This document shows positions 1 to 64,000 of a DNA stretch of 64,000 nucleotides, in pieces (within the stretch, counting starts at the first letter, position 1; the number at the start of each line of letters is the position of its first letter). The DNA comes from Escherichia phage PJNS034, in sequence record PP391266.1, one strand, 5' to 3'. The notes beneath the pieces were generated by a model, which searched no databases, had not been told where the DNA came from, and saw nothing but the letters and a program-made list of their open reading frames with translations. Both the position numbers and the translations under genes were made by a program.

Positions 1-91
1 GTTTGAGCATGTCTCAGAGTTTACTACTGTGACGGAACGTGGTGATGGTGCCTTTGGTTCTACTGGTAACACAATTGAGGGTTCCAAGTGA
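1..91 (+). CDS. 3' end of a gene that starts upstream of the window (last 29 codons)
   Basis: Open frame from base 2 to TGA at 89-91; contains in-frame copy of ACTACTGTGACG. Confidence 0.3.
   Translation, partial: FEHVSEFTTVTERGDGAFGSTGNTIEGSK
23..34 (+). repeat. 12-mer ACTACTGTGACG, copy 1
   Basis: Exact match, in frame (TTVT) in partial upstream ORF. Confidence 0.9.
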
Positions 92-387
92 TTGATAAAG
101 TTCTTGAACAATGTGCGTCGATTAATCAGCCTCGTTCGCTGGCTTCTGTGGCTCTTAAAGTTTCCGAAGAGACTGGTGAACTCGCACAAGCGGTCAACAA
201 GAACATCGGGAATGTTGTCGAAGAAGCAGCAGATGTAATCATCGCAGCAACTGACACGGCATTCCTCTATATCCGTGAAAAGTATGGTGCTGAAGAAGCT
301 ACGGCTGCTGGTGCTTTACTTGAAATGGCTGTAGCTGATAAACTCCAGAAGTGGAAAAATCTTTATTCTTTAGAAGGAAAGCGCTAA
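88..387 (+). CDS. MazG-like nucleotide pyrophosphohydrolase
   Basis: 99 aa; EETGELAQAV and EEAADVIIA motifs typical of MazG NTP-PPase; GTG start with GAGGG upstream. Confidence 0.55.
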   Translation: MIDKVLEQCASINQPRSLASVALKVSEETGELAQAVNKNIGNVVEEAADVIIAATDTAFLYIREKYGAEEATAAGALLEMAVADKLQKWKNLYSLEGKR

Positions 388-623
388 TGCTGAAAGTATA
401 TACCTCCCCTATGTGTGGCCCGTGTCATGTCCTGAAGAACCGCATCAAAGCGGCAACTGAAGCTGGTAAAGAACTTCCAGAACATGAAATTGTGGATATC
501 ACGAAGGTAGATAAATCTACTCTACCTGAAGGTGTGCGTACCATTCCAACCATCATCGACGAAGAAACTGGTGATGTGTTCACTGGTATTCAGGCAACCT
601 CTGAACGTATGGGTGTGAAGTAA
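387..623 (+). CDS. glutaredoxin/thioredoxin-fold redoxin (CGPC active site)
   Basis: 78 aa from internal ATG (RBS AGGAAAG); VYTSPMCGPCHVLK then TIPTIIDEETGDVFTG, glutaredoxin-fold pattern. Confidence 0.55.
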   Translation: MLKVYTSPMCGPCHVLKNRIKAATEAGKELPEHEIVDITKVDKSTLPEGVRTIPTIIDEETGDVFTGIQATSERMGVK

Positions 624-847
624 TGGAAGTACGTGACCTCCGTAACGTTCCGATTGACTCGTTGACTCCGCAGGAGATAGCTGGACGTCTGGCTCTGATT
701 TCTGATAGAATGAAGGAAGTCAGCGAGGAGTTCAGCGAGTTACAAGACATGTACTCCGCCCTCGTTGAAGAAACTCAACGACGTGTAAAACGAAAGGCGG
801 AAGAATATGATTCCATTACTCGCAGCGGCGATTCCAGCCGTAGCTAA
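623..847 (+). CDS. hypothetical protein
   Basis: 74 aa ORF, ATG start overlapping preceding stop. Confidence 0.35.
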   Translation: MEVRDLRNVPIDSLTPQEIAGRLALISDRMKEVSEEFSELQDMYSALVEETQRRVKRKAEEYDSITRSGDSSRS

Positions 848-1253
848 AATGTTAGGTATGGCAGCAGGAGCAGCGGCTGCCGGAGGCGGAGCAGCAGCAG
901 GTGGTGCAGCAGCCGCAGGTGCTGGTGGAGCGGCGGCAGGGGGTGCTGCTGCTGGGGCTGGTGCTGGAGGTGCTGCCGCAGGTGGAGCCGCCGCTGGTGG
1001 TTCAGGTGGTGGCATCCTCGGTTCTCTGGGCAATATGTTCGGAGGCGGTGGTGGCGGAGGTGGAATGTCCTTTGAGATGGGTTCGAAGGAAGATGAAGCC
1101 GGAGCCGCTGCTGTCATGAACCAAGCTAAGCAAGGTGCTCAGGGTGGTGCTGGTGGCGGTAACATGGGTTCACTTGATGCTGTAATGGCAATGAATGAAC
1201 GCCAACGCCGTGAAGCCGAAGAAGCTGCCCGTCGCTATGGAGGTGTTCGATAA
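807..1253 (+). CDS. Gly/Ala-rich low-complexity protein
   Basis: 148 aa; ATG with RBS; hydrophobic N-terminus, about 80 residues of G/A repeats encoded by GCN/GGN repeat DNA, charged C-terminus. Confidence 0.4.
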   Translation: MIPLLAAAIPAVAKMLGMAAGAAAAGGGAAAGGAAAAGAGGAAAGGAAAGAGAGGAAAGGAAAGGSGGGILGSLGNMFGGGGGGGGMSFEMGSKEDEAGAAAVMNQAKQGAQGGAGGGNMGSLDAVMAMNERQRREAEEAARRYGGVR

Positions 1254-1376
1254 TGCCTGTCCATAAGGTGAAGGGTGGCTATAAGTGGGGTTCGAAGGGT
1301 AAGGTGTACAAGAAGAAGTCTGACGCTGAGAAGCAAGGACGTGCAGCTTACGCTAATGGTTATCGAGGAGTATTAG

Positions 1377-1685
1377 ATGCCGTCAAGTCCTAACTATGTT
1401 CGTGACTACGACCAAGAACGCAAGACAGCCAAAAAGCGTGGTGAGACTGGTGTTGGTAAAAAGTCTGGTGACGCTCAGCGTCATCGTGCTCGTCGTAAGT
1501 TTGAGAAGGCAACAGGTCGCAAACTCGACAAAGACGAACACGTAGACCACAAACGTACAATTAAGAATGGAGGGACTAACAATCCTAAAAATCTTCGAGT
1601 GCGTAGCGCTTCTGATAATATGGCTGCTGGTGGTCGCAGTGGTAGTAAGGCGGGGAAAGCCGCCGGTGGTCGCAAAGGCAAGTAA
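1377..1685 (+). CDS. HNH endonuclease
   Basis: 102 aa; DEHVDHKRTIKNGGTNNPKNLRV matches HNH core; RBS GGAG before ATG. Confidence 0.55.
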   Translation: MPSSPNYVRDYDQERKTAKKRGETGVGKKSGDAQRHRARRKFEKATGRKLDKDEHVDHKRTIKNGGTNNPKNLRVRSASDNMAAGGRSGSKAGKAAGGRKGK

Positions 1686-1697
1686 GTGAGGTTGTGA

Positions 1698-1982
1698 ATG
1701 GGTAAAACAATTCGTCGTAAAGATGTAAAAGGTAATGGCGGTTACTACGAACACAAAGATGAAATCAGCATGGGTAAATCTACTGCTTATTATCACAGTG
1801 ACATGCCTTCTCGTGGAGGCCGCTGGAGAATGACCGGCCCTGCTAAGGAGGACGAAAAGGTAACTCGTCGCAACTACATGCACAACGTCAATGCTCGTGA
1901 TTTGTTGGATGAAGATGTTGACCTTGTTAATTGTGATAAGGTTTCTCGGAAACAAACCAACAAACACTATGCCCATTACTAA
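1698..1982 (+). CDS. hypothetical protein
   Basis: 94 aa ORF with RBS. Confidence 0.35.
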   Translation: MGKTIRRKDVKGNGGYYEHKDEISMGKSTAYYHSDMPSRGGRWRMTGPAKEDEKVTRRNYMHNVNARDLLDEDVDLVNCDKVSRKQTNKHYAHY

Positions 1983-1988
1983 AATCAA

Positions 1989-2016
1989 GGCTGGCTGAAA
2001 AGCTGGCCTTTCTTGT
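1989..2016 (+). terminator. rho-independent terminator (GNRA-loop hairpin plus T-run)
   Basis: GGCTGGCT-GAAA-AGCTGGCC followed by TTTCTTGTCTCT directly after stop of 1698-1982. Confidence 0.5.
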
Positions 2017-2028
2017 CTCTGAGGTATT

Positions 2029-2226
2029 ATGAAAGTCAGCATTGATTATATTATACGTTCTGCCATTCTTAAACATGGTGAACGGAAGTGGGCTTTGCTA
2101 GAAATCCAGCATAGCTTAGGTGTCAGTCGAACTCGTGCAAAAGAACTCTTCTTTGCTTTTACCTATCATGCAAATGAAGAAAACTTACAACGTATTGCTC
2201 GTGGTGAAAAGGTAGGTAAAATTTGA
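2029..2226 (+). CDS. hypothetical protein
   Basis: 65 aa ORF. Confidence 0.3.
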   Translation: MKVSIDYIIRSAILKHGERKWALLEIQHSLGVSRTRAKELFFAFTYHANEENLQRIARGEKVGKI

Positions 2227-2474
2227 GTATACAACGCATTATCGGTGAACTTGAAGATATCGAAGTTCGCATGGATTCTCTTGAAACAGAGAATGCTGAG
2301 TTACGTGATGAACTTAACCGTCTCGCTGAAGAACGTGATGAAGCTATCGAGGAGCGTGATGAAGCATTAGAGCAACTGGAAGTCGTAAACGACGCTCTTG
2401 CTCAGGGTGCAGATATCATTGCTCGTCAAAACGACGTGATTCGTGAATTAGAAAACGAACTCCAAGGAAGTTAA
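2223..2474 (+). CDS. hypothetical coiled-coil protein
   Basis: 83 aa, heptad-rich acidic sequence. Confidence 0.35.
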   Translation: MSIQRIIGELEDIEVRMDSLETENAELRDELNRLAEERDEAIEERDEALEQLEVVNDALAQGADIIARQNDVIRELENELQGS

Positions 2475-2475
2475 T

Positions 2476-4161
2476 TTGGCAAATATTTGGACAACTCCGC
2501 TCGCTTTGGAAGCGAAGATAGCAAACATTATCTCCAATCAAGGGAAACATGGTGTTAACTTCAACAAGGCCAAAGCAGCGTTCGGTGTGTTTGTTCTTGC
2601 AGAGAAGATTATAAACATCGACAAAGAGCTTGTCCCTATGCTTCCCATGATGATGCACGTGGGCACTGAATATAAGGCTCCATTCAAAGCGAATGGCGAC
2701 TTTAAGGTGTTTGTGCAGAAATATGCGGATAAGGTAGGGTTAAGTCGTTGCGATGTTGGTGGGCCGTTTACAGCGGTTCATTTCACACCATTTGACCCTT
2801 CCAAGACTGACCGCATGAAGCACGTCATGGCTGACGCTGGATGGGTTCCGGCAGTTTGGAATATCAAGAAGAATCCGATTCAAGAGTTGGATGGTCTTGG
2901 TTATATAGAGCGTCAGAATGCGGAAGCATTGCTTCTTGATAAGTATATCGAGAAGAACATCTTAGGTCATGGTGCTGCATGGACTGAGTTGATGTTGAAA
3001 GAGCTTAAATTCCGTGGACAGCGGAAGATTAGTAAGCTCAAAGAACACATCAGAAAGGCTCGTTATTGGCCTACTTCACCGAAGATTACACCAGATGAAG
3101 ACAAGTTCGTTGGTGATTCAAGAATCGGTGAATTAATTCAATCTCGTATGGTATGGTCACATCGTCGGTCATTACTTGAAGGATTGATTAAACTTGTCAG
3201 ACCAGATGGGAAGATTAGCGCTGATGCAAACAGTTGTGCAACACCCACTGCTCGTATGCGGCATCGTGGTGTGGTCAACATTCCTGCCGCTCGTGCTCCT
3301 TTTGGTTATTGGTGCCGAAGTCTTTTCATGGGAGACTATGACAAGACGGTTAAGAAAGGTTCTGTGTTCTATCCGTTTGGTAAGGAATTGCCAGAAGGAT
3401 TAAGACGTAAACCGGGCACAAACATTGTCGAGGAATACGACAAGAAGAAAGATAAATGGAAACACGCTGGTAAATATCGGAAGTTTGTTCCAGCGGGTCA
3501 ACATATCTTTGTTGGTTATGATGGTGCAGGTCTTGAACTTCGTATGTTGGCTCACTATGTTGGTGATGAAAACTTTACGAACCAGATTCTTCACGGTGAT
3601 ATTCATAGCCACAACCAGTCACTTGCTGGTCTTCCAACTCGTGATAACGCAAAGACGTTTATCTACGCATTCCTGTATGGTGCAGGTGATGCGAAAATCG
3701 GTTCTATCATCGGTGGTACTGCTGATGATGGTGCAGAAATCAAAGCTCGATTCATGAAATCACTTCCGAAACTTGCAGCACTGATTGAGCGTGTTCAACA
3801 GATTGCAGGAACTGATGGTTATGTCGAAGCGATTGATGGTCGTCGTTTGTATCTTCGTAAAGGTACGAATGGTAAGTATCAGACTCACAAAGCATTGAAC
3901 GTCTTGTTACAAGGTGCAGGTGCAATTGTCATGAAGTATGCGATGGCTTGGTTGGATTCTCAGATTAAGAAACAAGGTCTGAGGGCTTACAAGGTTATCG
4001 ACATGCACGATGAAGGGCAATTCTCAGTGCATCCTGATGATGTTCCAGCGGTTCGTGAACTGATGGAAAGTTGTGTTAAATGGGCTGGTGAGTTCTTGAA
4101 AATGAACTGTCCACTGGCATCCGATTCAATTGTTGGTCATGACTGGTTTGACACGCATTGA
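2476..4161 (+). CDS. DNA polymerase, family A, polymerase domain only (T7 gp5-like)
   Basis: 561 aa; motif A GYDGAGLELRMLAHY, motif B RDNAKTFIYAFLYGAG, motif C DMHDEGQF, C-terminal HDWFDTH; N-terminus aligns to T7 gp5 after its exonuclease domain; TTG start with AGGAAG RBS. Confidence 0.88.
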   Translation: MANIWTTPLALEAKIANIISNQGKHGVNFNKAKAAFGVFVLAEKIINIDKELVPMLPMMMHVGTEYKAPFKANGDFKVFVQKYADKVGLSRCDVGGPFTAVHFTPFDPSKTDRMKHVMADAGWVPAVWNIKKNPIQELDGLGYIERQNAEALLLDKYIEKNILGHGAAWTELMLKELKFRGQRKISKLKEHIRKARYWPTSPKITPDEDKFVGDSRIGELIQSRMVWSHRRSLLEGLIKLVRPDGKISADANSCATPTARMRHRGVVNIPAARAPFGYWCRSLFMGDYDKTVKKGSVFYPFGKELPEGLRRKPGTNIVEEYDKKKDKWKHAGKYRKFVPAGQHIFVGYDGAGLELRMLAHYVGDENFTNQILHGDIHSHNQSLAGLPTRDNAKTFIYAFLYGAGDAKIGSIIGGTADDGAEIKARFMKSLPKLAALIERVQQIAGTDGYVEAIDGRRLYLRKGTNGKYQTHKALNVLLQGAGAIVMKYAMAWLDSQIKKQGLRAYKVIDMHDEGQFSVHPDDVPAVRELMESCVKWAGEFLKMNCPLASDSIVGHDWFDTH

Positions 4162-4577
4162 TTCACCCTAATCATTTTAAAGGTGCGGCATCTGAAATGA
4201 AGGCTGCTGCACACTTCCTATCGAAAGGTTACGAAGTATTCTTTCCAGCTATCACACAAAGTGCGGCTGACTTCGTTGTAAAAAGTGAAAGGGGTTATGA
4301 AGGTGTTCAAGTCAAATCTGCAACACCTTTGAAGTCTGGTGAGGCGAACTACCTCCAAATACGACTACAAGGGAAACCTACTCCATATGCTACCCACAAC
4401 TATTTAGAAGGTGATTTCGAACATCTGGTAGTGGTTTATGGTGATATGATGTGGGACTTTCCGTGGGAATTAGTCAAAGACAAAACATCAATGACCTTCG
4501 GACGCCTGAATGAAGATGGAACGATATCTACATCAGGGCGAGGTGGTTATAACCCAGAGGATTACAGACTACGATGA
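4158..4577 (+). CDS. PD-(D/E)xK-type nuclease-like protein
   Basis: 139 aa; AAAHFLSKGYEVFFP...ADFVVKS...GVQVKS resembles Hjc/restriction-endonuclease-fold core. Confidence 0.35.
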   Translation: MIHPNHFKGAASEMKAAAHFLSKGYEVFFPAITQSAADFVVKSERGYEGVQVKSATPLKSGEANYLQIRLQGKPTPYATHNYLEGDFEHLVVVYGDMMWDFPWELVKDKTSMTFGRLNEDGTISTSGRGGYNPEDYRLR

Positions 4578-4765
4578 TTCGTGTATACTATATGACTCGT
4601 GACTGTGGCGACGGTACTTCCGTCGTCGATTTCTTCACTGACTTAGCATTTGCTGAGAGCCTTCGTGAAAACGACGAAGAGTTCTTCATGAACGAAAGCA
4701 TTGATTACTTTGATGTTCCTGCTCTCGGTACTATCTCTATCTCAACTCCCAAGGATTATGAATAA
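4574..4765 (+). CDS. hypothetical protein
   Basis: 63 aa ORF, overlapping stop/start. Confidence 0.3.
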   Translation: MIRVYYMTRDCGDGTSVVDFFTDLAFAESLRENDEEFFMNESIDYFDVPALGTISISTPKDYE

Positions 4766-5019
4766 TGTCTCACTTATCTACTCAGAAAACTCTCAAATGG
4801 TCTGTAGCCTATCAGATTGATACTTCTAAAGCTGTGACACACAGCCTCTTCAATACTCGTGAGGAGGCTCGTGAGCATAAGCGTGGTATGCAGAAGCTGT
4901 TAGCTGGTATGCCTAACCAGAAGAATCACAAAGTCTGGCTGGAGCGTCATGAGACTGTGTACGACTTCAAAGATGGCAAACGCCACTTCACTATCACCAA
5001 CGTATCTCGTATTCGCTAA
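4765..5019 (+). CDS. hypothetical protein
   Basis: 84 aa ORF. Confidence 0.3.
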   Translation: MSHLSTQKTLKWSVAYQIDTSKAVTHSLFNTREEAREHKRGMQKLLAGMPNQKNHKVWLERHETVYDFKDGKRHFTITNVSRIR

Positions 5020-5312
5020 TGCAAAAGGAAACTACTGTGACGAACCCTATTAAACTGGAAGACGATGCAATCGCTGTTGTGGCATTCTCTGGCAAAGTTA
5101 TCAAGAAGTCCTTCGAAGACCTTGACCGACTGATTCCTGACGATGCTGTAGTATCTAACGAGCTTGTGGAGTTCATGAGCACTATGTGGGCAATCATCGA
5201 GAAAGGTGTTGAACCAGTGACACCTGAAATGATTGCTGAAATGGAGGCTGAGGAAGGTGAGATTCAGCCAGACGACCGTTCTGCAATTGAGGGAGAACGT
5301 AAAGATGGGTAA
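5019..5312 (+). CDS. hypothetical acidic protein
   Basis: 97 aa; contains in-frame 12-mer at codons 5-8. Confidence 0.35.
   Translation: MQKETTVTNPIKLEDDAIAVVAFSGKVIKKSFEDLDRLIPDDAVVSNELVEFMSTMWAIIEKGVEPVTPEMIAEMEAEEGEIQPDDRSAIEGERKDG
5031..5042 (+). repeat. 12-mer ACTACTGTGACG, copy 2
   Basis: Exact, codons 5-8 of ORF 5019-5312. Confidence 0.9.
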
Positions 5313-5438
5313 ATTCTTCCTGAAACTGGTTAAGATTTTCAACATGATGGTTGATATCTTTGTCCTGTATGTTCTGCTGTTTGGTCATATGTCAGCGAAC
5401 ATCGGTGGTAAACTTTACGAATTTAATGGACTGTTCCT

Positions 5439-5762
5439 ATGATTCTATCTGGCACTGTAAATCTTCAAACTGTTAACACTGAGAAGTTAGTAGAAATTGG
5501 TGAAGCTGTCTGCATCGCTATGGAGCAACGTAAGCAGCTCCTACGCAAGAAGTTCCGAAAGCATGGTAAGGATGCCCTTACTGACTTTGAACTCCGCCTG
5601 ATTGACGAGGCGCACGATTTGGGCACAGACTTCAACGAAGCACTGACTCTTGAATCAAAACGACACGATGAACAACTTGAATCTGACTTCGCTGCTATGA
5701 ACGCTGCTGATAACGTCGGTTCAGAAACATTAAAACTGTTAGACATTCCAGCAGAACGATGA
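5439..5762 (+). CDS. hypothetical protein
   Basis: 107 aa ORF. Confidence 0.35.
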   Translation: MILSGTVNLQTVNTEKLVEIGEAVCIAMEQRKQLLRKKFRKHGKDALTDFELRLIDEAHDLGTDFNEALTLESKRHDEQLESDFAAMNAADNVGSETLKLLDIPAER

Positions 5763-5805
5763 TACTCTAGGGCTTCCCGTTAGGGGAGAGTAAGAAATAA
5801 TATAA

Positions 5806-5831
5806 GGAATATTAGTAAGATATAATATTCC
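5806..5831 (+). promoter_or_regulatory. perfect 9-bp palindrome GGAATATTA-N8-TAATATTCC containing TATAAT
   Basis: Hairpin/operator-like element 25 nt upstream of ORF 5856 and the tRNA cluster; shares GGAATATTAsTAAGA with element at 47265. Confidence 0.4.
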
Positions 5832-5855
5832 TTAATATTACTCCTGAGGTGACTC

Positions 5856-6050
5856 ATGCTTGACTCAAAATGTTCACTATGCGGTTGCACTGGTATTCAT
5901 GCCTGTATGGGCAAGCCTTTAAGTGATGGTGTTATCTATTCAACTTACGGTAACACCGAAGTTAGAAAGTTAGCCGCGAAAGAGATTCAAGAAATCCAAG
6001 AATTATTGGAAAAGATTGTTGACACACAACCCAATAACTTGGTATCTTAA
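5856..6050 (+). CDS. hypothetical Cys-rich small protein
   Basis: 64 aa; RBS TGAGGTGA; CSLCGC...HAC. Confidence 0.35.
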   Translation: MLDSKCSLCGCTGIHACMGKPLSDGVIYSTYGNTEVRKLAAKEIQEIQELLEKIVDTQPNNLVS

Positions 6051-6137
6051 ATACATGGGGTGAGCAATCACCTCTTCCAGAAGTAGTTGGTGTCCACTGT
6101 CCCACAAGGGCTGAAACGGAACAGAACTTCTGGGTAT

Positions 6138-6215
6138 CTTGATGTAGCTCAGTTTGGTAGCAGCACTTGCTTTGGGAGCAAGGGGTCGAAGGTTCGAATC
6201 CTTCCATCAAGACCA
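6138..6215 (+). tRNA. tRNA-Pro (anticodon TGG)
   Basis: Manual cloverleaf: 7-bp acceptor CTTGATG/CATCAAG, anticodon arm CTTGC-TTTGGGA-GCAAG, T-arm GAAGG-TTCGAAT-CCTTC, 3' CCA. Confidence 0.7.
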
Positions 6216-6216
6216 A

Positions 6217-6298
6217 GTGGGATTGGCTGAGTGGTCGAAAGCACCTGACTGTAAATCAGGCATATCACGCGGTGGTTCGAATCCATCATCCCACACCA
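6217..6298 (+). tRNA. tRNA-Tyr (anticodon GTA)
   Basis: Acceptor GTGGGAT/ATCCCAC, anticodon arm CCTGA-CTGTAAA-TCAGG, long variable arm, TTCGAAT T-loop, CCA. Confidence 0.7.
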
Positions 6299-6300
6299 AA

Positions 6301-6377
6301 GCGTCACTAACTCAATTGGTTAGAGTAGCGGTCTTTTAAACCGCAGGTTCTGAGTTCGAGTCTCAGGTGGCGTACCA
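6301..6377 (+). tRNA. tRNA-Lys (anticodon TTT)
   Basis: Anticodon arm GCGGT-CTTTTAA-ACCGC, T-arm CTGAG-TTCGAGT-CTCAG, CCA. Confidence 0.7.
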
Positions 6378-6379
6378 AA

Positions 6380-6469
6380 GGAAGTTAGGGCTTTGTGGAA
6401 AGCAATCGGTCTTGAAAACCGACCCACTGTAGCGATATGGTGATGGTTCGACTCCATTAGCTTCCTCCA
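6380..6469 (+). tRNA. tRNA-Ser (anticodon TGA)
   Basis: Anticodon arm TCGGT-CTTGAAA-ACCGA, long variable arm, TTCGACT T-loop, CCA. Confidence 0.65.
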
Positions 6470-6471
6470 AT

Positions 6472-6548
6472 TGTTTCGTAGCTCAGTTGGTAAGAGCGTT
6501 CGGCTGATAACCGAAAGGTCACAAGTTCGAGTCTTGTCGAAACAACCA
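6472..6548 (+). tRNA. tRNA-Ile (anticodon GAT)
   Basis: Canonical cloverleaf: TGTTTCG/CGAAACA acceptor, GCTC-AGTTGGTAA-GAGC D-arm, TTCGG-CTGATAA-CCGAA, TTCGAGT T-loop, CCA. Confidence 0.8.
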
Positions 6549-6551
6549 AAT

Positions 6552-6640
6552 GACGGGTTGGCAGAGTTGGTTTATTGCAGCAGCTTGCTAAGTTGCCGAG
6601 TCGAAAGGCTCCGTGGGTTCGAATCCCACACCCGACGCCA
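6552..6640 (+). tRNA. tRNA-Ser (anticodon GCT)
   Basis: Anticodon arm GCAGC-TTGCTAA-GTTGC, long variable arm, GTGGG-TTCGAAT-CCCAC, CCA; one acceptor mismatch. Confidence 0.55.
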
Positions 6641-6641
6641 A

Positions 6642-6717
6642 GGACGATAAGCACATGTGGATGTGCGGCAGGCTGTTAACCTGATGGCAGTTGGTTCGAA
6701 TCCAACATCGTCCGCCA
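6642..6717 (+). tRNA. tRNA-Asn (anticodon GTT)
   Basis: Acceptor GGACGAT/ATCGTCC, loop CTGTTAA, T-arm GTTGG-TTCGAAT-CCAAC, CCA. Confidence 0.6.
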
Positions 6718-6719
6718 AT

Positions 6720-6794
6720 AGCGAGATAGTTCAGTGGTAGAATATCGGTTTCATACGCCGACCGTCGATGGTTCGATTCCATCTCTCGCTACCA
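6720..6794 (+). tRNA. tRNA-Met (anticodon CAT; elongator, initiator or lysidine-Ile not distinguishable)
   Basis: Acceptor AGCGAGA/TCTCGCT, anticodon arm TCGGT-TTCATAC-GCCGA, T-arm GATGG-TTCGATT-CCATC, CCA. Confidence 0.65.
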
Positions 6795-6810
6795 AACCTC
6801 TTTATCCGAT

Positions 6811-6882
6811 GGGAGTGTCCTTCTGGGAAGGATGTGGATTCCAACCCCACTAAGTAGAGTTCGATTCTTTACACTCCCGCCA
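6811..6882 (+). tRNA. tRNA, anticodon TCC (Gly) or alternatively CCA (Trp) depending on stem register
   Basis: Acceptor GGGAGTG/CACTCCC, loop region GGATTCCAACCCC, T-arm TAGAG-TTCGATT-CTTTA, CCA. Confidence 0.5.
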
Positions 6883-6889
6883 AATCCCT

Positions 6890-6966
6890 AGCCTTGTAGT
6901 GTAGTCTGGTTAGCACACGTGACTTTGACTCACGGAGCTTAGGTTCGAATCCTGACAGGGCTGCCA
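6890..6966 (+). tRNA. tRNA-Gln (anticodon TTG)
   Basis: Acceptor AGCCTTG/CAGGGCT, anticodon arm CGTGA-CTTTGAC-TCACG, T-arm TTAGG-TTCGAAT-CCTGA, CCA. Confidence 0.7.
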
Positions 6967-6982
6967 ATAAGAGGTAATATCA

Positions 6983-7273
6983 ATGTCTGTTCGTTGTTGG
7001 AATGCCGCTGGAAAGCTGGTAGCAGATGTTGGTGACTACAATGTCCGATACTTAGGACGTCAGACGATTACTTACCCTGCGAAAGCTGCTTCAGCAAGAG
7101 GCAACTTAGCGGGGTTAACTGCATCTGGCTCCTTTGGAGTCATTGTGGGAGCCAGTCAAGGTGCCTTTAATGATTATGTAGTAAAGGCAGTTAACGGTGG
7201 GTATGAAGTTCTGGCTAACAGGACAATCTACCAAAATACGACACTTACAGTGGATTTATATAGCTTCGTATGA
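6983..7273 (+). CDS. hypothetical protein
   Basis: 96 aa ORF starting 17 nt after tRNA cluster. Confidence 0.35.
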   Translation: MSVRCWNAAGKLVADVGDYNVRYLGRQTITYPAKAASARGNLAGLTASGSFGVIVGASQGAFNDYVVKAVNGGYEVLANRTIYQNTTLTVDLYSFV

Positions 7274-7935
7274 GTACCATTCAACTTCGTAATTCAGCAG
7301 GTGCGATAACGGTAGACTCAGATAACAAGGCTGCCCACTACCGTGACCACGTAGCCATGACCACTATTACTGACCGAGGGTATTATGTTTTACCCAATAA
7401 GTTAGGTGGTACTGGTGATATGGGTTATCCTGCAAGGAATCAGCAATTTAAAGCTGATGATAACCTTCAATGGTTCCGATTCAATAACAATGCCAAAGCA
7501 ATGTTCTGCATCAACCAATACCTTGGTGGTGGCTTAGTTACACAGAATGCTGGAGTGATGGCTCGTACACACTTCAACCTTCCGGTAGCTAAAGGCTATA
7601 TCAACATCTGGAATGCTCAAGGTCAGTTGATTTGGTCAGATGCTCAGGCAGCGAAGATTCCACGTATTGTGGGCTTCTTCACAATTCCTCCAAACTTTGA
7701 CTTAGACAACAACGTGTACTCCCAAAACATTGGTCTGGACAAGTTCATTCTTGCCAGTATGTGTCCGGGTGAAATCAGTGATGATGGTACAGTAGCAGGT
7801 TGGTCAGGCTTGTTCTTTCGAATGGTAAATGGAACGCTGCAAGTGCAGTGGCTCAACAAATACCAGAAAACATGGGCGCAAACTTTTAAGGCAACAGGGA
7901 TGAAAATCCCATATGCAATTTTTCCAAACTTATAG
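7270..7935 (+). CDS. hypothetical protein
   Basis: 221 aa ORF, ATG overlapping upstream stop. Confidence 0.4.
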   Translation: MSTIQLRNSAGAITVDSDNKAAHYRDHVAMTTITDRGYYVLPNKLGGTGDMGYPARNQQFKADDNLQWFRFNNNAKAMFCINQYLGGGLVTQNAGVMARTHFNLPVAKGYINIWNAQGQLIWSDAQAAKIPRIVGFFTIPPNFDLDNNVYSQNIGLDKFILASMCPGEISDDGTVAGWSGLFFRMVNGTLQVQWLNKYQKTWAQTFKATGMKIPYAIFPNL

Positions 7936-8136
7936 TTGACGCCAAAGGTTCAATTTAGTATATTGAACTTAACAGAGATGTGTTCCCTGTTACGGCATTG
8001 CGTTCGTCATCACAGCACATCCTTCAACAAATTACCTTGGGACTTAGCCTCTACGCTTCTTCGGAACTAGAGGCTTTTCTTCCCTCATGAGGTTGTCCAA
8101 GCGACAACAAAACAATCGACAAAGTGAGTATACATA

Positions 8137-8916
8137 ATGGCTAAGATTCCTTCTTCTCGTTCCGCTAAAGTTTCCAAAGTTCAGTACGAAGCAACCAAAC
8201 CGGGTCTGTACCCTGCACGTCTGGTTCGTTTCACCGGTCTGGGCACTCAGCCTCAGCCAGAGTTCCAAGGTCAGGCTAAAGACCCTGCACCGAAAGTAGC
8301 TGTAATGTTTGAGTTGTATGACCCGCAGACAGCGAAACCTCTGGATGTTATCGGTGTGAACATCGAAACGGAAGAGAAGGTGGCACGTCCTTCTTGTGTG
8401 TTCCAAGACTACTTCCTGTTCCCAGGCGCTACTCGTGGTAAAGTCTTCGAGTTGACTCAGGCTCTGGATGCAAGCATGGAAAAAGTTCCAGATGATTTCG
8501 AATGGTTCCTGTCTCGTCTCGGTGCTCCAGTTCAGGTTCAGGTAGGCAACTACAAGAAGAAAGATGGTTCTGTTGGTGTTAAAGTTGTTTCCGTAACAGG
8601 TGTCAACTCTTTCGTTTCCAACGCAATGGAACCTGCTCGTTCTGAACTGGTTGGCTTTGACCCATACGATGATAACGTTGAGAAGTTCGAACGTGCTTAT
8701 GCTCAGATGTTCCCATTCCAGCGTACCATGCTGAAAGATGCACTGGATGCGAAACACATTCCTCTGGCTGGTACTGAACCAGTTAAGATTGACGATAACC
8801 CAGCTAACACTGAAAACCGTCAGACTTCCAAGCCGGAAACTACTGTGACGCAAACTGGTTCTGCTCCAAGCGAACCGACTGGTAATTGGGAAGATGACGA
8901 CGACCGTCCTTTCTAA
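8137..8916 (+). CDS. single-stranded DNA-binding protein-like (acidic C-terminal tip)
   Basis: 259 aa; C-terminus WEDDDDRPF resembles the acidic DDD-IPF / terminal-Phe tail of SSB and T7 gp2.5; strong RBS. Confidence 0.5.
   Translation: MAKIPSSRSAKVSKVQYEATKPGLYPARLVRFTGLGTQPQPEFQGQAKDPAPKVAVMFELYDPQTAKPLDVIGVNIETEEKVARPSCVFQDYFLFPGATRGKVFELTQALDASMEKVPDDFEWFLSRLGAPVQVQVGNYKKKDGSVGVKVVSVTGVNSFVSNAMEPARSELVGFDPYDDNVEKFERAYAQMFPFQRTMLKDALDAKHIPLAGTEPVKIDDNPANTENRQTSKPETTVTQTGSAPSEPTGNWEDDDDRPF
8839..8850 (+). repeat. 12-mer ACTACTGTGACG, copy 3
   Basis: Exact, codons 235-238 of SSB-like gene. Confidence 0.9.
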
Positions 8917-8927
8917 TTAAATAATAA

Positions 8928-8952
8928 CCTCGCCTTCGGGCGGGGTTTCTTT
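8928..8952 (+). terminator. rho-independent terminator (UUCG tetraloop)
   Basis: CCTCGCC-TTCG-GGCGGGG then TTTCTTT, just after SSB stop. Confidence 0.6.
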
Positions 8953-8974
8953 GTCCCTAAATTCGAGGTAATAC

Positions 8975-9172
8975 ATGGCTGCTAAGCTGACAATTAAACG
9001 TACTGAAAAAGATAACTTCCACATTCGCTTTGGTAACTTCGAAACTTACCTGACCTTTGTTGAACTGAGCGAAATCAGTGAACAAATTCGTGAAGTGGTA
9101 AGTGATGAAGAGTCTCGTCTGCTACAGGCAGAACTGAGCGGTTCTCTGGTTTGTGATGGTTGCACTATTTAA
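8975..9172 (+). CDS. hypothetical protein
   Basis: 65 aa ORF with RBS. Confidence 0.35.
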   Translation: MAAKLTIKRTEKDNFHIRFGNFETYLTFVELSEISEQIREVVSDEESRLLQAELSGSLVCDGCTI

Positions 9173-9175
9173 GGA

Positions 9176-9475
9176 ATGAAGATGGAAAAGTTAAAGATTG
9201 CAGGTTGTGGTAAAGTTCATCGTGAAGGTCGTTTCATTCACTTCGAAGTAAAACAGAAATCTCCCGGTTCTGCTTACCTGAAGGTAGTAGGCCAGATTCT
9301 GAATATCGTTGATGCTACTGGTCAGCGTGAGAACATCATCATTGACGTGAACAGTGACCACCCTGAGTTACATGCAATGCGAGCTAACTTGCATCGTATG
9401 CACCGTCATACTGGCATCAAGGTAATGATTCGTCGTCATGGCGTACATGGCACTGTAACTGAGTTCGGGTGGTAA
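9176..9475 (+). CDS. hypothetical protein
   Basis: 99 aa ORF. Confidence 0.35.
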   Translation: MKMEKLKIAGCGKVHREGRFIHFEVKQKSPGSAYLKVVGQILNIVDATGQRENIIIDVNSDHPELHAMRANLHRMHRHTGIKVMIRRHGVHGTVTEFGW

Positions 9476-9476
9476 T

Positions 9477-9698
9477 ATGGAATTAGAGGTTGGTCGTCGC
9501 TATAAAGTGCTTTACCGTAATTACAAAGGTGAATGGGCTTGGCGTAAGATTGAAGTCATTGGCTTCAACTTCAAGGTCAACACATTCCATAGCCCACAGG
9601 AGGCTCTATACTTAACTGTGCTGGACGTAGAGCGTGAAGTAGTACGAGACTTCAAACCGTCTGACATTCGTGCTGTAACTCGCAAGGGAGCGAAATGA
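9477..9698 (+). CDS. hypothetical protein
   Basis: 73 aa ORF. Confidence 0.35.
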   Translation: MELEVGRRYKVLYRNYKGEWAWRKIEVIGFNFKVNTFHSPQEALYLTVLDVEREVVRDFKPSDIRAVTRKGAK

Positions 9699-9846
9699 CA
9701 GTATATGTCTTAATGGTTGAGAACCAAGTTGAAAGTGAGTGGGTGTTTGAGATGGACTCTATCTACTCCACTCACGAGAAAGCAACTGCGGCAGGGAAAG
9801 CCTTGCCAAGTGATTTTAATTTCTATGTCGAACCGATGGAGGTCGA

Positions 9847-10119
9847 ATGAGCGCATTAAATACTATGGTTGGTGGTTCACACTATCAGGCAGAAGGTGGC
9901 ATTCAGCCGATTCAGTTCTACCACGCAAATCCACAGTTGAACTTTCAACAGTGTAATATGATTAAGTATGCTTTCCGTCACAAAGATAAGAACGGTTTGC
10001 AGGACTTACTCAAGGTTGTGCATTATGCCATGCTGGAGGCAGAGTTCCATTATCCGAAAGAAGATGTTGAGAAGTGGAAGTTACAGGTAGCGAATCTGAT
10101 TGACCCACCTGCTTTTTGA
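9847..10119 (+). CDS. hypothetical protein
   Basis: 90 aa ORF. Confidence 0.35.
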   Translation: MSALNTMVGGSHYQAEGGIQPIQFYHANPQLNFQQCNMIKYAFRHKDKNGLQDLLKVVHYAMLEAEFHYPKEDVEKWKLQVANLIDPPAF

Positions 10120-10178
10120 TGTTACATTGGCTTTATTGATTCAGAACAATTTTAATTTCCATTCCAAGGTGGCAATAC

Positions 10179-10487
10179 ATGAACATGATTTACTCTAACG
10201 CACATTACGCAATCTACTTCGTACCGAACGGTACTCCTGAGAAAGAACACGACTTTACCAAGCAGTTCACCATCGTGAATATGCACCTCGGTACTGTCGA
10301 AGCTCAGGTTGGTTCTTTCCCACATGCTGTACAGTATTGCGATGTGTTTGCTGCTGATTGGGAAGCACTGGTAATGAATGCAAAAGGCCAGTTCAATCCT
10401 GAGATTCAGGGCAACGATAATGGTGCTGATAAAGCCGAAGCAAAAGCTGGTCTGAAACTGGCAACTGTGGATGGTGAAAACGTATAA
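10179..10487 (+). CDS. hypothetical protein
   Basis: 102 aa ORF. Confidence 0.35.
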   Translation: MNMIYSNAHYAIYFVPNGTPEKEHDFTKQFTIVNMHLGTVEAQVGSFPHAVQYCDVFAADWEALVMNAKGQFNPEIQGNDNGADKAEAKAGLKLATVDGENV

Positions 10488-11512
10488 TGAGCAAAATCCC
10501 CGTATGTAAGACAACACGACCTACGGTGGATTTAGCACTCATTGACGCAGACGTACTGCGTTACGAATTAGGGGCTGTGCAACTAGACCATCCTTATATC
10601 AAGGGTGAGAAGGTTCCAGCCCCTTCCTCGTTTGTTGAGGGCTTAGTTCAAGACCGTATTGAAACTATTCTGGACAGAACTGGTGCGAAAGACTTCTTAT
10701 TGTTCCTCACAGGGCCGGGAAACTTCCGGTTTGATATTGCCAAACAGCAACCATATAAAGGCAACCGAGAAGATTTTGAAAAGCCTTTCCATTGGAAGAC
10801 TGTTGACCGTTACCTCCGAACCGTTTATCCCTCCAAAATCCGTGAAGCATTCGGTAACGAGGCAGATGATGAATTGGGCATTACTCAATTACGTTCTGTC
10901 CTCGCAGGGGATAAGGATAACACCTGCATCGCTTCTCGTGACAAAGACCTGAGAACAGTGGAAGGATGGCATTACTCTTGGGCATGTGGTGAAGACCAGC
11001 CTGAGAAACCACTACGTTACATCACTCAGCTTGAAGGTTATCGCTTCTTCTTCCAACAGATGCTTACTGGTGATAACACTGATAACATCATTGGTTGTGG
11101 TAAAAAGAAAGAAGTGATGTGGGGTGGTAAGCTCATGATGCGGCGTAAAGGCGTGGGCAAGAAAACTGCTGAGAAGTTACTTGCAGAGCTTGAGAACCAA
11201 CAACAAATGTACGATGTTGTTCGTGAACAGTATGTCGAAGTGTTTGAGGATGAAGCTGATACAGTGATGCTCGAACAAGCTCGGTTATTGTTTATTGGAC
11301 AGACTGAGAAACAACAATTTAAATGGCACTGGATTGAGGTGGTTGAATATGGAATTGGCTCCGAAGAAAGCGAAGTTGTGGAAGGAAAAGAACCTGAAGG
11401 GACGTTGGATGTTCCTGAGGAAAATCGACGGAGTGAGAGCACTTCGGAACCTAGACCCAACGATTCCAGCGAAGTATGTGAGCCGGAATGCGAAACCTCT
11501 GTACAATCTTGA
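10487..11512 (+). CDS. 5'-3' exonuclease (T7 gp6-like)
   Basis: 341 aa; LALIDADVLRY, YKGNRE, EADDELG, SRDKDLRTV, TGDNTDNIIGCG align to conserved blocks of T7 gene 6 exonuclease; C-terminal about 55 aa overlap the ligase gene. Confidence 0.7.
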   Translation: MSKIPVCKTTRPTVDLALIDADVLRYELGAVQLDHPYIKGEKVPAPSSFVEGLVQDRIETILDRTGAKDFLLFLTGPGNFRFDIAKQQPYKGNREDFEKPFHWKTVDRYLRTVYPSKIREAFGNEADDELGITQLRSVLAGDKDNTCIASRDKDLRTVEGWHYSWACGEDQPEKPLRYITQLEGYRFFFQQMLTGDNTDNIIGCGKKKEVMWGGKLMMRRKGVGKKTAEKLLAELENQQQMYDVVREQYVEVFEDEADTVMLEQARLLFIGQTEKQQFKWHWIEVVEYGIGSEESEVVEGKEPEGTLDVPEENRRSESTSEPRPNDSSEVCEPECETSVQS

Positions 11513-12047
11513 CCACTTGGAGTTTGATGATGCTGAAATCTTTAATCAAAATTGGGAAACTTCCGTTTCAATGGTGCGTACTCATTGTGCGGCTCCTGTT
11601 CCTGCTGATTGCGTTTATCGTCTTGGTGATGGTCAGACCGATTCACGATTATACTTGTTCACGGTGCAAGACCCAACCGAAGAGTTCATTCGGAAGCATC
11701 TGGAAGAAGCTCTGGCGAAAGGTGATGAAGGCTTAATATTAAGGGAGGCCGATGTTGACGACCCGAAATGGCTCAAAGTCAAAAATAAAGAAACTCATGA
11801 CGTGGTGGTTACGGGTTATCAGCCGGGCACCGGTAAGCATGAAGGACGGATGGGTGCTCTACTTACGACGAGAGGCAAAGTTGGTACAGGCTTCACAGAC
11901 AGTGAACGAGACTACTGGCAGCAACGCTGGGAAGAGGGTACTGTCGTAGGTGTTACGATTGAGGTGGAATGTATGGAGTTAACTTCCACTGGTAAATTCA
12001 GACACCCACGCTTTATCCGTGAACGCCTTGATAAAGATGGCGAATAG
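11349..12047 (+). CDS. ATP-dependent DNA ligase (compact)
   Basis: Motif I KIDGVR, motif IV-like DEGLILR, motif V WLKVK, motif VI FRHPRFIRERLDKD; ATG at 11349 with GAGGTGG RBS; only about 233 aa. Confidence 0.7.
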   Translation: MELAPKKAKLWKEKNLKGRWMFLRKIDGVRALRNLDPTIPAKYVSRNAKPLYNLDHLEFDDAEIFNQNWETSVSMVRTHCAAPVPADCVYRLGDGQTDSRLYLFTVQDPTEEFIRKHLEEALAKGDEGLILREADVDDPKWLKVKNKETHDVVVTGYQPGTGKHEGRMGALLTTRGKVGTGFTDSERDYWQQRWEEGTVVGVTIEVECMELTSTGKFRHPRFIRERLDKDGE

Positions 12048-12267
12048 CAGTATATTAACTAAGGTCACTTCGGTGGCCTTTTCTTTCATCTAACTATAGG
12101 CAAAACAATGAAACAGGCTGTATTTGATTTCGCTTCTCGCATGGTCGATAAGCTGACTGCTGATTATGACAAAGCAGAAACCTCTGACGTTGCAGAACGC
12201 ATCATGTCAGAACTCAAAAACTACATCAAAATGCGTGATGATGCACAACGTTCTCTGGAGAAAGCTA

Positions 12268-12807
12268 ATGCGTAAGGTTTATATTGCAGGTCATATGTTA
12301 ACTCGTGGTGCTCAGATGCAACGTGCTGAGGAACGTGAGCTGGTATCTTCTTTGGGTCATCAACTCTACAACCCAATGGACAACAAGGAAATTAACGACA
12401 AGAAGCTCCACAAGGACGATACAGGGCTGGCTGAACGAATCGTTAAGCAAGACACCGACGCTATTTTCTGGGCTGATACAGTGCTGATTGAGCCGCTTGC
12501 TGAGGCAAATGGCACTCTGGTTGAGTTAGGACAGATTAAAGGTATGAAAGACCTCGCCAAGAAGCTGATGGAGTTACCTGCAACAAATGAGATTGAGTTC
12601 GCTGACCAAGCAATTGAATTGCTCAAACGAATCCTAGACCAGAAGGTTGTTGCTCACTTCGAAGATATCCGACGTGTCGAAGGTATCACCGAAACAGGCG
12701 ACCGTCGCTCTCTTGGCATTAACCAGTATGTATATGGTACTGTCCTTGACCTGACAGATGGCAAAGGCTTCACTGAGTTTAAAGACTTGCCGGAGGCTCT
12801 TGCTTGA
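12268..12807 (+). CDS. nucleoside 2-deoxyribosyltransferase / Rcl-like N-glycosidase family protein
   Basis: N-terminal VYIAGHM and C-terminal NGTLVELG match the NDT-family Rossmann and catalytic-Glu motifs; ATG 12268 with GGAG RBS. Confidence 0.55.
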   Translation: MRKVYIAGHMLTRGAQMQRAEERELVSSLGHQLYNPMDNKEINDKKLHKDDTGLAERIVKQDTDAIFWADTVLIEPLAEANGTLVELGQIKGMKDLAKKLMELPATNEIEFADQAIELLKRILDQKVVAHFEDIRRVEGITETGDRRSLGINQYVYGTVLDLTDGKGFTEFKDLPEALA

Positions 12808-13466
12808 ACTGGAGATTAATATGGTCAGTCTTTGCCGTGCTATCCATTCTGTTTGGGTGCGTTGTTTCAAAAGCAAGTTACGAAGTAATGGCGACGTCCC
12901 TAGTGGGCGTCATGTTCGTGATAGGGGTAGCCTTCAAGAAAGCAAGTGCGAATCTTTTGGGGGCTATACTGTGCGCTATGCTTGGGTTGATGAGCTGGCA
13001 AGCTGGATACTACATGAACGCGATTATCAACATCTTCTTATTGCTACCACTCCAGTTATTAGCTTACGCCAATTGGACGACAGGGGTGTCGAAGCGAGAG
13101 CATCACAGGTACTTGGTGGAAACGGTCTGTCGCAAACGATTCTTGATTTACACATGTTGGCTAATTCCTCTCTTGGTAGCCGCATACTTCTCAGGCAGCC
13201 GTTTGTGGGTACACGATGCTGTGACAGCCTCACTTGTGATTGTCGCAACACTTCTCCTCATGTTCAATACCAAAGAGCAATGGCAATTCTGGATTCCATA
13301 CAATCTGGTAGAAGTCTTCATGTGGTTCATCGCAGCGAGTACAGCCCCTGAAATGCTTGCAATTATGTTCATGCGTATTGTATTCTTCATTAACAGTCTG
13401 ATTGGCTATTACGAATGGAGGAACGATGGCAATCCACGGACGCTACTTTCGACAGAAACCCGCTGA
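12804..13466 (+). CDS. PnuC-like (nicotinamide riboside/nucleoside transporter family) membrane protein
   Basis: 220 aa, multiple TM segments, AYANW...KREHH region resembles PnuC signature; start codon uncertain (TTG 12804 or downstream ATG). Confidence 0.4.
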   Translation: MNWRLIWSVFAVLSILFGCVVSKASYEVMATSLVGVMFVIGVAFKKASANLLGAILCAMLGLMSWQAGYYMNAIINIFLLLPLQLLAYANWTTGVSKREHHRYLVETVCRKRFLIYTCWLIPLLVAAYFSGSRLWVHDAVTASLVIVATLLLMFNTKEQWQFWIPYNLVEVFMWFIAASTAPEMLAIMFMRIVFFINSLIGYYEWRNDGNPRTLLSTETR

Positions 13467-13887
13467 GTTAAAAGGTACTGACTATGACTCACGTCTTGAG
13501 AAAAGGCTGCATGAGGCGCTTCCCGTCCTCAACCACCATCCAGCGAAAAGGCCGTATGTTCGACACCATACCTACGAGCCAGATTTCGAAGTACAAGGAA
13601 ACAAGACATATCTTGTTGAAGCCAAAGGTTACTTCCAAGACCGTAACGAACTTGGCAAGTACCTCCCCATTGCGGAGTCTCTGGGCGATAGTGCTGAGTT
13701 GGTATTTGTGTTTGAGAATGCCGACAAACCAATCCACTTCCAAGCCAAACGTAAGGATGGAAGCAAAATGACACATCGTGAGTGGTGTGTTAAGAATGGA
13801 TTTCAAGTCTTTGACGAGGATGAGTTCCGAGTATGGATTCCAAGTGTTACTACTGTGACGGAATCGGGAGACACAGAGCTTTCGTAA
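13426..13887 (+). CDS. endonuclease I / Holliday-junction resolvase (T7 gp3-like)
   Basis: HTYEPDF and LVEAKG (T7: HTYTPDF, FVETKG) catalytic blocks, C-terminal HREWCVKNGFQVFD; ATG 13426 with GGAGGA RBS. Confidence 0.7.
   Translation: MAIHGRYFRQKPAELKGTDYDSRLEKRLHEALPVLNHHPAKRPYVRHHTYEPDFEVQGNKTYLVEAKGYFQDRNELGKYLPIAESLGDSAELVFVFENADKPIHFQAKRKDGSKMTHREWCVKNGFQVFDEDEFRVWIPSVTTVTESGDTELS
13849..13860 (+). repeat. 12-mer ACTACTGTGACG, copy 4
   Basis: Exact, codons near 3' end of endonuclease I gene. Confidence 0.9.
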
Positions 13888-13987
13888 TGAAAGTTCTTCT
13901 CTGCGAGAAATGTCATGCCGCTGAATTAGCCAGTGTTCGTAAAGAGTACATGCCGATTCGCAAATACCGCCCCTATTGATACAACAA

Positions 13988-14024
13988 AGCCCCAAGGGAT
14001 TTCTCCCAAGGGGCTTTTCTTTTA
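13988..14024. terminator. convergent (bidirectional) terminator hairpin
   Basis: AGCCCCAAGGGA-TTTC-TCCCAAGGGGCT with T-rich flanks on both strands, between converging + and - arms. Confidence 0.5.
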
Positions 14025-17000
14025 CGCCATTCCTGCCACAGAACCACCGAGATTCATGTACTCTGCAAGGTTAGTGCCGTAAGCATCAGTTGCTCGTAAG
14101 TTACGAGACTGGAGAGCTTTCTTAACAGCACCATGACCAAGCAAGTGAGCAGAAGCTCGGATGCCTTCCATAGTTACCGGAACACCATCAATAGTCTGAC
14201 CGATGTACTGGTCAAGACCCATGTTTTTGGTACGACGGTCTAACATCTTATTCCAATCTTCAAAAGCCTTTTCCTGTGCTTCTGGAGAGTTCAGGAACTC
14301 CTCTTTCGAGTTAACCCCATACTTACCAGTCCAGTTAGACTTCTCGTTCAGAATAGATTTCTGACCACGACCAACACGACCTTGTGACTTGATAATACCT
14401 AAGTCAACAAGAGCAGGCCATCCAAATTGGTACTTACCGACATAACCGAGAGTGTTCTCGATATCGTACTTACCACCGGATTCACGCTGGCCTAACACGT
14501 CACCATATGCACTCATCATACCTCCTGCATAAGCGCTACCAGCAAACATAGAAGTCAGACCAATTGCACTCAAACCTAATTTCTTAGCCAGTGCATTAGC
14601 TGATTTCTCGTTACGGGCATAACGAACGATAGTTTCTTTATCAGGGTCAACCATCGCATACTCATAGCCTTTATCAAAGGCTACCTCTGGTGAATCAACA
14701 CCTTCTGCCAGTTCGTATGGGTTTACCACTTTGATTTCTGGGTCAGATTCCAGTGCTTTACCATCCAGAGCTTCTGCTGCGGTGTCTACAACTTGCTTAA
14801 CCTGTTCGGTTGGCATGTCTTGCATAGCATCGAGCATATTCTCTACTGGTGCTTCTGGAGTAGGAGTCGGTTCAGGTTGTGGTTCAGTTACCACTGGTTC
14901 TTCACGTACTGGAGCAGCAAAGTCTTCCTCAGCCATAACTACTGGCTTCTGTACTGGTTCATCCATCATCGCCTTAGCAATTGGGGATTCATCAGCACGT
15001 AAGGCTTGTTTGTAGTCTTCCAGACTGTTGTAAACCTTCGGAGCACGTTCTGGGTCATACAGGCCGTAAGCAGATGCGATTGCTCGCTGGTTAGCTGGCC
15101 CCATATAGTTGGTAGTCTCACCTTTCCCGAACACTGCTTTAATCTGGTTACGCATGTCCATAGTGTACAGGCCGTTAGCCCCATTCACCATTTTATCGTA
15201 GCCTTTAGAGCGACGGTATTCGATAGCACCAAGTACATCACCCATCGTCTTCGCCTGAGTCATTACGTCAGTAACAGATTCAGAAGCCTTACCTGCGTTG
15301 ATTGCTTTCTTACCGAAGTTCTGAATTTGTTTCAGCATCGCATTGGATGCAGTAGCAATGTCAGCTTTCAGGGAATCAGCAATTGCAGCCACTTCTTCTG
15401 GAGTGTTACGGGCAATGATTTCATCCAACGATGCACGAGTCTGTGCAGCCGTTTCTTCCAGTGACTTAACTTGCTCTTTCAGTGCCTTGATTGGAGCATC
15501 CAGTTGAGTTGCTTTCTTCTCAAGAATTTCCAGCTTACGTTCGTGTGCTTCTTTGCGTTTCTGCTCAGCAGCTTGTTCACGTTTCTGTTTGTCTTGGAGA
15601 GCCTTCTCTTCCTTCGCCTGTTTATCACGGAGAGCTTTGTCAGCAGCTTCTTGCTTATCGTGCATCTTCTGATATTCAGCAGCCAGTTTACGTTGTTCAC
15701 GTTCCCAAGCCATATCAGCTTTCTCACGAGCAGCTTCGTCTTTCGCTTGAGCTTTCGCTTCATCACGTTTAACACGAGCAGCATCTAACAGTTCTTTCTC
15801 ACGGGCTTTGAAAGCAGCAATTTCCTCAGCATGTGAATCACGCTGTAAACGTTCTTCTGCACGTTGAGTTTCTTTCAGACGTTTCTGTTCAGCACTTGCT
15901 TGTTCTTTCTTCAGACGGTCGCCACGTTGTAACAGCTTGTTAGCAGTTGCACGAAGTTCTTTCTGAGTCAGTGGAGCAGTAGAGCCGAAGGTCTGTGCTT
16001 CAACAACTTGTAATGCTTGTTCTTTCGGAATGCCAAGTGAATCAGCAAAGTCCATCAGGTTTTCATGCTGAGCATAAATCTGATTAACTGCATCATCTTC
16101 AGCTTTACGGGCTACAGTCTCTTCTGGAGTCTCAGCACCTTTAGCCAGAGCATCACGCTCACGTTGCATTGCCTTAATCAGTGAAGCCTTCTCACTATTC
16201 GTAAGCTGACGCATAGAGCCAGTTACAGGGTCAATGTAAGGTGAAGTCAGGTCGTCCATTACGAACTGGTCAAGGCCGTACTTACTTGCCAAACCGGAAA
16301 TATGTTCGTTCTGGGTTGTGATGTTTTTAGCTGCTTCATCACGGATACCTGCTTTAACTTCCTCTGCCTCTGTCTTAGCTTTCTCAGCCTGTGCATTACG
16401 AGCTTCCTCACGAGCACGTTGAGCCAATTCAGTAATCTCACCAGCATCACGGATGTTAGCGATTTGGTCTTCCGGTACACCTGCACGACGAGCACGTTCT
16501 TCCAATGCTTGACGTTCAACTTGTGCTGCACGGTTACGAATGGTTTCAGTTTCACGAATAGCTGCACCCAATACTGCATCCAGACCACGAGGTGCTGGAG
16601 CATTTGGAGCAGGAGCCGCTGGAGTAGGTTCACCAGTTGCCAGTGCTTGCAGGTCAGATGGGTCACGAACTACAGGGGCAGGTTCTGGAACAACAGTAGG
16701 CTCTACAACCGTTGGTTCAGGAGTACGAGCGTATTCCATTGAAGCCAGAGATTGTAATGCTGCTTGTTCTTCTGCACGACTAATGAATCGAGCAGCCTGT
16801 TCAGAGTTAACTTCCGCAATCTGAGCATCAGACCAACCTTTGTTACGAAGCACTTCTGCCTGTACAGGAGAAACACCACCATCAGGTGCTGGCTGAGTCA
16901 TTTCTGGAGTAACAACTGGTTCAGGAGTTACAGTCTGTTCTGGAGCTACAGGTGGTACATCTGGAGTCGGCTCTGGAGCAACATCTGCTGGTGGCGGAGT

Positions 17001-18854
17001 TGGTTCTTCTGGAGCACGAGCAGCCATAACACGGTTCTGAGCATCTGAGTCACGAGCGATTGCACGTAAGCCTTCGAAGTCCTGAGCCATACGAGCACGA
17101 GCTTTACCTTCACGAGAACGAGCGATGATACCCGGTAATTCAGTTGCACCGAAGGTTTTCAGAGCTACTACTGGCTTAGCCACTTTACCGATTGTCGCTG
17201 GTTGTGAAGCATAATCTTCAATACCGTAACGATAAGCAGGGTCTTGGTTTGCCAACATCTTATCTTTGTAGATAAAGGATGCAGCATTCATTGCTGGGTT
17301 AAAACCTTTGTCACCAACAGTGAAACCATAGGTATCAAGTTGACGAGAGAGGTTTTCAGCACGTTGACCAATTGCATCGTAAATCAGTGAACGGTCAGAA
17401 GCGGTATCACGCATTGCTTTCACAATAGCGTTTGCATCGTTCATCATGTTACGCAGATTACGTTGCTGAGATATAGAAGCAGCAGGGTCAATCTCACCCA
17501 TATCTTGACGCAGTTTCAGTTCCTGAATTGAATCATTCAACTGGTTAACTACATCTTCGAAAGCTGATACGTCTTGTGCTTGTGCTTTCTTACCATTACG
17601 ACGGGCAGTAGCCAATTCTTCTGGAGAGAACACGCGAGAACCGAAGTCCAAGTCACCAAGTGCTGATGCACCTGAAATCTTACGACGACGAGCAGCAGAG
17701 CGAATGTCACCTTCAGTCAGACCCATCATAGCTGCGGCAGAGCCGTAATCATCAGACAGTTCAGACAAGCCACGTTTCACACCAATGTCACGCATTGCTT
17801 CTGGAGAAATATCAACACCAGCATCTTTCAAATCACCAAACGCTTTATAGAAAGCAGATGGGCCGATGTTTTCATTTACCTGAGCACGTTCCGTTACCAG
17901 TGCTTCACGCTGTTCTGGAGTAAGGTCTTTACCTACGAGGCTATTCAGTTCTTCATCACGGTGAAGGTTACGCATAGCTTCAACTTGGTCACGTTCAGTC
18001 AGGGCTGGATTACCACCTGCTTCACGGATGTTACGGTCATTACGACCTGCAAAGCTACGAACTGCTGGAGCAATTTCCATTGGGGCACGAATACCACCAG
18101 AAACCAGACCACCAGTTACTGCATAATCCAACAGGTTTTGTGGGTCAACAGCAAGTTCCTGACGACGACCCATTTCGTATGCTGCACCAGAAGCGCCTGC
18201 ACCGATTGCACCAGTTGCTACGGTTTCCGCCATTCGTCCAAGAGCAGTTTTACCGACAGTTGCAAAAGGCTTCCCATAGGGAATAAGCCCTAGAGCGGCT
18301 GCGGCAGTACCAGCAGTACGAGCGATATCCGTGTTACCAGCACCCTCTTGTTCAGCGTAGATAGAACCAGTGGTAGGGCCATATGAAGTAGCACCGAATG
18401 CTAAGTCACCAGCCATTGTTGGTAAGCCAGATGCAGTTTGTTCTGCAACAAACGTACCCAAGTCACCTAAACCACGAATGTCACGCCAGTTTTCCACGGC
18501 ATAACGTTGGTTCTTCTCACCATGCTCACGTAACTTACGGGCAAGTTCACGGTCATGATAAGACTGTTTAGTAACTTCACCTTCTTGCGTCTGACCAGCT
18601 TTCTGAGCCAAATCAGCCTGACGTGCTGCTGCTGCACCAAACAAACCTGATGCCAGTTCAGTACGTCCACGAGTAAACGCATTAGAGATGTTACCGAAGA
18701 ATCCACGGTCTTCTGTTGGAGCTTCTTGTACAGGCAGGGGAGCCTGAGAGATGTTTTGTTCCTGAGCCATTGGGACATTGCCCGTAGGTTGTGGAGAGCC
18801 ACCGCTTCCACTTTCCAATTGACGCAGTAATTCTGGGTCTGTAATTGGAGTCAT
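14022..18854 (-). CDS. large virion protein (tape-measure/internal-core-like) with C-terminal lytic transglycosylase-like domain
   Basis: 1610 aa; Pro-rich linkers, long Lys/Glu coiled-coil, C-terminal RESGG...GYVGKYQFG resembling SLT E-S...G-x-x-G-x-x-Q-F catalytic block (compare T7 gp16 N-domain). Confidence 0.55.
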   Translation of the reverse strand: MTPITDPELLRQLESGSGGSPQPTGNVPMAQEQNISQAPLPVQEAPTEDRGFFGNISNAFTRGRTELASGLFGAAAARQADLAQKAGQTQEGEVTKQSYHDRELARKLREHGEKNQRYAVENWRDIRGLGDLGTFVAEQTASGLPTMAGDLAFGATSYGPTTGSIYAEQEGAGNTDIARTAGTAAAALGLIPYGKPFATVGKTALGRMAETVATGAIGAGASGAAYEMGRRQELAVDPQNLLDYAVTGGLVSGGIRAPMEIAPAVRSFAGRNDRNIREAGGNPALTERDQVEAMRNLHRDEELNSLVGKDLTPEQREALVTERAQVNENIGPSAFYKAFGDLKDAGVDISPEAMRDIGVKRGLSELSDDYGSAAAMMGLTEGDIRSAARRRKISGASALGDLDFGSRVFSPEELATARRNGKKAQAQDVSAFEDVVNQLNDSIQELKLRQDMGEIDPAASISQQRNLRNMMNDANAIVKAMRDTASDRSLIYDAIGQRAENLSRQLDTYGFTVGDKGFNPAMNAASFIYKDKMLANQDPAYRYGIEDYASQPATIGKVAKPVVALKTFGATELPGIIARSREGKARARMAQDFEGLRAIARDSDAQNRVMAARAPEEPTPPPADVAPEPTPDVPPVAPEQTVTPEPVVTPEMTQPAPDGGVSPVQAEVLRNKGWSDAQIAEVNSEQAARFISRAEEQAALQSLASMEYARTPEPTVVEPTVVPEPAPVVRDPSDLQALATGEPTPAAPAPNAPAPRGLDAVLGAAIRETETIRNRAAQVERQALEERARRAGVPEDQIANIRDAGEITELAQRAREEARNAQAEKAKTEAEEVKAGIRDEAAKNITTQNEHISGLASKYGLDQFVMDDLTSPYIDPVTGSMRQLTNSEKASLIKAMQRERDALAKGAETPEETVARKAEDDAVNQIYAQHENLMDFADSLGIPKEQALQVVEAQTFGSTAPLTQKELRATANKLLQRGDRLKKEQASAEQKRLKETQRAEERLQRDSHAEEIAAFKAREKELLDAARVKRDEAKAQAKDEAAREKADMAWEREQRKLAAEYQKMHDKQEAADKALRDKQAKEEKALQDKQKREQAAEQKRKEAHERKLEILEKKATQLDAPIKALKEQVKSLEETAAQTRASLDEIIARNTPEEVAAIADSLKADIATASNAMLKQIQNFGKKAINAGKASESVTDVMTQAKTMGDVLGAIEYRRSKGYDKMVNGANGLYTMDMRNQIKAVFGKGETTNYMGPANQRAIASAYGLYDPERAPKVYNSLEDYKQALRADESPIAKAMMDEPVQKPVVMAEEDFAAPVREEPVVTEPQPEPTPTPEAPVENMLDAMQDMPTEQVKQVVDTAAEALDGKALESDPEIKVVNPYELAEGVDSPEVAFDKGYEYAMVDPDKETIVRYARNEKSANALAKKLGLSAIGLTSMFAGSAYAGGMMSAYGDVLGQRESGGKYDIENTLGYVGKYQFGWPALVDLGIIKSQGRVGRGQKSILNEKSNWTGKYGVNSKEEFLNSPEAQEKAFEDWNKMLDRRTKNMGLDQYIGQTIDGVPVTMEGIRASAHLLGHGAVKKALQSRNLRATDAYGTNLAEYMNLGGSVAGMA

Positions 18855-18920
18855 TTAAAGTCCTCACTCGTTAGGTCGTTTTAGAGAGTTTATTGGGTAA
18901 TTATACACCGTACTCTACAA

Positions 18921-18944
18921 ATAAGAAAGCCCTCCGAAGAGGGC
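18921..18944 (-). terminator. rho-independent terminator (minus strand)
   Basis: On minus strand GCCCTC-TTCG-GAGGGC followed by TTTCTTATTT; a TATAAT lies just downstream. Confidence 0.5.
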
Positions 18945-18950
18945 AGTATA

Positions 18951-20444
18951 TTATTTACGATGCGTTGGGTCGCCACCAACAAGGTCAGAAACTTTGTACC
19001 AGTTTCCATCTTCCAGTTTAACAGCACCTGCACCACGGTTGTAATCACGCACTTTACCAGCGTAACCAGCCATTTCCTGAACGACTTTCTCACCTTGGTT
19101 ATCAGACATGTTACCAGACTGAGCAAGGTTATACAGACTCTGAACAGTCATGTCACGTAACCACTGTTTCTGTCGGATAGATTGCTGAGTATCACCACGA
19201 CGAGGGAAGTAGATGTGACCGTAGTTCTTCCATTCAGCCAAGCCGATAGCAGAACCAGATTCAGGACGCAGAACACCAGCCAGATAACCCATTTCGTTAT
19301 CACGAGCTTTGATGATTTCTGGATACACCGCTTTGAGAGCCGCAGGAATCATTCCCGGTTTCCAGTCAGAGACTTCATCCATGTACATCGCTGGAAGCGT
19401 TGCAAGTGGGTAGTCTTTAACATCCTGAGCAACATCACCATAGCTTTCCATCCAACGGTTCTGAGAAGCCAGAGCACGGTCAGCACCGAACTGAGCTTTC
19501 GCTTGTTGTTCAGTTAAACCTTTCGCACCTTTAGCCTGAGCAGCAGCCAGCTTGTCTTGAGCCATTTGCAGCTTAGTAGCTGATGGAATTTCAGGAAGAA
19601 CACCTTCGTGAACGTAGTTATTAATCTCCGCAGAGTTATAACCTTTGCCATAAAGTTCTTTGGCATCTTGTTCACGTTGACGCATACCTTCTGTACCAGC
19701 CCAAGCAGCACCAGCGGCAGCAAGAGCAAATGGAATACCTGCACCAGTAGCAATGAACCCACCAAAGGTTGCCAGAGTAGCAAGGCTAGATACCAGTTTG
19801 GCACCGAAACTTTCACGCTGTACATCGGCATCTTTCCCGGTCAGTACACCCTCTTTTCCCGGAGCTTGTTGAGCCTTTTGTGCTTCTGCCATCTTAGCGT
19901 TAGCTAAATCTTTAGCAAATGCAGTTGAGTCTGCAACAGTCTGAGCAGCAGGGTCGTCTACAGCGGCACGTTCAGCATTAGCCTGAGCGGTACGAGTAGG
20001 GTCAGTCGGGGTCAGAGGCTTAGCACCAATTGGTGATGGAGTACCAACCTCAGCTTCTGCTGCTTCGAGAACACCTTTAGGTGCAATTCGAGTTGCAACA
20101 CCACGCTGTAAATCAGTCAACCAGTCACCTGAGCCACTCTCACCATACTGCTTATTCAGATAGGCTTGTTCATCCGCTGGCATACCACCTTGTGCCTTGA
20201 CAGCCATTTGCCCTTCTGGAGTAGCCAGTTGAGCTTGAGCAGCAGGAGATAACTTCCCACCACCAGTAGCAATCATCAATTTACGTTGACGTGCTTCTTC
20301 ATCCTCACGAGCTTTCTTCTGCTTCTGCATTTCGAGGACAGTAGGGTCAGTAGAACGCTTCTCGTACTTCAATCCCGTTTCAGGGTCAGTTGGACTCCAA
20401 TCAGGCATCCAACCTTTAATTGTATCGAGTACACCGCCAGCCAT
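18951..20444 (-). CDS. virion structural protein (hypothetical)
   Basis: 497 aa ORF in structural arm, ATGA overlap with next gene. Confidence 0.45.
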   Translation of the reverse strand: MAGGVLDTIKGWMPDWSPTDPETGLKYEKRSTDPTVLEMQKQKKAREDEEARQRKLMIATGGGKLSPAAQAQLATPEGQMAVKAQGGMPADEQAYLNKQYGESGSGDWLTDLQRGVATRIAPKGVLEAAEAEVGTPSPIGAKPLTPTDPTRTAQANAERAAVDDPAAQTVADSTAFAKDLANAKMAEAQKAQQAPGKEGVLTGKDADVQRESFGAKLVSSLATLATFGGFIATGAGIPFALAAAGAAWAGTEGMRQREQDAKELYGKGYNSAEINNYVHEGVLPEIPSATKLQMAQDKLAAAQAKGAKGLTEQQAKAQFGADRALASQNRWMESYGDVAQDVKDYPLATLPAMYMDEVSDWKPGMIPAALKAVYPEIIKARDNEMGYLAGVLRPESGSAIGLAEWKNYGHIYFPRRGDTQQSIRQKQWLRDMTVQSLYNLAQSGNMSDNQGEKVVQEMAGYAGKVRDYNRGAGAVKLEDGNWYKVSDLVGGDPTHRK

Positions 20445-20770
20445 TACTGTAACTCCCGTGCAATGAACAACTGAACTTGACGTTTGGCTTCGTCAGGAGA
20501 AATGTTCGGGTTAGTCTCACGAAGACCTTCTGCGAATTGCTGAACCTTCTGCATAGCGTTCTGTAAATCAGGGTCGCTATTCATATAGTTCTCAAACTGA
20601 GAAGCCTTCTCTTGGGTATCAACGTGTCGGGATAAGGCACTTGGAGGTTCCATCATCCCTTCCATACCAGATACATTGGGACGGGAAGTTTGATAACCTG
20701 CGTTGCCTGAAGTGATTTGTTGTTGACGAACACTTGCATTACCACGAATGCGGTCATAAATATCTGGCAT
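20444..20770 (-). CDS. hypothetical protein
   Basis: 108 aa; RBS AAGGAGG. Confidence 0.45.
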   Translation of the reverse strand: MPDIYDRIRGNASVRQQQITSGNAGYQTSRPNVSGMEGMMEPPSALSRHVDTQEKASQFENYMNSDPDLQNAMQKVQQFAEGLRETNPNISPDEAKRQVQLFIARELQ

Positions 20771-20830
20771 GTTGCCTCCTTCTTTTTAGTTATTATATCC
20801 CAACGGATTTACAAACTCAAAATTATATGG

Positions 20831-20867
20831 TATTTTAAGCTTCTAGCGTCCGAAGGGAAATAATAGG
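20831..20867. promoter_or_regulatory. conserved intergenic element, copy A
   Basis: TATTTTAAGCTTCTAGCGTCCGAAGGGAAATAATAGG; near-identical copy at 34719-34754, core copies at 47255 and 43104. Confidence 0.45.
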
Positions 20868-20911
20868 TAATAATATAGAAGGGAGAGATGTTACTCCCTC
20901 CCAACATACTA

Positions 20912-21928
20912 TTACTTAAATGAACCTGTAGCACCCATAGAGGTATTCGAGGTAGAGCCAGAGGTTTTGCCAGAGCCAGTGGTGGTTTTGTCCATCAGTG
21001 GGTTCATCTTATTCAGAATATCCATGATAGTGTTAATATCCGTCACACCTGCATCTTTCAACTGCTGACCGACTTGGTTCATGTAGCCAGTGTCCAGTTC
21101 CTTCTGACCTTGTTGCTGCTGGAGATTACCAGACAGTAACTGGTTGAGGATAGACTGCTGACCTGCACCACTGATACGGTCAAGCTGGCCTAACGCCGAA
21201 GTACCACCTGAGATGGAGCCTAACAGACCTTGCAGACGGTTTTGAACGTTCTGCTGGTTCATGTTCTGAGAGATACCAAGACCTTGCTGATACATCTGAG
21301 AAGTCAAGTCAGCTTTCTGCTGGTTCGCTTGGTTCAAGATGTTTTGAGCAACATTGGAACTCTGCTCCATAGCTCCACGAGCAGCCACACCTTGAGCGAT
21401 AGCAGAACGACTAGAGCCAACGTTGCCTTCGCCAACACCCTGACGGTAGATTGAGGGCATTGTGTTTTCTTGGAGGTTACGCTGGATAAGGCGGTTTGCT
21501 TGCTCAACTGAGCTTTGTGCAGACTGGTCGATTGCATCAGTTTGGTTCTTGAGAAAGTCACTGTTGACCATATCAAGAGCGCCCTGAGTCAGCTTACCAG
21601 TGGTCTGGTCAAAAGCACCTTCACCCATTTGGTTCAGGCTATCAACTGTACCCCACAGCTTATCAATACCGCCCTGAGTTTGGTCAAGAACAGATTGTAA
21701 GTGACCTGACTGATTGAGACGTTGAAGCGCAGCAAGCTGTTCTTCATTCATGCTCTCAATCTGTTTCTCAGTATAGCCTTGTTCTTTTAGCTTGTTATAG
21801 ACACCATTGGCATCACCTTTAATGGCATCAATGACGTCTTTTGGCAAGCCGGTTTGAGAAGTAGAAGTCGAAGACGACTTGCTGCTGCTCTTACCTTTAC
21901 TCTTACCGAAACTTAATCCGAAACCCAT
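20912..21928 (-). CDS. Gln/Asn/Ser-rich virion protein (hypothetical)
   Basis: 338 aa, low-complexity Q/N-rich. Confidence 0.4.
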   Translation of the reverse strand: MGFGLSFGKSKGKSSSKSSSTSTSQTGLPKDVIDAIKGDANGVYNKLKEQGYTEKQIESMNEEQLAALQRLNQSGHLQSVLDQTQGGIDKLWGTVDSLNQMGEGAFDQTTGKLTQGALDMVNSDFLKNQTDAIDQSAQSSVEQANRLIQRNLQENTMPSIYRQGVGEGNVGSSRSAIAQGVAARGAMEQSSNVAQNILNQANQQKADLTSQMYQQGLGISQNMNQQNVQNRLQGLLGSISGGTSALGQLDRISGAGQQSILNQLLSGNLQQQQGQKELDTGYMNQVGQQLKDAGVTDINTIMDILNKMNPLMDKTTTGSGKTSGSTSNTSMGATGSFK

Positions 21929-24198
21929 TATGGAGTCTCCTCGTTGTTGATAGGAGGAGCCTCCGTAGAGACTCCATTCATCTTGTCATTATACAACGCA
22001 TCCAGCTTCATCTCAAGCACTTGGACTCGTTCGTCAATCAGCCCCTTCACATTACTCTGTAACAGCTCTAAGGTCGTCCTGAGTGTCTCATTGTCGGCTT
22101 TGAGTTGTCGGTTCTGAGCAGAAAGTTCCTTGATAGCCTCGATGTGCAAAGCATGTAGCTGGTTGTAATCTACAGTGTAATAGTCCTCTTCATCCTCTTC
22201 GTCATTTGGATTGTTCCCAACGAAGACGGCATTGTCATATACTCCAAGCAATTCCTGAGCAATAACGCCTGCACTTGGTACATCGGAACCGTTATACATG
22301 AACGTATAACCATTCAGCTTCTCTACAGTTTCCAAGGCATTATCAACCTTTGTAACACTGTGTTTGAGACGTTCATCCGAGGCATTAACAACCTGACCAG
22401 TAATCTGACCATTCACAGATAACTTAGATTGGTTATTTGCCAGACCTGTATTACGCTCCAGATACATGCCGTAGGGAAGACCTTCCCAACCCCATTCCAG
22501 AACAGTCTCACGAGCACCAGAGCCCCACAAACGAAGGTTAGCCTCACGACCAGCACCATTAATACGTTTCCAGTATTGAGTAGAGTTGTAGTAAGTTGCA
22601 CCATTCAAATGCGTAGGACAACCAAAAGAGGTAGCACCGTCGGTCATATTGATAGTGATAGGACGATGCCCTGTCCAGCCTCCCCAGCCGCCATCTGTAT
22701 GAGATAACAGGAAGTACATGTTTGCACCATCCTGACGGAATATGAAACCTTTGTTACCGTAGACAGCTCGGAATGAGTCAGCATGGGTCGAAGCTACACC
22801 GTAATACACAAACTTGTTAGGGTCGAAGTAACCTTTAACTGCACTGTTTGACCAGAGGTTTACTGCACCATCTGCTCGGAAGCCAAAACCTGAGTCATTA
22901 TCGCCAATAGCTAACTGTAAGGTGTTGTTAGCTTTGCTCTCAAGTTGGATTCGATTCCCAACATTCACAATGTCCTTGATGTTTGCATTACCTGAAGATG
23001 TAATGCTACGGTTGCAGATGTAACTATCTGTAGAAGTCTTCAGGTCAACTAACAAGTTGGCATTGGTTGGAGTTGTTACAGGGCCGACAGGAAATACAGC
23101 AGCATTAGGGGCAGTTCCCAACGATACTTGAGCTTTATGCAGAATTGGTGGAGTCTGAGACTCAATGTGGTATACATTATCTCCACGGACATAAACTACA
23201 AAACCGTAAAAATCCCTGCTACCAGCGAAAATGCCACCAAGTGTACGTTCATTATAATCGTAGACTGACAAAACACCGGAAACTACTTGAGGTGTATCAG
23301 ACCAACCAGATGCTTGTACAAAACCAATAAATGAGTTCTGGTTGAAGGGGTCAGTACCGCCACGAGCTGTAGATTTGATACTCAGTCGAGTAGAGTTCCA
23401 AGTTTGGTCAAGGTTAAACTGGATTGGATAGAACCAGTCTTTATTCAATCCACGGGTATCAATTACATACCGTTTACCAATGTCCTGAGAAGCAGCATTC
23501 AATTCATCAAGAGAAGGTTTACGGCCTGTATGGTACACATCTTGGTCACTGTAAGTAAGGCGCCCATCATCTTTTAGTTGAAGGTACTTATTGGTTGCAC
23601 CATTCTTCAGATAAATGTCACCAGAACCAACGCCAAGGTCAAGAACTTTATTACCAGTTAGTTGTAGGTTCCCACCCTTCGGGATGTACTTACTGTCAGA
23701 TTCACCTTTGGTATAAACACTAATCTTAGCCGCATATCCATTATCTGACTGAGCTTTAGTGTAGTATCGACCATCAGCTTCTGCTTTTGAATAGTATTGT
23801 TTGAGAGCTACCTGTACTCGTGATTCTAGGTCTTGAATCCCTTCCGCTTGCTTGTTGAAATATGCAATAGCTGCTGAGATACGTTTAGCAAAGTCAGCAA
23901 TTGTTTCATTCAGTGTGTTGATAATTGCATACTCCGTATCAGTCACACTGTCTTTGTTGAAAGCGGTACGAAGTTCAATCTCTGTGTTGGAGTTGACAGT
24001 CTTAATCTCTGCCATCATGACATTATCGTCAGCAATAGAAATCAACACCAAGTCACCCGGAGTGATTCCCATCTTATCATCAGCCCACAAGGTATTTTTA
24101 CCAGTGATTAAGGCTGAACCTGCCTTGTACGTTACCGTACCAGTTTTATACCACATACTACCTCCGAGGGAAGAAAGGCTCCAGAAGGAGCCAGTCAA
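21928..24198 (-). CDS. tail fiber/spike protein with C-terminal intramolecular chaperone (peptidase S74-like) domain
   Basis: 756 aa; C-terminal SDERLKHSVTKVD...LNGYTFMY...AQELLGVY block typical of self-cleaving chaperone domains of endosialidase-type fibers. Confidence 0.55.
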   Translation of the reverse strand: MTGSFWSLSSLGGSMWYKTGTVTYKAGSALITGKNTLWADDKMGITPGDLVLISIADDNVMMAEIKTVNSNTEIELRTAFNKDSVTDTEYAIINTLNETIADFAKRISAAIAYFNKQAEGIQDLESRVQVALKQYYSKAEADGRYYTKAQSDNGYAAKISVYTKGESDSKYIPKGGNLQLTGNKVLDLGVGSGDIYLKNGATNKYLQLKDDGRLTYSDQDVYHTGRKPSLDELNAASQDIGKRYVIDTRGLNKDWFYPIQFNLDQTWNSTRLSIKSTARGGTDPFNQNSFIGFVQASGWSDTPQVVSGVLSVYDYNERTLGGIFAGSRDFYGFVVYVRGDNVYHIESQTPPILHKAQVSLGTAPNAAVFPVGPVTTPTNANLLVDLKTSTDSYICNRSITSSGNANIKDIVNVGNRIQLESKANNTLQLAIGDNDSGFGFRADGAVNLWSNSAVKGYFDPNKFVYYGVASTHADSFRAVYGNKGFIFRQDGANMYFLLSHTDGGWGGWTGHRPITINMTDGATSFGCPTHLNGATYYNSTQYWKRINGAGREANLRLWGSGARETVLEWGWEGLPYGMYLERNTGLANNQSKLSVNGQITGQVVNASDERLKHSVTKVDNALETVEKLNGYTFMYNGSDVPSAGVIAQELLGVYDNAVFVGNNPNDEEDEEDYYTVDYNQLHALHIEAIKELSAQNRQLKADNETLRTTLELLQSNVKGLIDERVQVLEMKLDALYNDKMNGVSTEAPPINNEETP

Positions 24199-24450
24199 TT
24201 ACTGCAACTTGCTGGCTAAGTCGCCATACAGATTATTCAATTCCATCATCTGATTAGTCAGGTCGAAAATTTGATTAGAGGTTTCAATTTTAAATGAAAC
24301 CAACTGAGAGTTAAGTTCATCCACTTCTTTCTGAAGCTTACGGTTATTCTCAGCATTACTCTCAATCAAATCACGAAGTTCTTGAAGACGGCTATCGTGA
24401 GAAGACAGGGAATTTTCGATACCTGACAAGCGAAGTTCTAGTTCAGTCAT
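24199..24450 (-). CDS. small coiled-coil protein
   Basis: 83 aa ORF. Confidence 0.35.
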   Translation of the reverse strand: MTELELRLSGIENSLSSHDSRLQELRDLIESNAENNRKLQKEVDELNSQLVSFKIETSNQIFDLTNQMMELNNLYGDLASKLQ

Positions 24451-24479
24451 TATTCACCTCAATGTTGTTGATAAATTAA

Positions 24480-27362
24480 TTATAACGAAATTTGTACACG
24501 CAGTACACCGGCATTGTCGTAGAGTCGGATTGCATTATTAGAAATCTTCAGACCACGGTTTGCGGCAGTGTTATCTTGAATCAAGATATTACCATTTGAC
24601 TCCACCTTCATTCGGTTTGAAATATTCAAAGTACCACCTGTGATGTTAGTACCATTGATATTACCTCCATTAATGTTAGAGCCAGTGATGGTTGCACCAT
24701 TCAAGTTCTTAACATTAATCTGCTGTGCTGCAAGGTTCACAATAGCAGCAGTATCGATGTAGGCAGTCTTGATTCGGACTGTACCATTGATAATCTCAAA
24801 TGGATTGATGGAGTTCTTTGAGTCTCGGTTACGAACAATGAATCGGTCAGCATCAACCACAAATGCAGAGTTAGCACCACCGTTAATCAAGCCAAAACCA
24901 GCAGGTACACCAGCCACATTTGAACGAACAGCCCAAAGAGCTTCGTGCTTGTTGTTAGCACTAGATGCAACACTTGAGACTTGCTGTAAGGTAGTTTTAG
25001 TACCATTCAGGTCAGTCTGTAAAGTGTTTGCCTGAGAGGTAAGTGCATTCGTCTTATCAGTCAGAGTTTTTACCTCGTTCGTGATTCGAGAAGTGTTTGC
25101 ATTCACCTTAGCATCAACGGAAGATACACGAGATGCCATTGCGGTATCTTTGGCAGTCACCACCTTTTCCAGTGCGGCAATCTGAGCCTTAACAGAAGTG
25201 TTCACTGTTGACTCAAGGCTGTTCAGTCGAGAGGTTACGTTACCATCGAGAGTAGAAACAGATTTCTTCACATCGTTGATAGAACCTTCGGCTGTACCTA
25301 AACGAGTGCTCAGTCCAGATACCTGAGTAGCGGTTGCGTTGGCTTTATCTGCTGTTGCCTTAACATCAGTTGTCACTTGTGCAATAGTTTTGCTCTGTGA
25401 ATCTAAATTAAGAGCATTATTAACTCCCGCTTTAGAAGCAGAATCAACACTAGCAACAAGATTGTCAACCCGCTGTGCAAGAGAAGAAGTGGAATCAGCA
25501 ACTGTCTTCTTGAGTGCTTGTACCGATGCGTCATTGTCATTTACCGTTGATTGCATCGCTTCTACTTGCTTTGAAATAGCCAAGATAGCAGTAGAACGAG
25601 CTTCGCTTTCCGCCTGAATCTTAGATTCGTTACCGGCAACACGAGAATCCATGCTGTCTACTTTCTTAACTGCTGCATCCATTTTGGTGGTTACAGTGCT
25701 TTCCAGTTCGGTAACTTTAGCGATAGTCTCGCCAATACGAGATTCAGCCCCAGATACTTTCTCAGTCACAGCTTTCAGTGCATCAGCCTGAGTCTGAGTT
25801 TGTTCTTTGATTGCAGCCTCATTGTGGTTAGCTTTTGCCTCGACACCACTTAACTGAGTAGCCAGAGAACCCATAGCATCTGAGCGAGCTTTGCTTTCAT
25901 CAGTAATTCGAGTATTAGCTAACTGCACTTCTTTCTCAAAGCGTTCAGCCTGAGAGTTGATACGGTCTTCAATCTCTTGGAATTGAGTAGCGGTAAAGCC
26001 ATCTAAACCAGTCAATTGGTCACGATACATAGAAGTGGTAACGTTGATTTTACCATCCATTTCAGGACGACCCACATGCTCCATACCTTGACCAGCGGGG
26101 ATAGTGTCATATCCCATCAGGGCATAAGAACCACCTTCTGCAACTGAGTCGATGCCAATTTCCGTACCACCAAGAGCAATCAGAGATTCTTTCAGTTTTG
26201 GAAGGAACTCACCAGCATACTGATAAGTATAAACCATCTGTAAGTAATCACGATTGAAGGATGCTACACGGTCTTTGAAATCTTGAACCCATTTAGCATC
26301 ATCACCATCATTGAACGACCAGTTGTAAGCACCAGTACGTTCCTGAGTCTTACGATTGATAACGACTAAGTTAATACCGGGTTTTGCAGTTGACAGGACA
26401 GTTTCTTCACGCAGTTCACGTACACCAAAGAACTCAGGGGCAGCCGCTTCACGTGAGGATGAAGCCACTTCTTCGTGAGGAGCACCGGCAGTAGACATAT
26501 TATATGTCTTCATGAACTCAGTGCTGTTCATTGCCATCTCTCCAGCTTTCTTCGCCTCGACAAAGGCTTGGTTCGCTGTATCGTTGACGTTGGTGTACTT
26601 GGTTTCTAGATTATCAATCTTCTGAGCAGTTGATTCCTTGTCAGTAGTGATAGTCTGCTTCATCTGCTCAATGTCAGCTTTGTTGGTGTTGGACTGTGAC
26701 TTAACACCTTCAATCTGAGTAGCTGTAGCTTTGTCCTGTTCAGTTACAACCTGTTGGAATGCAGCCAATTGAGCCAGAACCAAATCATCACCAGCTTTCA
26801 CCTTCTCAGCGATATCAGATGATAGCGCATCCTTAATCCCCTGAAGGGCTTCCCCATCTGCACCAATGTTATCCCATTTCTCTTGAGCCTCTGTTGCTGA
26901 CTTATTCAGATTCGAAATCTGTTCAGACAGTTTGGTTTGAGACTCTTTAAGAGCTTCACGAGCTTCATTGGTTTCTTTCAGGAGTTGGTTAACGACTTCA
27001 TCCTGAGCGTGGGAGATATCTTCACGGAGAAACTCACTCAACTTCTTGGTAAGGGCATCTTCATCAGTAGAGATTGCATCAAGTTGCTTTTTAACTTCAT
27101 CAACTTGCTTTCCAATGTCACCAAGTTCTGTCCCATTCAGTTTGTTGATAGCCTCCCAAAGTTTCTTGATTTCTTCCTTGAGAGCTTCAATAGCAGCGGG
27201 GTCGCCTCCCGAAGAAGAGAGGCGCATCAGTTCATCAATAGCGATTTCGAGTTTGTCGAACTCAGCCATTACGTCTGCCACCGACTGAGTTAAGTCGTTA
27301 GCGGTAATAAAACCACGACGATATGGTAACGCTACTTCTAAACGCTTATTAGTGGCAGCCAT
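24480..27362 (-). CDS. long coiled-coil fiber/structural protein
   Basis: 960 aa, extensive Ser/Thr/Ala-rich helical repeats, Asn/Gly-rich C-terminal beta region. Confidence 0.45.
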   Translation of the reverse strand: MAATNKRLEVALPYRRGFITANDLTQSVADVMAEFDKLEIAIDELMRLSSSGGDPAAIEALKEEIKKLWEAINKLNGTELGDIGKQVDEVKKQLDAISTDEDALTKKLSEFLREDISHAQDEVVNQLLKETNEAREALKESQTKLSEQISNLNKSATEAQEKWDNIGADGEALQGIKDALSSDIAEKVKAGDDLVLAQLAAFQQVVTEQDKATATQIEGVKSQSNTNKADIEQMKQTITTDKESTAQKIDNLETKYTNVNDTANQAFVEAKKAGEMAMNSTEFMKTYNMSTAGAPHEEVASSSREAAAPEFFGVRELREETVLSTAKPGINLVVINRKTQERTGAYNWSFNDGDDAKWVQDFKDRVASFNRDYLQMVYTYQYAGEFLPKLKESLIALGGTEIGIDSVAEGGSYALMGYDTIPAGQGMEHVGRPEMDGKINVTTSMYRDQLTGLDGFTATQFQEIEDRINSQAERFEKEVQLANTRITDESKARSDAMGSLATQLSGVEAKANHNEAAIKEQTQTQADALKAVTEKVSGAESRIGETIAKVTELESTVTTKMDAAVKKVDSMDSRVAGNESKIQAESEARSTAILAISKQVEAMQSTVNDNDASVQALKKTVADSTSSLAQRVDNLVASVDSASKAGVNNALNLDSQSKTIAQVTTDVKATADKANATATQVSGLSTRLGTAEGSINDVKKSVSTLDGNVTSRLNSLESTVNTSVKAQIAALEKVVTAKDTAMASRVSSVDAKVNANTSRITNEVKTLTDKTNALTSQANTLQTDLNGTKTTLQQVSSVASSANNKHEALWAVRSNVAGVPAGFGLINGGANSAFVVDADRFIVRNRDSKNSINPFEIINGTVRIKTAYIDTAAIVNLAAQQINVKNLNGATITGSNINGGNINGTNITGGTLNISNRMKVESNGNILIQDNTAANRGLKISNNAIRLYDNAGVLRVQISL

Positions 27363-27365
27363 AAT

Positions 27366-29090
27366 TTATCGAACTCCTCCTGCGACAATATCTAAGTCGT
27401 AGCCTGTAAATGCCCAACGACCGATATTATCATCTGTGAATCGCATAGCGATGTATTTATTGTTGGTTCGGAATGAAGTTTGGTACTGCTGACCAATGGT
27501 AAACATTTGCTGTTCTTTCCAATTTGGTGCCGAGTTAGAGTCATTAACACCACCAACTTCGATACGAACTGAACCCTCACCAGTGAATTGAGGGTAGCAT
27601 TTACGAACCTTCACATTCCCCCAAGTCTGTAGGCCAACCTCGTCAAAGTCCAACTGACGACGTTCCATTCGTGCCAGAAGAGGCTTCTGAACACTTTGAT
27701 AAACATCCTGAGTAATTGGGATAATAGCACCTGAGTCGGGCTTGTTATATGCCTCTGTGAACTCGTCGTTATAGAATCGCTCACCAGTATCAATCTGGAA
27801 TACTGTACCGAACTTGCCCATAGCAACAAAGTGTTGAGATGCAAAGTTCTGAGAAGTGATTTCCCACTGTTCAAGAGGGTCAACATTTGCCCAAGAGTGT
27901 TTCGGGTCGTTAACATCCTGACCATCATAGTCTTCCCATTTACGGGTATCAACTGCCAGAGGTGCTACGAGGTTTACGTCTGTGTTATCTGGAAGGTCAT
28001 AGAAAGTCCAAGTATCGAACTCCCAATTCCATACAGCAGCACGGTTCGTAGTCCAGTCACCTTCGTTACGTAAGTCAGTACCGGGACGTGCATAACACAC
28101 CCAAATCTCTTTCTTTGGATAAATGGTGAATACACGAGTTGCCAGTGGGTTAACAGAGGTAATCTCACGCATCAATCGTTCACGAATACGACCAGCAACA
28201 ATAGACTTACGAGAAGAACCGTCATGAACGTATACGTCGTTGTTAGAGATTACGAAGTGCTTACCATCGAACTCTGCAACACATTGACGTCCAAGAATAC
28301 CGGAACCAGAGAACAGCTTGGTGAAACGGAAGATAGAGTTACCACCGATGAACTGCATCTGGAAGGTATCTTCTGTAGTGTAGATGATGAATGAGTCACG
28401 CATAGGCAGACCATCAATAATCTCACCAGTTGCATCAGTCAGGTCGTTAAAACCAGCACTGTTAGTTGTAGAGCGGTCATCCCAATCTTGTGGAAGGTCG
28501 TTTACATCGGCAATGTCACTCCAGCGAATACGCTGTGGATACTCTTTACCATCCTCGAAGGTGTTCAGAGCAATCAGGAAGTTTTTGTATGAACGCATCA
28601 GATAGGTACGCCATTCCAACTTCACCTTCTTACCATCTGCACCAGTAACCATACCCCACTCAGGTAATGGCTGGAACTTCTCTTCTGTTGGACGAATGCC
28701 TTGAGGTTCATCACCAAGGTTGTTCATTACCAAGCAGTTTGACAAGGTTGTATAGTACCAAGTCTGAGAAGGACGAGCATTGTATCCATCGAGAGTAGAA
28801 GAAGCAATAATTACATCTGTTGGAGATTTAATTTTGTAGAGATTCTTGGTTGTACCGATAATCCATGAAGAGTCTGTACGGGTATCACGAAGCCCTGCAA
28901 TTGCCAGAGTTACTTCACCATCCTTAACCTTACGCTCCATTGCACGGGAGTTACCACCAAACTTCTCAACCTTAGAACCTTCAAAGCGAACGTTCTGAGC
29001 ATCATTCCACGCATTAGGTGGAAGGTCATATGGAGGGATATCTGAGATAACTCCCACCTGACCAACATTTCGAACTTTATACGTTGGCAT
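27366..29090 (-). CDS. virion structural protein (tail/baseplate-like)
   Basis: 574 aa; RBS AAAGGA. Confidence 0.4.
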   Translation of the reverse strand: MPTYKVRNVGQVGVISDIPPYDLPPNAWNDAQNVRFEGSKVEKFGGNSRAMERKVKDGEVTLAIAGLRDTRTDSSWIIGTTKNLYKIKSPTDVIIASSTLDGYNARPSQTWYYTTLSNCLVMNNLGDEPQGIRPTEEKFQPLPEWGMVTGADGKKVKLEWRTYLMRSYKNFLIALNTFEDGKEYPQRIRWSDIADVNDLPQDWDDRSTTNSAGFNDLTDATGEIIDGLPMRDSFIIYTTEDTFQMQFIGGNSIFRFTKLFSGSGILGRQCVAEFDGKHFVISNNDVYVHDGSSRKSIVAGRIRERLMREITSVNPLATRVFTIYPKKEIWVCYARPGTDLRNEGDWTTNRAAVWNWEFDTWTFYDLPDNTDVNLVAPLAVDTRKWEDYDGQDVNDPKHSWANVDPLEQWEITSQNFASQHFVAMGKFGTVFQIDTGERFYNDEFTEAYNKPDSGAIIPITQDVYQSVQKPLLARMERRQLDFDEVGLQTWGNVKVRKCYPQFTGEGSVRIEVGGVNDSNSAPNWKEQQMFTIGQQYQTSFRTNNKYIAMRFTDDNIGRWAFTGYDLDIVAGGVR

Positions 29091-29150
29091 CTAATAAATC
29101 CTTTGGGTTTGTGTCAAGTTTTATTTTAGCACATTTGCTGTCGTTGTATA

Positions 29151-29174
29151 CAAGAAAACCCTCCGAAGAGGGTT
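29151..29174 (-). terminator. rho-independent terminator (minus strand)
   Basis: On minus strand AACCCTC-TTCG-GAGGGTT followed by TTTCTTG. Confidence 0.5.
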
Positions 29175-29180
29175 AACTTA

Positions 29181-30065
29181 TTAGGCAGTACGTTGCCAGA
29201 TGAACATCGCAAAGCCTGGGTCATATGTATCGAAACGAGCGTTACCACCAGTGTTCTGAGAACGGAAGTCGATTCGGTGTGAGTGATTACCAGCCGCAGA
29301 GGTGTTGGTATCAATATACAGGAATCGGTCGTTATCGTTATCTGAACCTTTGGAACCGAGGTTACGGTTATAGCCACCCGGAGTTGGTTCGATAAAAGGC
29401 AGTGACCATACAGTCGTGTTTGCTTCGATGTAGTAACGGTCACGGTATGGGTGGGTGTGGTTCCCAGCATCCTGGGTCTGACCTACAACTTGGTGGCTGT
29501 GAGCAGGTAAGTTACCTTCAACCAACTGAGTTTTATAGAAGCCCGGAGTCTTACCAACGTTAGGGAAGTTGATAGAATCACGACCATCTGAGTCAGAGCC
29601 TTGACCTACAATATAACGACCAGCAGCAATACGAACCCAAGTACCTACGCCAAGTAACTGAGCAGGGTTTTGGTTTACCATAGTGAAGTACACAGAGCCT
29701 ACAGGCCATGCTTGTCCACGAGCTGCTGCTGAGTTGAAGTAAGCAAGAGTTACTGCATCCTGAGGAGCAGCAGGGTTGGATACGTTCTGAAGACGGTTGC
29801 CACCACAGTTCATGGTCTTATTAGCTGCCATCGTTACAGAACCATTGATAGTCACATCACCATTCGTGTTAGTAGCTGAGAACGTCTTATCAAGGTTATT
29901 CAACTTGTCAGCACTCATTGTGACAACTTTGTTGATATTCGGGAAGGTAGTTTTCAGTACCTGCTTAATCAAACGGAGGTGGTCATCACCTTCTTTAATC
30001 AAGTCAACGTTACGCGGGAATGATGGATTGAGTTGGTCAATAGTGTTAGCTACTTCTACACTCAT
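29181..30065 (-). CDS. tail fiber protein
   Basis: 294 aa; DAVTLAYFN and G-rich beta region reminiscent of phage fiber/collar domains. Confidence 0.45.
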   Translation of the reverse strand: MSVEVANTIDQLNPSFPRNVDLIKEGDDHLRLIKQVLKTTFPNINKVVTMSADKLNNLDKTFSATNTNGDVTINGSVTMAANKTMNCGGNRLQNVSNPAAPQDAVTLAYFNSAAARGQAWPVGSVYFTMVNQNPAQLLGVGTWVRIAAGRYIVGQGSDSDGRDSINFPNVGKTPGFYKTQLVEGNLPAHSHQVVGQTQDAGNHTHPYRDRYYIEANTTVWSLPFIEPTPGGYNRNLGSKGSDNDNDRFLYIDTNTSAAGNHSHRIDFRSQNTGGNARFDTYDPGFAMFIWQRTA

Positions 30066-30310
30066 TTGCGTTTGTCCTCTTTCAGTTCTCGAAGTGCATC
30101 TTTCACTGCATCAAGAGCTTGGTTATTCAGGGCGACTTGCTTTTCCAGAGAAGCTACAACAGTAGACAAACTTGATTGCTGCTCTTGCTTCGCTTTCAGG
30201 ATTTGCACGTCAGTATAGAGAGTTAAGGCTAATCCAAGAGTAATAACAGATAGGGATGTTGCCACCCCTACCAACCACTCTTTCATAACCCCTTGTGGTT
30301 TGTTGTCCAT
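30062..30310 (-). CDS. small membrane protein
   Basis: 82 aa; TM segment WLVGVATSLSVITLGLALTLY, coiled-coil tail. Confidence 0.4.
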   Translation of the reverse strand: MDNKPQGVMKEWLVGVATSLSVITLGLALTLYTDVQILKAKQEQQSSLSTVVASLEKQVALNNQALDAVKDALRELKEDKRK

Positions 30311-30314
30311 TCGA

Positions 30315-33182
30315 TTACTTGTTCGTTTTGTCAGGTTTGATAGTCAGGTCGTACATGTCGTCGCCGACGTTCATCTGTTTCGTCAACAGATACAAGGCCA
30401 TTCCTCGGAGAATCTCACCAGACCAGAAACCGAAGAACATACCGTTGTCAGTGCCCAGACGTACTGCTGGACTCCAAGAACCATTCATGATTTGGTCAGG
30501 TACACCAGTGTTAATGAAGTTGTTTTCCAACTCAGTCACACAAGTTTCAATGAGGAAATCAAGACCTTCAACCTTACTACCAGCCAGCTTAGCGAAACAA
30601 GAACCTGCTAACCACAGACCACACATGTGACCAGTGAAGTCATTCGGGTCAGGCTTAGGAAGGCTTTCTGGTGGGAAGTCAGTTGGAGTGATACCACCAC
30701 TGTCCTTCACGAACTGTACAAGCCATTTAATCCAGTTCTCGGAATAATCTTTGAGCTTCTGAGGGATGGGCTTGCCTTGCAGCATAAGCTCATACCAAGC
30801 TCGACATGCACCCATCATAGCACGAGGTTGGTATCCAGACCAAGCAGTTCCATCACCCCAATGGTACATTGTCCACGTATCAGGTTTACCATATTTCAGG
30901 TTATCCCAACGGTTCCAGATGTAAGCACTCATGCCCGGCCCAACGACACCAAATTTCTTCGTGTATGCAACCTGAGAGTCCCACAACATGTTAACCATCT
31001 GTGTCATGTGTCCCGCCCACTCGTTTGGAGTCTGGTCAATGGTGTAGATGAATGGATACTGATATCCCGGATAAGGCATACCACGCCAACCATCGAACTG
31101 AGCAGTATCAGGAACAGAGATGTTCGAGAATGGAATAGTTCCCGGTGTGTACGCCAAGTTATTCTCTTTGAAGTCAACAATCGTACAGTCACCAACCTTA
31201 GCTACGAAGTCTTTCTGACCACTAATAGTTAAGGAGAATAGGAGAGTGTAAGTATCATTGGTAGTGAATCGACGAGGCAGTTCGTTTACAGAGTACCACT
31301 GGAAATAGCAATCCTTCTCGGTGTCCAGAATCACAGCAACAACTTGTTTCAGCTTGGTGTAATTAGGACGAGAAGGACGAGGAGGTGGAACCCAACCCGG
31401 AGGCTTGCCTTCTGGGTCTTCATTTGGCTGATACTCATTCAGAATCAAAGAAGAGCGAGGTAATGATTTATTTACCCACTTATCTTTTGTATCCTGCATC
31501 ACCCAATGCCAACGCCAACCATCATCATCGACAACACGAAGCTCGAATGAGTTGTTAGTCTTGAACGACATTGCTGTTACATCCAGCGCTTCATCATCTA
31601 GAAGCCAGAAGCCGATAATCAAGCCATCACTGAATTTAGACATATCCACTCGGTTAGTCAAGGCAGAGCGAGTATCAACAACATTGTTCTCATACACCAT
31701 GTCTGATTTGGCATCACCATAGACTACCACAGAACGAGAATCTGACAGGACGAATGATGAACCATCTGCTTTAGTTGCTTCAACCAAGCCAGAGAACGGA
31801 ATATCAAAAGTATTAACTGCACTCGTCTTTGAAACAGGGAAAGGGGCAGCCCAACGAGTTGAACCCGGAGCATCTGAATCTTTAACTGAGTTTAAGCGTA
31901 ATACAGCACGAGCCTCTAATGCACTACCATCTGATGCAACACCACCGTATTGAACACGCAGTTTGGAGTTCTGACCAGCACGGAACCAAATAGCCTGTTG
32001 CTCAATCGTAACCTGAGCACCAGTTGGCTCTTTAATTTGGATGTTGATATAACCTTCTTCATCACGAGTGTAGATGGGTTCTACTTCAGATGGGTAGGTG
32101 TAATCGTAGGAGATGCCATCAGTGAATGGGGTATTATCGTTGACTGACTTACGGAAGAATTTATCTTTGCTGTCAATCTCTGAATAAGCACGACATGTTT
32201 CAAGGGCACATTGCCAACCCATCCAATACTTATCTTCGCCAGTAACACGCCACATCAGGTAACAAGCATCCGCCCACCATAACTCAGCATCCGCAGCATT
32301 ACCAAGATAGTCAGGAGGTACAGGAACGTTCAAGGGGCGGTTGTGCCAAGGTTGGTTACGTTCGATATACTCACCACCAAACTCGATAGGTTGACGGTTA
32401 GCGAAGTTAGTTTTGTGTTCACCATTCACAGTGGTGTCTTGAAGTTTAATCAGACCTTTCTGGTCTTCAGGTAAACCTTCCTCAATTACATCACCATCCC
32501 AATTGATTTTCTTCCCTTCCCAATTGACAATCCAATCCACTGGATAAACAACACCGTCGTGATTCCAGTCAGTTGAACCATCTTCATTGATAGCCTGTAC
32601 ACTTGCGTTGATTGCATCCCAAGCAAGAGCACCATCAAATGCGAAGGTAGCTTTATCAAGGAACTGACCGAAGTATTTATCATCGTGTGGAATCTGAGTG
32701 ATACCATTATTGTAGAACATCATCTCACCCTTAAAACCTGAGTGAGTTGGAGCCTTACGGTCAATAGGCCAGTTAGCAAGGATAGGCTCCTTACCATTCA
32801 CAATCCAGTTACAAATGAACGGTTGTGGTGAGGTCGGCATCTTCTGACCCCAATAGAAGAAGTTGAAGTAAGCATCCCAACACCACTTCGCTTTCTCCAA
32901 CCAAACTTCATCACGAGTTGCAATGTACATGTACACATAACCCATCACCTGAAGAGACTGACCTTCCGTGGTCGCGTCTCCATTAGGCTGTGCTTCCATC
33001 TGTGATGCAGCAATGAAGTGACGGTTGTTTGCAAGTACGCCATCAGGGTTAAACACAAAGTGGTCTACCTGAGCGTCATTAGTCAGGCCAGTGTTACGGT
33101 CGAGAAAGTATTGGTGGCCTTTAGCCATTTGCAATACACCTGCCGTATCACTAATGTTCTCGAAGCACAGCGATTTAATCAT
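30315..33182 (-). CDS. large Trp-rich virion protein (possible carbohydrate-active tail protein)
   Basis: 955 aa, aromatic-rich; no specific motif recognised. Confidence 0.4.
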   Translation of the reverse strand: MIKSLCFENISDTAGVLQMAKGHQYFLDRNTGLTNDAQVDHFVFNPDGVLANNRHFIAASQMEAQPNGDATTEGQSLQVMGYVYMYIATRDEVWLEKAKWCWDAYFNFFYWGQKMPTSPQPFICNWIVNGKEPILANWPIDRKAPTHSGFKGEMMFYNNGITQIPHDDKYFGQFLDKATFAFDGALAWDAINASVQAINEDGSTDWNHDGVVYPVDWIVNWEGKKINWDGDVIEEGLPEDQKGLIKLQDTTVNGEHKTNFANRQPIEFGGEYIERNQPWHNRPLNVPVPPDYLGNAADAELWWADACYLMWRVTGEDKYWMGWQCALETCRAYSEIDSKDKFFRKSVNDNTPFTDGISYDYTYPSEVEPIYTRDEEGYINIQIKEPTGAQVTIEQQAIWFRAGQNSKLRVQYGGVASDGSALEARAVLRLNSVKDSDAPGSTRWAAPFPVSKTSAVNTFDIPFSGLVEATKADGSSFVLSDSRSVVVYGDAKSDMVYENNVVDTRSALTNRVDMSKFSDGLIIGFWLLDDEALDVTAMSFKTNNSFELRVVDDDGWRWHWVMQDTKDKWVNKSLPRSSLILNEYQPNEDPEGKPPGWVPPPRPSRPNYTKLKQVVAVILDTEKDCYFQWYSVNELPRRFTTNDTYTLLFSLTISGQKDFVAKVGDCTIVDFKENNLAYTPGTIPFSNISVPDTAQFDGWRGMPYPGYQYPFIYTIDQTPNEWAGHMTQMVNMLWDSQVAYTKKFGVVGPGMSAYIWNRWDNLKYGKPDTWTMYHWGDGTAWSGYQPRAMMGACRAWYELMLQGKPIPQKLKDYSENWIKWLVQFVKDSGGITPTDFPPESLPKPDPNDFTGHMCGLWLAGSCFAKLAGSKVEGLDFLIETCVTELENNFINTGVPDQIMNGSWSPAVRLGTDNGMFFGFWSGEILRGMALYLLTKQMNVGDDMYDLTIKPDKTNK

Positions 33183-33997
33183 TTAAACCAACCTCCATTG
33201 AAGAATCCTAACCAAGTTTTACCTTCGTCATAAGTCAGGAGCGTAACAACATCCTTACGTCCCATTTCCAATGATAACACAGGTTTACGGTCTTGACTCC
33301 ACTTAATCTTGCTGTCCCAATTTGGAATCTTGTTCGCACCAGTACCTTGTTCCAGAATAACAGTCAACTGACGTGCTACTGTAGGCTCTGTCTTGAACTC
33401 AGCAAAACTGACAGAGGTTTCTGCTTCCATGAGTACATGGTGAGATACAGAACCCTTAGTTGGGTCTAGTACGATGAAGTTGGATGCGTCTTCTTCCCAG
33501 AAAGAGTAAGCAGAAGCAAGGGCGTAAGACTTAATCAAAGCTAAGGTTTCATTTACTTCTTTTCGGAAGTTAGCCATCTGAACTTCAAGGGCATTCATCT
33601 CACCCTTCAGTTCTTCTGACATTTGACGAATCACAACAACTTGAGCATCAATGTAAGGCTTCTGAACATTAACAATGTCGTCGTACACTTCCATGATGTT
33701 ATCCAGAACACCGAGCTTATCAATGATTTCTTCCAGACGAGGATAGTAATCATCAATCAGCTTCATATAGTCCTGCATCTTTTCATCAATCTGACGAACC
33801 TCTTTAAGCGTATCCTCAATCAACTGAGTCTTATACAGCAGAGAAATGATATCCATAATCTCTGCTGTGTTATTCCCGAACTGACCAACGTTTGCCTCAT
33901 AACGTTCGATGATTGCACGTTGCTCAGCATCGAGAGCTTCAGCGGGCATGATTGAGTTGGGAGCATAAGATTCGACAGTACGTGAATATAAGCCCAT
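33179..33997 (-). CDS. virion protein (hypothetical)
   Basis: 272 aa ORF. Confidence 0.4.
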   Translation of the reverse strand: MGLYSRTVESYAPNSIMPAEALDAEQRAIIERYEANVGQFGNNTAEIMDIISLLYKTQLIEDTLKEVRQIDEKMQDYMKLIDDYYPRLEEIIDKLGVLDNIMEVYDDIVNVQKPYIDAQVVVIRQMSEELKGEMNALEVQMANFRKEVNETLALIKSYALASAYSFWEEDASNFIVLDPTKGSVSHHVLMEAETSVSFAEFKTEPTVARQLTVILEQGTGANKIPNWDSKIKWSQDRKPVLSLEMGRKDVVTLLTYDEGKTWLGFFNGGWFK

Positions 33998-34006
33998 CTC
34001 TAGTCC

Positions 34007-34672
34007 TTACCAGTAAACGCGAGAACGAGTCTCACTATAGAATTGAGTATTCTTCTCAACCACCTGAGGAGAACCTGACATGTCATCGTCTTCGAGTTGT
34101 TGCTTAACTTCACCCATGACGTTATCTGCACGTTGTTCCCAAATCGCAGCCTTCTCCATGTCTTCCGCGTAAACAGAACCATGACGTAACGCTGTGAACA
34201 AAAGCAGGTCAGGGGATAGAGTCAGGAGGGGAGTTACTTGGTTGTTATAGCTCAACTCTTCTGGGTCACAGAAATAGTGACAATATACTTCCAACTTCCC
34301 TTCATCACCCGGAGCACTATCCATGTCCTTGAAGAAGTGGTACTCGTTACCAACACGAGAGAAATAGAACTGCTCATGCAGAACATCATCTGATTGGTGA
34401 CGAATCAATTCTCGGTGTGAGGTATGACGACCGACACGTTTGTCGTTTGTATAAATCTCGATAAGCTGGACGAGGTTAAATGGAACCTCTGCACGACCAT
34501 TCTTAATAGTCAGTTGCACTACCGATTCATAAACAGGAAGTTTCAGAACACGATAGATTTCCTTCTCAGCGAAGTTGATGAACGTTGGGATTCGGTTGAT
34601 TGTGTCAGGGTCATCTCGGTTGAGCCAAGCCTTAACTTCTTCAACCAGTTCCGCATAGTTAGTTGCTGCCAT
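34007..34672 (-). CDS. virion protein (possible head-tail adaptor)
   Basis: 221 aa, position downstream of capsid genes. Confidence 0.35.
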   Translation of the reverse strand: MAATNYAELVEEVKAWLNRDDPDTINRIPTFINFAEKEIYRVLKLPVYESVVQLTIKNGRAEVPFNLVQLIEIYTNDKRVGRHTSHRELIRHQSDDVLHEQFYFSRVGNEYHFFKDMDSAPGDEGKLEVYCHYFCDPEELSYNNQVTPLLTLSPDLLLFTALRHGSVYAEDMEKAAIWEQRADNVMGEVKQQLEDDDMSGSPQVVEKNTQFYSETRSRVYW

Positions 34673-34718
34673 GTTTCACCTCGTTGAAATAACACTTCCC
34701 TTCTTCAACTTTTCATGC

Positions 34719-34754
34719 TATTTTAAGCTTCTAGCGTCCGAAGGGAATAATAGG
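34719..34754. promoter_or_regulatory. conserved intergenic element, copy B
   Basis: TATTTTAAGCTTCTAGCGTCCGAAGGGAATAATAGGG, 35/37 identical to copy A. Confidence 0.45.
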
Positions 34755-34929
34755 GTATGTATTACCAACCCATAGTTTTCTTCACCTTCTCCCACACTTC
34801 ATCATCGTATGGGGTCTTGGTGTTCTTCACTAACACATCAATTGATGCTTTAGCGATAGCTTGAGTCAGTTGCAAACCAAGAGCCTTCATAGCCCAAGTC
34901 AGAACGATTGGCATAATGCCTCCTACAAT

Positions 34930-35193
34930 TTAGATTTCATCCCACCAGTTTACACCCATCTCACTAAAAGGTACACCCGACATTGAGGGATTGTTGACGT
35001 ACTGTTTGTACGCTTTCAAAGCTCGCTTACGCCATTTCAGTTTGTAACCGTAACGTTGCAAGTTGTCTGCTGCATTACTCTCATCCAGTGAGAATGCGAT
35101 GATTGCTTTCACTTGGTTAAGGATATGAGGTGATGCCCAGAATTTCTGAGCTTCGGGAGTTTCAATTGGAAAGTTGAGAATGGTCTTTGCCAT
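34930..35193 (-). CDS. hypothetical protein
   Basis: 87 aa ORF. Confidence 0.35.
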   Translation of the reverse strand: MAKTILNFPIETPEAQKFWASPHILNQVKAIIAFSLDESNAADNLQRYGYKLKWRKRALKAYKQYVNNPSMSGVPFSEMGVNWWDEI

Positions 35194-35208
35194 ACAAACC
35201 TCATAAAC

Positions 35209-35247
35209 GAAAAAAGGGAGGCGGAGAGATTAACCCTCCAACCTCCC
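35209..35247 (-). terminator. rho-independent terminator (minus strand)
   Basis: On minus strand GGGAGG...CCTCCC hairpin followed by TTTTTT. Confidence 0.55.
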
Positions 35248-35295
35248 ATTCAGGTTGTTACTCCTATTAACTCCATAGAGTTATTTAAGAGCTTC

Positions 35296-35511
35296 TTAGT
35301 GTGAAACCACACACTTACTTGACTCTACCGACCCATGCAGAGGTGCGGAGGCTACGAAATGAACCGTACCTACGCGGTTGTCGATAAGAGTATCCTGTAG
35401 TGTCTCTAATGACTCGTCTCGAATAAGACTCCCATCAAGGAACCACTGGAAAGTAGAACGCTTATCTACTACTCCTGTTAGCTGCCAGTTCTCCCCTTCC
35501 GTTGCTTTCAA
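35296..35511 (-). CDS. hypothetical protein
   Basis: 71 aa ORF. Confidence 0.3.
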   Translation of the reverse strand: MKATEGENWQLTGVVDKRSTFQWFLDGSLIRDESLETLQDTLIDNRVGTVHFVASAPLHGSVESSKCVVSH

Positions 35512-35531
35512 CGTTGGAGGAAGGTCGGTTA

Positions 35532-35993
35532 CTACATTACCGCTTCAAGGTCTTCCGCAGGGATTACATTCACTCGGCTACCACCAGTAGGGCCGGTAGT
35601 CCACTCGCTACCATCAACGGTAACTTTAAAACCAATACGACCACCGCCACCCGCTGTAACACCAGTTAGGTCACAAGACTTACCATCAGCAGATTGTTTG
35701 AAAGTGAAGCTTCCTTCTTGCCCAGAGTCATAAGTAGCGAACCACTCATACACAGCAGAATCAGGAAGAGTACCACCAGAAATAACCACTTTGTCAGTTT
35801 TAGTCTCACCTACTTTGAGGTCTTGACCAATACCATCAGTATCAATTGAAATGTCTAACACTTCAACTTCGATTGAATCTTTCTTAGTTGCATCACTCAC
35901 AGACTCTACAGTAATAGTGCTGGTGCCCTTATCGACACCAGTCACTTCAAGAGCCTGAGTAGCGAGAGCAGCTTTAGCTTGACGCTTCGCCAT
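35532..35993 (-). CDS. bacterial Ig-like (Big_2-type) domain protein, probable capsid decoration or fiber
   Basis: 153 aa; own RBS GAGGAA; beta-rich TITVESVSD...KVTVDGSEW pattern. Confidence 0.45.
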   Translation of the reverse strand: MAKRQAKAALATQALEVTGVDKGTSTITVESVSDATKKDSIEVEVLDISIDTDGIGQDLKVGETKTDKVVISGGTLPDSAVYEWFATYDSGQEGSFTFKQSADGKSCDLTGVTAGGGGRIGFKVTVDGSEWTTGPTGGSRVNVIPAEDLEAVM

Positions 35994-36005
35994 TCACGAT
36001 TCCTC

Positions 36006-37303
36006 TTATGCTACAGTTGCAGCAGCAGGGTCGCTAGAGGTTGCTTTAATTTCCTGAGGAGCACCATCTGGAGAGACAGTTACTGACAGAGGAAGTTTAG
36101 CACCCTTCTTAACGTACCGCTTTTTTGCACCGGCTATTGCCACACTTTCTACGGCTGGTTGTTCGTCGTTGACTACCACAGTTGCTGCATTGGTAGGAGT
36201 AGTACCAACTTTGTTAGTAAACTCGGCTACATACGAACCTGCATCTTCTTTCTGAGCATTAGCTTTGGTGAAAGATGGAGAGGTTGCACCTTCGATTGCA
36301 GCCCCATCCTTTTTCCACTGCACGGAGTCAAAGTTCTCCGCAGCAGCAGTTAAGGTAAAACTACCGCCAACAACGACGGTAGCATTACTTGGATGGGTTA
36401 GGATTTTGGGGCAGTATCTCCACCCGCTTTAGCAGTAATCATAGCCGCTGCTTTAGGGTTGTTCAGACGCAGACCAACTTCCTGCTCAATCATGAACTTC
36501 TCAGCAGAACCAGATTTCGCCAGAGCTACTTTCTTAGGAGCACGCAGTACAGCCATACCGAGGTCAGATGGGTTGAAGATGTAGATAACATCTTTCGGCA
36601 TCCAACGGTTAGGAATGCACTTCAGTTCCTGGCCCAGCGGGTCAACGATGTACTCAACCTGCTTAACAAAGCGTTTGTCGTTCTCGAAGATACGCATACG
36701 AGTACCAGACTTCTCTTGCAGTGAAGCGAAGAAGTCAGCTTTGCTTGGGTGGTACATGATGATGCTTGGGTCAGCACCTTCGGTGTACAGCAGAGCAGTA
36801 GTTTCGAACAGCAGTTCTTCTTTCAGCTCGCCAGTTTTCTTCATGGTTGCATCAATCATCGTACCGAAAGAAGCAGTCAGACGAGCAGTACCAGCAGCAC
36901 CCGGAGTTGCTTTCTGGTCAGCCAACAGGAAGATACCTTCGTTGTCACGCTTCAGCTCTTTAGCAGCTTTCTTCAGTTGATAGAACAGCTCTTTCTCACG
37001 ACCATGAGAACTAACGGCGTTAGCAGAGTCAGATACGAACACAACTTTACGCATAATCTGAGTGTAGTTCTGAACCACAGTGGTTGGGGTCAGGTCTACG
37101 TCTTCAGCATCAGATGCTTCAGCGAATGCGTTGCCGGTGTTGATATCACTCAGCTTATCCCACTGCCACTGGAACATAGTGTTGTGAACAGGGAATTTGC
37201 GAATCATGGAAATCAGCGGAGTGTATTCAGGAGAGATGTTGCTGACCCAATCAGCAAAGTCTTCCTTGATGCCAGCCATCTTGTAAGTCTGGTAAGTTGC
37301 CAT
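36006..37303 (-). CDS. major capsid protein, long form (MCP-Ig fusion via -1 frameshift)
   Basis: -1 frame is open across the MCP stop and encodes a complete Ig-like domain; slippery CCCAAAA sits two codons before the stop. Confidence 0.5.
36398..37303 (-). CDS. major capsid protein (short form)
   Basis: 301 aa; between scaffold and Ig-extension, size and position typical of T7-supergroup MCP. Confidence 0.65.
36404..36410 (-). other. -1 programmed ribosomal frameshift slippery heptamer C_CCA_AAA
   Basis: X_XXY_YYZ heptamer in zero frame (gcC CCA AAA tcc TAA); -1 frame continues as [16 protein letters not shown]... Confidence 0.5.
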
Positions 37304-37324
37304 GAGTTTGTTTCCTCAATAGTG

Positions 37325-38344
37325 TTAAATGAATTTCAAGAACTCGGTAAACTCAGAGGCTTCCGAACCTTGTAGGCCAGTAGTATTCACAGGCTTCTTA
37401 GAAGCAGTGGATTTCTTGGCTTGAGCAGAGACTACACGTGATGGAGACTTAACAGCCTTCTTCACTTTCGCCTTAACAACATTCTCGCCCTTAGCTAAAC
37501 GCATAGAGTCGTAGAACGCCTTGAGTACGCTGGCATCAGTACAGGTGGTAATGTATTTTTCATCCACACCTGAGTTCACAGCATATTCTAGGATTTGGTG
37601 ATACAGACCATTGCTCCAGCCCGGAATGTTCTTCTGAAGAGAACGAACACACTCTACAGCTTTCGCTTGGTTTTCTGTTTCGGCTTTCTTAGCTTCTTTA
37701 GCATTAAGGTCAGCCATTGCTTTCTGAATGTCTTGGGAACGCTTCTGATAGCGCTCGACAAACATTTTAGTTTTGCCAAACTCTTCTGGCGATTCTTGCA
37801 GGAGTGCATTCCAGTCGAAGCCTTCAAACTTCTCTAGCACATCATCTGCTTCCAGCTTAGCCAGTTTCAGCTTATCGGACAGGTCAGCATACTGAGAAGC
37901 ATATTCATCTTCTTTTGCTTTCAGAGCTTGTTCACGTTCAGCGATAAGGGTGTTATCGGCAAAGCCTTGAGTCAATTCTTCAATAGTACGTTCAGTACCA
38001 TCGGGCAGAGTAATAACGGTATCGAGGTCAACTTCGAGAGGGGAATCATCCTCCTCAGCCTCTTCTTCATCGTTTTCTTCTGCGGGGAGTTCTTCTTCCT
38101 CTTCCTCAGTTTCAGACTCTTCTTCGTCTTCATCTGCTGGGAGTGGTTCATCGTTTTCTTCATCGACCGCTTCATCAGGGTCAACAGGAATTTCGTTTTC
38201 GTCGGACTCAGGTTCAGCAGTGACGGATTCACCGTTCATCATTGCTAGGAAACCTTCATAGTCGTCTTCGGGGCGAATCACGCTATCGGTGATTACTTCG
38301 TTTTCGTCATCCATCGTTTCAACCTTCGTCGTCTTCAAGTTCAT
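37325..38344 (-). CDS. scaffolding protein
   Basis: 339 aa, strongly acidic Glu/Asp runs, helical, between portal and MCP. Confidence 0.55.
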   Translation of the reverse strand: MNLKTTKVETMDDENEVITDSVIRPEDDYEGFLAMMNGESVTAEPESDENEIPVDPDEAVDEENDEPLPADEDEEESETEEEEEELPAEENDEEEAEEDDSPLEVDLDTVITLPDGTERTIEELTQGFADNTLIAEREQALKAKEDEYASQYADLSDKLKLAKLEADDVLEKFEGFDWNALLQESPEEFGKTKMFVERYQKRSQDIQKAMADLNAKEAKKAETENQAKAVECVRSLQKNIPGWSNGLYHQILEYAVNSGVDEKYITTCTDASVLKAFYDSMRLAKGENVVKAKVKKAVKSPSRVVSAQAKKSTASKKPVNTTGLQGSEASEFTEFLKFI

Positions 38345-38537
38345 TCATGACATTTTGGATTTCAGATTCAAGTGCTTTCAACCCACGAATCATATTGATA
38401 GTATCGTCTAATGCCTTCGGATTGTCAATAGTTAATTTGAAGGAATTGTAACATTTTTTATCAATGATTGATGTTAGGGTTGAAAGGGCACCCGACTCTA
38501 CAAGATTGCGAATACACGCACGTTGGTAGTCGTTCAC
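38319..38537 (-). CDS. hypothetical protein
   Basis: 72 aa ORF. Confidence 0.3.
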   Translation of the reverse strand: MNDYQRACIRNLVESGALSTLTSIIDKKCYNSFKLTIDNPKALDDTINMIRGLKALESEIQNVMNELEDDEG

Positions 38538-38550
38538 CCTTTCTTACCTC

Positions 38551-40731
38551 TTATTGTGGAAGTGTGGTTGTTGGTTTGCGAGTTCCCATAGACAGGGCTA
38601 CAGGTCGCTGTTGAGCCATTTCAAGTTGAGCTTCAATCTCAATCTGACGAGCCTTGAGGTCTAACTCTTGCTTCATCAGCTCAAGCTCCAGCATCTTGAG
38701 TTCCAGCTTACGTTCTTCAAGTTCCAATCCACGTTCAGCAACAAACGAATCACTAGCCATCTTACTCTGACGAGATTCAGATTCAGCTTGGTCAATGTTC
38801 ATCTTATCACCTGCAACCGCTTCATCCAACTCAGCACGTTTCAGCTTAGCTTGCGCTTCCATCTGCTCAGCCTGCATACGACCAGTTGCAACTTCCATCT
38901 CATTCTGAATCTTCTGGAGTTCAAGTTGAACACGTTGTGATTCGAGTTCGATACGTTGCTGCTCAGCTTGCTGTTCTGGAGTCGGGCCTTGAGGTTGAAC
39001 TTGTTCCATCGGAGTGATGAAGTTGTTCACATCATAGAATCCCATTGCCAGTGTAAGTTCACGAGCAAGGTGGTTTGCATTCTCAGCGGTGAAAGTAGTA
39101 CCAGCCAGTAACGGGTTCTGGGTCAAGAACTGAGAGAGTTGTACAAGGTTGTTAGCACGTTCACGACGTTCGTTCTGACCAATCGCAACTGCAACAATCA
39201 CTTTGTCTCGGTCAGGCCAATTCGCTGGCATGACTTCCTTCATCTCACCATTAACTTCAATACGGAGGGTGTTTGTTTCACTCTCTTTCAGAAGACGGTA
39301 GATAGCAAGGAACAGTTGAGTCATGAAGTTCTGAGCGATGTTACGAGCAACCATACGCATACGGTTCTGTGCAGCACTCATCATCATATCAACAGTAGCG
39401 TAGCTGTTGTCGTTCTTAAACACTTCAGGGGACAAGCCCATGCCGATACGGGTTACACCAGTACGACGTTCTTTAGCTTGTTCGATTTGTTCAAGGATAT
39501 TATCAACACCTGCTGGCAGGGGGTGATGTGGGAACAGGTCTACCATCCCTACAGCATTCTCTTCTACTACACCACCCGGACGGTTATCCAGAAGGGAGCG
39601 CTTATCATACTGACCTTTAACAGCACGGAAGCGACCATAGTTAGCAGACATGATGTTATCAATGTAACCACGAACCAGTGCAGTCTTAACGTTCTGAATG
39701 TCACGAGTAATATCGAAGACTGACTCACCAATGATGCTGCCCGGAACAGGGAATGGGGTACAGACGTCGAATGGAATCTCACTCACTTCCTCGTAACTGA
39801 CAATCTGGTTGTTCACTTGGAACACCTGATACAGACGAGTCTTACGTCCTTTCAGATTAGTACGAACATAGACTTCATCTACGATGTACTTCTCAAAGTC
39901 ACGTGGGTCGCCAAAGTCCAGACCAGTCATGTCTTGGTCACGAGTCATTTCGATATCTTCTGCCACAAGGTCAGTTGAACCTGCACGAGCACGTTCGATA
40001 TCTTCTTCATCAAAGCCAAGGTCTACCAGTTCGTTACGAGTCTTCTGAACACGATGGCGGAAGTATGAACATTCCTGAATATTCTTGGAGAATTGGTCGA
40101 AGTCGATTTCCTCAGCGGGAACAAACTCAACACGTACACCAGAGGTATTCACTGGAATGGAGATAGTAGCAGAAACAGTACCATCGTCATTCTTCTCAAT
40201 CGTCAACATTGAATCGTCAACTTCATCATTGTCGTCATATTCAGACAGGATGATTTTCAGTTCGTCTTCAGTGACATGCTCCACCTTACGAACGTCTTGT
40301 TCAACAGAATGCTGCCAGTAACGTTTAACAAACGAAACTTTAGACAGGAGACACTCTTTGAATGCGTCGTGAAGTGTGATGTAACCGGGGTTGTCACGCA
40401 GCAGAACTTTGTTAACCATTGCAGTAGCAGCACGGGCACCATCTGCATCGTAACTGTTTAGAGGAGCAAATCGAACAGCATCTTCACCTGATGTAAATAC
40501 ATTGAGCAGGTCTTGAAGAGTACCGTTAACTGATTCCCATACAGTTCGGTCAACATAAGAACTACCACCGCGAGTATAAGCAGCAGGAAGTTCACCATAG
40601 TAATACTTGTATGCCTCCTTGATTGATTCACCCAACTTACCTTCCGTAATCGTCAGACTACGACCAGTAAATTGGGTGATGGCTGACTTGAGTTTAGTTA
40701 ACTCTTTCGTGTCACGTTTAATCGCCATCAC
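38551..40731 (-). CDS. portal protein
   Basis: 726 aa, directly downstream of terminase large subunit, C-terminal Gln/Glu coiled-coil. Confidence 0.6.
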   Translation of the reverse strand: MMAIKRDTKELTKLKSAITQFTGRSLTITEGKLGESIKEAYKYYYGELPAAYTRGGSSYVDRTVWESVNGTLQDLLNVFTSGEDAVRFAPLNSYDADGARAATAMVNKVLLRDNPGYITLHDAFKECLLSKVSFVKRYWQHSVEQDVRKVEHVTEDELKIILSEYDDNDEVDDSMLTIEKNDDGTVSATISIPVNTSGVRVEFVPAEEIDFDQFSKNIQECSYFRHRVQKTRNELVDLGFDEEDIERARAGSTDLVAEDIEMTRDQDMTGLDFGDPRDFEKYIVDEVYVRTNLKGRKTRLYQVFQVNNQIVSYEEVSEIPFDVCTPFPVPGSIIGESVFDITRDIQNVKTALVRGYIDNIMSANYGRFRAVKGQYDKRSLLDNRPGGVVEENAVGMVDLFPHHPLPAGVDNILEQIEQAKERRTGVTRIGMGLSPEVFKNDNSYATVDMMMSAAQNRMRMVARNIAQNFMTQLFLAIYRLLKESETNTLRIEVNGEMKEVMPANWPDRDKVIVAVAIGQNERRERANNLVQLSQFLTQNPLLAGTTFTAENANHLARELTLAMGFYDVNNFITPMEQVQPQGPTPEQQAEQQRIELESQRVQLELQKIQNEMEVATGRMQAEQMEAQAKLKRAELDEAVAGDKMNIDQAESESRQSKMASDSFVAERGLELEERKLELKMLELELMKQELDLKARQIEIEAQLEMAQQRPVALSMGTRKPTTTLPQ

Positions 40732-40740
40732 CGCTCCTAA

Positions 40741-42240
40741 TTAATAAGCGTTATTGAAGTTATTCCAGTTGTCATTATAACTCATTGAGCCATTAAGTCC
40801 AGCATGTTCTGAAATACCTCGATGGGTAACAGACAATGCTGCATAACGCATAGCATCCACAGAGTCATCTTCGACCTTTTTAATCTTACCTTCTTTACGT
40901 TGGTAAGAGCGCATTTCTTCGAAGATTTTATGACAAGTGTTGAAGATTTTGAATCGACCGGTTTTCATTCGCTGGAGAATTTCCATGATGCCGGGTTCAA
41001 CAAAGTTATTTTTCTTCCCATCAAACCCGATTGGGTTGTAGAAAGTGTCTGGCTGTACGTTCACACCAGCTTCACGATAGTACATAGCAACACTACGTCC
41101 AGAACCACGTTCAACGTTGTCAGCGTCGTGAGGCAGAACAACAGGAATCCAAGTCCCTCGTTGGTTAATGGCGTGTGCGTGGATGGCTGGGATGCCTTCG
41201 GCTGCTGCATAGTGGTCATAGATGTAAATCGTGTCTGTATCGACGTCATAAGCCGCCCAAGAAGCCGCAGTATCGTGGTTGATACCGATATCAACACCAC
41301 ATACACGAGGCCAATGGTCTGGAATTTTGAAGGGTTCCACCTTAATGGATTCTTCACTAACTGGATACACGAGTCCGCTCCCCAAGATTGGTAAACCTTT
41401 AGAACGCATGTCATGTTGCCACTCAGGAATAGACGCCAGAAGCTCTTTCTTCGTCTCTTCACTCAGGTGAGGTGCATCATCCCACGTTGCGTTCTGCCAA
41501 TACAGTGCTCCAGACTCATCATTCATGAACTTCTTAACCAGTTCAGTCAGACCGTTCTCAGGAGTAGCTGTGATAGTTACAAGACCGCCTGTAGTAGCTG
41601 TACGAGTAACACATTGTGCATAAATCTGCATTGAACGATAAGGGTCTTCTTCGTCAATCCAGATAAAATCAACTGTAGCACCCATCAGAACGTGTTCACC
41701 CTGCTGGGTAGAACGAAATTCGATAGTGCTGTAACCATCTTGACGTCCTTTCGCATCAAAATGCTTAATTCGACAGGCCAGAATACGTTGACCGTCTTTT
41801 GCCAGCGAATCAAAGTCGATATATTTCTTCGGAATAGCACCAGTACCAATAGCTTTTGTATCACGCACGTCAGCAGTACCGAACAATTCCTTCTGAAGCA
41901 CCTTCTGGGTTGATTCACCAGTAATACCAACACACCAAGCTAGAATCGGCTTCTCAAAACGATGCCCATCCCACCAATCCTTATATACGCCTGTAAGGTG
42001 CTGAGACACTTCCTGTGCCTCTGAAAAGGATTTACCAATACGGTTAGCTGCACAAAGAAAACGTCGCTTAAAACGCTTCCCAGCCGCATAGAAATCGCGT
42101 TGGAATTTGTAAGGTTTGAAGTAATCCAGCGAGTTGTAGCGTTGATACTGCTCTCGCATCTGGATTAGCTCCAGTAACTCAATCTTGTCGTCAGGAGATA
42201 AGGCTGACAGGTCGAGTCCTTGCAGAATTTCATCAATCAT
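40741..42240 (-). CDS. terminase large subunit
   Basis: 499 aa; Walker A CAANRIGKS, Walker B DFIWIDEE, C-terminal RNase-H-like nuclease block GVDIGINHD. Confidence 0.85.
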   Translation of the reverse strand: MIDEILQGLDLSALSPDDKIELLELIQMREQYQRYNSLDYFKPYKFQRDFYAAGKRFKRRFLCAANRIGKSFSEAQEVSQHLTGVYKDWWDGHRFEKPILAWCVGITGESTQKVLQKELFGTADVRDTKAIGTGAIPKKYIDFDSLAKDGQRILACRIKHFDAKGRQDGYSTIEFRSTQQGEHVLMGATVDFIWIDEEDPYRSMQIYAQCVTRTATTGGLVTITATPENGLTELVKKFMNDESGALYWQNATWDDAPHLSEETKKELLASIPEWQHDMRSKGLPILGSGLVYPVSEESIKVEPFKIPDHWPRVCGVDIGINHDTAASWAAYDVDTDTIYIYDHYAAAEGIPAIHAHAINQRGTWIPVVLPHDADNVERGSGRSVAMYYREAGVNVQPDTFYNPIGFDGKKNNFVEPGIMEILQRMKTGRFKIFNTCHKIFEEMRSYQRKEGKIKKVEDDSVDAMRYAALSVTHRGISEHAGLNGSMSYNDNWNNFNNAY

Positions 42241-42460
42241 AGAAGCCTCTCACTTCTGTATCGACGGCTCGACACCGCCAACCTTTAACTTTCACATCAC
42301 AGTGCATTAAAAGGGTTAAGTCTTCATCCTTAATCCCTTGTTCCAGAGCAAATTTTCGAGGGTGGCTGACGACGACATGTTCAAATGGGTCAGCATCCTT
42401 GTAGAACTCATAGGTGCGTACAGTCAGAATACCATCATCCGAGTAAATCATCGCCAGCAC
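42233..42460 (-). CDS. hypothetical protein
   Basis: 75 aa ORF between terS and terL. Confidence 0.3.
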   Translation of the reverse strand: MLAMIYSDDGILTVRTYEFYKDADPFEHVVVSHPRKFALEQGIKDEDLTLLMHCDVKVKGWRCRAVDTEVRGFYD

Positions 42461-42463
42461 CTC

Positions 42464-42919
42464 TTAGTTACTTTCTGGAACAGCAACAGTCAGCTTAATA
42501 CCAGCCAACTTGTCTGCAATCATCTTGTCCAGCTCTTCAGCAGTCAGTTCTTCATCATTCTTAATGTCCACTTCAACAGAAGCAGCTTTAGGATAGACGA
42601 TATCGACCAGCTTCATAGCAGCCATCAGACGCTCTTTAGGAGTAGCTGTGGGGCTTTCCATCACATCAATGAGGTATTCATCAGGGCGAATACGAGCGTT
42701 TGCTATAGCGTCTAACATTTGCTGTGTGAGCTTGTTACGGGAGCCTTTCTTACGACCGCGACCAAAATTATTGCCGGGTAAGAAGGTGTTTTTGACAAGA
42801 TTTCGACCTTTCGAGCAGGGATGGCCTTCTTCACTGAAAAATTCAATGGTTTTGCCTTTATACTCGTCTCCTACGCTGAGATGAGAGTAATCATCCACAT
42901 AAGTCTTTTCATTAGACAT
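42464..42919 (-). CDS. putative terminase small subunit
   Basis: 151 aa, basic GRGRKKGSRNK region, first gene of late arm. Confidence 0.4.
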   Translation of the reverse strand: MSNEKTYVDDYSHLSVGDEYKGKTIEFFSEEGHPCSKGRNLVKNTFLPGNNFGRGRKKGSRNKLTQQMLDAIANARIRPDEYLIDVMESPTATPKERLMAAMKLVDIVYPKAASVEVDIKNDEELTAEELDKMIADKLAGIKLTVAVPESN

Positions 42920-42920
42920 T

Positions 42921-43048
42921 CATGCCACCTAATAATGGGGTTAGTTGAAAGATACACTGTAAGATGGAACCATTCATGCCAGTTCATCTACATGCCATGT
43001 CATAAGTATACACTGATAAGAGGCTATCATGCCACCTCATACATGCCA
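42921..43048. repeat. five direct repeats of CATGCCA (minus strand TGGCATG) upstream of terS
   Basis: Copies at 42921, 42975, 42991, 43028, 43042 with similar flanks. Confidence 0.55.
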
Positions 43049-43103
43049 GTCCATACTTCTGTGGGGATATAGGTAAGAGATGCTACATCTTACACTACTT
43101 ATA

Positions 43104-43125
43104 CCTATTATTTCCCTTCGGAATA
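43104..43125 (-). promoter_or_regulatory. conserved intergenic element, copy D (inverted)
   Basis: Minus strand reads TATTCCGAAGGGAAATAATAGG; contains TATTCC-GAAG-GGAATA hairpin. Confidence 0.4.
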
Positions 43126-43793
43126 TAATGTTTAGGGTACAGGAAGAAGTGCCATATGACAAGACTTATTTACCAATTGAATTACAAATTCAGTGAATTT
43201 ATAAGTGTGAGATAACAAAGTGTGGATATTGCTCACTTTTTAACCAGAAACGTAAATTTCACTTGAGCGGTATGTGGCATATCAGCTTTAGCATAATGTT
43301 CAAAAAGGGGGAACGGGTTCCGCTCATGTTCCGGCGTGTGAATGAGGCGTGTAGACTACCACTAGCCCCTACCCTGAGTCAATACCCTCACTGGTCTGAT
43401 GAGTGTGACTGCTCAAGTAGTAACCGTGTGATGCCGTGTGATGAGTACCCATCGTGCATAGTTATTCATGATAATTTATTTTTGGATAGCCTGAATAAAT
43501 AATAGCCAGTGACCCGTTAGAATCTGCGTGCGTGTCTGATACTGCCTGAGTTATACCTCCATAACGCCAACGTTTAAACGGTGTATTGATAACGGGTAAC
43601 AAGCCAGCGACAAGTGAATAAATATTCCAAGAGATAGCATATCTAATCAATCTATCTTCTCTTTATTCCTTTTACAGTGTAATTCTTATTTGTTTATAAG
43701 TAATAATTCTCCTCGACCTATTGACAATTACCGTCGAGTAAATTACGCGTGTGTTTCATTACGTCTTAAAGAAATGATTTGTTTGTTTTGCTA

Positions 43794-43821
43794 TTGACTT
43801 TTTAACTCATTCGTTTAATAT
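43794..43821 (+). promoter_or_regulatory. sigma70-like promoter candidate
   Basis: TTGACT, 16-17 nt spacer, TAATAT. Confidence 0.4.
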
Positions 43822-43876
43822 AGCTCCCCGTTGAAACGCAGAACATCGCGGAGTAAACAAGTTAATCACTAAGTGG

Positions 43877-43905
43877 TTGACTGAATCGGGTTAGTATGTT
43901 TTAAT
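43877..43905 (+). promoter_or_regulatory. sigma70-like promoter candidate
   Basis: TTGACT, 17 nt spacer, TTTAAT. Confidence 0.35.
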
Positions 43906-44086
43906 GCTTACCGATTCAAACGCTCTTTAAAAATGTGGTCTGTCTTTAGGTGGTGTTTAACATCATTACTACAAGGCGCTTAGTTAGTTATCTGGTTTTG
44001 ATTCCTGTTTCATTAGTGATTCAGGCGGATTGATAAAGCATCTTCAATAAGTCTTTAACAGTTCGATACTTCGAAGAAATTAACGA

Positions 44087-44114
44087 TTGACAGCGTACTA
44101 GATTCCTGTAAGAT
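44087..44114 (+). promoter_or_regulatory. sigma70-like promoter candidate
   Basis: TTGACA, 16 nt spacer, TAAGAT. Confidence 0.4.
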
Positions 44115-44232
44115 AGACCACGTTTTAACGCTCTTTAACAATATGAATCATTAACGCTTAAACGTTAGTTTAATCAGACGTTATCAAGTGAAGCTGAAAA
44201 GTAACACGATAACAAATGATGAAAATAAACGG

Positions 44233-44260
44233 TTGACAGCGTGAAATGATTCGGTATAAT
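44233..44260 (+). promoter_or_regulatory. strong sigma70-like early promoter
   Basis: Consensus TTGACA, 16 nt spacer, consensus TATAAT, about 480 nt upstream of first early gene. Confidence 0.6.
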
Positions 44261-44741
44261 GAGCGCCATCGAATGACAGAACGTTGTCAGACGATAGCCG
44301 GATAAGTGGATAACTTATAACGGCAGTTCGATAAAGTAGTGTGGTAGCGGGTAGCGGTATGTAACACGGATAATCTACGGATTAACGGCTTATTTGTTGC
44401 TTGCTTAAAGCATAAAACGTCGGGCGGCACGATGGGAGAAGTGCATAAAATCAATTAGGCTCCCTGACTCTTTAACAATTAGGAAACTACGCACCACAAT
44501 TAACGTTGGATAACGTAAAGAGTGGGTTAATTTAGGGTGATTCCCTGCGTAGGCTTGTCGAGCTGATAACAGCGGTATGTGATGGACGCTTATATACTCC
44601 CTCCATGATAGTGTATGACTGATTCCACCTAGGCCAAAGTGAAAGGGCGATAACGAATAGCAAGTAACAATCTCGTTTGATATGGGCATTTAATAGTGAG
44701 TGTCCAGATTAAACGATAAAACTGAATTGAGGATTAAACCT

Positions 44742-45323
44742 ATGTCTATCTTAATTGCTGACCTGATTCGTAACGCTGACGGTGTTAACTCTCTGGCTGA
44801 CTCTATCCAGTCCGAAGGTAAAAAGCTGGATAACATGATTCATCTGGCGCTGGCTTCTGCTACTGTTCTGGTGCATGAGCATGGCGATGTTACCGTGTTA
44901 AACCGTGTCATTAACAAGCTGTCTTCTGGTGTCCGTACCAATGCGGCTCGTGCTTTCGCTGAAACTTTCGCTCCGGTAACTTTCGATAAGAAAGCAAAAG
45001 AGTTCCGCTTCAACAAACACAAACGCAATGAAGCATTCATTGACAGTGAAGCGGCGAAAGAAATGTGTGAAACTGTCTGGACTAAATTCCGTCCTGAGCC
45101 TGAGTATAAGCCAATGAATCTGGCTGACTCTTTCACTAAGCTGATTGACCGTGCCGCTAACGATATGGATAAGAACGACACCATTTCCGAAGCACAAATC
45201 GCTCTGCTGCGCTCTTTCCAAGAGCAATTGGTAACACTCCAGACCAAAGAAGCGGCTGAACGTGATGCGGCAAAGGCACAAGCTGCAATCGCTGACGCTC
45301 CGGCTGAGGAAGTAGCGGCATAA
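44742..45323 (+). CDS. first early protein (hypothetical)
   Basis: 193 aa from ATG with RBS GAGGA. Confidence 0.5.
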   Translation: MSILIADLIRNADGVNSLADSIQSEGKKLDNMIHLALASATVLVHEHGDVTVLNRVINKLSSGVRTNAARAFAETFAPVTFDKKAKEFRFNKHKRNEAFIDSEAAKEMCETVWTKFRPEPEYKPMNLADSFTKLIDRAANDMDKNDTISEAQIALLRSFQEQLVTLQTKEAAERDAAKAQAAIADAPAEEVAA

Positions 45324-45348
45324 GATAGGCGATAGTCTATAAACATCT

Positions 45349-45387
45349 AGCCCCTTGCATTGAATAAATGTGAGGGGCTTTTTGTTT
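45349..45387 (+). terminator. rho-independent terminator
   Basis: AGCCCCT-N17-AGGGGCT followed by TTTTTGTTT. Confidence 0.55.
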
Positions 45388-45396
45388 ATGTACTGA

Positions 45397-45717
45397 ATGG
45401 AATTAATCCGCATGACTCCTTTACAGATTAGACGTAACGCCAAACGTAAGGCGGCAGCAATGAAACAAGTTGTAACTCTCAAGTCTAAGCGTGAGAAAAC
45501 TTTACTCATTACTCCACCTGACGATGTTAAAAAGATTGTGGATAACTTTAAGTTCCCATCTGGTAAAACGTTTCGGGCTGTTCCCACTCGCAACAAAGGC
45601 ACTGATGCGAAAGGTGCTAGCAGTGCTGATAAGATTGCTTGCCGTGGTAAACAGAAGTGTAAAGGGTCTAGCGTTAGGCCGTCTGGTTGGTATAGCAAGT
45701 CACAATTAGCGGGGTAA
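45397..45717 (+). CDS. hypothetical basic protein
   Basis: 106 aa, Lys/Arg-rich. Confidence 0.35.
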   Translation: MELIRMTPLQIRRNAKRKAAAMKQVVTLKSKREKTLLITPPDDVKKIVDNFKFPSGKTFRAVPTRNKGTDAKGASSADKIACRGKQKCKGSSVRPSGWYSKSQLAG

Positions 45718-45718
45718 C

Positions 45719-45979
45719 ATGGCTGCGGGATATTTAGGCGGTGATTGTGTACACGGTGAGATTCAAGCCGTTGTAGATAACGCCGTTGACTTTGCCCGTT
45801 CTCAATTGAATTGTGGCGAGTCAGAAATGTTTTGTCTTGAATGTGATGAAGAAATCCCACAAGCAAGGCGTGAGGTTGCGAAAGGCTGCAAGTATTGTAT
45901 TACCTGCCAGTCTAAGCACGATAGAAAACAAGCCAGCCAATTCAACAGGCGAGGCAGTAAAGATAGTCAATTGAGGTAA
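45719..45979 (+). CDS. TraR/DksA-family C4 zinc-finger protein
   Basis: CLEC-x17-CITC spacing matches TraR/DksA C-x2-C-x17-C-x2-C finger. Confidence 0.5.
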   Translation: MAAGYLGGDCVHGEIQAVVDNAVDFARSQLNCGESEMFCLECDEEIPQARREVAKGCKYCITCQSKHDRKQASQFNRRGSKDSQLR

Positions 45980-45983
45980 TAGA

Positions 45984-46565
45984 ATGAGTCAGTGGTCTGA
46001 GTTTTACAAAGGGCGTCTAGGTGGACGCTATCAAGCCCACGTTTTAAAGCAGTATGCCCCATTCATCAATCGAATCATTCAGGCTGGGCGTGGTATCAGT
46101 TCGCCAGTGGTTAACTTCCGTGAGGAGGGCGCTGGTATTGGTACGGTTACGGCTATCCTGCAACAATATGCTGAGTCTCGCTTTGACTTAGACAACTGGA
46201 AGTTTGAAATGGTTGACCGTTGCCCTGAAATGGCTGAGTTAGCTTTTCAAAATACCGGTGTACGCTGTGAGATATTCGATATCCTTAAACGGCGTGAAAT
46301 GCTGGATTCTTTACGGCCTCACATTATCCATTCTCATGGTGTACTTGAACACTTCGAGGACGATGATATACGGGCAATCATTGACAATCAGCGTACACTT
46401 GCAAAGTCTTGTGTAATTGCATACGTTCCCACTAACGGCTATGAAAAGCCTAGCTTCGGTGATGAACGGCTCTTAGATGTGAAACATTGGGTCAAAGAGT
46501 TTAGACCTACAGATGTTCACGCTTTCAACAATGGCTGCGACCTGATGCTTTACTGGCGGGCGTAG
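45984..46565 (+). CDS. putative SAM-dependent methyltransferase
   Basis: 193 aa; FREEGAGIG resembles class-I MTase motif I, acidic FEMVD motif II; substrate unknown. Confidence 0.35.
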   Translation: MSQWSEFYKGRLGGRYQAHVLKQYAPFINRIIQAGRGISSPVVNFREEGAGIGTVTAILQQYAESRFDLDNWKFEMVDRCPEMAELAFQNTGVRCEIFDILKRREMLDSLRPHIIHSHGVLEHFEDDDIRAIIDNQRTLAKSCVIAYVPTNGYEKPSFGDERLLDVKHWVKEFRPTDVHAFNNGCDLMLYWRA

Positions 46566-46568
46566 TTT

Positions 46569-46580
46569 ACTACTGTGACG
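46569..46580 (+). repeat. 12-mer ACTACTGTGACG, copy 5
   Basis: Exact, 3 nt after stop of methyltransferase-like gene. Confidence 0.9.
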
Positions 46581-46688
46581 GGTGGCTCTTATGGTCGAGT
46601 ATGGTGAAGAAGATTTTGTTAAGGCGGCTAATCGCTTCTGGCTTTGGGTCGCTATCGTTGGGACTGTAATTATCTGGGCGGTGTGCTG

Positions 46689-46886
46689 ATGGAAGTATTA
46701 ACAATGTTCGCTGTGTTCGTCATAGAGCTTCTCTGGGTGCATCCTATGGCATTCTTCGCAGACTTAGGTGCTGCGGGTCACTTTGGCTGGTCTTTGGCCT
46801 TCCTGATGGTGTACGGGCTGTTTATCGCTACGTTGCCATACAATATCCTCAAGCTATTCATTAAACGTAAGGAAATCCCTGCATGA
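46689..46886 (+). CDS. small membrane protein
   Basis: About 65 aa, two hydrophobic helices; start uncertain. Confidence 0.35.
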   Translation: MEVLTMFAVFVIELLWVHPMAFFADLGAAGHFGWSLAFLMVYGLFIATLPYNILKLFIKRKEIPA

Positions 46887-47209
46887 TTACTATCGGAGAC
46901 CGTGTACTGTATCGTTATTCACCTGCTGGCTTACCTGTGTATGGTGTGGTAGCTGATGTGTTTCAAGGTGTTGCGGCTGTAAGGGTTAACATTGAGAACC
47001 CAAACCAGACAAGAAGCGGCACTAAGGCGCTAGTCATGTATCGTAAGGTGGAAAGCTGGGAGCCTTTGAGTGAGAAGTCGCCTCTTCACGATGATTTTGT
47101 GTTGCTTGTACTGCCTCATAACGTTCGTATTTGGATTGTTAAGCAGTTGAAACGACACTCCGTAACACCCGTCATGCTTGAAAAGCTGATGGATATGAGC
47201 CGAGTTTAA
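46883..47209 (+). CDS. hypothetical protein
   Basis: 108 aa ORF, ATGA overlap. Confidence 0.4.
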   Translation: MITIGDRVLYRYSPAGLPVYGVVADVFQGVAAVRVNIENPNQTRSGTKALVMYRKVESWEPLSEKSPLHDDFVLLVLPHNVRIWIVKQLKRHSVTPVMLEKLMDMSRV

Positions 47210-47217
47210 TCCGGCTA

Positions 47218-47246
47218 TTGACAACCTTCGGATGTGACGGTAAGCT
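47218..47246 (+). promoter_or_regulatory. weak sigma70-like promoter candidate
   Basis: TTGACA, 17 nt spacer, TAAGCT (poor -10). Confidence 0.3.
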
Positions 47247-47263
47247 AAGCCCAAGCGTCCGAA

Positions 47264-47331
47264 GGGAATATTACTAAGAAATAATATAAGAAAGATTATA
47301 TCTAACTATATTACTTCTTATTAATATTCCC
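47264..47331 (+). repeat. long inverted repeat: 17-bp stem (1 mismatch) with 34-nt AT-rich loop
   Basis: GGGAATATTACTAAGAA ... TTCTTATTAATATTCCC; left arm overlaps conserved element copy C. Confidence 0.55.
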
Positions 47332-47349
47332 TTACTTATTGGAGGAGTT

Positions 47350-47436
47350 ATGTTATCTCTTATCAAACTTCATCAAGATAAACTAATCATTGCACTGGTT
47401 GTGATTCTGTCCTGCTTGAACATGGATGGTGTGTGA
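47350..47436 (+). CDS. small hydrophobic peptide (28 aa)
   Basis: Strong RBS GGAGGAG then ATG; MLSLIKLHQDKLIIALVVILSCLNMDGV; TGATG coupling to next gene. Confidence 0.3.
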   Translation: MLSLIKLHQDKLIIALVVILSCLNMDGV

Positions 47437-47792
47437 TGCAGGGTGTTTATCTTAAACCTCGCATTCAAGACCACATTAAAGCGACTCTGGACTTTCACTC
47501 TGCGGGTGGCAAGATTAACGAGGTGATGGTGTTGGAGTTGTGTGATGTGATGCTGACCTTCGGCATATGTCTGCGAAATCATCCACCAGAAGCTCAAGGA
47601 CAGGCTCTAAAGGGTTGCGCTAGGGAAATGCTCAAGCGGATTAAATATCCTGCCCTGCGTATTCTGGTGCGTAAAATGCTAGTGCCTTTCGCTTTACCTA
47701 AAGGTGTGTTTAACGAGTTGGAACACATCATGGAATCCTGCATCAACGGGATGAATGAAACAACTCACCAAACGATTGAACAAAAGGATTAA
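47436..47792 (+). CDS. hypothetical protein
   Basis: 118 aa ORF. Confidence 0.4.
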   Translation: MQGVYLKPRIQDHIKATLDFHSAGGKINEVMVLELCDVMLTFGICLRNHPPEAQGQALKGCAREMLKRIKYPALRILVRKMLVPFALPKGVFNELEHIMESCINGMNETTHQTIEQKD

Positions 47793-47796
47793 TAAC

Positions 47797-48051
47797 ATGG
47801 CTAAGATTGCAACTGTGTGGTTTAACAAAACTGGTACTAACACTGTGTACCTCAAGCTGAATGGTAAGCTGCACAAGACTGAGGTGACTATCCCTCGTAC
47901 TCACCTTATCAGCGGTCACATGCTAAATGATGCTGTTAAGAAGAAGCTGGTCGAAGAAGCGATTCGTGCTGACCTCGGCTGTGGCGTAGTTATCGCTGAC
48001 AACCTCAAGAACTATCAACACAATGGGGTACGCTTCCAGTATGGAAAATAA
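47797..48051 (+). CDS. hypothetical protein
   Basis: 84 aa from ATG with RBS AAGGA. Confidence 0.4.
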   Translation: MAKIATVWFNKTGTNTVYLKLNGKLHKTEVTIPRTHLISGHMLNDAVKKKLVEEAIRADLGCGVVIADNLKNYQHNGVRFQYGK

Positions 48052-48052
48052 A

Positions 48053-48469
48053 ATGAAGCGTGTGCTTAACCTGTCTGCCGATAAGGTGAACGGGTATGTG
48101 TTTAAAGATAGCCCGTCTATCTACTGGTCATGGTGGCATGTATTGCTCACCGTGGCCTTTGTTGTATTGGTGGTGTTCGCTTTGTGTGCTCCATTCAGTA
48201 AGGCACACGCTGCATCATTCCCTGCTGGTGAGCATTTACAATGCCGCATTGAATTAGAAAGTGTTGGTGGTGGTCGTAAGCTGACGTTTAAATCTTACGA
48301 TGATTCACACATCAAACTTGCTAATAGTAATACTCTGGTGCTTCGCGGTGATGCTCAAGTGCCTGAGTCAACTGTTAACCTGAACAATGGTGAGTTGTTC
48401 GCAACAAGGGGTAGCTGGACTTATCGCGGCCTCTGTAAAAACGTAGATAATATCAGGATAAACCCATGA
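48053..48469 (+). CDS. membrane-anchored protein (N-terminal TM)
   Basis: TM segment WSWWHVLLTVAFVVLVVFALCAPF then soluble domain. Confidence 0.4.
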   Translation: MKRVLNLSADKVNGYVFKDSPSIYWSWWHVLLTVAFVVLVVFALCAPFSKAHAASFPAGEHLQCRIELESVGGGRKLTFKSYDDSHIKLANSNTLVLRGDAQVPESTVNLNNGELFATRGSWTYRGLCKNVDNIRINP

Positions 48470-48789
48470 AAAAGATTTTTACTACTGTGACGATTCTGGC
48501 TGGCCTGTTTGCTTCATCGGCTAACGCCTTTGTTTGCACTGGTACTGCTACCCATAAAGACGGTGGCACGGCTGACATTATCGTTAACACCAACGATATG
48601 GTGTTTGATGATGCTGTCGGTCTGTATCGTGCTGAAACTCAGTGGCATCCTAAGCTGGCCTCTACGCTGTATGTAGACCAGTCTGAAAAGACAATCGAAG
48701 GTGTTGGCTTCCGTGGCATGTACACCGCCGTAGCAGTCGATAGCAAAGACGTTATCATGATTGCTGACGACCTTGTTTGCTATGAGTAA
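48466..48789 (+). CDS. secreted/periplasmic protein (signal peptide)
   Basis: MKKIFTTVTILAGLFASSANA-F: Sec signal with AxA cleavage site. Confidence 0.45.
   Translation: MKKIFTTVTILAGLFASSANAFVCTGTATHKDGGTADIIVNTNDMVFDDAVGLYRAETQWHPKLASTLYVDQSEKTIEGVGFRGMYTAVAVDSKDVIMIADDLVCYE
48481..48492 (+). repeat. 12-mer ACTACTGTGACG, copy 6
   Basis: Exact, codons 6-9 of signal-peptide protein. Confidence 0.9.
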
Positions 48790-49174
48790 ACTTGAGTGGG
48801 CTTGGTATATCTTTGCAATTACTGCCATAGTTGCATGGGGTGTATGGCTCAATAGTCTGCTGTAAGCTGCCTAATGCCTGCCTCATTGGTGGGCATTGTG
48901 AAGCATACCGCTTCAAACAACATTCTCATTAATTCCCTTTAGGGACTATCGCTATGTCTGAATGGCAATCCGATAGCCAACTTGGAACCTGTCCGTGAGT
49001 TGAAAAGAATCCTCTATATGAGGGGTTTTGGGATAAGTAACGCAATATGGTAATCAACCTCAGGGGTGGGGTTGGTTATCTAAGTGTGTTTACGGAAATC
49101 ATTGGTCATTGAGCTAAAGTACCAGTGGTAACTGATAAGCATACTTAGACAACCAACTAAATAAGGAATCCCCA

Positions 49175-49453
49175 ATGAAAAGAATTGCAATGCTGTTAAG
49201 TGCTGTAATGCTGACTGGCTGTGTATCACTGACTGAGCAGACTGATAAAGAGTTGTGCTTTGGTTATGGTCGTGCTGAGTCAGAAGCGATGCGTGATGCT
49301 ATCTTGCAAGAGATGCAAGAGCGTCAGGATGCTGGTATGTTCCCGATTGCTATCGAGGAATGTAAGAAGCAAGTGTTTCGTGGTATTCAATCACGGAATG
49401 AATCAAACCTTCTATCTGCGAGCATGATTGGTGCTCGTTACCAACAACAATAA
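49175..49453 (+). CDS. lipoprotein
   Basis: MKRIAMLLSAVMLTGC lipobox (L-T-G-C); 92 aa. Confidence 0.5.
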   Translation: MKRIAMLLSAVMLTGCVSLTEQTDKELCFGYGRAESEAMRDAILQEMQERQDAGMFPIAIEECKKQVFRGIQSRNESNLLSASMIGARYQQQ

Positions 49454-49463
49454 GGATGTAACA

Positions 49464-49913
49464 ATGTCTCAAGTTCTGAATGATGTAAACCGCAGCTTTG
49501 GTTATGAGTTCTACGAAGAATCAAAAGCTCTGTCTGGTGTTCAAGGCTATCTGGCTGACCAGCCTAAGTTTCGTGTGTTCCTCAAGCTGCGTCGTCGCAT
49601 GATTGAAGGTGAACTGCGTCAACTGAAAGTGATGCTGAAAACTGCCTCTGGTCTGGATGCTGCCGCTATCTACAAGCTGCGCTCTGCACTGAAAGATGAT
49701 TTGCGTCGTATCGGTCAGCAACTGAAAGACCTGCGACTGCATACGCTGGGTGCTAAGAAAGCAGAAGCACAGCGTTACCTGAACGTAATGGCAATGCACG
49801 ACCAGTGTGAGAAGGTCGGTGTTGATGGTACAAAACTCCTGAATGAAGTACATGCTGAAATTCAGGCTCGTAAGGCTTTGGATAATGAGTCTCGCAAACT
49901 GGTTTCTGAATAA
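49464..49913 (+). CDS. hypothetical protein
   Basis: 149 aa from ATG with RBS AAGGATG. Confidence 0.4.
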   Translation: MSQVLNDVNRSFGYEFYEESKALSGVQGYLADQPKFRVFLKLRRRMIEGELRQLKVMLKTASGLDAAAIYKLRSALKDDLRRIGQQLKDLRLHTLGAKKAEAQRYLNVMAMHDQCEKVGVDGTKLLNEVHAEIQARKALDNESRKLVSE

Positions 49914-50102
49914 GATGGAAGCAGGGGTTGATTTGACCCCTGTTAAAAATGTAGGGCTGGTTAAGGCCAGCACCTCACACAATGGCGGCGTTAACTTATC
50001 TGAGAAAGAACGTTATCGTCGTCGTGAATTATCTGGAGGGATTGCTGAGCATCATTGCACACATCCCGGTTATCAAATCTTCCCTTCATAAGAGAGTACA
50101 AA

Positions 50103-50774
50103 GTGAAACGTCCTGAAACTGCAATCCGACCGTTTATGAAGTCCAGCATTGAGAAGCTGGAAGCTGGTCAACTGTTCTATGTTCGCAATGAGAAAGGTAG
50201 TGGTTATCGTCCTCGTTGCTTTGTTGGTGTGTTGCCTGATGGTAAGACGTATCAGTATCAGTCTTACATGAACAACGATATCTTTGATTCGGTTTATGAA
50301 GAACCGCATCTTGACGACCAGCCTGTGTTTGTCCCGAAACCATTTGCAATGAAAATCATGCAACGTGGTAAGGCACTGGCTGAGGAAGTTGCTGAGGTAT
50401 TCAGCGAGATTCCAGCGAACGAAATTCAACGTTCGAATCTGGATGAACTGTTCGACCGTCTGCCTGATGAAGTTATCGACTACGACGCTTATGAAGCGAT
50501 TCGTCAGGCTGTACGTCGTTTGGGTTGGCAGGACGCATCAATTGTTCGTCGTCAGAATGGCGGCTGGATGGTTGATGATGAAGCGTTTGAATATATGTAC
50601 AACGCTGTGACTGGCAAGGCTGAGCGTGAAGCAGCGGATACTACTGTGACGATTGCTCCGGTGGTTGATGTGGTTGATAGCTCGATTAGCCGACCAAAAG
50701 CTAATTCATTCGTTAAGAAGCTGAGCGGTTTCTTGTTTGGTAATTCTAAGCAAGGGGATAGCTGCGGCATCTAA
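50103..50774 (+). CDS. hypothetical protein
   Basis: About 223 aa; start uncertain (GTG 50103 or ATG 50136); contains in-frame 12-mer. Confidence 0.4.
   Translation: MKRPETAIRPFMKSSIEKLEAGQLFYVRNEKGSGYRPRCFVGVLPDGKTYQYQSYMNNDIFDSVYEEPHLDDQPVFVPKPFAMKIMQRGKALAEEVAEVFSEIPANEIQRSNLDELFDRLPDEVIDYDAYEAIRQAVRRLGWQDASIVRRQNGGWMVDDEAFEYMYNAVTGKAEREAADTTVTIAPVVDVVDSSISRPKANSFVKKLSGFLFGNSKQGDSCGI
50640..50651 (+). repeat. 12-mer ACTACTGTGACG, copy 7
   Basis: Exact, within ORF 50103-50774. Confidence 0.9.
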
Positions 50775-50785
50775 ACGGTGATTGT

Positions 50786-51235
50786 ATGAGTGTTGCAGCA
50801 ACAGCAGCATTTCTGTGTATGACGTTAGTTATTCACGAAGAAGCACGAGGCGAGCCTATCGCTGTGAAATACGAGGTAGGCCACGTGGTGAAGAATCGGA
50901 TGGATTCACGCCAGTATCCAGATACATGCGAGGCGGTTGTACTGCAACCCAAACAGTTCTCGTGGACAAAAACAAAAGGTGTACAAGATGAGTACGATTT
51001 GCGACAACGTTATTATCGCGTCCTTGACTCGCTCGACACTCCCCAAAAGCGACTTTCGTTTGCTGCTTCTCAAAGAGCGGCAGATGAAGTGCTCAGTGGT
51101 AAGCATAAATCTCGAATCGGAGCTGCGCTCCACTTCGTTACTCGCGGTCACTCAACTCATTGGGCGTCCAAATTTAAACGCCATACTATAGCAGGTATGG
51201 ATTTCCTACTCCCAAGGAAGAAGAAAAATGCTTAA
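50786..51235 (+). CDS. cell-wall hydrolase, SleB/CwlJ-like (Hydrolase_2 family); candidate endolysin
   Basis: HEEARGEPIAVKYEVGHVVKNRM...YPDTCEAVVLQPKQFSW matches Hydrolase_2 signature. Confidence 0.55.
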   Translation: MSVAATAAFLCMTLVIHEEARGEPIAVKYEVGHVVKNRMDSRQYPDTCEAVVLQPKQFSWTKTKGVQDEYDLRQRYYRVLDSLDTPQKRLSFAASQRAADEVLSGKHKSRIGAALHFVTRGHSTHWASKFKRHTIAGMDFLLPRKKKNA

Positions 51236-51431
51236 ATGGCTGTTCCGTCAGGGAAAAGACCTGAACTCTATTCTGGCTCCGCTTCGTAAGATGAAGCTGG
51301 AACTGGAAGAACGCCTCCACAAGAATGCTGATGATATTGTGGAAGCACAAAAGACCATCACCGAAAAGACCAAAGAAAATGGTTCTATTGGTGAAGCCCT
51401 GCAAACTGACCTGTTCAAATCTATCAAGTGA
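51228..51431 (+). CDS. hypothetical small protein
   Basis: 67 aa; RBS AGGAAG. Confidence 0.35.
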   Translation: MLKWLFRQGKDLNSILAPLRKMKLELEERLHKNADDIVEAQKTITEKTKENGSIGEALQTDLFKSIK

Positions 51432-51442
51432 GACAAACGACT

Positions 51443-52360
51443 ATGATTCGCACCCCATTCGGTAACTTCTCTGGTAAGACTATCGGTATCACTGCTGGCG
51501 TGATTGTGTTCCTCTTCATCCTGCTGCTGTTGAAGCCGTTCAAAGTTATCTCTGACACCGAGGAGGGTGTGCAGAAGTCGTGGTCAGGCCAGATTTACAG
51601 TCAACCAATGACTGCTGGCTTCCACTGGATGAACCCGTTCAACAGCGTCACAACGTTCCCAATGACGTATAAGAACGTTCAACTGACAAATATCGGCGTT
51701 CCTGCTCAGGACGGTTTCAAAACCACGATGGATATCAGCGTAACTGGTAAATTTATTCCGGGCATGACCCCTGCTGTCCTGAAGTCTACCGGTAATTCTG
51801 AACAGTTTGCAGCAGTGCATATCTCTAAACGTATCACAGCTAAGCTGATTGATGCTGGTAAGAAGCACGCTGTAATCAGTCAGAACTTCTACGATGAAAG
51901 CACTCTGAACAAAGTTCGTGAAGAAATCATCGTAACGGCTAACCAAGAGCTTGAGCCTCTGGGTTGGAAAGTGACTGCGGTTGAAATCAGCAACATCGAC
52001 CTGCCGGACGTTATCAAGAACGCTATCAGCGAGTCCAAGGTTCGTGCTGAACAGGTTAAGCGTCAGAAAGAATCCTTAGCAATTGCTGCTCTGAAAGCAC
52101 AAGAGATTGAGAAAGTTGCAGAGTCTAACTCTAAAGCAACTATCCTCGATGCTGATGCTAACGAGTACAAAGCTAAGAAAGAAGCTGATGCTAAAGTGTA
52201 TGCTGCTGCTCAGGAAGCAAAAGGTAACAAAGAAGTTGCTGCCTCTGTAACTCCTGCTCTGGTTGAATACATGAATGCTCAAGCTAAGATGAAGTGGGAT
52301 GGTCAGATGCCAACAACGAATGTTGGTTCTAACACTCCTGTCATCATGAGCATGAAGTAA
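51443..52360 (+). CDS. SPFH/band-7 (HflK/HflC-like) membrane protein
   Basis: N-terminal TM, SPFH core ...VTAVEISNIDLPDVIKNAISE..., C-terminal Ala/Lys coiled-coil. Confidence 0.5.
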   Translation: MIRTPFGNFSGKTIGITAGVIVFLFILLLLKPFKVISDTEEGVQKSWSGQIYSQPMTAGFHWMNPFNSVTTFPMTYKNVQLTNIGVPAQDGFKTTMDISVTGKFIPGMTPAVLKSTGNSEQFAAVHISKRITAKLIDAGKKHAVISQNFYDESTLNKVREEIIVTANQELEPLGWKVTAVEISNIDLPDVIKNAISESKVRAEQVKRQKESLAIAALKAQEIEKVAESNSKATILDADANEYKAKKEADAKVYAAAQEAKGNKEVAASVTPALVEYMNAQAKMKWDGQMPTTNVGSNTPVIMSMK

Positions 52361-52368
52361 TATACTCA

Positions 52369-52393
52369 AGCCCATCTATATGGTGGGCTTTAT
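52369..52393 (+). terminator. terminator/attenuator hairpin in conserved cassette
   Basis: stop-TATACTCAAG, AGCCCATC-TATAT-GGTGGGCT, TTTATGAAT. Confidence 0.45.
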
Positions 52394-52730
52394 GAATGTT
52401 ACTTAAACGAGGAACTAAAAGATGTTTGAATTTATCGGTGATTGTATTGCAACAACACTCAAGGCTGGATTGGGTGTGGTATTCATTGTGCTTATCTGGG
52501 TTGGCTTCCAGATGGCATGGAACTGGACGCTTGACCGTATTCGCTGGGGATTCAAATGAAAATTGAGTTCACTGGAATGAAAGGTGGTCAGCATTGCTTC
52601 AAGAAAGGGGCATTGACTTACCGCTTTAGCGAGGACGAACTCGCACAAATCGTTGGCTATGCTGTACGTATGGCAAAGGCTAACAACAACAAAACCCTGA
52701 AACAAACTAACTCCAAAAAGGACAAATGAA

Positions 52731-54128
52731 ATGCCAATCGTAACTATCGTAACTAACCGTAATAACTCTGAAACTAAGCGTGTTGAAGCTCAGTCAGGCG
52801 GTTGCTTCGGCTTTATGGCATCAACCTCTTTCTTCCGTGACCATCGCCGCGATGTTGAGTACGTTGGTTATCATATGGAGTCATCCAATCAGGCTAAGCA
52901 TTGTAGCGAAGTCTTTGATGGTAAGAATAAGTTATTCCCGTATCACAAATTCATGACCAACAATGAGTTCCATGCTATGTTCGGTGAGAACTTTGTGGAT
53001 ACTCGCCACGGTACTGTTAGTCACCACGGTTATGTGGTTGTTGAAATGCAGCCAGAAGGTTTTGAAGGTGTTGGTATTCCACAGGACATGTTCATCTCTG
53101 GTCTGTTCACTGCTCGTCAGTTGAGCTATGGCCTGTATCCGAACATGCGTGACACCATTAAGAAAGGTGTTCACCCAATGATGGCTTACGTTATCAGTGA
53201 GCTGATTCAGTGGGAAGATACAAGCACTGCTCTTGCTGCACAGCTTCGCTGGAAACGTCAGCGTGTTAGTTCTTCCAACATCGACAGCACAGCGTTCGGT
53301 AAGAAGAACCTGATTAACATGTTCAACTGCCTGAAAGGTAAGAAGCATGTGCCTTACTTCGGTCACGAAGGTGGCATCATTCAGCGTGGTGGTTACAAGC
53401 GTGACCATAACTTCAACACCTCTGCTGATAATCGTCCGGGTATTTATCAGACAATCACGGCGAACATGAACACTTCATCTGCACCGATTGAAGCTGATGA
53501 ACCAATCATCAACCCGTTCCACTTCTCTCCAGCTTACCTCGGTCATGTACTGAATGAACTGCTGGGTTGTGAAGTATTTGATATGTCGAAGATGCTTGAC
53601 CGTCAGGGTATGAAAGTTAACCCAAAATCTTCGGTGTACAAGTTCTACCAGATGCGTGATGTGAAGTTCCGTAAGTCATATCGAAAAGGTGATATGGTTG
53701 AAGTTCGTGCTGATATGTTCGGTGCTGACCAGTACATCAACCGTCACAACACTCCGCTGAGCAATCTGGTTTCTTATCGTCATGGTGAGAACAACACCAC
53801 TAACCGTGTTGGTTTCGTACCGGTTAAGACTCATGTTGAGAAGGTCAGCGTGAAGAACGGTGTGGAAAGCGTTAAGCTGGAAAACGGTTGCTGGGTATCT
53901 CCACGTTACATCAAAACTGCTGGTACTCATGCGGTTGAAGGTGTGAAGATTCAGGCAGGTACTGACACTCCGGTAAATGCACTGTATACAGTTCGTAATT
54001 CAAAAGAAGTGTATGCTGCACGTACCTTTGACTTGTTCGAAGCATCTGTTCGACTGATTCAGGTTACTGGTAACAGTATCGGTCAAGAGATTATCAAGCG
54101 TCCACGTGACCTGATTCCAGCGCTCTAA
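52731..54128 (+). CDS. hypothetical protein (first gene of amidoligase module)
   Basis: 465 aa; no motif recognised. Confidence 0.45.
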   Translation: MPIVTIVTNRNNSETKRVEAQSGGCFGFMASTSFFRDHRRDVEYVGYHMESSNQAKHCSEVFDGKNKLFPYHKFMTNNEFHAMFGENFVDTRHGTVSHHGYVVVEMQPEGFEGVGIPQDMFISGLFTARQLSYGLYPNMRDTIKKGVHPMMAYVISELIQWEDTSTALAAQLRWKRQRVSSSNIDSTAFGKKNLINMFNCLKGKKHVPYFGHEGGIIQRGGYKRDHNFNTSADNRPGIYQTITANMNTSSAPIEADEPIINPFHFSPAYLGHVLNELLGCEVFDMSKMLDRQGMKVNPKSSVYKFYQMRDVKFRKSYRKGDMVEVRADMFGADQYINRHNTPLSNLVSYRHGENNTTNRVGFVPVKTHVEKVSVKNGVESVKLENGCWVSPRYIKTAGTHAVEGVKIQAGTDTPVNALYTVRNSKEVYAARTFDLFEASVRLIQVTGNSIGQEIIKRPRDLIPAL

Positions 54129-54282
54129 TGGGTATTAATAAGACCATGACTACAGCGTTCTTTATCCTCGCTGTAGCATCGCCAATACTTGCCTGTTTCA
54201 ATACAACAGCAGCAGCATTTAGTGCTGGCATGGCTGTCTTCGCAATGCTTTGTTATGTTGTAGCGAACGGTTGATATACTCA

Positions 54283-54312
54283 AGGTCATTCACAAAGTGA
54301 GTGGCCTTTATG
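54283..54312 (+). terminator. terminator/attenuator hairpin in conserved cassette
   Basis: stop-TATACTCAAG, GGTCATTCAC-AAA-GTGAGTGGCC, TTTATGAAT. Confidence 0.45.
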
Positions 54313-54360
54313 AATATCATCTGCCAATAACGGCAACTTAAACTGAACGAGGAAACTACT

Positions 54361-55170
54361 ATGACGATTCGCCTGATTACTCTTGGTGCTGACCCTGAAA
54401 CTATTGTTGCTCGCAACGGTGTTCCAACTCACGCTATTGGTCTTATCGGCGGTACTAAGGAAGAACCACGTAAGATTATCCGTGGTGGTCGTGAAGTTGG
54501 TGCGGTGCAGGAAGATAATGTCCTGTATGAGTTCAACATCATGCCACACGATACTCGTCAGGGATTCATTGACAACATTCAGCAGATGTTGGAAGTGGGT
54601 CGTGAGATTCTGGGTGATGGTTACGAAATCACTAATAAGACTTCTCACATCTTCTCTGATGAAGACATGGCTCATTTCCCTGACTCAGCGTTTATCTTCG
54701 GTTGTGAACCGGATTTCTTCGCTGGTAATGGTGAGATGAATCCGAAGCCTGCTGCACCGTGGCCGGGTCTGCGTACCGCAGGTGGTCATGTTCACTTCGG
54801 GTTCGATGAGCGTGTAGTTCGTGATGATGAGAATGTTCGTTCTCTGATTCAACTGTGCGATATGTATATGGCGTTGCCGTCAATGCTTCTGGACACTGAC
54901 GACCTGCGTAAAGAACTGTATGGTAAGGCCGGTGCATTCCGTCCGAAAGCATATGGTGCTGAATATCGTACACTGTCAGGTTTCTGGATTCATAATCCTG
55001 AAAATACTGGCTTCGTGTTTGACCAAGCGCAGAAAGCGTATGATGCGTTGGCAACTGGTCTGGGTCGTGAGATGTTGGCACGTTTCCCATACGAACTGGT
55101 TGTCGATATCATCAACAGCAATGACCGTGGACGTGCTGAACGTGCCCTGAAAGTTATGCAGGTTGCATAA
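54361..55170 (+). CDS. amidoligase-like (GCS2/carboxylate-amine ligase-like) protein, divergent paralog
   Basis: 269 aa; GGHVHFGFD (H-x-H) and GAEYRTLSGFW (E-x-R) as in GCS2-type ligases; N-terminal E-x-E replaced by D-P-E. Confidence 0.4.
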   Translation: MTIRLITLGADPETIVARNGVPTHAIGLIGGTKEEPRKIIRGGREVGAVQEDNVLYEFNIMPHDTRQGFIDNIQQMLEVGREILGDGYEITNKTSHIFSDEDMAHFPDSAFIFGCEPDFFAGNGEMNPKPAAPWPGLRTAGGHVHFGFDERVVRDDENVRSLIQLCDMYMALPSMLLDTDDLRKELYGKAGAFRPKAYGAEYRTLSGFWIHNPENTGFVFDQAQKAYDALATGLGREMLARFPYELVVDIINSNDRGRAERALKVMQVA

Positions 55171-55352
55171 TGGAAGAAGGTCTGCTGATTAGCTGGGTTG
55201 AATCTCCAGCGAACCGTAAGACCAAGACTCATACCCTCTTCTTCGAAAGCCTGGACGAGGGTTATGAGTTCATGGCCTCTAAAAGTTGTGTAATTCAAGT
55301 ACAACGCATTCCACTGGTGAGAAAGAATGGCGAAACTGGTAACGGTAAATAA
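55170..55352 (+). CDS. hypothetical small protein
   Basis: 60 aa, ATG overlapping upstream stop. Confidence 0.3.
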   Translation: MEEGLLISWVESPANRKTKTHTLFFESLDEGYEFMASKSCVIQVQRIPLVRKNGETGNGK

Positions 55353-55518
55353 CGCAGATAAAACTGTAACTCGTCGTGTCTTTATGGACAACGAAGAGGG
55401 TATCATGTGGGCAGTTGACCAAGCCCGCACAGCACTGTCAGTCGTGACTGATGATGTGGAAGTGGTCGAGGCTTCCAGCCGTAAAGGTTGGGAAGGTCAT
55501 ATCGCATGTGATTGCTAA
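55327..55518 (+). CDS. hypothetical small protein
   Basis: 63 aa ORF. Confidence 0.3.
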   Translation: MAKLVTVNNADKTVTRRVFMDNEEGIMWAVDQARTALSVVTDDVEVVEASSRKGWEGHIACDC

Positions 55519-55542
55519 TTTAAACTGAACGAGAGAACTAAA

Positions 55543-56151
55543 ATGTCAATCAATATGTCAAGTGGTGATTTACGTCTGTATTGGGGTGGGTGTTATGCAC
55601 CTGTTGCATGGGATGCAGCAGATAGTGGCGTAGCAACACTGGTAATTCACGACGTTCGTGTGATAAATCCAATGTCACGTGACTACACCGAAGCACGAGT
55701 TCAAGGTGAACTATTCTTCATTCGTAATGGAGAAGAGGCTCGTGGTAATTTTGAAGGTCGTATGTCTGACCTCCTCGGTGATGGGTTCACCACTCCTCAA
55801 CGCAATATCGGTTATATCCGTGTTCACGGTCAACCGTATTGGATTACCTTCAAACGTCGTCGTACAAATCGTAAAGGCATCACCAATGACCGTCTGGCTG
55901 TGTATGTAGCTGGGCATCGTGGTGAAGCAGGTTTGAACTTCGGTAGTGATGTGTTGTGTCGTCTGTATGCAACCTTTGATGGTCGTATCTCTGATGATTT
56001 CTGTATTCATCAGAACATGATTCATTATAAAGGTGTGGTTGTCGGACGTTATGAGCGTCACAATCGTATTGTATTAGCTGAACGTTTTGCGTATCTTAGC
56101 TGGTCGCTGGAACGTATCGGTGGTTACGACGTAACGGTGGAGGTTGAGTAA
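55543..56151 (+). CDS. hypothetical protein
   Basis: 202 aa; RBS GAGAGAA. Confidence 0.4.
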   Translation: MSINMSSGDLRLYWGGCYAPVAWDAADSGVATLVIHDVRVINPMSRDYTEARVQGELFFIRNGEEARGNFEGRMSDLLGDGFTTPQRNIGYIRVHGQPYWITFKRRRTNRKGITNDRLAVYVAGHRGEAGLNFGSDVLCRLYATFDGRISDDFCIHQNMIHYKGVVVGRYERHNRIVLAERFAYLSWSLERIGGYDVTVEVE

Positions 56152-56975
56152 TGATTATTGCTGACATTTTAGGGCATGGTCGTGGGTCGGATGTTGTTGA
56201 TACGCATCCGTTGATTGTTGGTCGAGGCCGTGTAGGACTCGAATTAGAACTGGAGAATATGCCAAATGCTCGACAAGCTGCTGGTTGGACAGTTACTGGT
56301 GACGGTTCTCTGCGTAATAGCGGCGTGGAATATGTACTCCGTGGTGCTCAGGGAGGTATGGAGTTATTTAATTCGATACTTTCTCTGGAAGAAGCACTCA
56401 TGGCACATCAATGTGATGCTAACCTTCGCTGCTCTACTCACGTTCACCTTGATATACGTCGGCTCACTGTGGCTCAACTCAAGCGTTTACTTCTGGCTTA
56501 TACAGTCTTTGAGCCATTAATCTTTGAGTTGTCCGGTGCGCATCGTCGTACTAACAACTTCTGTCCGTCGTTTAGTTTCGCTCAGCAACAAATTCGTAAG
56601 CTGAGTAACAACTGGCATCATGATGGTGAACGATTCCTTGCTCGTATTGTGGAAGGTCGTGACCGCCAATCCAGTGATAAGTATTCAGCACTGAATCTGG
56701 TTCCAATCTTCACTCAGGGTTCTGTAGAGTTCCGTGGTGCAGAAGCGAAGCCAAGTGCAGGTAAGATGATTCGTCTGGCTAACCGTATTCTAAGTCTGTA
56801 TGACTTAGCGGTTAACTCTGATATGAATCAGTCTGATGCTGAGTTCATTAACTCACTGGCGAACCTTGATGTTCAACAGGCATTGATGGGTACGATTCCT
56901 CGTGACTTCGAACTCAGCGAAGAACTGGTGAATGAAGGACGTGTCTTAGCGTTCGATATTATCTCTCTGGGGTGA
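56151..56975 (+). CDS. amidoligase (GCS2-like carboxylate-amine ligase)
   Basis: 274 aa; VGLELELE (E-x-E), CSTHVHLD (H-x-H), GSVEFRGAE (E-x-R): the three signature blocks of gamma-glutamyl-cysteine-synthetase-2-like amidoligases. Confidence 0.55.
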   Translation: MIIADILGHGRGSDVVDTHPLIVGRGRVGLELELENMPNARQAAGWTVTGDGSLRNSGVEYVLRGAQGGMELFNSILSLEEALMAHQCDANLRCSTHVHLDIRRLTVAQLKRLLLAYTVFEPLIFELSGAHRRTNNFCPSFSFAQQQIRKLSNNWHHDGERFLARIVEGRDRQSSDKYSALNLVPIFTQGSVEFRGAEAKPSAGKMIRLANRILSLYDLAVNSDMNQSDAEFINSLANLDVQQALMGTIPRDFELSEELVNEGRVLAFDIISLG

Positions 56976-56976
56976 C

Positions 56977-57192
56977 ATGAGCTGGAACGAACGAGAGTAT
57001 CGTAAACCAAAGTTGGGCACTGTATGTGTCCACTTCGAACCTTCGTATAAGTCAACCTTTGGAAGTACGAAGAAGTTCCCTAACGCATCGTTCTACTTGA
57101 GTACGAACGGTGTAATCATCATCCGTGATATGGATGGTGACAACATCTGTGCATACCCTGAAGGTGTGTGGCTGAATGTTGAAATGAAGTGA
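56977..57192 (+). CDS. hypothetical small protein
   Basis: 71 aa ORF. Confidence 0.3.
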   Translation: MSWNEREYRKPKLGTVCVHFEPSYKSTFGSTKKFPNASFYLSTNGVIIIRDMDGDNICAYPEGVWLNVEMK

Positions 57193-57202
57193 TTAACTCA
57201 AG

Positions 57203-57224
57203 CCCTTCTTCGGGAGGGTTTTAT
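57203..57224 (+). terminator. terminator/attenuator hairpin in conserved cassette (UUCG loop)
   Basis: stop-TTAACTCAAG, CCCTTC-TTCG-GGAGGG, TTTTATGG. Confidence 0.5.
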
Positions 57225-57278
57225 GGTAATCATTACCACAAACTATTGAAACTAACTATTGAACTTGAGGAAAGTATT

Positions 57279-58871
57279 ATGTGCGGAATCGTTGGAATTA
57301 TGCGTGGCGTTATGACTGAAGGTATGGTGGACATGTTTGAACAACTGCTGTATGCAGATGTGTTCCGTGGCCCGCACTCCACTGGCGTCTATCGTGTTAA
57401 TAAAGATGGTCAATCAGGGTTGTATAAGGATGCAGTACCTGCGTCTTTATATCTTGGCTCGAAAGGCTGGGATGATTTACGTGGGAATCTGAATGGAACT
57501 GCTGGTCATCAGGCACTGTCTCAAGTTTATGTTGGTCATAACCGTTGGGCAACTGTAGGTGCAGTTAACGCTGTGAACTCACATCCATTCAAGTGCGGTA
57601 ACATCACGATGGTACACAATGGTACTGTTGCGAAGTGGCGTTTGAATGACCACCTGAAGTATGACGTTGATAGTCATGCGGTGTGTGCGATGTTGGATTC
57701 ACATGGTCTGGCTGAAACTCTGAAAGTTCTGGATGGTAAGTTTACTCTGGTGTGGCATGACGCATCTGATAACACCATGAACTTTATCCGTAATGCAGAA
57801 CGTCCTCTGCACATGGTTGAGTTCACTGATGGTGGTTGGGCGTTTGCATCAGAAGGTGAGATGTTAACGTGGATTAATGGTCGTCGTAAGACCCCGTTTG
57901 GTATTAAACGTGCTTTCGAACTGCCAGTTGGCTTCCATCATAAATTCCAGTTATCCGCGAGCAAAGTAGAGCTTGCGGAGGTCGTTAAGTACGAACTCCC
58001 AAAGTTCACCAGCTACGCCAGCAACAGCACGTATTATCCAAACCGAAGCTCAGTCGCAAGCAGCAGCGCAAGCTCAACAAACTCAGAAAGCGCAACCGCT
58101 AGACGTGTGCGTCTGATGAAAGAGTGGGGCATTGACGTTGGAGACCGCAAAGATGTAGAGAACATGATTGTGTCTCTGGATAACATCGCGTTCACAGCGT
58201 ACTCAACCAATGCAGCATCAGGTCGTATTGATGCAGACGCATGGGGTTACGATGAAGCTGTTGATGCCTGTGATGCTGGTCATATGGAAATTGACTGTAA
58301 GCGTGGTGGTAAAACTGAAGATGTTCAGGTAACAGTTTACGGTGTTGATACTGTTAAGTGGAAAGACAACTACTCTCAGGGCGACCGTCTGTACGGTAAG
58401 ATTGACAGTGTGTTTGAATCCACTGAGCATGGCAAGACTCGTCTTCGTATCACTTTGAAACCACTGACTCTGTGTACTGAGTTGGCTGATGGCGTTGAAG
58501 CCTTTAATGAGAAAGTGTTCCCGCTCCTCATTAAGAAAGAGGCCGAAAAGGTTGATGCCGACAAAAGTAAATCAGATGTTGCAGGAAGCACTGGAAGCGC
58601 AGGAACTGCAACTGGTCAGGGAACTCAGTTATCGGTTGTAGTGGATAACACTGCAAAAAAGCCGGAAGGTACGGACTCATCAAGCGGCTCGCCGAACTTG
58701 TTCAACATGTCCGCAATTCCAATGAGTCTTAAAGACTTGCGTGAAGACAAGCTGAGTTGTGCTTGGTGCGGAAATGCAATCCACGAACATAACTACGAAA
58801 TGTCTGATATGTTCTTTAAATCTCACATCTGCCCAGATTGTGCCAAGGAGTTACCGGGTTATGGCGACTGA
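57279..58871 (+). CDS. class-II glutamine amidotransferase (Ntn hydrolase) domain protein with C-terminal extension and Zn-ribbon
   Basis: N-terminal Met-Cys-Gly-Ile-Val-Gly (catalytic Cys after Met removal), Ser-rich linker, C-terminal CAWCG...CPDC. Confidence 0.55.
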   Translation: MCGIVGIMRGVMTEGMVDMFEQLLYADVFRGPHSTGVYRVNKDGQSGLYKDAVPASLYLGSKGWDDLRGNLNGTAGHQALSQVYVGHNRWATVGAVNAVNSHPFKCGNITMVHNGTVAKWRLNDHLKYDVDSHAVCAMLDSHGLAETLKVLDGKFTLVWHDASDNTMNFIRNAERPLHMVEFTDGGWAFASEGEMLTWINGRRKTPFGIKRAFELPVGFHHKFQLSASKVELAEVVKYELPKFTSYASNSTYYPNRSSVASSSASSTNSESATARRVRLMKEWGIDVGDRKDVENMIVSLDNIAFTAYSTNAASGRIDADAWGYDEAVDACDAGHMEIDCKRGGKTEDVQVTVYGVDTVKWKDNYSQGDRLYGKIDSVFESTEHGKTRLRITLKPLTLCTELADGVEAFNEKVFPLLIKKEAEKVDADKSKSDVAGSTGSAGTATGQGTQLSVVVDNTAKKPEGTDSSSGSPNLFNMSAIPMSLKDLREDKLSCAWCGNAIHEHNYEMSDMFFKSHICPDCAKELPGYGD

Positions 58872-59154
58872 TAAAATTGTAATTCGTATGCCGAAAGACG
58901 ACATTGAATGTGAGCGGAAATATCCGTTCACTTACTTCATGAATGCAGCGCTGCGTGGTATGCAGCGTCGCTACTCTGAACAAGCGTCGGCAAAGTTTGG
59001 TAGTGAAGTTGAGATTCTATTCCCAACTGCATTATCAAAAATGATTCATGACCACATGGTCACTCTGTATCAACAGGAAGGATTCGAACTCGCTGAAGAA
59101 GATTTCGAAGACTCCGAACAATACCGCAAATATCTGAAACTAATTAAGGGCTAA
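58861..59154 (+). CDS. hypothetical protein
   Basis: 97 aa from ATG overlapping upstream stop. Confidence 0.35.
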   Translation: MATDKIVIRMPKDDIECERKYPFTYFMNAALRGMQRRYSEQASAKFGSEVEILFPTALSKMIHDHMVTLYQQEGFELAEEDFEDSEQYRKYLKLIKG

Positions 59155-59159
59155 AACAA

Positions 59160-60653
59160 ATGCTGCGTATCTTCAACTACAACAACGGTTCTCAAGGTCT
59201 GGGTGCTCTGCGTGAACATGTAGAGCCATTGATTCGTGAGATGAATACTCATCGTGGTTTCCGTAACATTCGTCCGGTTATGGGTAGCGAGAATGGTTCT
59301 GCTCGTCTGTTTCAGGCGACTAACCGCTTCATTATGAACTGGGGTTCTTCGCAACCCCTGAACACTGATGAAAGCAACTTCGTTCTCAACAAACCGGAAG
59401 CTGTTGGTTTAGCAACTCATAAACTCCGCTTCTTCCAACATGTTCACCAGTGGAACCAAGAGAAGATTGCTCAGGGTGTGAATGGCCTGACTGTTCCGAT
59501 TCCTGAGTGGACAACTTCTCGTGATGAAGCTCAGACTTGGGCAGGGCATGACCATCTGGTTTATGCCCGTCAACGTCTGCAAGGTCATAGCGGTGAAGGT
59601 ATCGAAGTATACGGTATCAATCAGGTTGTTGAACGTGCTCCACTGTACACCAAAGGCATCATCGGTGCTCGTCGTGAGTATCGTGTTCATGTCATTGCTG
59701 GTCAGGTGGCACTGGTTCAGTTGAAGAAACGCCGCAATGGTGGTGAGGCTGTGGGCAATGGTAATGACCATGTTCGTAACCTCGGCTCTGGTTGGGTGTA
59801 TGCAGTAAGTGATGCTCGTCCATCACCAGTCGTATTGAGTGCAGCACAGAATGCAGTTCGTGCTCTGGGTCTGGACTTTGGTGCGGTAGACATTATCGCT
59901 AAAGGTCGTAAAGGTCAGGAGCGTGAGTGCTGGGTGTTGGAAGTTAACACTGCACCGGGTCAGCGTGGTGATACTACTGTGACGCTGTATGCTCGTGCTG
60001 TTGCATCGGCATATGCAATCTGGATGAATCGTGATAGCGTTGACGTCCGTGATTTAGGAGGTGTCAAAGCTGCATGGGAAACACTTCCTTGGCTGAACGA
60101 TGAAACCTTCCTTGCTCTGATGCGTGATGAAGGTGCAGATGGTTCGGTACTTCTGCGTTCTCAGCGTGAAACTCAGGCAGCAGAGGCAGAAATGCCTAAC
60201 ACTGACGATGATGTGGCGGCAGATGAAAACTTTGCCCTTCCTGCTGATGAACTGACACCTGCTCGTGCAACCTCTGGTGCTCATGTAGTTCACACTGGTA
60301 CTCGTTGGGTTGATGTAGAAGCAGCACCTCAAGTTCGTGCTGAGCCTGTACGTCGTCGTGACGGTGAGCCAATGCCGTTCAATGGTAATCCATTCGATGC
60401 ACGTATTCGTCGTGAACCTGCACCACGTCCTGCACCTGAACCGGTTGTAATGCCAGAACGTCGTGTCATGTTGTCTCGTCTGGGACAGAATGACCCACAG
60501 AACGAACAGTTCGTGGTATTCACATGGAACGGTCGTCGTGAAGTCGGTGTAGTCAATACTCGTCTGGGTGTTGTTTACATGGCTGGTAGCGAAGTTCAAC
60601 TTCCACTGGCTCAGGTTGATTTGATTGCGGTAGTTGATACCGAAATTCGTTAA
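59160..60653 (+). CDS. ATP-grasp family ligase (RimK-like) with C-terminal extension
   Basis: 497 aa; GEGIEVY, EYRVHVIAG, LGLDFGAVDII, WVLEVNTAPG (E-x-N) ATP-grasp blocks; about 200-aa extension. Confidence 0.5.
   Translation: MLRIFNYNNGSQGLGALREHVEPLIREMNTHRGFRNIRPVMGSENGSARLFQATNRFIMNWGSSQPLNTDESNFVLNKPEAVGLATHKLRFFQHVHQWNQEKIAQGVNGLTVPIPEWTTSRDEAQTWAGHDHLVYARQRLQGHSGEGIEVYGINQVVERAPLYTKGIIGARREYRVHVIAGQVALVQLKKRRNGGEAVGNGNDHVRNLGSGWVYAVSDARPSPVVLSAAQNAVRALGLDFGAVDIIAKGRKGQERECWVLEVNTAPGQRGDTTVTLYARAVASAYAIWMNRDSVDVRDLGGVKAAWETLPWLNDETFLALMRDEGADGSVLLRSQRETQAAEAEMPNTDDDVAADENFALPADELTPARATSGAHVVHTGTRWVDVEAAPQVRAEPVRRRDGEPMPFNGNPFDARIRREPAPRPAPEPVVMPERRVMLSRLGQNDPQNEQFVVFTWNGRREVGVVNTRLGVVYMAGSEVQLPLAQVDLIAVVDTEIR
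59973..59984 (+). repeat. 12-mer ACTACTGTGACG, copy 8
   Basis: Exact, codons 272-275 of ATP-grasp gene. Confidence 0.9.
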
Positions 60654-60682
60654 TTGCTTTAGGGTATTCTTCGGAGTACCCT

Positions 60683-60904
60683 ATGTCGATTGAACCGAAC
60701 GAGGAATATATGAAAGTATGGGTAGTTATGTTCCAAGAGTATGACCTAGCCGAAGTGCTGGAAATCTACTCGAAGGAAGAAGATGCTATAGCACATCGTC
60801 AGGCTGAAATTGATAAGAGCTTGTCATACGCTAAGAAGTGGAATGTCAAACCACACCCTGCGCTCGAACAGTTTTATACAATTCACGAAAAAGAGGTAAA
60901 GTAA
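60683..60904 (+). CDS. hypothetical small protein
   Basis: 73 aa ORF. Confidence 0.3.
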   Translation: MSIEPNEEYMKVWVVMFQEYDLAEVLEIYSKEEDAIAHRQAEIDKSLSYAKKWNVKPHPALEQFYTIHEKEVK

Positions 60905-61311
60905 TGAGCAATTTAGTCGCTGTATATGGTTCCCTTCTGTCTGGTCTGCATAACCACGGTGTTATGGAACGTGCAAAGGGTAAGTTGATTGGTGCTGGTG
61001 AATCGGTGCAGAACATCAACATGTATTCTCTGGGTGGTTTCCCTTCCATCTCTCTGGAACACTCCAGCCACGGTAATACAATTCGTGTTGAAGTATATGA
61101 AGTACCGGATGAAGGTATGCGTCCTCTGAATGCACTGGAAGGTTATCGTGGTGAAGATGGCCCGAACTTCTACAACCGCACTCCAATCAAAATTAAGATG
61201 GACAACGGTGATATGCTGGAAGCGTTCATCTATCACATCGACGAAACTCAATCCCATCCGGTTATTGATGGTGACTGGCGTAAATATCTGGAACAGCGAG
61301 GTCGTGCATAG
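60904..61311 (+). CDS. gamma-glutamyl cyclotransferase (AIG2/GGCT-like)
   Basis: 135 aa from ATG 60904; N-terminal VAVYGSLLSG (YGSL motif) and size typical of AIG2-like cyclotransferases. Confidence 0.5.
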   Translation: MSNLVAVYGSLLSGLHNHGVMERAKGKLIGAGESVQNINMYSLGGFPSISLEHSSHGNTIRVEVYEVPDEGMRPLNALEGYRGEDGPNFYNRTPIKIKMDNGDMLEAFIYHIDETQSHPVIDGDWRKYLEQRGRA

Positions 61312-61523
61312 TGGAATATGATGCAATCCTTGAAGACCCAAGACTCTCACCAATTAGTAAGAGCAAGAAGGTCGCCGTAGGTTATATCTACGAAGATAAG
61401 AAAGGCCGCTGGCCTGATGGAACTTTCATTCGTACCTCTCTGATTGAAAAGGAAATCAAAGAAGGGAATGATGTTTACATCAAAACAATGAACACTGTGT
61501 ATAAGGTGCGTGAGAATGCCTAA
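61311..61523 (+). CDS. hypothetical protein
   Basis: 70 aa ORF. Confidence 0.3.
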   Translation: MEYDAILEDPRLSPISKSKKVAVGYIYEDKKGRWPDGTFIRTSLIEKEIKEGNDVYIKTMNTVYKVRENA

Positions 61524-61935
61524 TGTTGTAATTTTCCAGAAGCGTAATGGTCTGTATGTTCAATTCAATGAACGTGGTGAGCGTATTGCAACACCGTACA
61601 TTCATCTGGCTAAACGTTACGAAGCTGGTGAGGAAACTCGTCGTGTCATTACGCAGTTGAATGCGAATGGTCATGAGTTCTCCGCTGTAGTGGTAACTAA
61701 TCCGCCGTATTACAGTGAACGTGGTGGCTGGCACCTGACGTCAGTGAAGGAAGCTAAGAAATTAGCTGAAGCTCTGGGAATTAAGAATGTATCCCGTTTC
61801 ATTAACCAAATCCCACACATGCGAGCATTAGCCGATGCTGGGAAGATTGAGGAGTTAAACGAGTATGTCTTATCCATCAAATCTAGTCGGGTCGCAATCG
61901 GTTATCCTAACTCGTATACCTACTACAACGGTTGA
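61516..61935 (+). CDS. hypothetical protein
   Basis: 139 aa from ATG 61516. Confidence 0.4.
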   Translation: MPNVVIFQKRNGLYVQFNERGERIATPYIHLAKRYEAGEETRRVITQLNANGHEFSAVVVTNPPYYSERGGWHLTSVKEAKKLAEALGIKNVSRFINQIPHMRALADAGKIEELNEYVLSIKSSRVAIGYPNSYTYYNG

Positions 61936-62111
61936 GTTTCTCAGAGACTTAGCTGATGTATGTAACAAACATGGGATGGGCATTCACCCGTCCCACGAAC
62001 CACTTGAAGTGTACAAATTTGACCGGATGGATTTTCACTTTGACTTCCGGTTCTCTAACTCCAGTGAATTGGTAGATAAATTTCTACCGTCCCTTTTCCC
62101 AATCCAAGGTA

Positions 62112-62570
62112 ATGATAATGAATCTGTCTAAAATCGAAAACAAAGCTGACTTCCTGCGTCGTGTCTCTGCTGGTAAGTTCATTGTTCGTAAGCGTGGTGT
62201 GAGTGTTCTGGGCTTCTATAAGGTTCGCTCTGTCACTGAGCGTCATATCATCACTGATACCCGTACCTTTACCTATCAGGAGCTGTTCAACTTCGCTAAG
62301 GTGTTCCTGCTGACTGGCGAGATTGCACCGAAGGAAGAGACAGCACCTCAATTCAAGAAAGATGCGAAGTTCATCCTGTGGGCACCGAAGTCAAACAAGC
62401 CACCTCGTGTAGTGCTGGAAGATGGTATCGACGCTGCCCTGCATGTAGCGAATGATATGGCTCGTCGTCACGGTGGCAAGTTCTACGTTGCCCATCTGGT
62501 CGCTGAGGCTGAGAAGAAAGTAACTCGTCGTGTTATCGAAGATGTTACTCAAACCTCTCGTATGCTGTAA
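62112..62570 (+). CDS. hypothetical protein
   Basis: 152 aa ORF. Confidence 0.4.
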   Translation: MIMNLSKIENKADFLRRVSAGKFIVRKRGVSVLGFYKVRSVTERHIITDTRTFTYQELFNFAKVFLLTGEIAPKEETAPQFKKDAKFILWAPKSNKPPRVVLEDGIDAALHVANDMARRHGGKFYVAHLVAEAEKKVTRRVIEDVTQTSRML

Positions 62571-62737
62571 GGAGCCATCATGCTACCATTATCTTGCCTC
62601 CTAATTGGAGGCTTGATTGGCTTCTTTATCAGCGGTATGATTGTCTCCTCTGTCTACAAGCGTCAGATTCGTGATGGCTATGTGGAAATCAAAGGTGTGG
62701 TCTACCGTACCTATAAAGCAAGCAAGTGAGGTAAACA

Positions 62738-64000
62738 TTGTCCCAAGAGTATCAAGGTGGTAAACGATTAACGCACGACGGCCCATGTCCAACATGTCGT
62801 TCTCATGGACGTGACAGAACTGGCAACCACTTACAGTTCTGGGAGAATGATAAAGGCGAGCATTGGGCTTTCTGTAACCGATGCGGTCACTACGAAGACG
62901 ATGGAAACAAACTCGGCTCGTATGAAAAGAAAGAACGTCGTGAGTTAAGCGATGAAGAAGTAGCGGAGGTGTTGTCAGAGATTGCCGAACTTCCGTATCA
63001 AGCGTTGGGTAGTCGTGGTATCACATTAGCAGTTGCCGAACGTTATGGTGTTCGTGTTGGATTAAGTCCACAGGACGGACAAACTCAAGTCTCTCACTTC
63101 TATCCGAAGATGAAGGGCAAGGATATCACTGGTTACAAAGTACGTCAGTTGAATCCGAAGTTCTTTTATCATCAAGGTCGTGGTGGTGGATGTGACTTGT
63201 TTGGTATGCAGCAAGCGTTGTTGAAGGATGTGTTTAAACATTCGTTGTATATCTTCGAAGATGAGTTGTCGGCAATGTCTGGTTTTCAGGTATTGAAACA
63301 ATTCGCAAAAGAGGGTTACAAGAACTACTCACCAGCGGTTGTTTCATTGCCAGATGGAACGAAATCAGCAGCACGAGTGTGTGGTCAGAACCGTGAGTTC
63401 ATCCAGAGTTTCAAAGAAGTTGTTGTCTGTATGGATAACGACAAAGCTGGTGATGATGCGGTTGAAGTGATTCGTTCACTTTATCCTGACAAAGTAAAAG
63501 TGGTACGACTTCCGCTGAAAGATGCGAACGATATGCTTATGGCAGGTCGTGAAATGGAGTTGTATCAGCACTTACGATTCAATGCCAAGACTGAGACGCC
63601 AGACGGTGCAGTATCCATTATGGATTGCATTGAAGATGCGTTGAAGAAACCGGAATGGGGTTTATCATTCCCGTGGCAGGGTCTTACGAACTTAACTTAT
63701 GGCATTCAGTACGGTGAGATTATCGCTGTTGGTGGTGGTGTAGGTTTGGGTAAGACCTTGATTGGTCATGAGTTGTGTGCTCACTTGATTAATGTCGAGA
63801 AACAACGAATCGGCATGTTCATGCTGGAGGAAACTGTTGGCAATACCATCAAGAACATTTCTGGTAAGGTTGCTAATATTCCTTTCCATCGCCCAGATGT
63901 TGAGTATGACCCTCAAACCCTTCGTGACGTAGCAATGTCGTTTGGCGACAATGTAGCGTTGTGGCAGAACAAAGGTCAGAACTCATGGGAGAACATTAAG
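62738..64000 (+). CDS. DNA primase-helicase (T7 gp4-like), 5' part; continues beyond window
   Basis: TTG start after GAGGT RBS; Zn-ribbon CPTCRS...CNRCGH, TOPRIM-like VVVCMDNDKAGDDA, helicase Walker A GGGVGLGKT; open to window end. Confidence 0.8.
   Translation, partial: MSQEYQGGKRLTHDGPCPTCRSHGRDRTGNHLQFWENDKGEHWAFCNRCGHYEDDGNKLGSYEKKERRELSDEEVAEVLSEIAELPYQALGSRGITLAVAERYGVRVGLSPQDGQTQVSHFYPKMKGKDITGYKVRQLNPKFFYHQGRGGGCDLFGMQQALLKDVFKHSLYIFEDELSAMSGFQVLKQFAKEGYKNYSPAVVSLPDGTKSAARVCGQNREFIQSFKEVVVCMDNDKAGDDAVEVIRSLYPDKVKVVRLPLKDANDMLMAGREMELYQHLRFNAKTETPDGAVSIMDCIEDALKKPEWGLSFPWQGLTNLTYGIQYGEIIAVGGGVGLGKTLIGHELCAHLINVEKQRIGMFMLEETVGNTIKNISGKVANIPFHRPDVEYDPQTLRDVAMSFGDNVALWQNKGQNSWENIK

Follow-up and report, generated by a model that had tools for sequence, protein, structure and literature searches.

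Four repeats with predicted sigma-70 promoters and a conserved downstream module in Escherichia phage PJNS034

Escherichia phage PJNS034 (PP391266.1) carries four intergenic repeats, here called A to D, which probably contain promoters of the host sigma-70 type, each in one definite orientation. We also consider it possible, with chances slightly short of even, that the four are paralogous copies of a single cassette of ~55 bp, composed of a sigma-70 promoter and a conserved control sequence following it. The conserved core appears to be the stretch just downstream of the -10 hexamer and not the promoter itself. Judged from sequence comparison, the cassette seems to represent a clade-specific, so far undescribed wiring of late control. 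The DNA analysed, called the window, is a stretch of 64,000 nucleotides. PJNS034 is a podovirus, distantly phiEco32- and SU10-like. Its podovirus class is C3-type, and it is virulent.

Copy number and anatomy of the repeats

The window contains exactly four copies. A profile of all copies matched four sites with E = 2e-15 to 2e-10, the next match having E > 7, and on the Pantoea phage TacPo2 the same profile likewise found four sites, which are syntenic. The initial annotation had reported all four copies, with coordinates right to within 1-3 nt, and had proposed a motif search of the genome and its relatives; such a search returned the four sites here, the four in TacPo2 and conservation in relatives. 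Exact occurrences of the 16-mer AGCGTCCGAAGGGAAT lie at 34733-34748 and 47254-47269, and one with a single mismatch at 20845-20860; with up to three mismatches allowed, five matches are present against 0.31 expected, a number reached by 0 of 100 shuffles. The reported near-identity of A and B is real, at 36/37 instead of 35/37 positions (the only difference is an extra A in copy A), and the inverted copy beside the terS region matches perfectly over 21 nt (20849-20869 versus 43102-43122). The element of ~36 nt also exists, but the homology is longer, with ~45-50 nt alignable in all four copies, and C and D, first taken for core copies only, turned out to be full-length. A distance of 60-90 nt to the start codon of a late gene holds for A (61 nt) and not for B (47 nt).

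A common anatomy emerges when A, B and C are read on the + strand and D on the - strand (Table 1): a -35 hexamer, a spacer of 16-17 bp, (TGn)TAnnnT, AARC, 7-9 nt, (T)CCGRAGGGAA, a -10-like AATAAT and AGG. The copies share the core CCGAAGGG, while their -35 hexamers are not homologous to each other and lie outside the homology region. On the four predicted RNAs the downstream module occupies ~+5 to +25, with AATAAT or AATATT at ~+14 to +21 in all copies (TATTAT in relatives L115/L122) and AGG or GGG next. Because of this shared internal anatomy, the "element" would correspond to the -10 of a host-type promoter together with the ~30 bases transcribed first.

Table 1. Predicted promoters, downstream modules and neighbouring features in the window
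Feature	Positions	Strand	Details
Copy A promoter	20808..20836	+	-35 TTTACA (20808-20813), 17-bp spacer, TGg, -10 TATTTT (20831-20836); score 9/12 plus TG
Copy A downstream module	20849..20869	+	TCCGAAGGGA (20849-20858), AATAAT (20859-20864), AGGTA; 21/21 match to D
Late-sense intrinsic terminator	20876..20903	-	3' of 338-aa ejection-protein gene
A2, late-sense promoter-like site	20792..20820	-	TTGAGT-17-TATAAT; back-to-back with copy A
Copy B promoter	34696..34724	+	weak -35 TTCCCT (34696-34701), 17-bp spacer, TGc (34716-34718), -10 TATTTT (34719-34724)
Copy B downstream module	34737..34756	+	TCCGAAGGGA, AATAAT (34746-34751), AGGGT
Copy D promoter	43134..43162	-	-35 TTGTCA (43162-43157), 17-bp spacer, -10 TACCCT (43139-43134)
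Copy D downstream module	43102..43122	-	TCCGAAGGGA (43122-43113), AATAAT (43112-43107), AGGTA
Copy C promoter	47218..47246	+	perfect -35 TTGACA (47218-47223), 17-bp spacer, -10 TAAGCT (47241-47246), without TG
Copy C downstream module	47258..47275	+	TCCGAAGGGA, AATATT (47267-47272)
Long AT-rich leader hairpin	47262..47333	+	27-nt arms; 5' arm starts inside copy C module

Within the module, TCC-N4-GGGA abuts (A/T)ATAAT at A, B, D and the promoter-like site A2, and AATATT at C; it is in the sense direction only at D, C and A2. With 3+3 bp the dyad is short, and L122 (TCG) and L139 (GCC) deviate in the left half; what is conserved in the core may therefore be plain sequence and not a symmetric site. 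Symmetry does hold for the block TAnnnTA, which takes the forms TATTTTA, TAAGCTA and TACCCTA in the window and TATAATA and TAAACTA in relatives, and starts on the opposite strand are therefore possible. The core is not an intrinsic terminator, having only a 3-bp stem; true terminators nearby consist of CCCTC-TTCG-GAGGG and a T run.

Promoter assignment and conservation of the copies

The -35 hexamers of A, C and D match TTGACA at 5 or 6 of six positions, 17 bp from TAnnnT, and that of B at only three. Such a -35 precedes just 1.8% of the TAnnnT hexamers in the window (P ~2e-5 for three of four copies). No copy or orthologue lacks TAnnnT, and TGn occurs in A, B and most D copies, while the middle three bases of the -10 are poor matches; orthologous -35 hexamers score 4-6/6. 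The strength of the -35 and the presence of TG compensate for each other, C having a perfect -35 without TG and B a weak -35 with TG. We count this in favour of sigma-70 promoters because real ones compensate alike. Throughout the PJNS034 genome there are ordinary sigma-70 promoters as well as intrinsic terminators. The initial annotation had correctly noted that orientation relative to flanking genes is inconsistent (sense at C and D, antisense at A and B) and had doubted a promoter on that ground; the doubt is unsupported, because each copy carries a predicted promoter of the sigma-70 type, always oriented alike within the element. Antisense promoters, which it had listed among the candidates, are what A and B are predicted to carry.

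Copies A and D appear to be old: seven lineages have A, and six phages have D. The promoter of A is kept in all seven lineages, down to ~62% protein identity; its -35, 17-bp spacing and TG persist in TacPo2, L118, L119, L121, L122 and L139/L140 despite diverged surroundings. Orthologues keep -35, spacing and TG while the bases change: five different -35 hexamers, all consensus-like, occur at D across six phages (TGGACA in TacPo2, TTGTCA in L110 and L123, TTGATA in L114, TAGACA in L111 and, read by eye, TTTACA in L115). Change is also concerted within a genome, A and D of the L115/L122 phage both reading GGGATATTATAGTAATATA. As the copies change together, a co-evolving trans-acting factor is suggested.

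Copy B, in contrast to A and D, appears to be a recent, lineage-specific duplicate of A. Its promoter is identical in TacPo2 and KSP100, and the intergenic insert is missing from L110, L111, L114 and L115, where a 50-aa gene abuts the adaptor gene. T4 PeSL is a mobile promoter plus stem-loop cassette, and our repeats could be relics of such a cassette or of recombination, sharing no function today. The duplication of A, the hairpins after A and C and the one into which the predicted B transcript folds would suit this origin; near-perfect conservation at ~76% genome identity and syntenic upkeep across lineages sharing just ~60% protein identity make it most improbable.

Both A and B point against the late genes. 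A lies directly behind a late-sense terminator, firing into its other side, and a hairpin with T-rich tail occupies this terminator site in 6/6 aligned relatives. For B the nearest late-sense terminator is ~460 nt upstream, with two small genes between. The site A2 holds a second TCC-N4-GGGA dyad, TCCGTTGGGA (20807-20798), directly against its -10; it is identical in TacPo2, L118 and L119 and not kept in L121 or L122.

An alternative is that the cassette is read in reverse, or is bidirectional. TAAAAT would then be the -10 of late-sense promoters at A and B, with a CCCTTCGGA core, bound by a phage activator, replacing the -35 in the manner of a T4 MotA box. The opposite strand does offer TAnnnT hexamers (TAAAAT, TAGGGT or TAGCTT) 10-12 nt past the core, and in phiEco32 the homologous places, ahead of the adaptor gene and of gene 26, hold late promoters in the sense direction. 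A late-sense terminator always precedes A, L122 has no other late-sense promoter before the next gene, and the insertion of B before the adaptor gene is easiest explained as gain of a sense promoter. TAnnnTA is also the symmetric -10 core of bacterial bidirectional promoters (PMC10268837). We nevertheless regard reverse reading as unlikely. The reverse -35 region is TTCCCT (3/6) without TG, there would be no explanation for the upkeep of consensus-like -35 hexamers in A, C, D and their orthologues, and with D reversed the head genes would have no promoter at all; no phage sigma factor was found in PHROGs and Pfam scans of ~80 ORFs, and no MotA-like gene was found. With this orientation D and C would fire away from late genes, against early genes.

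In the forward orientation, D is directed into the late operon (terS to tail). No other promoter-like site lies in the interval from a late-sense terminator (43325-43311) to terS, which starts at 42919, and no terminator was found between D and terS. The -10 of D, TACCCT, is very weak for a main late promoter, and the D module could alternatively provide a second promoter, TAAACA-16-AATAAT (43134 to 43107, score 9/12). The late operon holds five intrinsic terminators, and positive control would therefore be useful.

Copy C is sense for + strand membrane-protein/cell-wall-hydrolase genes starting at 47350. TacPo2 and L123 have TTGACA-17-TATGCT at this place. The leader hairpin ends just short of the ribosome-binding site that serves the small ORF at 47350, and it folds with z = -3.9 (0/200 shuffles fold as well). 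TacPo2 and L123 retain the hairpin, one pair being compensatory. Such structure raises the question whether the stretch acts as RNA, namely as a common purine-rich and almost C-free 5' leader, UCCGAAGGGAAAUAAUAGG, on four transcripts. Its role could be that of a target of an RNA-binding protein, or of a seed or antisense partner. The module indeed has the same place, ~+5 to +25, on each of the four predicted RNAs, and among C-free runs, counted per strand, the A leader ranks second in length and the D leader third. Late mRNA at A and B would be perfectly complementary to the 5' leaders from D and C (21 nt between A and D), and the module forms the 5' arm of a hairpin in the strongly structured C leader and in the moderately structured predicted antisense RNA of B (z = -2.7). 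A function at the RNA level is still quite unlikely, given that the D leader has no folding advantage over shuffled sequence, D orthologues have neither conserved core structure nor compensatory pairs, and the TCC/GGA stem is just 3 bp. Rfam covariance models, with matches allowed to E 1, found tRNAs only. The RNA-processing role once suggested for the element fares no better, there being no Rfam match and no conserved core hairpin, with only the C leader clearly structured.

A candidate site for late control

Sequence comparison shows the promoter anatomy and its conservation, whereas the role of the module is inferred; most likely it is a site where a putative phage factor acts on sigma-70 polymerase. 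More specifically, we tentatively propose, at a probability somewhat below even, that it serves positive late control as a protein-plus-sigma control site. D would drive the late structural operon and C the membrane-protein/cell-wall-hydrolase genes, while A and B would fire antisense within the late operon. The putative factor would bind the CCGRAGGG/TCC-N4-GGA core, and sigma region 2 would engage the adjacent AATAAT. If one factor acts on the shared module, all four transcripts would therefore switch together. The module could work in one of two forms, either as an activator-dependent start site without -35, like the Lpa-dependent late promoters of P1, or as a sigma-dependent promoter-proximal pause where polymerase is modified, like lambda PR'. 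The antisense direction of A and B is explained by neither scheme. An earlier suggestion of a transcription-factor site agrees with the shared site downstream of the -10; the binding protein was not found, and no candidate regulator gene for the module was identified.

A more complete scenario, to which we assign a low probability, is that the repeated promoter-proximal module times the late genes of a phage without sigma factor or polymerase: a putative factor would capture sigma-70 polymerase at the -10-like repeat beside CCGRAGGG, and through this one switch the long-conserved antisense copy A, behind an internal late terminator, and B, the younger copy derived from it, would adjust the ratio of head, tail and ejection proteins by antisense RNA or polymerase collision.

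Instead of an activator, a repressor might bind the core as its operator, at +5 to +15 and in the spacer of A2, with release timed by genome replication. A and B would then mainly be extra binding or titration sites. Sites just past the start or within the spacer are typical of repressors, the half-sites are conserved around a variable centre (GAAG, GCAG, AGTG, GTTG), and the spacer of C holds a second, inverted partial core, CCTTCGGA (47225-47232). Derepression alone, however, leaves D with its TACCCT weak for the most abundant proteins, and the complete A promoter across seven lineages would be unexplained. Every well-studied phage controls its late genes positively (PMC10695390). Among the window ORFs no repressor homologue and no helix-turn-helix or ribbon-helix-helix protein was found, and we consider a repressor improbable.

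Comparison with known systems and significance

The cassettes resemble the host sigma-70 promoters of virulent phages, extended -10 promoters included, in their TTGACA-like -35 at 16-17 bp, their TAnnnT and a TGn offsetting a weak -35; such host-type architecture accompanies a genome without its own polymerase or sigma gene. They differ in poor -10 hexamers (TACCCT, TAAGCT, TATTTT), in having the strongest conservation downstream of the -10, and in two of four copies running against genes. In bacterial bidirectional promoters a symmetric -10 serves divergent starts 18 bp apart (PMC10268837). The TAnnnTA(A) of the cassette likewise pairs A(-11) and T(-7) reciprocally on the two strands, whereas a good -35 and TG are present in one direction only.

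At lambda PR', a sigma-70-dependent promoter-proximal pause loads the antiterminator, the pause element being AACGAT followed by GGG (PMC4005639). The cassette also has an early-transcribed -10-like hexamer followed by Gs (AATAAT-AGG), and a candidate protein site just upstream of it, and here, too, the late operon is long and contains terminators. Its hexamer lies at ~+15 to +20, unlike that of lambda at +1 to +6; no terminator follows directly after D, unlike lambda tR'; there are four cassettes per genome, two of them antisense; and no Q-family protein was matched among ~80 ORFs.

In P1 late promoters an inverted repeat precedes the -10 and replaces the -35. The repeat is bound by Lpa, and the promoters are used by host sigma-70 polymerase (PMC10695390). 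Common to both systems are several copies per genome, an association with structural and lysis genes and the host sigma-70 polymerase. The dyad of the cassette, on the other hand, is only TCC-N4-GGA abutting the -10-like hexamer, a complete upstream sigma-70 promoter is also kept, and PHROGs scans of ~80 ORFs gave no match to Lpa.

Middle and late promoters of phiEco32 carry AATGTA centred at -11.5, which is read by the phage sigma factor gp36 (PMC12276001); the motif is present before genes 13 and 26. The two phages share a related virion module and conserved intergenic motifs before the adaptor and distal ejection-protein genes. In PJNS034, A and B have the reverse orientation, and tblastn against the window found no gp36 homologue (best E 0.18; ~1.7 kb of the genome lies outside). 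AATGTA is absent at A, B and C; D has TAATGTTTA on the + strand in PJNS034 only, and not in TacPo2, L123 or L114.

Most likely, the cassette marks the place where the late switch of phiEco32-like phages without gp36 acts. It offers four natural templates, two sense and two antisense, together with orthologues bearing informative substitutions, and enables promoters to be annotated in PJNS034, in TacPo2 and in their metagenomic relatives, with records that read "hypothetical" nearly throughout. If the module is a sigma-dependent pause or an Lpa-like core, these mechanisms would extend from temperate phages to a group of lytic podoviruses. If the antisense copies are active, they would represent conserved antisense control inside a phage structural operon.

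Occurrence and conservation of the repeat

The repeat is real, conserved and clade-specific. All four copies of the ~36-nt element claimed by the initial annotation (A to D) are present at their positions, its 16-mer core with up to three mismatches has 5 matches in the window versus 0.31 expected, and an identical 21-mer, inverted in one relative to the other, is common to copies A and D. The profile of all copies detects exactly four sites in the window; in Pantoea phage TacPo2 it likewise detects four. TacPo2 and a 5.5-kb fragment of Serratia phage KSP100 are the nearest GenBank relatives of PJNS034 and the only ones among 50,697 phage records searched that contain the element. TacPo2, whose genes are annotated as "hypothetical" throughout, is fully syntenic with the window; across half of the late region the two are ~76% identical at the nucleotide level.

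Host origin of the element was rejected on zero matches in 5,426 E. coli genomes, and no Rfam family matches it. An exact 14-mer scan of IMG/VR returned 106 loci with single chance matches each and no multi-copy locus, and was therefore uninformative. IMG/VR searches via the adaptor protein and adaptor alignment yielded distant phiEco32-like or 7-11-like phages and no clade members, a terS alignment run against JGI metagenomes yielded one distant contig (L138) without recognisable element, and methyltransferase homologues P0025 and P0026 pointed to unrelated phages.

Metagenomic relatives (L-numbered loci) were collected via adaptor, ejection-protein and methyltransferase genes. The element is conserved in related phages, being located at syntenic sites in TacPo2 (A, B, C and D), in KSP100 (B) and in these relatives. 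Copy A is present in every lineage checked (L118, L119/L120, L121, L122, L139/L140), down to ~62% protein identity, and invariably lies immediately downstream of a late-sense terminator hairpin. Copy D is located upstream of terS also in L110, L111, L114, L115 and L123, where its centre varies (GCAG, AGTG); copy C was checked in three close genomes only. Copy B is limited to the PJNS034/TacPo2/KSP100 branch. It is absent from L110, L111, L114 and L115, where a 50-aa gene abuts the adaptor gene, and B is therefore regarded as a recent duplicate of A. Copies within one genome evolve together: in the L115/L122 phage, A and D both read GGGATATTATAGTAATATA. This suggests that they are recognised by a trans-acting factor that co-evolves with them.

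Probable promoter architecture and genomic setting

Read on the strands given in the table, all copies can be aligned over ~50 nt, with the common pattern (TGn)TAnnnT, AARC, 7-9 nt, (T)CCGRAGGG(A)A, (A/T)ATWAT, AGG. Sequences 5' of this homology are unrelated between copies, and three of the four have a near-consensus -35 exactly 17 bp from TAnnnT. Genome-wide, a -35 of at least 5/6 match at 16-18 bp accompanies just 1.8% of TAnnnT hexamers, so that its presence at three of four copies has P ~2e-5. The -35 of copy A is TTTACA, TTTACT or TTGATT across orthologues, the 17 bp and TG being constant, and D orthologues have TGGACA, TTGATA or TAGACA in other phages and TTTACA (read by eye) in L115; judged from these sequences, orthologues keep -35 function while bases change. 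Reading the copies on the reverse strand offers only TTCCCT as -35 and no TG. The upstream -35s and the poor reverse reading make each copy a likely sigma-70-type promoter in the orientation given in the table, and we conclude that the originally annotated element comprises the -10 and first ~30 transcribed bases of this predicted promoter. Readings as sigma-54, sigma-32, sigma-28, sigma-E, CRP, IHF or RcsAB sites were dropped, judged by eye, because spacing or key bases misfit.

Features of the repeat copies and their surroundings
Feature	Position	Strand	Sequence
Copy A	20831-20867	+	-35 TTTACA, spacer 17, -10 TATTTT with TG
Copy B	34719-34754	+	-35 TTCCCT (3/6), spacer 17, -10 TATTTT with TGc extension
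Copy C	47255-47270	+	-35 TTGACA, spacer 17, -10 TAAGCT
Copy D	43104-43125	-	-35 TTGTCA, spacer 17, -10 TACCCT
A2, late sense, back-to-back with A	20820-20792	-	TTGAGT-17-TATAAT
Late-sense -10-like site	29150-29123		TGcTAAAAT
Late-sense -10-like site	near 18900		TATAAT
Late-operon intrinsic terminators	36383-36360, 35240-35222, 29174-29157, 20903-20876, 18944-18929	-	
12-mer sites (eight exact, one variant)	23, 5031, 8839, 13849, 46569, 48481, 50640, 54355, 59973	+	ACTACTGTGACG or ACTACTATGACG

With this orientation, D would be sense for the late operon, C for the genes from 47350 onward (including a membrane protein, a signal-peptide protein, a lipoprotein and a cell-wall hydrolase), and A and B antisense. 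Between the 43325-43311 terminator and terS, no promoter-like site other than D occurs. Small + strand ORFs 3' of copy A are not kept in TacPo2.

PJNS034, nearly all of whose genome lies in the window, has a SU10/phiEco32-like virion module (portal, major capsid protein, adaptor). The late genes occupy the - strand, terS (42919) through to 14022, and the last three of the five late-operon terminators in the table are each followed by a late-sense -10-like site. The + strand block, from ~44.7 kb to the window end plus 1 to 13.9 kb, contains early and middle genes and 10 tRNAs. The 43.0-44.7 kb region is non-coding and carries strong sigma-70 promoters. At 43794-44500 and 45349-45379 (+) lie four clustered strong early promoters, one being a perfect TTGACA-16-TATAAT at 44233, and a strong terminator directly behind the first gene (44700-45323). 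At 43311-43390 (-), a sigma-70-like promoter (TTGACT-17-TAGTCT; TTGACA-17-TAAGCT in the L110 counterpart) precedes by ~40 nt the intrinsic terminator 43325-43311, and the pair may specify a very short early RNA; the conserved block CCGCTCAAGTGAAATTT, found in all relatives, comes next. The interval between D and terS (42920-43100, - sense) contains five GGCATG and two ACAGTGTAT repeats, also seen in L110, L111, L114 and TacPo2, and may be a terminase-binding (pac) region.

The 12-mer sites all fall inside the + strand block, mostly inside coding regions or where these begin, and are kept at syntenic TacPo2 positions; at two of them the GTG or ATG resembles a start codon. An RNA-level site, a Chi-like site and a priming signal are possible roles. 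A gene set at 54361-61311 (+), encoding a COOH-NH2 ligase, an amidoligase, a glutamine amidotransferase, an ATP-grasp/S6-modification-like protein and a gamma-glutamyl cyclotransferase, together with a nucleoside 2-deoxyribosyltransferase (12166-12807), suggests DNA base hypermodification.

The downstream module and candidate regulators

In the conserved module 3' of the -10, the core TCCGAAGGGA is joined on its 3' side, with no gap, to a -10-like AATAAT, and AGG comes after that hexamer. The core, a TCC-N4-GGA dyad with a centre variable among relatives, occupies ~+5 to +14 of the predicted transcript, and the hexamer ~+14 to +21. At the late-sense promoter-like site A2, which is conserved in four phages, the TATAAT directly adjoins a second dyad, TCCGTTGGGA, and the spacer of copy C holds a partial inverted core. 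The module does not qualify as a stable hairpin, its stem being just 3 bp. The alignment of D orthologues contains zero compensatory pairs, and interpretation of the core as a UUCG/GAAG tetraloop hairpin or decayed terminator was rejected for the same short stem and absent covariation. The core resembles a decayed half of the CCCTC-TTCG-GAGGG hairpin common to two of the five late-operon terminators. A long leader hairpin 3' of D is unconserved (z = +0.4); the sole clearly structured leader is that of C (27-nt arms, z = -3.9), which is conserved.

At homologous spots, phiEco32 carries AGACCTA-N14-TAATGTATA (promoter consensus in PMC12276001). PJNS034, unlike phiEco32, has neither this motif nor a gp36 homologue, and a gp36-type promoter reading was rejected because motif and sigma gene are both absent. 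Scanning ~80 ORFs with PHROGs or Pfam gave zero matches to sigma, Q, Lpa or repressor proteins; the sole transcription-related protein among them is DksA/TraR-like, with a zinc finger (45719-45979). Two sigma candidates picked by synteny were discarded, PDB sequence matches being nil for both: 7270-7935 looks beta-rich by eye, and 8137-8916 has, also by eye, an SSB-like acidic tail. The latter (+ strand, 259 aa, unknown PHROG family, C-terminus DDDDRPF) is probably a phage single-strand DNA-binding protein.

Possible roles of the repeat

Ordinary promoters and terminators are distributed across the genome, and PJNS034 appears to use the host's sigma-70 polymerase at all stages. In well-studied phages, late genes are positively controlled, either by an antiterminator (for instance Q) or by an activator (for instance Lpa, at whose promoters an inverted repeat is found) (PMC10695390). 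The module resembles the Lpa type in having a dyad adjoining a -10 with the -35 absent (at D, TAAACA-16-AATAAT). It also resembles lambda PR', where AACGAT is followed by GGG (PMC4005639), in placing a -10-like hexamer and G residues early in the transcribed sequence. As its sequence would fit both patterns, we take the shared module to be a control point at which a putative phage factor would act on sigma-70 polymerase. Neither an Lpa-like nor a Q-like scheme accounts for the predicted antisense firing of A, which is ancient, and of B. These two copies could produce cis-antisense RNAs that span the 3' ends of upstream genes (at A, also the terminator), sharpen the expression step there through polymerase collision or a roadblock, or serve as extra binding sites for the putative factor. 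The symmetric TAnnnTA block makes divergent starts also possible (PMC10268837), which, if true, would give late-sense output from A and B. On sequence grounds, the repeat reads as a cassette in which a host-type promoter is coupled to a conserved promoter-proximal module, and this cassette would vary known phage regulatory designs in a new way.

What the first reader, a model, noticed from the sequence alone, without database searches (positions are those of the whole stretch)
21928..24198. Tail fiber with a C-terminal self-cleaving intramolecular chaperone domain
The last about 150 residues start with SDERLKHSV... and continue with a coiled-coil, the pattern of peptidase-S74-type chaperone domains that trimerise a fiber and then cleave themselves off at the conserved Ser. 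This marks 21928-24198 as a receptor-binding fiber or spike whose mature form is shorter than the ORF.
Basis: partly seen in the sequence, partly recalled or inferred. Interest (0 to 1): 0.4.

Follow-up and report, generated by a model that had tools for sequence, protein, structure and literature searches.

The report
Phage tail fiber with self-cleaving chaperone
This gene of Escherichia phage PJNS034 encodes an ordinary phage tail fiber whose last 150 residues are a well-known self-cleaving folding domain, a useful annotation for a "hypothetical protein" but not a new kind of biology.

Summary
The ORF is on the minus strand. Its real start is almost certainly ATG 24156, giving 742 aa, not the mechanical TTG at 24198 (756 aa). 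SDERLKHSV begins at Ser593, exactly 150 residues from the C-terminus.

- Pfam Peptidase_S74 matches residues 593-644 at E 6e-11, 42.9 bits against a cut-off of 22.
- Ser593, Asp594 and Lys598 are invariant in 31 non-redundant homologous domains.
- A profile of these domains places Ser593 on residue 1 of the released GA-1 gp12 chaperone (3gud) and on the mutated catalytic Ser587 of MyRF (7dc3). Lys598 falls on MyRF Lys592.
- An AlphaFold model of residues 573-742 (pLDDT 86.7) has significant structural matches only to MyRF, GA-1 and endosialidase chaperone domains.

The mature part (1-592, about 65 kDa) carries tail-fiber profiles, including a T4 gp34 / Mu S-type domain, and no enzymatic domain. 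It is therefore a fiber, not a depolymerase spike.

The window is Escherichia phage PJNS034, a podovirus with an SU10-type head. NCBI lists this protein as hypothetical. Cleavage itself is inferred, not shown. Verdict: a new member of a known kind, of low interest.

The parts
21928..24156 (-). Tail fiber CDS, 742 aa (81.8 kDa precursor), stop codon at 21928-21930. The mechanical ORF extends to a TTG at 24198.
   Evidence: Identical to NCBI 'hypothetical protein [Escherichia phage PJNS034]', 742 aa. GGAGG lies 4 nt upstream of ATG 24156.
23827..24156 (-). N-terminal domain (residues 1-110), the presumed virion-attachment part: beta-rich, followed by a long helix (about 86-126).
   Evidence: PHROG families 12714, 1591 and 1798 match residues 1-110. 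This is the best-conserved part among full-length homologs. It shows weak similarity to the N-terminal half of Drexlerviridae lateral tail fibers. AF2 pLDDT is about 60-80 for residues 1-100 only.
23677..23796 (-). Shaft repeats of the type YxKAESDxxY (residues about 121-160). They are absent from the L002 relative, so the shaft is modular.
   Evidence: Sequence; alignments.
22942..23076 (-). Most variable segment (residues about 361-405), a candidate specificity-determining region (inference).
   Evidence: Sliding identity is 18-37% to TacPo2 and 27-57% to L002, with indels, whereas the flanks are 60-100%.
22651..22797 (-). T4 gp34 / Mu S-type fiber trimerisation domain (residues 454-502).
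   Evidence: Pfam PF21446 E 1.9e-10, 41.7 bits against cut-off 27. PDB sequence hits: Mu tail fiber S 5yvq (2.6e-9) and T4 gp34 4uxe/5nxf.
22381..22650 (-). Conserved distal segment just before the cleavage site (residues 503-592). It becomes the C-terminal tip of the mature fiber.
   Evidence: 93-100% identical to L002 and 53-83% to TacPo2. It carries invariant R542, W544, G545, E554, W555 and W557.
22378..22380 (-). Codon of Ser593, the predicted nucleophile and first residue of the released fragment.
   Evidence: Aligns to residue 1 of the GA-1 gp12 chaperone chain 3gud and to position 587 of MyRF.
22363..22365 (-). Codon of Lys598, the predicted general base of the Ser-Lys dyad.
   Evidence: Invariant. 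Aligns to MyRF K592, which is equivalent to endoNF K916 (PMC8326128).
21931..22380 (-). C-terminal intramolecular chaperone / Peptidase_S74 domain, residues 593-742 (150 aa, 16.9 kDa).
   Evidence: Pfam; profile against the PDB; AF2 pLDDT 86.7; Foldseek top hits 7dc3, 3gud and 3gw6 only.
21973..22167 (-). Long C-terminal helix (residues 664-728), the presumed trimeric coiled-coil. It is about 40 residues longer than in most homologous domains.
   Evidence: AF2 helix 92-156 of the 170-residue model, pLDDT 94-99. Most homologs end near residue 687.
21931..21978 (-). Conserved C-terminal tail NGVSTEAPPINNEETP. At the DNA level it carries GAGGAG, the Shine-Dalgarno sequence of the next gene, whose ATG overlaps the fiber stop (TAATG).
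   Evidence: Nearly identical nucleotides in the window, TacPo2 and L002. The RNA folds better than shuffles, z -3.3.
20912..21928 (-). Downstream, translationally coupled gene (338 aa): an ejection ('DNA injection') protein, not a fiber adhesin or chaperone.
   Evidence: PHROG 4287 E 2.4e-24. BLASTP to SU10 gp22 gives E 2e-7.
24177..24192 (-). Terminator-like hairpin GGCTCC-TTCT-GGAGCC followed by TTTCTT, between the upstream 83-aa gene and the fiber start.
   Evidence: Its folding energy is not better than shuffles, so its significance is uncertain.

Best explanation
Gene 21928-24156 (minus strand) of Escherichia phage PJNS034 encodes a trimeric tail fiber precursor of 742 aa. Its last 150 residues form a C-terminal intramolecular chaperone domain (Peptidase_S74 type). 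By analogy with the endosialidase, T5 L-shaped fiber, GA-1 gp12 and MyRF domains, three copies of this domain associate through their long C-terminal helices. That association brings the three chains into register and nucleates folding of the beta-structured fiber upstream. Once the trimer is correctly folded, Ser593, activated by Lys598, attacks the peptide bond just before it. This releases a ~17 kDa fragment (593-742) and leaves a ~65 kDa (592 aa) mature fiber subunit in the virion. The mature fiber has five parts: an N-terminal attachment domain, a modular repeat shaft, a variable central region, a T4 gp34 / Mu S-type domain, and a conserved distal tip that becomes the new C-terminus. It is a non-enzymatic receptor-binding fiber of a podovirus with an SU10-type head. 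Shown here: the domain identity, the catalytic residues, the fold and the genomic context. Inferred: trimerisation, the cleavage event, its exact site, and receptor binding.
For: Pfam PF13884 matches residues 593-644 at E 6.1e-11, 42.9 bits against cut-off 22. Thirty-seven PHROG families match, nearly all tail fiber families, and many match through the C-terminus. S593, D594, L597 and K598 are invariant in 31 non-redundant domains, and SDERLK is nearly universal in 124 hits. The profile against the PDB finds S16 gp37 6f45 (4e-15), MyRF ICA 7dc3 (3e-12), a tail fiber 8jov (3e-6) and GA-1 gp12 chaperone 3gud (1.5e-3). The Ser column falls on residue 1 of the released GA-1 fragment and on MyRF position 587; the Lys column falls on K592. 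PMC8326128 documents S587/K592 = endoNF S911/K916 as the indispensable dyad, and the C-terminal coiled-coil as the trimerisation driver. The AF2 model of residues 573-742 has pLDDT 86.7 with alpha-beta-beta-alpha-beta-beta-long helix topology. Foldseek against the PDB returns only chaperone domains as significant or probable hits: 7dc3 at 1e-5, 3gud at 1.4e-3, 3gw6 at probability 0.84-0.97. Fiber nature of the mature part: PF21446, and Mu S and T4 gp34 PDB hits. Context: the gene lies in a tail module between a Phage_Tail_Tip protein and ejection proteins. SU10's distal long-tail-fiber protein gp13 carries the same motif at residue 618.
Against: No virion protein data or expression data were available, so cleavage is not demonstrated. 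The only paper on this phage (LWT 2025, 117685) is not in the library. The full-length AF2 monomer model is unreliable (pLDDT 42), so neither the upstream triple-beta-helix nor the trimer is shown. In endoNF an upstream Arg (R897) also contributes to catalysis, and no equivalent was identified here. The simple heptad test of the long helix was not significant. The segment next to the cleavage site is conserved between an E. coli phage and a Pantoea phage. This fits poorly with that tip being the sole host-specificity determinant.
Confidence: 0.85

Rival explanations
1. The S74-type domain is present but is not released. It stays on the mature fiber as a C-terminal knob, either uncleaved or cleaved but still bound, and forms part of the functional tip.
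For: Cleavage was not observed here. The domain has an unusually long helix and a conserved C-terminal tail absent from most homologs, which could hint at an extra role. MyRF shows that the domain can remain functional in place after cleavage.
Against: The Ser-Lys dyad and all other invariant positions are intact, and characterised phage homologs with an intact dyad self-cleave and release the domain. The conserved tail is largely explained at the DNA level by the ribosome-binding site and structure for the overlapping next gene.
Confidence: 0.08
2. After release of the chaperone domain, the conserved tip (residues 503-592) is capped by a separate adhesin protein that makes the receptor contact, as in T2/S16-type long tail fibers (gp37 plus gp38).
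For: The best sequence match of the C-terminal domain in the PDB is S16 gp37 from the gp37-gp38 complex 6f45. Residues 443-687 are 30-33% identical to distal fiber subunits of T4-like Enterobacter and Cronobacter phages. The pre-cleavage tip is conserved across phages with different hosts.
Against: No gp38-like gene is adjacent. The downstream gene is an SU10 gp22-like ejection protein. The upstream 83-aa gene is a small helical protein with no adhesin match. The only glycine-rich ORF in the window (807-1253) is low-complexity Gly/Ala, has no family match and lies 20 kb away.
Confidence: 0.05
3. The protein is an enzymatic tailspike (a polysaccharide depolymerase) rather than a fiber, as in endosialidases and K5 lyases that carry the same chaperone domain.
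For: The founding members of the family are tailspikes. About 230 residues (225-450) have no Pfam assignment.
Against: No lyase, hydrolase or beta-helix family appears in Pfam at E up to 1, or in NCBIfam. The PHROG matches are tail fiber families, with only one weak tail spike family. The matched structural domains are fiber domains of T4 gp34 and Mu S. The mature part is short (592 aa), with about 160 residues of attachment domain and shaft.
Confidence: 0.04

Closest known systems
C-terminal intramolecular chaperone domain of coliphage K1F endosialidase (endoNF; PDB 3GW6)
   Same: Both have a C-terminal domain beginning with the nucleophilic Ser, with Lys five residues later (S911/K916 against S593/K598). 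Both end in a long helix, and the domain sizes are similar (about 150 aa). Foldseek finds 3gw6 among the top hits.
   Different: Sequence identity is only 13-15% and the match is structurally loose (TM about 0.3-0.4). endoNF is an enzymatic tailspike with a long beta 'tentacle' contacting the stalk, whereas this protein has a non-enzymatic fiber upstream.
Bacillus phage GA-1 neck appendage protein gp12 chaperone domain (PDB 3GUD)
   Same: The released fragment starts with SDERHK, aligned residue for residue with SDERLK of this protein. This directly supports Ser593 as the first residue of the released fragment. There is also a Foldseek hit at 1.4e-3.
   Different: It comes from a Gram-positive podovirus appendage. 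The sequence match covers only the N-terminal ~50 residues of the domain.
Salmonella phage S16 long tail fiber distal subunit gp37 (PDB 6F45) and T2-type gp37 proteins
   Same: This is the closest solved sequence relative of the domain (profile E 4e-15), with motif SDRRIK. The fiber segment upstream of the domain is also related to T4-like distal fiber subunits.
   Different: S16 gp37 works with a separate adhesin, gp38. No such gene was found here. The host virion is a podovirus, not a T4-like myovirus.
Escherichia phage SU10 (Kuravirus) long tail fiber distal protein gp13
   Same: It has the same kind of C-terminal domain (SDENLKHNI at residue 618, aligned with Ser593). It sits in a podovirus whose portal, capsid and adaptor are of the same Pfam families as this phage's.
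   Different: There is no detectable similarity outside the chaperone domain, nor to the SU10 proximal fiber gp12. The rest of the tail module (nozzle, short fiber) is unrelated. SU10 uses a two-protein fiber, whereas here a single protein has its own N-terminal attachment domain.
Pantoea phage TacPo2 gp59 (PP496723, WXX18514.1) and metagenomic relatives P0002, P0127/L002
   Same: These are full-length orthologs (56-60% identity for TacPo2 gp59 and P0002; 80-83% for the L002 copy) with the same gene order and the same chaperone domain and C-terminal tail.
   Different: All are annotated as hypothetical. The shafts differ by repeat loss and insertions, and the segment around residues 361-405 is hypervariable.
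MyRF ICA domain (mouse myelin regulatory factor; PDB 7DC3)
   Same: This is the best structural match (Foldseek E 1e-5, TM 0.53-0.64), and the dyad positions align.
   Different: It is a eukaryotic membrane-bound transcription factor in which cleavage releases the N-terminal part from the ER. Only the domain is shared, not the biological system.

Membership tests
Peptidase_S74 / C-terminal intramolecular chaperone domain (PF13884) | Profile match above the curated gathering score | tested here: met
   E 6.1e-11, 42.9 bits against 22, residues 593-644 covering profile positions 1-57 of 58. The database's precomputed Pfam hits agree.
Peptidase_S74 / C-terminal intramolecular chaperone domain (PF13884) | Catalytic Ser at the domain's first position and catalytic Lys five residues downstream (endoNF S911/K916, MyRF S587/K592) | tested here: met
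   Ser593 and Lys598 are invariant in 31 non-redundant homologs. They align to GA-1 fragment residue 1 and to MyRF 587/592. The definition is taken from PMC8326128.
Peptidase_S74 / C-terminal intramolecular chaperone domain (PF13884) | Domain lies at the extreme C-terminus of a phage tail fiber, spike or appendage protein | tested here: met
   Residues 593-742 of 742. Tail fiber PHROGs and PF21446 lie upstream. The gene sits in the tail gene module.
Peptidase_S74 / C-terminal intramolecular chaperone domain (PF13884) | Characteristic fold: short helices and beta-hairpins followed by a long C-terminal helix | tested here: met
   AF2 pLDDT 86.7, elements H35-41, E45-48, E55-58, H61-67, E72-75, E87-90, H92-156. 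Foldseek top hits are 7dc3, 3gud and 3gw6 only.
Peptidase_S74 / C-terminal intramolecular chaperone domain (PF13884) | C-terminal helices form a trimeric coiled-coil that drives trimerisation | tested here: inconclusive
   Only a monomer could be modelled. Leu 678/685/692/699/706 have 7-residue spacing, but the single-register a/d occupancy was not better than shuffles (1526 of 5000).
Peptidase_S74 / C-terminal intramolecular chaperone domain (PF13884) | Autoproteolytic release of the domain after folding | not testable with these tools
   This needs SDS-PAGE or mass spectrometry of virions, or of recombinant wild type against S593A/K598A.
Peptidase_S74 / C-terminal intramolecular chaperone domain (PF13884) | Beta-structured trimeric stalk (triple beta-helix or similar) immediately upstream | tested here: inconclusive
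   The full-length AF2 monomer predicts beta-strands at 538-589 but with pLDDT below 50.
T4 gp34 / Mu S-type fiber trimerisation domain (PF21446) | Profile match above the gathering score and similarity to solved fiber domains | tested here: met
   E 1.9e-10, 41.7 bits against 27, residues 454-502. PDB hits: 5yvq at 2.6e-9 and 4uxe/5nxf at about 1e-6.
T2/S16-type gp37-gp38 fiber tip system | A separate gp38-type adhesin gene next to the fiber gene | tested here: not met
   The downstream gene is an SU10 gp22-like ejection protein. No PDB match was found for it. The only Gly-rich ORF is low-complexity and distant.
Kuravirus (SU10) long tail fiber | Homology to the gp12 N-terminal adaptor-binding region, or to gp13 beyond the chaperone domain | tested here: not met
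   BLASTP to gp12 gives a best E of 0.25. Against gp13 only the chaperone domain aligns, E 1e-4.
Depolymerase tailspikes (endosialidase, K5 lyase type) | Recognisable catalytic (glycosidase or lyase, beta-helix or beta-propeller) domain | tested here: not met
   No such family in Pfam at E up to 1 on three segments, or in NCBIfam.

The most novel reading that the evidence does not exclude
The chaperone domain of this small phage group is extended by about 40 helical residues. It ends in a 16-residue tail (NGVSxExPP(I/V)NxEETP) that stays conserved when the helix length changes. The tail's coding DNA is almost invariant across phages whose fibers are only 56-80% identical, and it carries the ribosome-binding site and a hairpin for the overlapping ejection-protein gene. 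The most novel reading is that this 3' end serves a dual purpose. It would be a fixed recombination joint for swapping fiber cassettes, and a translational-coupling element tying ejection-protein synthesis to fiber synthesis. The released chaperone fragment might additionally have a post-cleavage role through its conserved tail.
Probability: 0.15. Interest if true: 0.35.

Novelty: new member of a known kind. Interest (0 to 1): 0.15.

Why it matters
The result gives a functional annotation to a protein that NCBI lists as hypothetical, in a phage proposed for food biocontrol, and to its relatives such as TacPo2 gp59. It identifies one of the phage's likely receptor-binding proteins. It predicts the mature size (592 aa, 64.9 kDa) and the released fragment (150 aa, 16.9 kDa), which matters when interpreting virion proteomics. 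It also matters for recombinant expression: the C-terminal domain must be kept for folding, and S593A or K598A would trap the precursor. It flags residues around 361-405 as the place to look for host-range differences. It does not reveal a new mechanism.

Tried and rejected
1. The plus-strand reading of the given coordinates is full of stops, so it was rejected.
2. The TTG start at 24198 (756 aa) was rejected in favour of ATG 24156, which has a GGAGG and matches the NCBI product.
3. The full-length AlphaFold monomer with a 5-sequence alignment gave pLDDT 42. It was judged unusable and not sent to fold search.
4. A third homolog search with the mature region 215-592 returned a single protein, so no deep alignment could be built for the receptor-binding part.
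5. The apparent two-gene fiber in relative L002 turned out to be one in-frame TGA, not a split architecture.
6. Mapping the tail module onto SU10 showed that only the head, portal and adaptor (Pfam) and the ejection protein gp22 are related. The nozzle, the short fiber and gp12 are not.
7. The gp38-like adhesin hypothesis was checked against the downstream gene and a Gly-rich ORF, and rejected.
8. A scan of viral contigs for the conserved 3' junction gave 0 hits, and a protein-pattern scan gave one distant locus.
9. The upstream hairpin's folding energy is not better than shuffles.
10. The paper on PJNS034 (LWT 2025) and any paper on TacPo2 are not in the library.
Full report
**Observation**

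The coordinates 21928-24198 enclose an uninterrupted ORF, but on the minus strand. The plus-strand translation is riddled with stops.

The 756-codon length comes from the first possible start, a TTG at 24198. An ATG at 24156 is preceded by GGAGG four bases upstream. The resulting 742-aa product is 100% identical over its full length to an NCBI entry, 'hypothetical protein [Escherichia phage PJNS034]', on a 65.7-kb contig. The gene is therefore 21928-24156 (minus strand), 742 aa and 81.8 kDa.

The string SDERLKHSV is present.

**What the C-terminal 150 residues are**

- **Pfam match.** Peptidase_S74 (PF13884, 'chaperone of endosialidase') matches residues 593-644 across essentially the whole profile, at E 6.1e-11 and 42.9 bits against a gathering score of 22.
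- **Homolog search.** A search with the last 210 residues returned 336 proteins at E <= 1e-6, all carrying PF13884. In 124 of them the domain aligns, and SDERLK or a near variant sits at the same place.
- **Conservation.** In a non-redundant alignment of 31 domains, Ser593, Asp594, Leu597 and Lys598 are invariant.
- **Match to solved structures by sequence.** A profile of that alignment, searched against PDB sequences, finds four relevant entries:
  - S16 gp37, 6f45, E 4e-15, motif SDRRIK;
  - the MyRF ICA domain, 7dc3, E 3e-12;
  - a tail fiber, 8jov, E 3e-6, motif SDERLK;
  - the GA-1 gp12 chaperone, 3gud, E 1.5e-3.
- **Position of the catalytic residues.** The 3gud chain is the released fragment, and it begins SDERHK at residue 1, aligned exactly with Ser593. 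In 7dc3 the Ser column falls on the S587A position and the Lys column on K592.
- **Literature definition.** The MyRF structure paper states that S587/K592 are equivalent to endoNF S911/K916. They form the indispensable Ser-Lys dyad. The C-terminal triple coiled-coil drives trimerisation. In phages, cleavage follows correct folding and releases the domain (PMC8326128).
- **Fold.** An AlphaFold2 model of residues 573-742, built on the 31-sequence alignment, is confident (mean pLDDT 86.7). It shows short helices, two beta-hairpins and a 65-residue terminal helix. Foldseek against the PDB returns MyRF ICA (E 1e-5, TM up to 0.64), GA-1 (1.4e-3) and endoNF 3gw6 (probability 0.84-0.97). Nothing else comes close.

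Every sequence- and fold-level criterion of the family that I could test is met. The trimeric coiled-coil could not be shown. Only monomers could be modelled, and a crude single-register heptad test was not significant, although Leu 678, 685, 692, 699 and 706 are spaced by seven.

**The mature part**

PHROG matches are almost all tail fiber families.

- Residues 1-110 match N-terminal fiber families and are the most conserved N-terminal block among full-length homologs.
- Residues about 121-160 are YxKAESD-type shaft repeats.
- Residues 454-502 match the T4 gp34 trimerisation domain, PF21446 (E 1.9e-10, above cut-off). They also match the solved Mu tail fiber S protein and T4 gp34.
- Residues 443-687 are 30-33% identical to distal fiber subunits of T4-like Enterobacter and Cronobacter phages.

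No enzymatic domain appears in Pfam at relaxed thresholds or in NCBIfam. 'Fiber' is therefore favoured over 'spike'.

The full-length monomer model was unusable (pLDDT 42).

Sliding identity to relatives shows that the most variable stretch is around residues 361-405. The 80-90 residues just before the cleavage site are 93-100% identical to the closest relative and 53-83% identical to the Pantoea phage ortholog. The new C-terminal tip is thus conserved, and specificity may lie more proximally. That last point is an inference.

**Context**

The window is phage PJNS034. The only paper on it (LWT 2025, 223:117685) is cited in PMC13030339 but is not held in the library.

The nearest sequenced genome is Pantoea phage TacPo2, in which every gene is annotated hypothetical. 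Its gp59 is the ortholog, at 56.5% identity.

The portal, major capsid and adaptor proteins belong to the SU10 Pfam families, so the head and neck are those of a Kuravirus-like podovirus. The tail module, however, is not SU10-like.

Read along the minus strand, the gene order is:

1. terminase
2. portal
3. scaffold
4. capsid
5. adaptor
6. 272-aa protein
7. 955-aa tail protein
8. Gp10_C protein
9. 574-aa structural protein
10. 960-aa coiled-coil protein with a Phage_Tail_Tip domain
11. 83-aa helical protein
12. this fiber
13. ejection proteins: 338 aa (SU10 gp22-like, E 2e-7), 108 aa, 497 aa and 1610 aa

SU10's own distal long-fiber protein gp13 has SDENLKHNI at residue 618, aligned with Ser593. 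The SU10 structure paper never mentions a chaperone or cleavage.

**Rival readings**

- **A gp38-type adhesin capping the tip, as in S16/T2.** I considered this because S16 gp37 is the closest solved relative. The flanking genes are not adhesins, and the only glycine-rich ORF (807-1253) is a distant low-complexity sequence without family matches.
- **Retention of the domain on the virion.** This cannot be excluded without protein data, but it is unlikely given the intact dyad.
- **A depolymerase spike.** This is unlikely given the domain content.

**Side observations**

The last ~55 nt of the fiber gene are almost identical in PJNS034, TacPo2 and L002, although the fiber proteins are only 56-80% identical. 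This DNA encodes the conserved tail NGVSxEAPPINxEETP. It contains GAGGAG seven bases before the next gene's ATG, which overlaps the fiber stop (TAATG). It folds into hairpins more stable than shuffles (z -3.3). This suggests translational coupling and a conserved recombination boundary.

In relative L002 the fiber is interrupted by a single in-frame TGA at the Gly of YVRGDNVY.

**Verdict**

This is a new, previously unannotated member of a very well known class: tail fibers and spikes with Peptidase_S74 intramolecular chaperone domains. It is useful for annotation, proteomics and protein engineering of this phage group, but it would not surprise a specialist.

Noticed in passing
L002:9950-10010 (Logan SRR26913649 contig 13220): In the closest relative, the orthologous fiber gene is called as two genes (377 aa and 404 aa). 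The break is a single in-frame TGA replacing the Gly codon of 'YVRGDNVY'. It could be a nonsense mutation, a sequencing error or readthrough; it is not a real split fiber.
   Followed up: partly
window 21915-21997 (minus strand): The 3' end of the fiber gene is nearly identical at the nucleotide level in PJNS034, TacPo2 and L002, despite divergent fibers. It holds GAGGAG for the overlapping ATG (TAATG) of the next gene and hairpins with z -3.3. An 11/12 sigma-70-like match (TTGAGA-17-TATAAT, 22016-21988) lies just upstream, inside the fiber gene.
   Followed up: partly
L003:12198-14369 (SU10 gp13, residue 618): The SU10 long tail fiber distal protein carries an S74-type motif, SDENLKHNI, aligned to Ser593 of this fiber. 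This implies C-terminal self-cleavage of SU10 gp13, yet the SU10 structure paper contains no mention of 'chaperone' or 'cleav'.
   Followed up: partly
window 6138-6966 (+): A tight cluster of 10 tRNA genes (Pro, Tyr, Lys, Ser, Ile, Ser, Asn, Met, Trp, Gln) in a ~65 kb phage genome.
   Followed up: no
window 807-1253 (+): A 148-aa ORF that is 28.6% glycine and very alanine-rich (long runs of AAGG/GGGG), with a hydrophobic N-terminus and a charged C-terminus. It has no PHROG match. It may be a real low-complexity protein or a non-coding repeat.
   Followed up: partly
window 30315-33182 (-): The 955-aa tail protein (PHROG 2871, 1331 bits) is 49-50% identical over its full length to proteins of ~350 kb jumbo coliphages (121Q, PBECO4 group) and many other phages. 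It is 69% identical to its TacPo2 counterpart. It is a widely travelled tail module with no Pfam domain.
   Followed up: no
window 24199-27362 (-): The upstream 960-aa coiled-coil protein has a lambda-J-type Phage_Tail_Tip domain and is followed by an 83-aa helical ORF. Its length varies between relatives: 960 aa here, 706 aa plus 92 aa in L002, and about 919 aa with no small ORF in TacPo2. This is probably a central needle or fiber of variable length.
   Followed up: no
window 33179-42240 against 14022-33182 (-): The genome is mosaic. The portal, capsid and adaptor are SU10/Kuravirus-type by Pfam. The nozzle, fiber and needle genes show no similarity to SU10, while the ejection protein p338 again matches SU10 gp22.
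   Followed up: partly
window 24177-24192 (-): A terminator-like hairpin (GGCTCC TTCT GGAGCC, then TTTCTT) lies immediately upstream of the fiber start codon, inside the mechanical TTG-started ORF. Its folding energy is not better than shuffles.
   Followed up: yes

Follow-up and report, generated by a model that had tools for sequence, protein, structure and literature searches.

The locus and its question

The question raised by this locus is whether the major capsid gene of Escherichia phage PJNS034 is read in one frame only, or whether some of the ribosomes translating it slip back by one base close to the stop codon and add an Ig-like domain to a longer capsid protein. The window, that is, the whole stretch of DNA analysed, comprised 64,000 nucleotides (sequence record PP391266.1). 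A preliminary description had noticed the C_CCA_AAA heptamer two codons before the capsid stop and had proposed a programmed −1 frameshift at this position. The features considered here are collected in Table 1, and the genes of the capsid block region are all located on the minus strand.

Table 1. Features of the PJNS034 capsid block, with their positions in the window
Feature	Coordinates	Strand	Basis or remark
Major capsid protein gene (301 aa, 33.6 kDa; zero-frame product)	36398..37303	−	Pfam SU10_MCP
Overlap with zero and −1 frames both open, 9 codons	36401..36428	−	Frame reading
Slippery heptamer C_CCA_AAA	36410..36404	−	X_XXY_YYZ register with the capsid zero frame
−1 frame extension, 132 codons	36009..36404 (stop 36006..36008)	−	Frame reading
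Ig-like domain (I-set/Ig_2 type), extension residues 1–80	36165..36404	−	Pfam, PDB alignment, AF2
Stable hairpin (begins 15 nt downstream of the heptamer)	36355..36388	−	dG −18.4 kcal/mol, z −4.6
N-terminal half of Big_2, end of the extension	36009..36152	−	Big_2 detection on concatenation with ORF2
A_AAA_AAG heptamer in the extension's own frame	36120..36126	−	−1 slip would stop after 3 codons (AVR, stop)
Shine-Dalgarno of ORF2, AAGAGGAA	36000..36007	−	Sequence reading
ORF2 (153 aa, 15.8 kDa)	35532..35993	−	Residues ~15–48 are the C-terminal Big_2 half, followed by an Ig-like sandwich
Third Ig-like ORF, −1 frame of ORF2	35296..35544	−	Sequence reading
Terminator-like hairpin closing the capsid block	35222..35240	−	Terminator scan

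The capsid gene and its slip site

To begin with, the zero-frame product was identified as a member of the Pfam family SU10_MCP (PF17236), with an E-value of 4.6e-69 and 233.6 bits against a cutoff of 24.1, and it matched the solved major head protein of SU10 (7z45, E 4.7e-72). Its sequence was also identical to that of WWV91989.1 (Escherichia phage PJNS034). In all, three proteins from the region had identical counterparts in the PJNS034 record (65.7 kb), where they appear as 'capsid and scaffold' and as two separate hypothetical proteins; the deposited annotation gives the Ig ORF as a 105-aa hypothetical protein with a GTG start.

The 3′ end of the capsid gene reads GAT ACT GCC CCA AAA TCC TAA on the minus strand. 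The heptamer was found to be in register as had been described, its AAA codon standing two codons ahead of the stop with one Ser codon between them. In the −1 frame, a TAA at 36431..36429 precedes an open stretch that begins at 36428, continues past the capsid stop and ends at a TAA 132 codons after the slip site, which bears out the earlier claim of a frame open through the stop for about 130 residues and encoding an Ig-like product. The +1 frame, in turn, is shut 5 codons beyond the capsid stop (17-codon ORF). Among the ORFs of the window with at least 150 aa, in-frame X_XXY_YYZ heptamers occurred at a background of 0.0013 per codon, so that one would be expected by chance in the 9-codon overlap with a probability of about 1%. 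Regarding the efficiency of such sites in E. coli, V_VVA_AAR and U_UUA_AAG constitute the efficient class, the top-ranking heptamers include C_CCA_AAG and G_GGA_AAG, and no other tetramer comes close to A_AAG, while AAA in the A site is weaker than AAG, though within the efficient V_VVA_AAR class (PMC4066793).

The Ig-like extension in the −1 frame

The predicted trans-frame fusion has 432 aa and 46.8 kDa (vs. 33.6 kDa for the major capsid protein). Its extension peptide of 132 aa ends in AAATVA, and trypsin would cleave the predicted fusion exactly at the junction, between K and I. The extension scored above the Pfam gathering cutoffs for Ig_2, I-set and ig and aligned, from its residue 1–3, with each Ig repeat of two solved phage chains in the PDB, namely 9ncf_S ('Immunoglobulin-like domain protein', E 5e-37) and 9c2d_S ('tail protein', E 9e-33). 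Moreover, AF2 returned pLDDT values of 80–92 over extension residues 6–79, and the same Ig module was found to be common to Hoc-like PHROGs.

Within the −1 frame, the earliest ATG, GTG or TTG is found at 36323 (GTG); it corresponds to post-slip residue 28 and leaves 27 Ig residues upstream. The separate GTG-initiated ORF at 36006–36323 that had been noted in the ORF list does exist, and its first canonical start lies inside the Ig domain. Thus, the −1 ORF lacks a start of its own for its conserved N-terminal part, yet it is conserved at the protein level. Furthermore, when the extension was read in the −1 frame, its dN/dS was 0.06–0.35 where estimable, similar to that of the capsid protein; by these substitution ratios, purifying selection acts on it in that frame.

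Conservation of the junction in relatives

Among annotated records, the nearest were Serratia phage KSP100, whose nucleotide identity across the entire region was 80.8%, and Pantoea phage TacPo2. Nine more contigs from public assemblies, with capsid proteins 83–98% identical, were found by protein search and contig look-ups; a scan of viral contigs with the capsid protein as single query gave no close relative. The set of relatives comprised 11 contigs representing 10 distinct genomes, as two of them (L003 and L004) did not differ in capsid protein or slip site. In these relatives, the capsid gene is flanked by portal and adaptor genes of the SU10 type.

Relative to the capsid gene, the Ig ORF was in the −1 frame in all 11 related contigs, with overlaps of 3–17 codons, and the +1 frame was closed in every one of them. 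The motif NNA_AAG provided the last or second-last sense codon in all the relatives, with CCA, GTA, TTA, GGA or ACA as the P-site codon. In particular, the sites read C_CCA_AAG tcg TAA (L003/L004), C_CCA_AAG TAA (L008), G_GGA_AAG TAA (L010 and L011), T_TTA_AAG TAA (L007), G_GTA_AAG TAA (L002 and L005), C_GTA_AAG TAA (L013), A_GTA_AAG tcg TAA (KSP100) and G_ACA_AAG TAA (L012), PJNS034 being the only genome compared with AAA, not AAG, in the A site. A_AAG was therefore kept across the relatives while the P-site codon and the flanking codons varied, and the peptide following the junction was conserved as well (K-[VI][VTLI][TASRI][HQ]P). The tetramer A_AAG appeared without a full heptamer (GTA_AAG, ACA_AAG) in 6 of the 11 distinct genomes, and the Lys codon directly adjoined the TAA in 8 of the 11. 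With PJNS034 included, the −1 ORF was intact in 11 of 12 contigs, the other one (L004) having one extra A within a homopolymer run.

Beyond this set, a contig with 65% identity (L096) had A_GTA_AAG two codons before the stop, followed by a different −1 ORF of 78 aa, while in-frame C-terminal fusions of the capsid protein to Ig or Big_2 domains were found in more distant members of the family (P0023, P0026, P0030, P0040 and P0075). As a control, 79 distant SU10-type capsid loci from IMG/VR (31–45% identity) were used. A heptamer in the overlap combined with a long −1 ORF was present in just 3 of them, the combination being absent from the other 76, and the three positives showed GGGAAAG, a −1 ORF of ~175 aa and a peptide after the slip resembling the one in Kuravirus EcoN5.

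Elements around the slip site

Frameshift sites often, though not necessarily, have a stimulatory element, which may be a 3′ hairpin or pseudoknot ~5–9 nt downstream or a Shine-Dalgarno-like element ~10–14 nt upstream. Around the PJNS034 heptamer, no stimulator with canonical spacing was detected. As to the downstream stem-loop that the preliminary description had suggested looking for, a stable hairpin starts 15 nt past the heptamer, but none was found at the usual 5–9 nt. This hairpin is followed by a U-rich tract and was flagged as terminator-like; it may be a distant frameshift stimulator, a weak terminator or an mRNA element, and it may instead attenuate transcription past the capsid gene. 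The relatives had hairpins at the same place with other sequences and with the register shifted by one, showing no double compensatory changes. Because of these differences in sequence and register, RNAalifold detected no shared stimulatory structure over the 11 aligned junctions, and the Rfam search gave no match.

On the upstream side, a GGAG was found 7 nt before the heptamer in the PJNS034 genome only. An upstream Shine-Dalgarno-like stimulator was considered; in some genomes, GGN-rich glycine linker codons yield such strings, but these are absent in the closest relatives and have a spacing unlike that of dnaX.

Other explanations for the −1 ORF

The position of the GTG bears directly on a different reading of the locus, according to which the Ig ORF would give a small free-standing protein, translated from its own start alone, be it GTG 36323 or some non-canonical codon. 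The ORF list and GenBank both give the 105-aa GTG ORF, and a GGAG lies 12 nt upstream of this GTG, so that weak independent initiation of a truncated fragment is conceivable. However, the GTG would drop the first 27 residues of the domain (strands A-B), the homology begins at the slip site, and most relatives lack this codon (they have GTT, CAA or GTC instead). The start chosen by the gene callers, moreover, differs in every genome and always truncates the domain, and translation from an own start alone, which was considered quite improbable, would leave unexplained the constant −1 frame and the A_AAG motif within the 3–17 codons of overlap. Still less probable was that a frameshift mutation broke a once in-frame capsid extension and that the −1 ORF is what is left of it, no longer translated. 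The in-frame fusions of the distant relatives, the extension lost by SU10 (PMC9965538) and the third Ig ORF of PJNS034, which seems to have lost its slip motif, are in line with such a history; against it, the ORF is intact in all but one of the 12 contigs and under purifying selection, with the dN/dS values given above, and the slip motif has been maintained or re-created with different P-site codons.

A last possibility accepts the shift but ascribes it to another process, either the slip of a single Lys tRNA aided by the stop codon ('shifty stop') or slippage of the RNA polymerase. The single-tRNA version draws on the genomes with only the tetramer and on those with the Lys codon adjoining TAA, given that A_AAG is the best tetramer in E. 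coli (PMC4066793); from these same counts (6/11 and 8/11), a single-tRNA slip with slow termination is a plausible variant. PJNS034, in contrast, has the full heptamer, with a Ser codon between AAA and the stop. As for polymerase slippage, the slip site contains a run of 4 A, which is far too short for transcriptional slippage. Altogether, this third reading was considered very unlikely for the locus. A single-tRNA slip and a tandem slip lead to the identical protein product.

The proposed frameshift and its product

The predictions that a programmed −1 shift makes for the sequence all hold and are supported here, and it is very probable that such a shift yields a longer minor capsid protein with an Ig domain. 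Under this programmed frameshift, most ribosomes would end at the TAA and produce the 33.6-kDa major capsid protein, and a minority would slip back one base on C_CCA_AAA, with tRNA-Pro in the P site re-pairing with CCC instead of CCA and tRNA-Lys in the A site again pairing with AAA. Reading would then continue as ATC CTA ACC... to give the 432-aa minor capsid protein (46.8 kDa), whose C-terminus, consisting of the Ig-like domain and half of a Big_2, would be exposed on the head surface. The presence of this long isoform in the virions is carried over from the literature on the homologous phages and would hold by analogy. The efficiency of the shift is probably a few percent or less, since the AAA codon is weaker than the AAG of the relatives and no canonically spaced stimulator was found; for the former reason, a lower shift rate than in the relatives would be expected. 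The role of the extension may be surface adhesion or decoration, as proposed for other phage Ig domains.

The next gene and a Big_2 domain split between two ORFs

The gene that follows (ORF2) had been described as a separate Big_2 gene with its own ribosome-binding site. Its own Shine-Dalgarno and ATG were indeed found, but the Big_2 domain turned out to be split and was detected only on concatenation, so that the label of a separate Big_2 gene needs amending, as the domain spans two ORFs. When the extension and ORF2 were joined, Pfam Big_2 was matched with 25.4 bits (cutoff 22.8) over profile positions 2–68 of 79, while neither the extension alone nor ORF2 alone gave a Pfam match to Big_2 at E ≤ 1. 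Likewise, the BLASTP alignment to the complete Big_2 domains of the extension of L011 runs across the junction between the extension and ORF2. The last ~48 residues of the extension correspond to the N-terminal half of Big_2 and had an AF2 pLDDT <50 on their own; for ORF2, AF2 gave a confident Ig-like sandwich with a loose N-terminus.

The ORF2 family was rare, with 12 matches among 1.84 billion representatives, and the short homologues covering the N-terminus of ORF2 all begin at the half-domain. A homologue search with the joined extension and ORF2 gave one irrelevant match, although the collection contains close homologues. The point at which Big_2 is split was the same in nearly all the relatives, while the frame relation between the extension and ORF2 varied, being 0 with two stops, +1, +2, overlapping (TAATG) or hairpin-separated; in L010 and L012, it is a terminator-like hairpin that lies between them. 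From the constancy of the split point under a varying frame relation, ORF2 appears to be separately initiated rather than reached by read-through. Read-through or hopping across TAA...TGA into ORF2 was itself considered and rejected, in view of the frame relations of 0, +1 and +2 in the relatives and of the conserved Shine-Dalgarno and ATG. In L011, the extension retains the terminal half-domain with no partner adjoining it, and the 18.5-kb L011/L097 contig, which is an incomplete genome, yielded nothing resembling ORF2.

ORF2 also has an Ig-like ORF in its own −1 frame, the third of the block. The slip motif at this junction was G_GTA_AAA TAG in KSP100 and L005, G_GTA_AAG ncg TAA in L007 and L008, and G_GAA_AAG in L013, and it appears to have been lost in PJNS034, where the site reads GTA ATG TAG. 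Furthermore, 7 of the 11 distinct genomes contained the internal A_AAA_AAG heptamer of the extension, its location varying between two Lys-Lys positions. It resembles the site of E. coli dnaX (tau/gamma) in being an in-frame A_AAA_AAG with a −1 stop few codons on, which would give a truncated second product; it differs from dnaX in that the PJNS034 group has no consistent Shine-Dalgarno-like element or 3′ hairpin around it, no such stimulator having been found consistently across the genomes, and the internal A_AAA_AAG may be fortuitous. After the Ig block, KSP100 and TacPo2 have a G+C-rich inverted repeat followed by a T run, similar to the terminator-like hairpin that closes the capsid block of PJNS034.

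These elements could be brought together in a recoding cascade around a split Ig domain in the capsid block of PJNS034, KSP100 and TacPo2, a proposal that is tentative and rather unlikely as a whole. The slip in the capsid gene would make a capsid-Ig protein carrying the first four Big_2 strands, and the next protein, with the remaining strands, would dock on it by fold complementation, so that decoration would occur only on frameshifted subunits. The −1 slip of this second protein would add further Ig domains (its motif being lost here), and the internal A_AAA_AAG could give a capsid-Ig protein without the stub and unable to recruit the second protein.

Comparison with known capsid frameshifts

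PJNS034 is a podophage related to phiEco32, and the closest known systems are those of the phiEco32-like (Kuravirus-type) phages, which are prolate podophages (phiEco32, SU10, YF01, Privateer and EcoN5). In YF01, a GGGAAAG near the stop leads to capsid isoforms of 353 and 892 aa, the latter with Ig-like domains (PMC9965538), and for SU10 'a potential ribosomal slippage (GGGAAAG)... as in phage phiEco32' was reported (PMC4281155). Privateer showed two capsid bands on SDS-PAGE and a minor capsid protein in the mass spectrometry of the virion, and according to the same paper, the product of the frameshift had been seen in phiEco32 and SU10 (PMC7881722). On the other hand, the long isoform of SU10 was described as lost and is absent from its capsid reconstruction (PMC9965538), which makes it dispensable in at least one relative. 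In Kuravirus EcoN5, the capsid gene ends in gcG GGA AAG gtg gcg gcg TAA, where three sense codons stand between G_GGA_AAG and the stop, and its −1 ORF, separately annotated in RefSeq, has 200 codons, ~175 of them past the stop, with a complete Big_2.

PJNS034 shares with these phages a homologous capsid protein, a −1 heptamer with a Lys codon in the last codons of the gene and an extension of the Ig-like or Big_2 type, the ORF of which is often annotated separately as 'Ig domain protein'; moreover, the slip site G_GGA_AAG of L010 and L011 is identical to that of the phiEco32-like phages. It differs from the Kuravirus group in the capsid protein itself (the best-matching annotated ones being ~44–46% identical), in its heptamer C_CCA_AAA and in the architecture of the extension, which in the Kuravirus group consists of complete Big_2 modules ending at the terminator, whereas in PJNS034 it comprises an I-set-type Ig and a truncated Big_2, with the next, separately initiated gene completing the Big_2 and having its own −1 extension. 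As this device was already documented in phiEco32/SU10-type phages, the event is real but not new, and that of PJNS034 is a previously unannotated, unsurprising case of the phiEco32-type capsid frameshift. For the clade of PJNS034, KSP100 and TacPo2, the frameshift is neither annotated nor described before.

The T7 10A/10B pair, which had been put forward as the precedent, is a valid analogy, but phiEco32, SU10, YF01 and Privateer are closer. In T7 gene 10 and T3 gene 10, too, ribosomes shifting to −1 shortly before the capsid gene ends produce a longer minor capsid protein. The slip sequence of T7 gene 10 differs, and PJNS034 works alike without being a member. The Pfam scan of the PJNS034 capsid protein at E ≤ 1 showed no T7-type capsid family (SU10_MCP and a sub-threshold DUF6579). 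The extension of T3 gene 10 is Ig-like while that of T7 is not, and frameshift-derived Ig extensions on capsid and tail proteins have been reviewed for T3, A2 and Listeria phages (PMC5009743). The likeness extends to Lactobacillus phage A2 (gp5A/gp5B) and to the Listeria phages A118 and A500, in which the capsid protein acquires an Ig-like extension through a −1 shift at the 3′ end of its gene; however, these are siphophages of Gram-positive hosts, and the likeness is one of arrangement. The slip site of A2 gp5A/gp5B is C_CCA_AAA too. In general, the promiscuous Ig-like domains of phages were treated by Fraser et al. 2006 (as cited in PMC9965538 and PMC5009743). Such domains are found at the C-terminus of structural proteins, either in frame or by frameshift, and PJNS034 is a further instance of them.

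Implications

Regarding annotation, the Ig ORF should be given as a ribosomal-slippage join to the capsid gene in PJNS034, KSP100 and TacPo2, where it is currently separate and N-terminally truncated under the labels 'hypothetical' (PJNS034, TacPo2) and 'major tail subunit' (KSP100). With PJNS034, the capsid recoding documented for Kuravirus now reaches a sister clade. The variety of slip motifs, from C_CCA_AAR, G_GGA_AAG and T_TTA_AAG to a bare A_AAG by the stop, closely fits the rules of E. coli and could be a natural efficiency series. Moreover, surface Ig domains matter for the adhesion of phages to mucus and cells, and therefore for therapeutic and biocontrol phages. Finally, the split Big_2 and the chained −1 junctions are what is most worth experimental work and, if functional, they would represent a new route to decoration proteins at controlled stoichiometry.

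The Big_2 domain and the frameshift extension

A single Big_2 domain was found to be divided over two ORFs: its first part forms the C-terminus of the major capsid gene's frameshift extension, and the rest forms the N-terminus of ORF2, the separately initiated gene that follows. The split point was kept in nearly all relatives, and the frame relation between extension and ORF2 varied among them. The junction in the Pantoea phage TacPo2 (gtc TAATG gct aaa gtg) has the appearance of a V-N-G-K-V turn disrupted by small indels.

Moreover, a dnaX-type heptamer lies within the extension, at which a -1 slip would end translation after AVR and eliminate the half-Big_2 stub. Of the 11 distinct genomes (this phage and 10 relatives), 7 carry the heptamer, at two different Lys-Lys positions. 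The related contig L004 carries seven A instead of six at this site, which breaks the frame; the additional A would be either an assembly error or a hot spot.

In public records, the extension is listed as a gene of its own in the Serratia phage KSP100, in TacPo2 and in the Kuravirus EcoN5, and the annotated start sits within the Ig domain in the first two.

Features in and around the capsid block
Feature	Record	Position	Strand
Big_2, N-terminal part (C-terminus of extension)	window	36009..36152	-
Big_2, C-terminal part (N-terminus of ORF2)	window	35850..35993	-
dnaX-type heptamer A_AAA_AAG, in frame with extension (AGAKKRY)	window	36120..36126	-
Hairpin directly past capsid stop, terminator-like score	window	36355..36388	-
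Additional Ig-like ORF, -1 frame of ORF2	window	35296..35544	-
Counterpart of additional Ig-like ORF	KSP100 (L001)	4113..4397	
Counterpart of additional Ig-like ORF	related contig L008	5272..5538	
87-aa ORF downstream of capsid-block terminator	window	34930..35193	-
orf5, extension listed as 'major tail subunit'	KSP100 (L001)	3313..3693	
TacPo2_70, extension listed as 'hypothetical protein'	TacPo2 (L002)	4051..4407	
gp005, extension listed as 'Ig domain containing protein'	EcoN5 (L014)	3391..3903	

Surroundings of the capsid gene

The hairpin past the capsid stop, followed by UUUUACCUU, may act as a partial terminator raising capsid mRNA over that of the downstream genes, and not as a frameshift stimulator. 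Beyond the capsid-block terminator, the 87-aa ORF matched phrog_20917 (unknown function; E 5e-42) over only the N-terminal 91 of 418 positions. As the homologous ORF in TacPo2 and contig L005 has ~364 aa, the gene in the window is either a short version or truncated.

The related phage contig L095 (2501..5897; ENA ERZ4740328 NODE_200) bears a tandem array of at least four paralogous SU10-type capsid genes (298, 295, 293 and 294 aa). The protein search table places a further paralogue with an in-frame Big_2 domain, P0023 (400 aa), on a 46-kb contig together with P0021, P0022 and P0024.

A second -1 junction in ORF2

Relative to ORF2, the additional Ig-like ORF is in the -1 frame, and relatives present A_AAR slip motifs at this junction (G_GTA_AAA TAG, G_GTA_AAG tcg TAA and G_GAA_AAG). 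The corresponding junction in the window reads GTA ATG TAG, so this genome appears to lack the second frameshift site through loss, with the Ig-like ORF still intact. Furthermore, the form GTA AAG TCG TAA CC of the ORF2 junction almost matches the capsid junction found in KSP100, and the comparison suggests a reusable cassette made of a slip site and an Ig domain.
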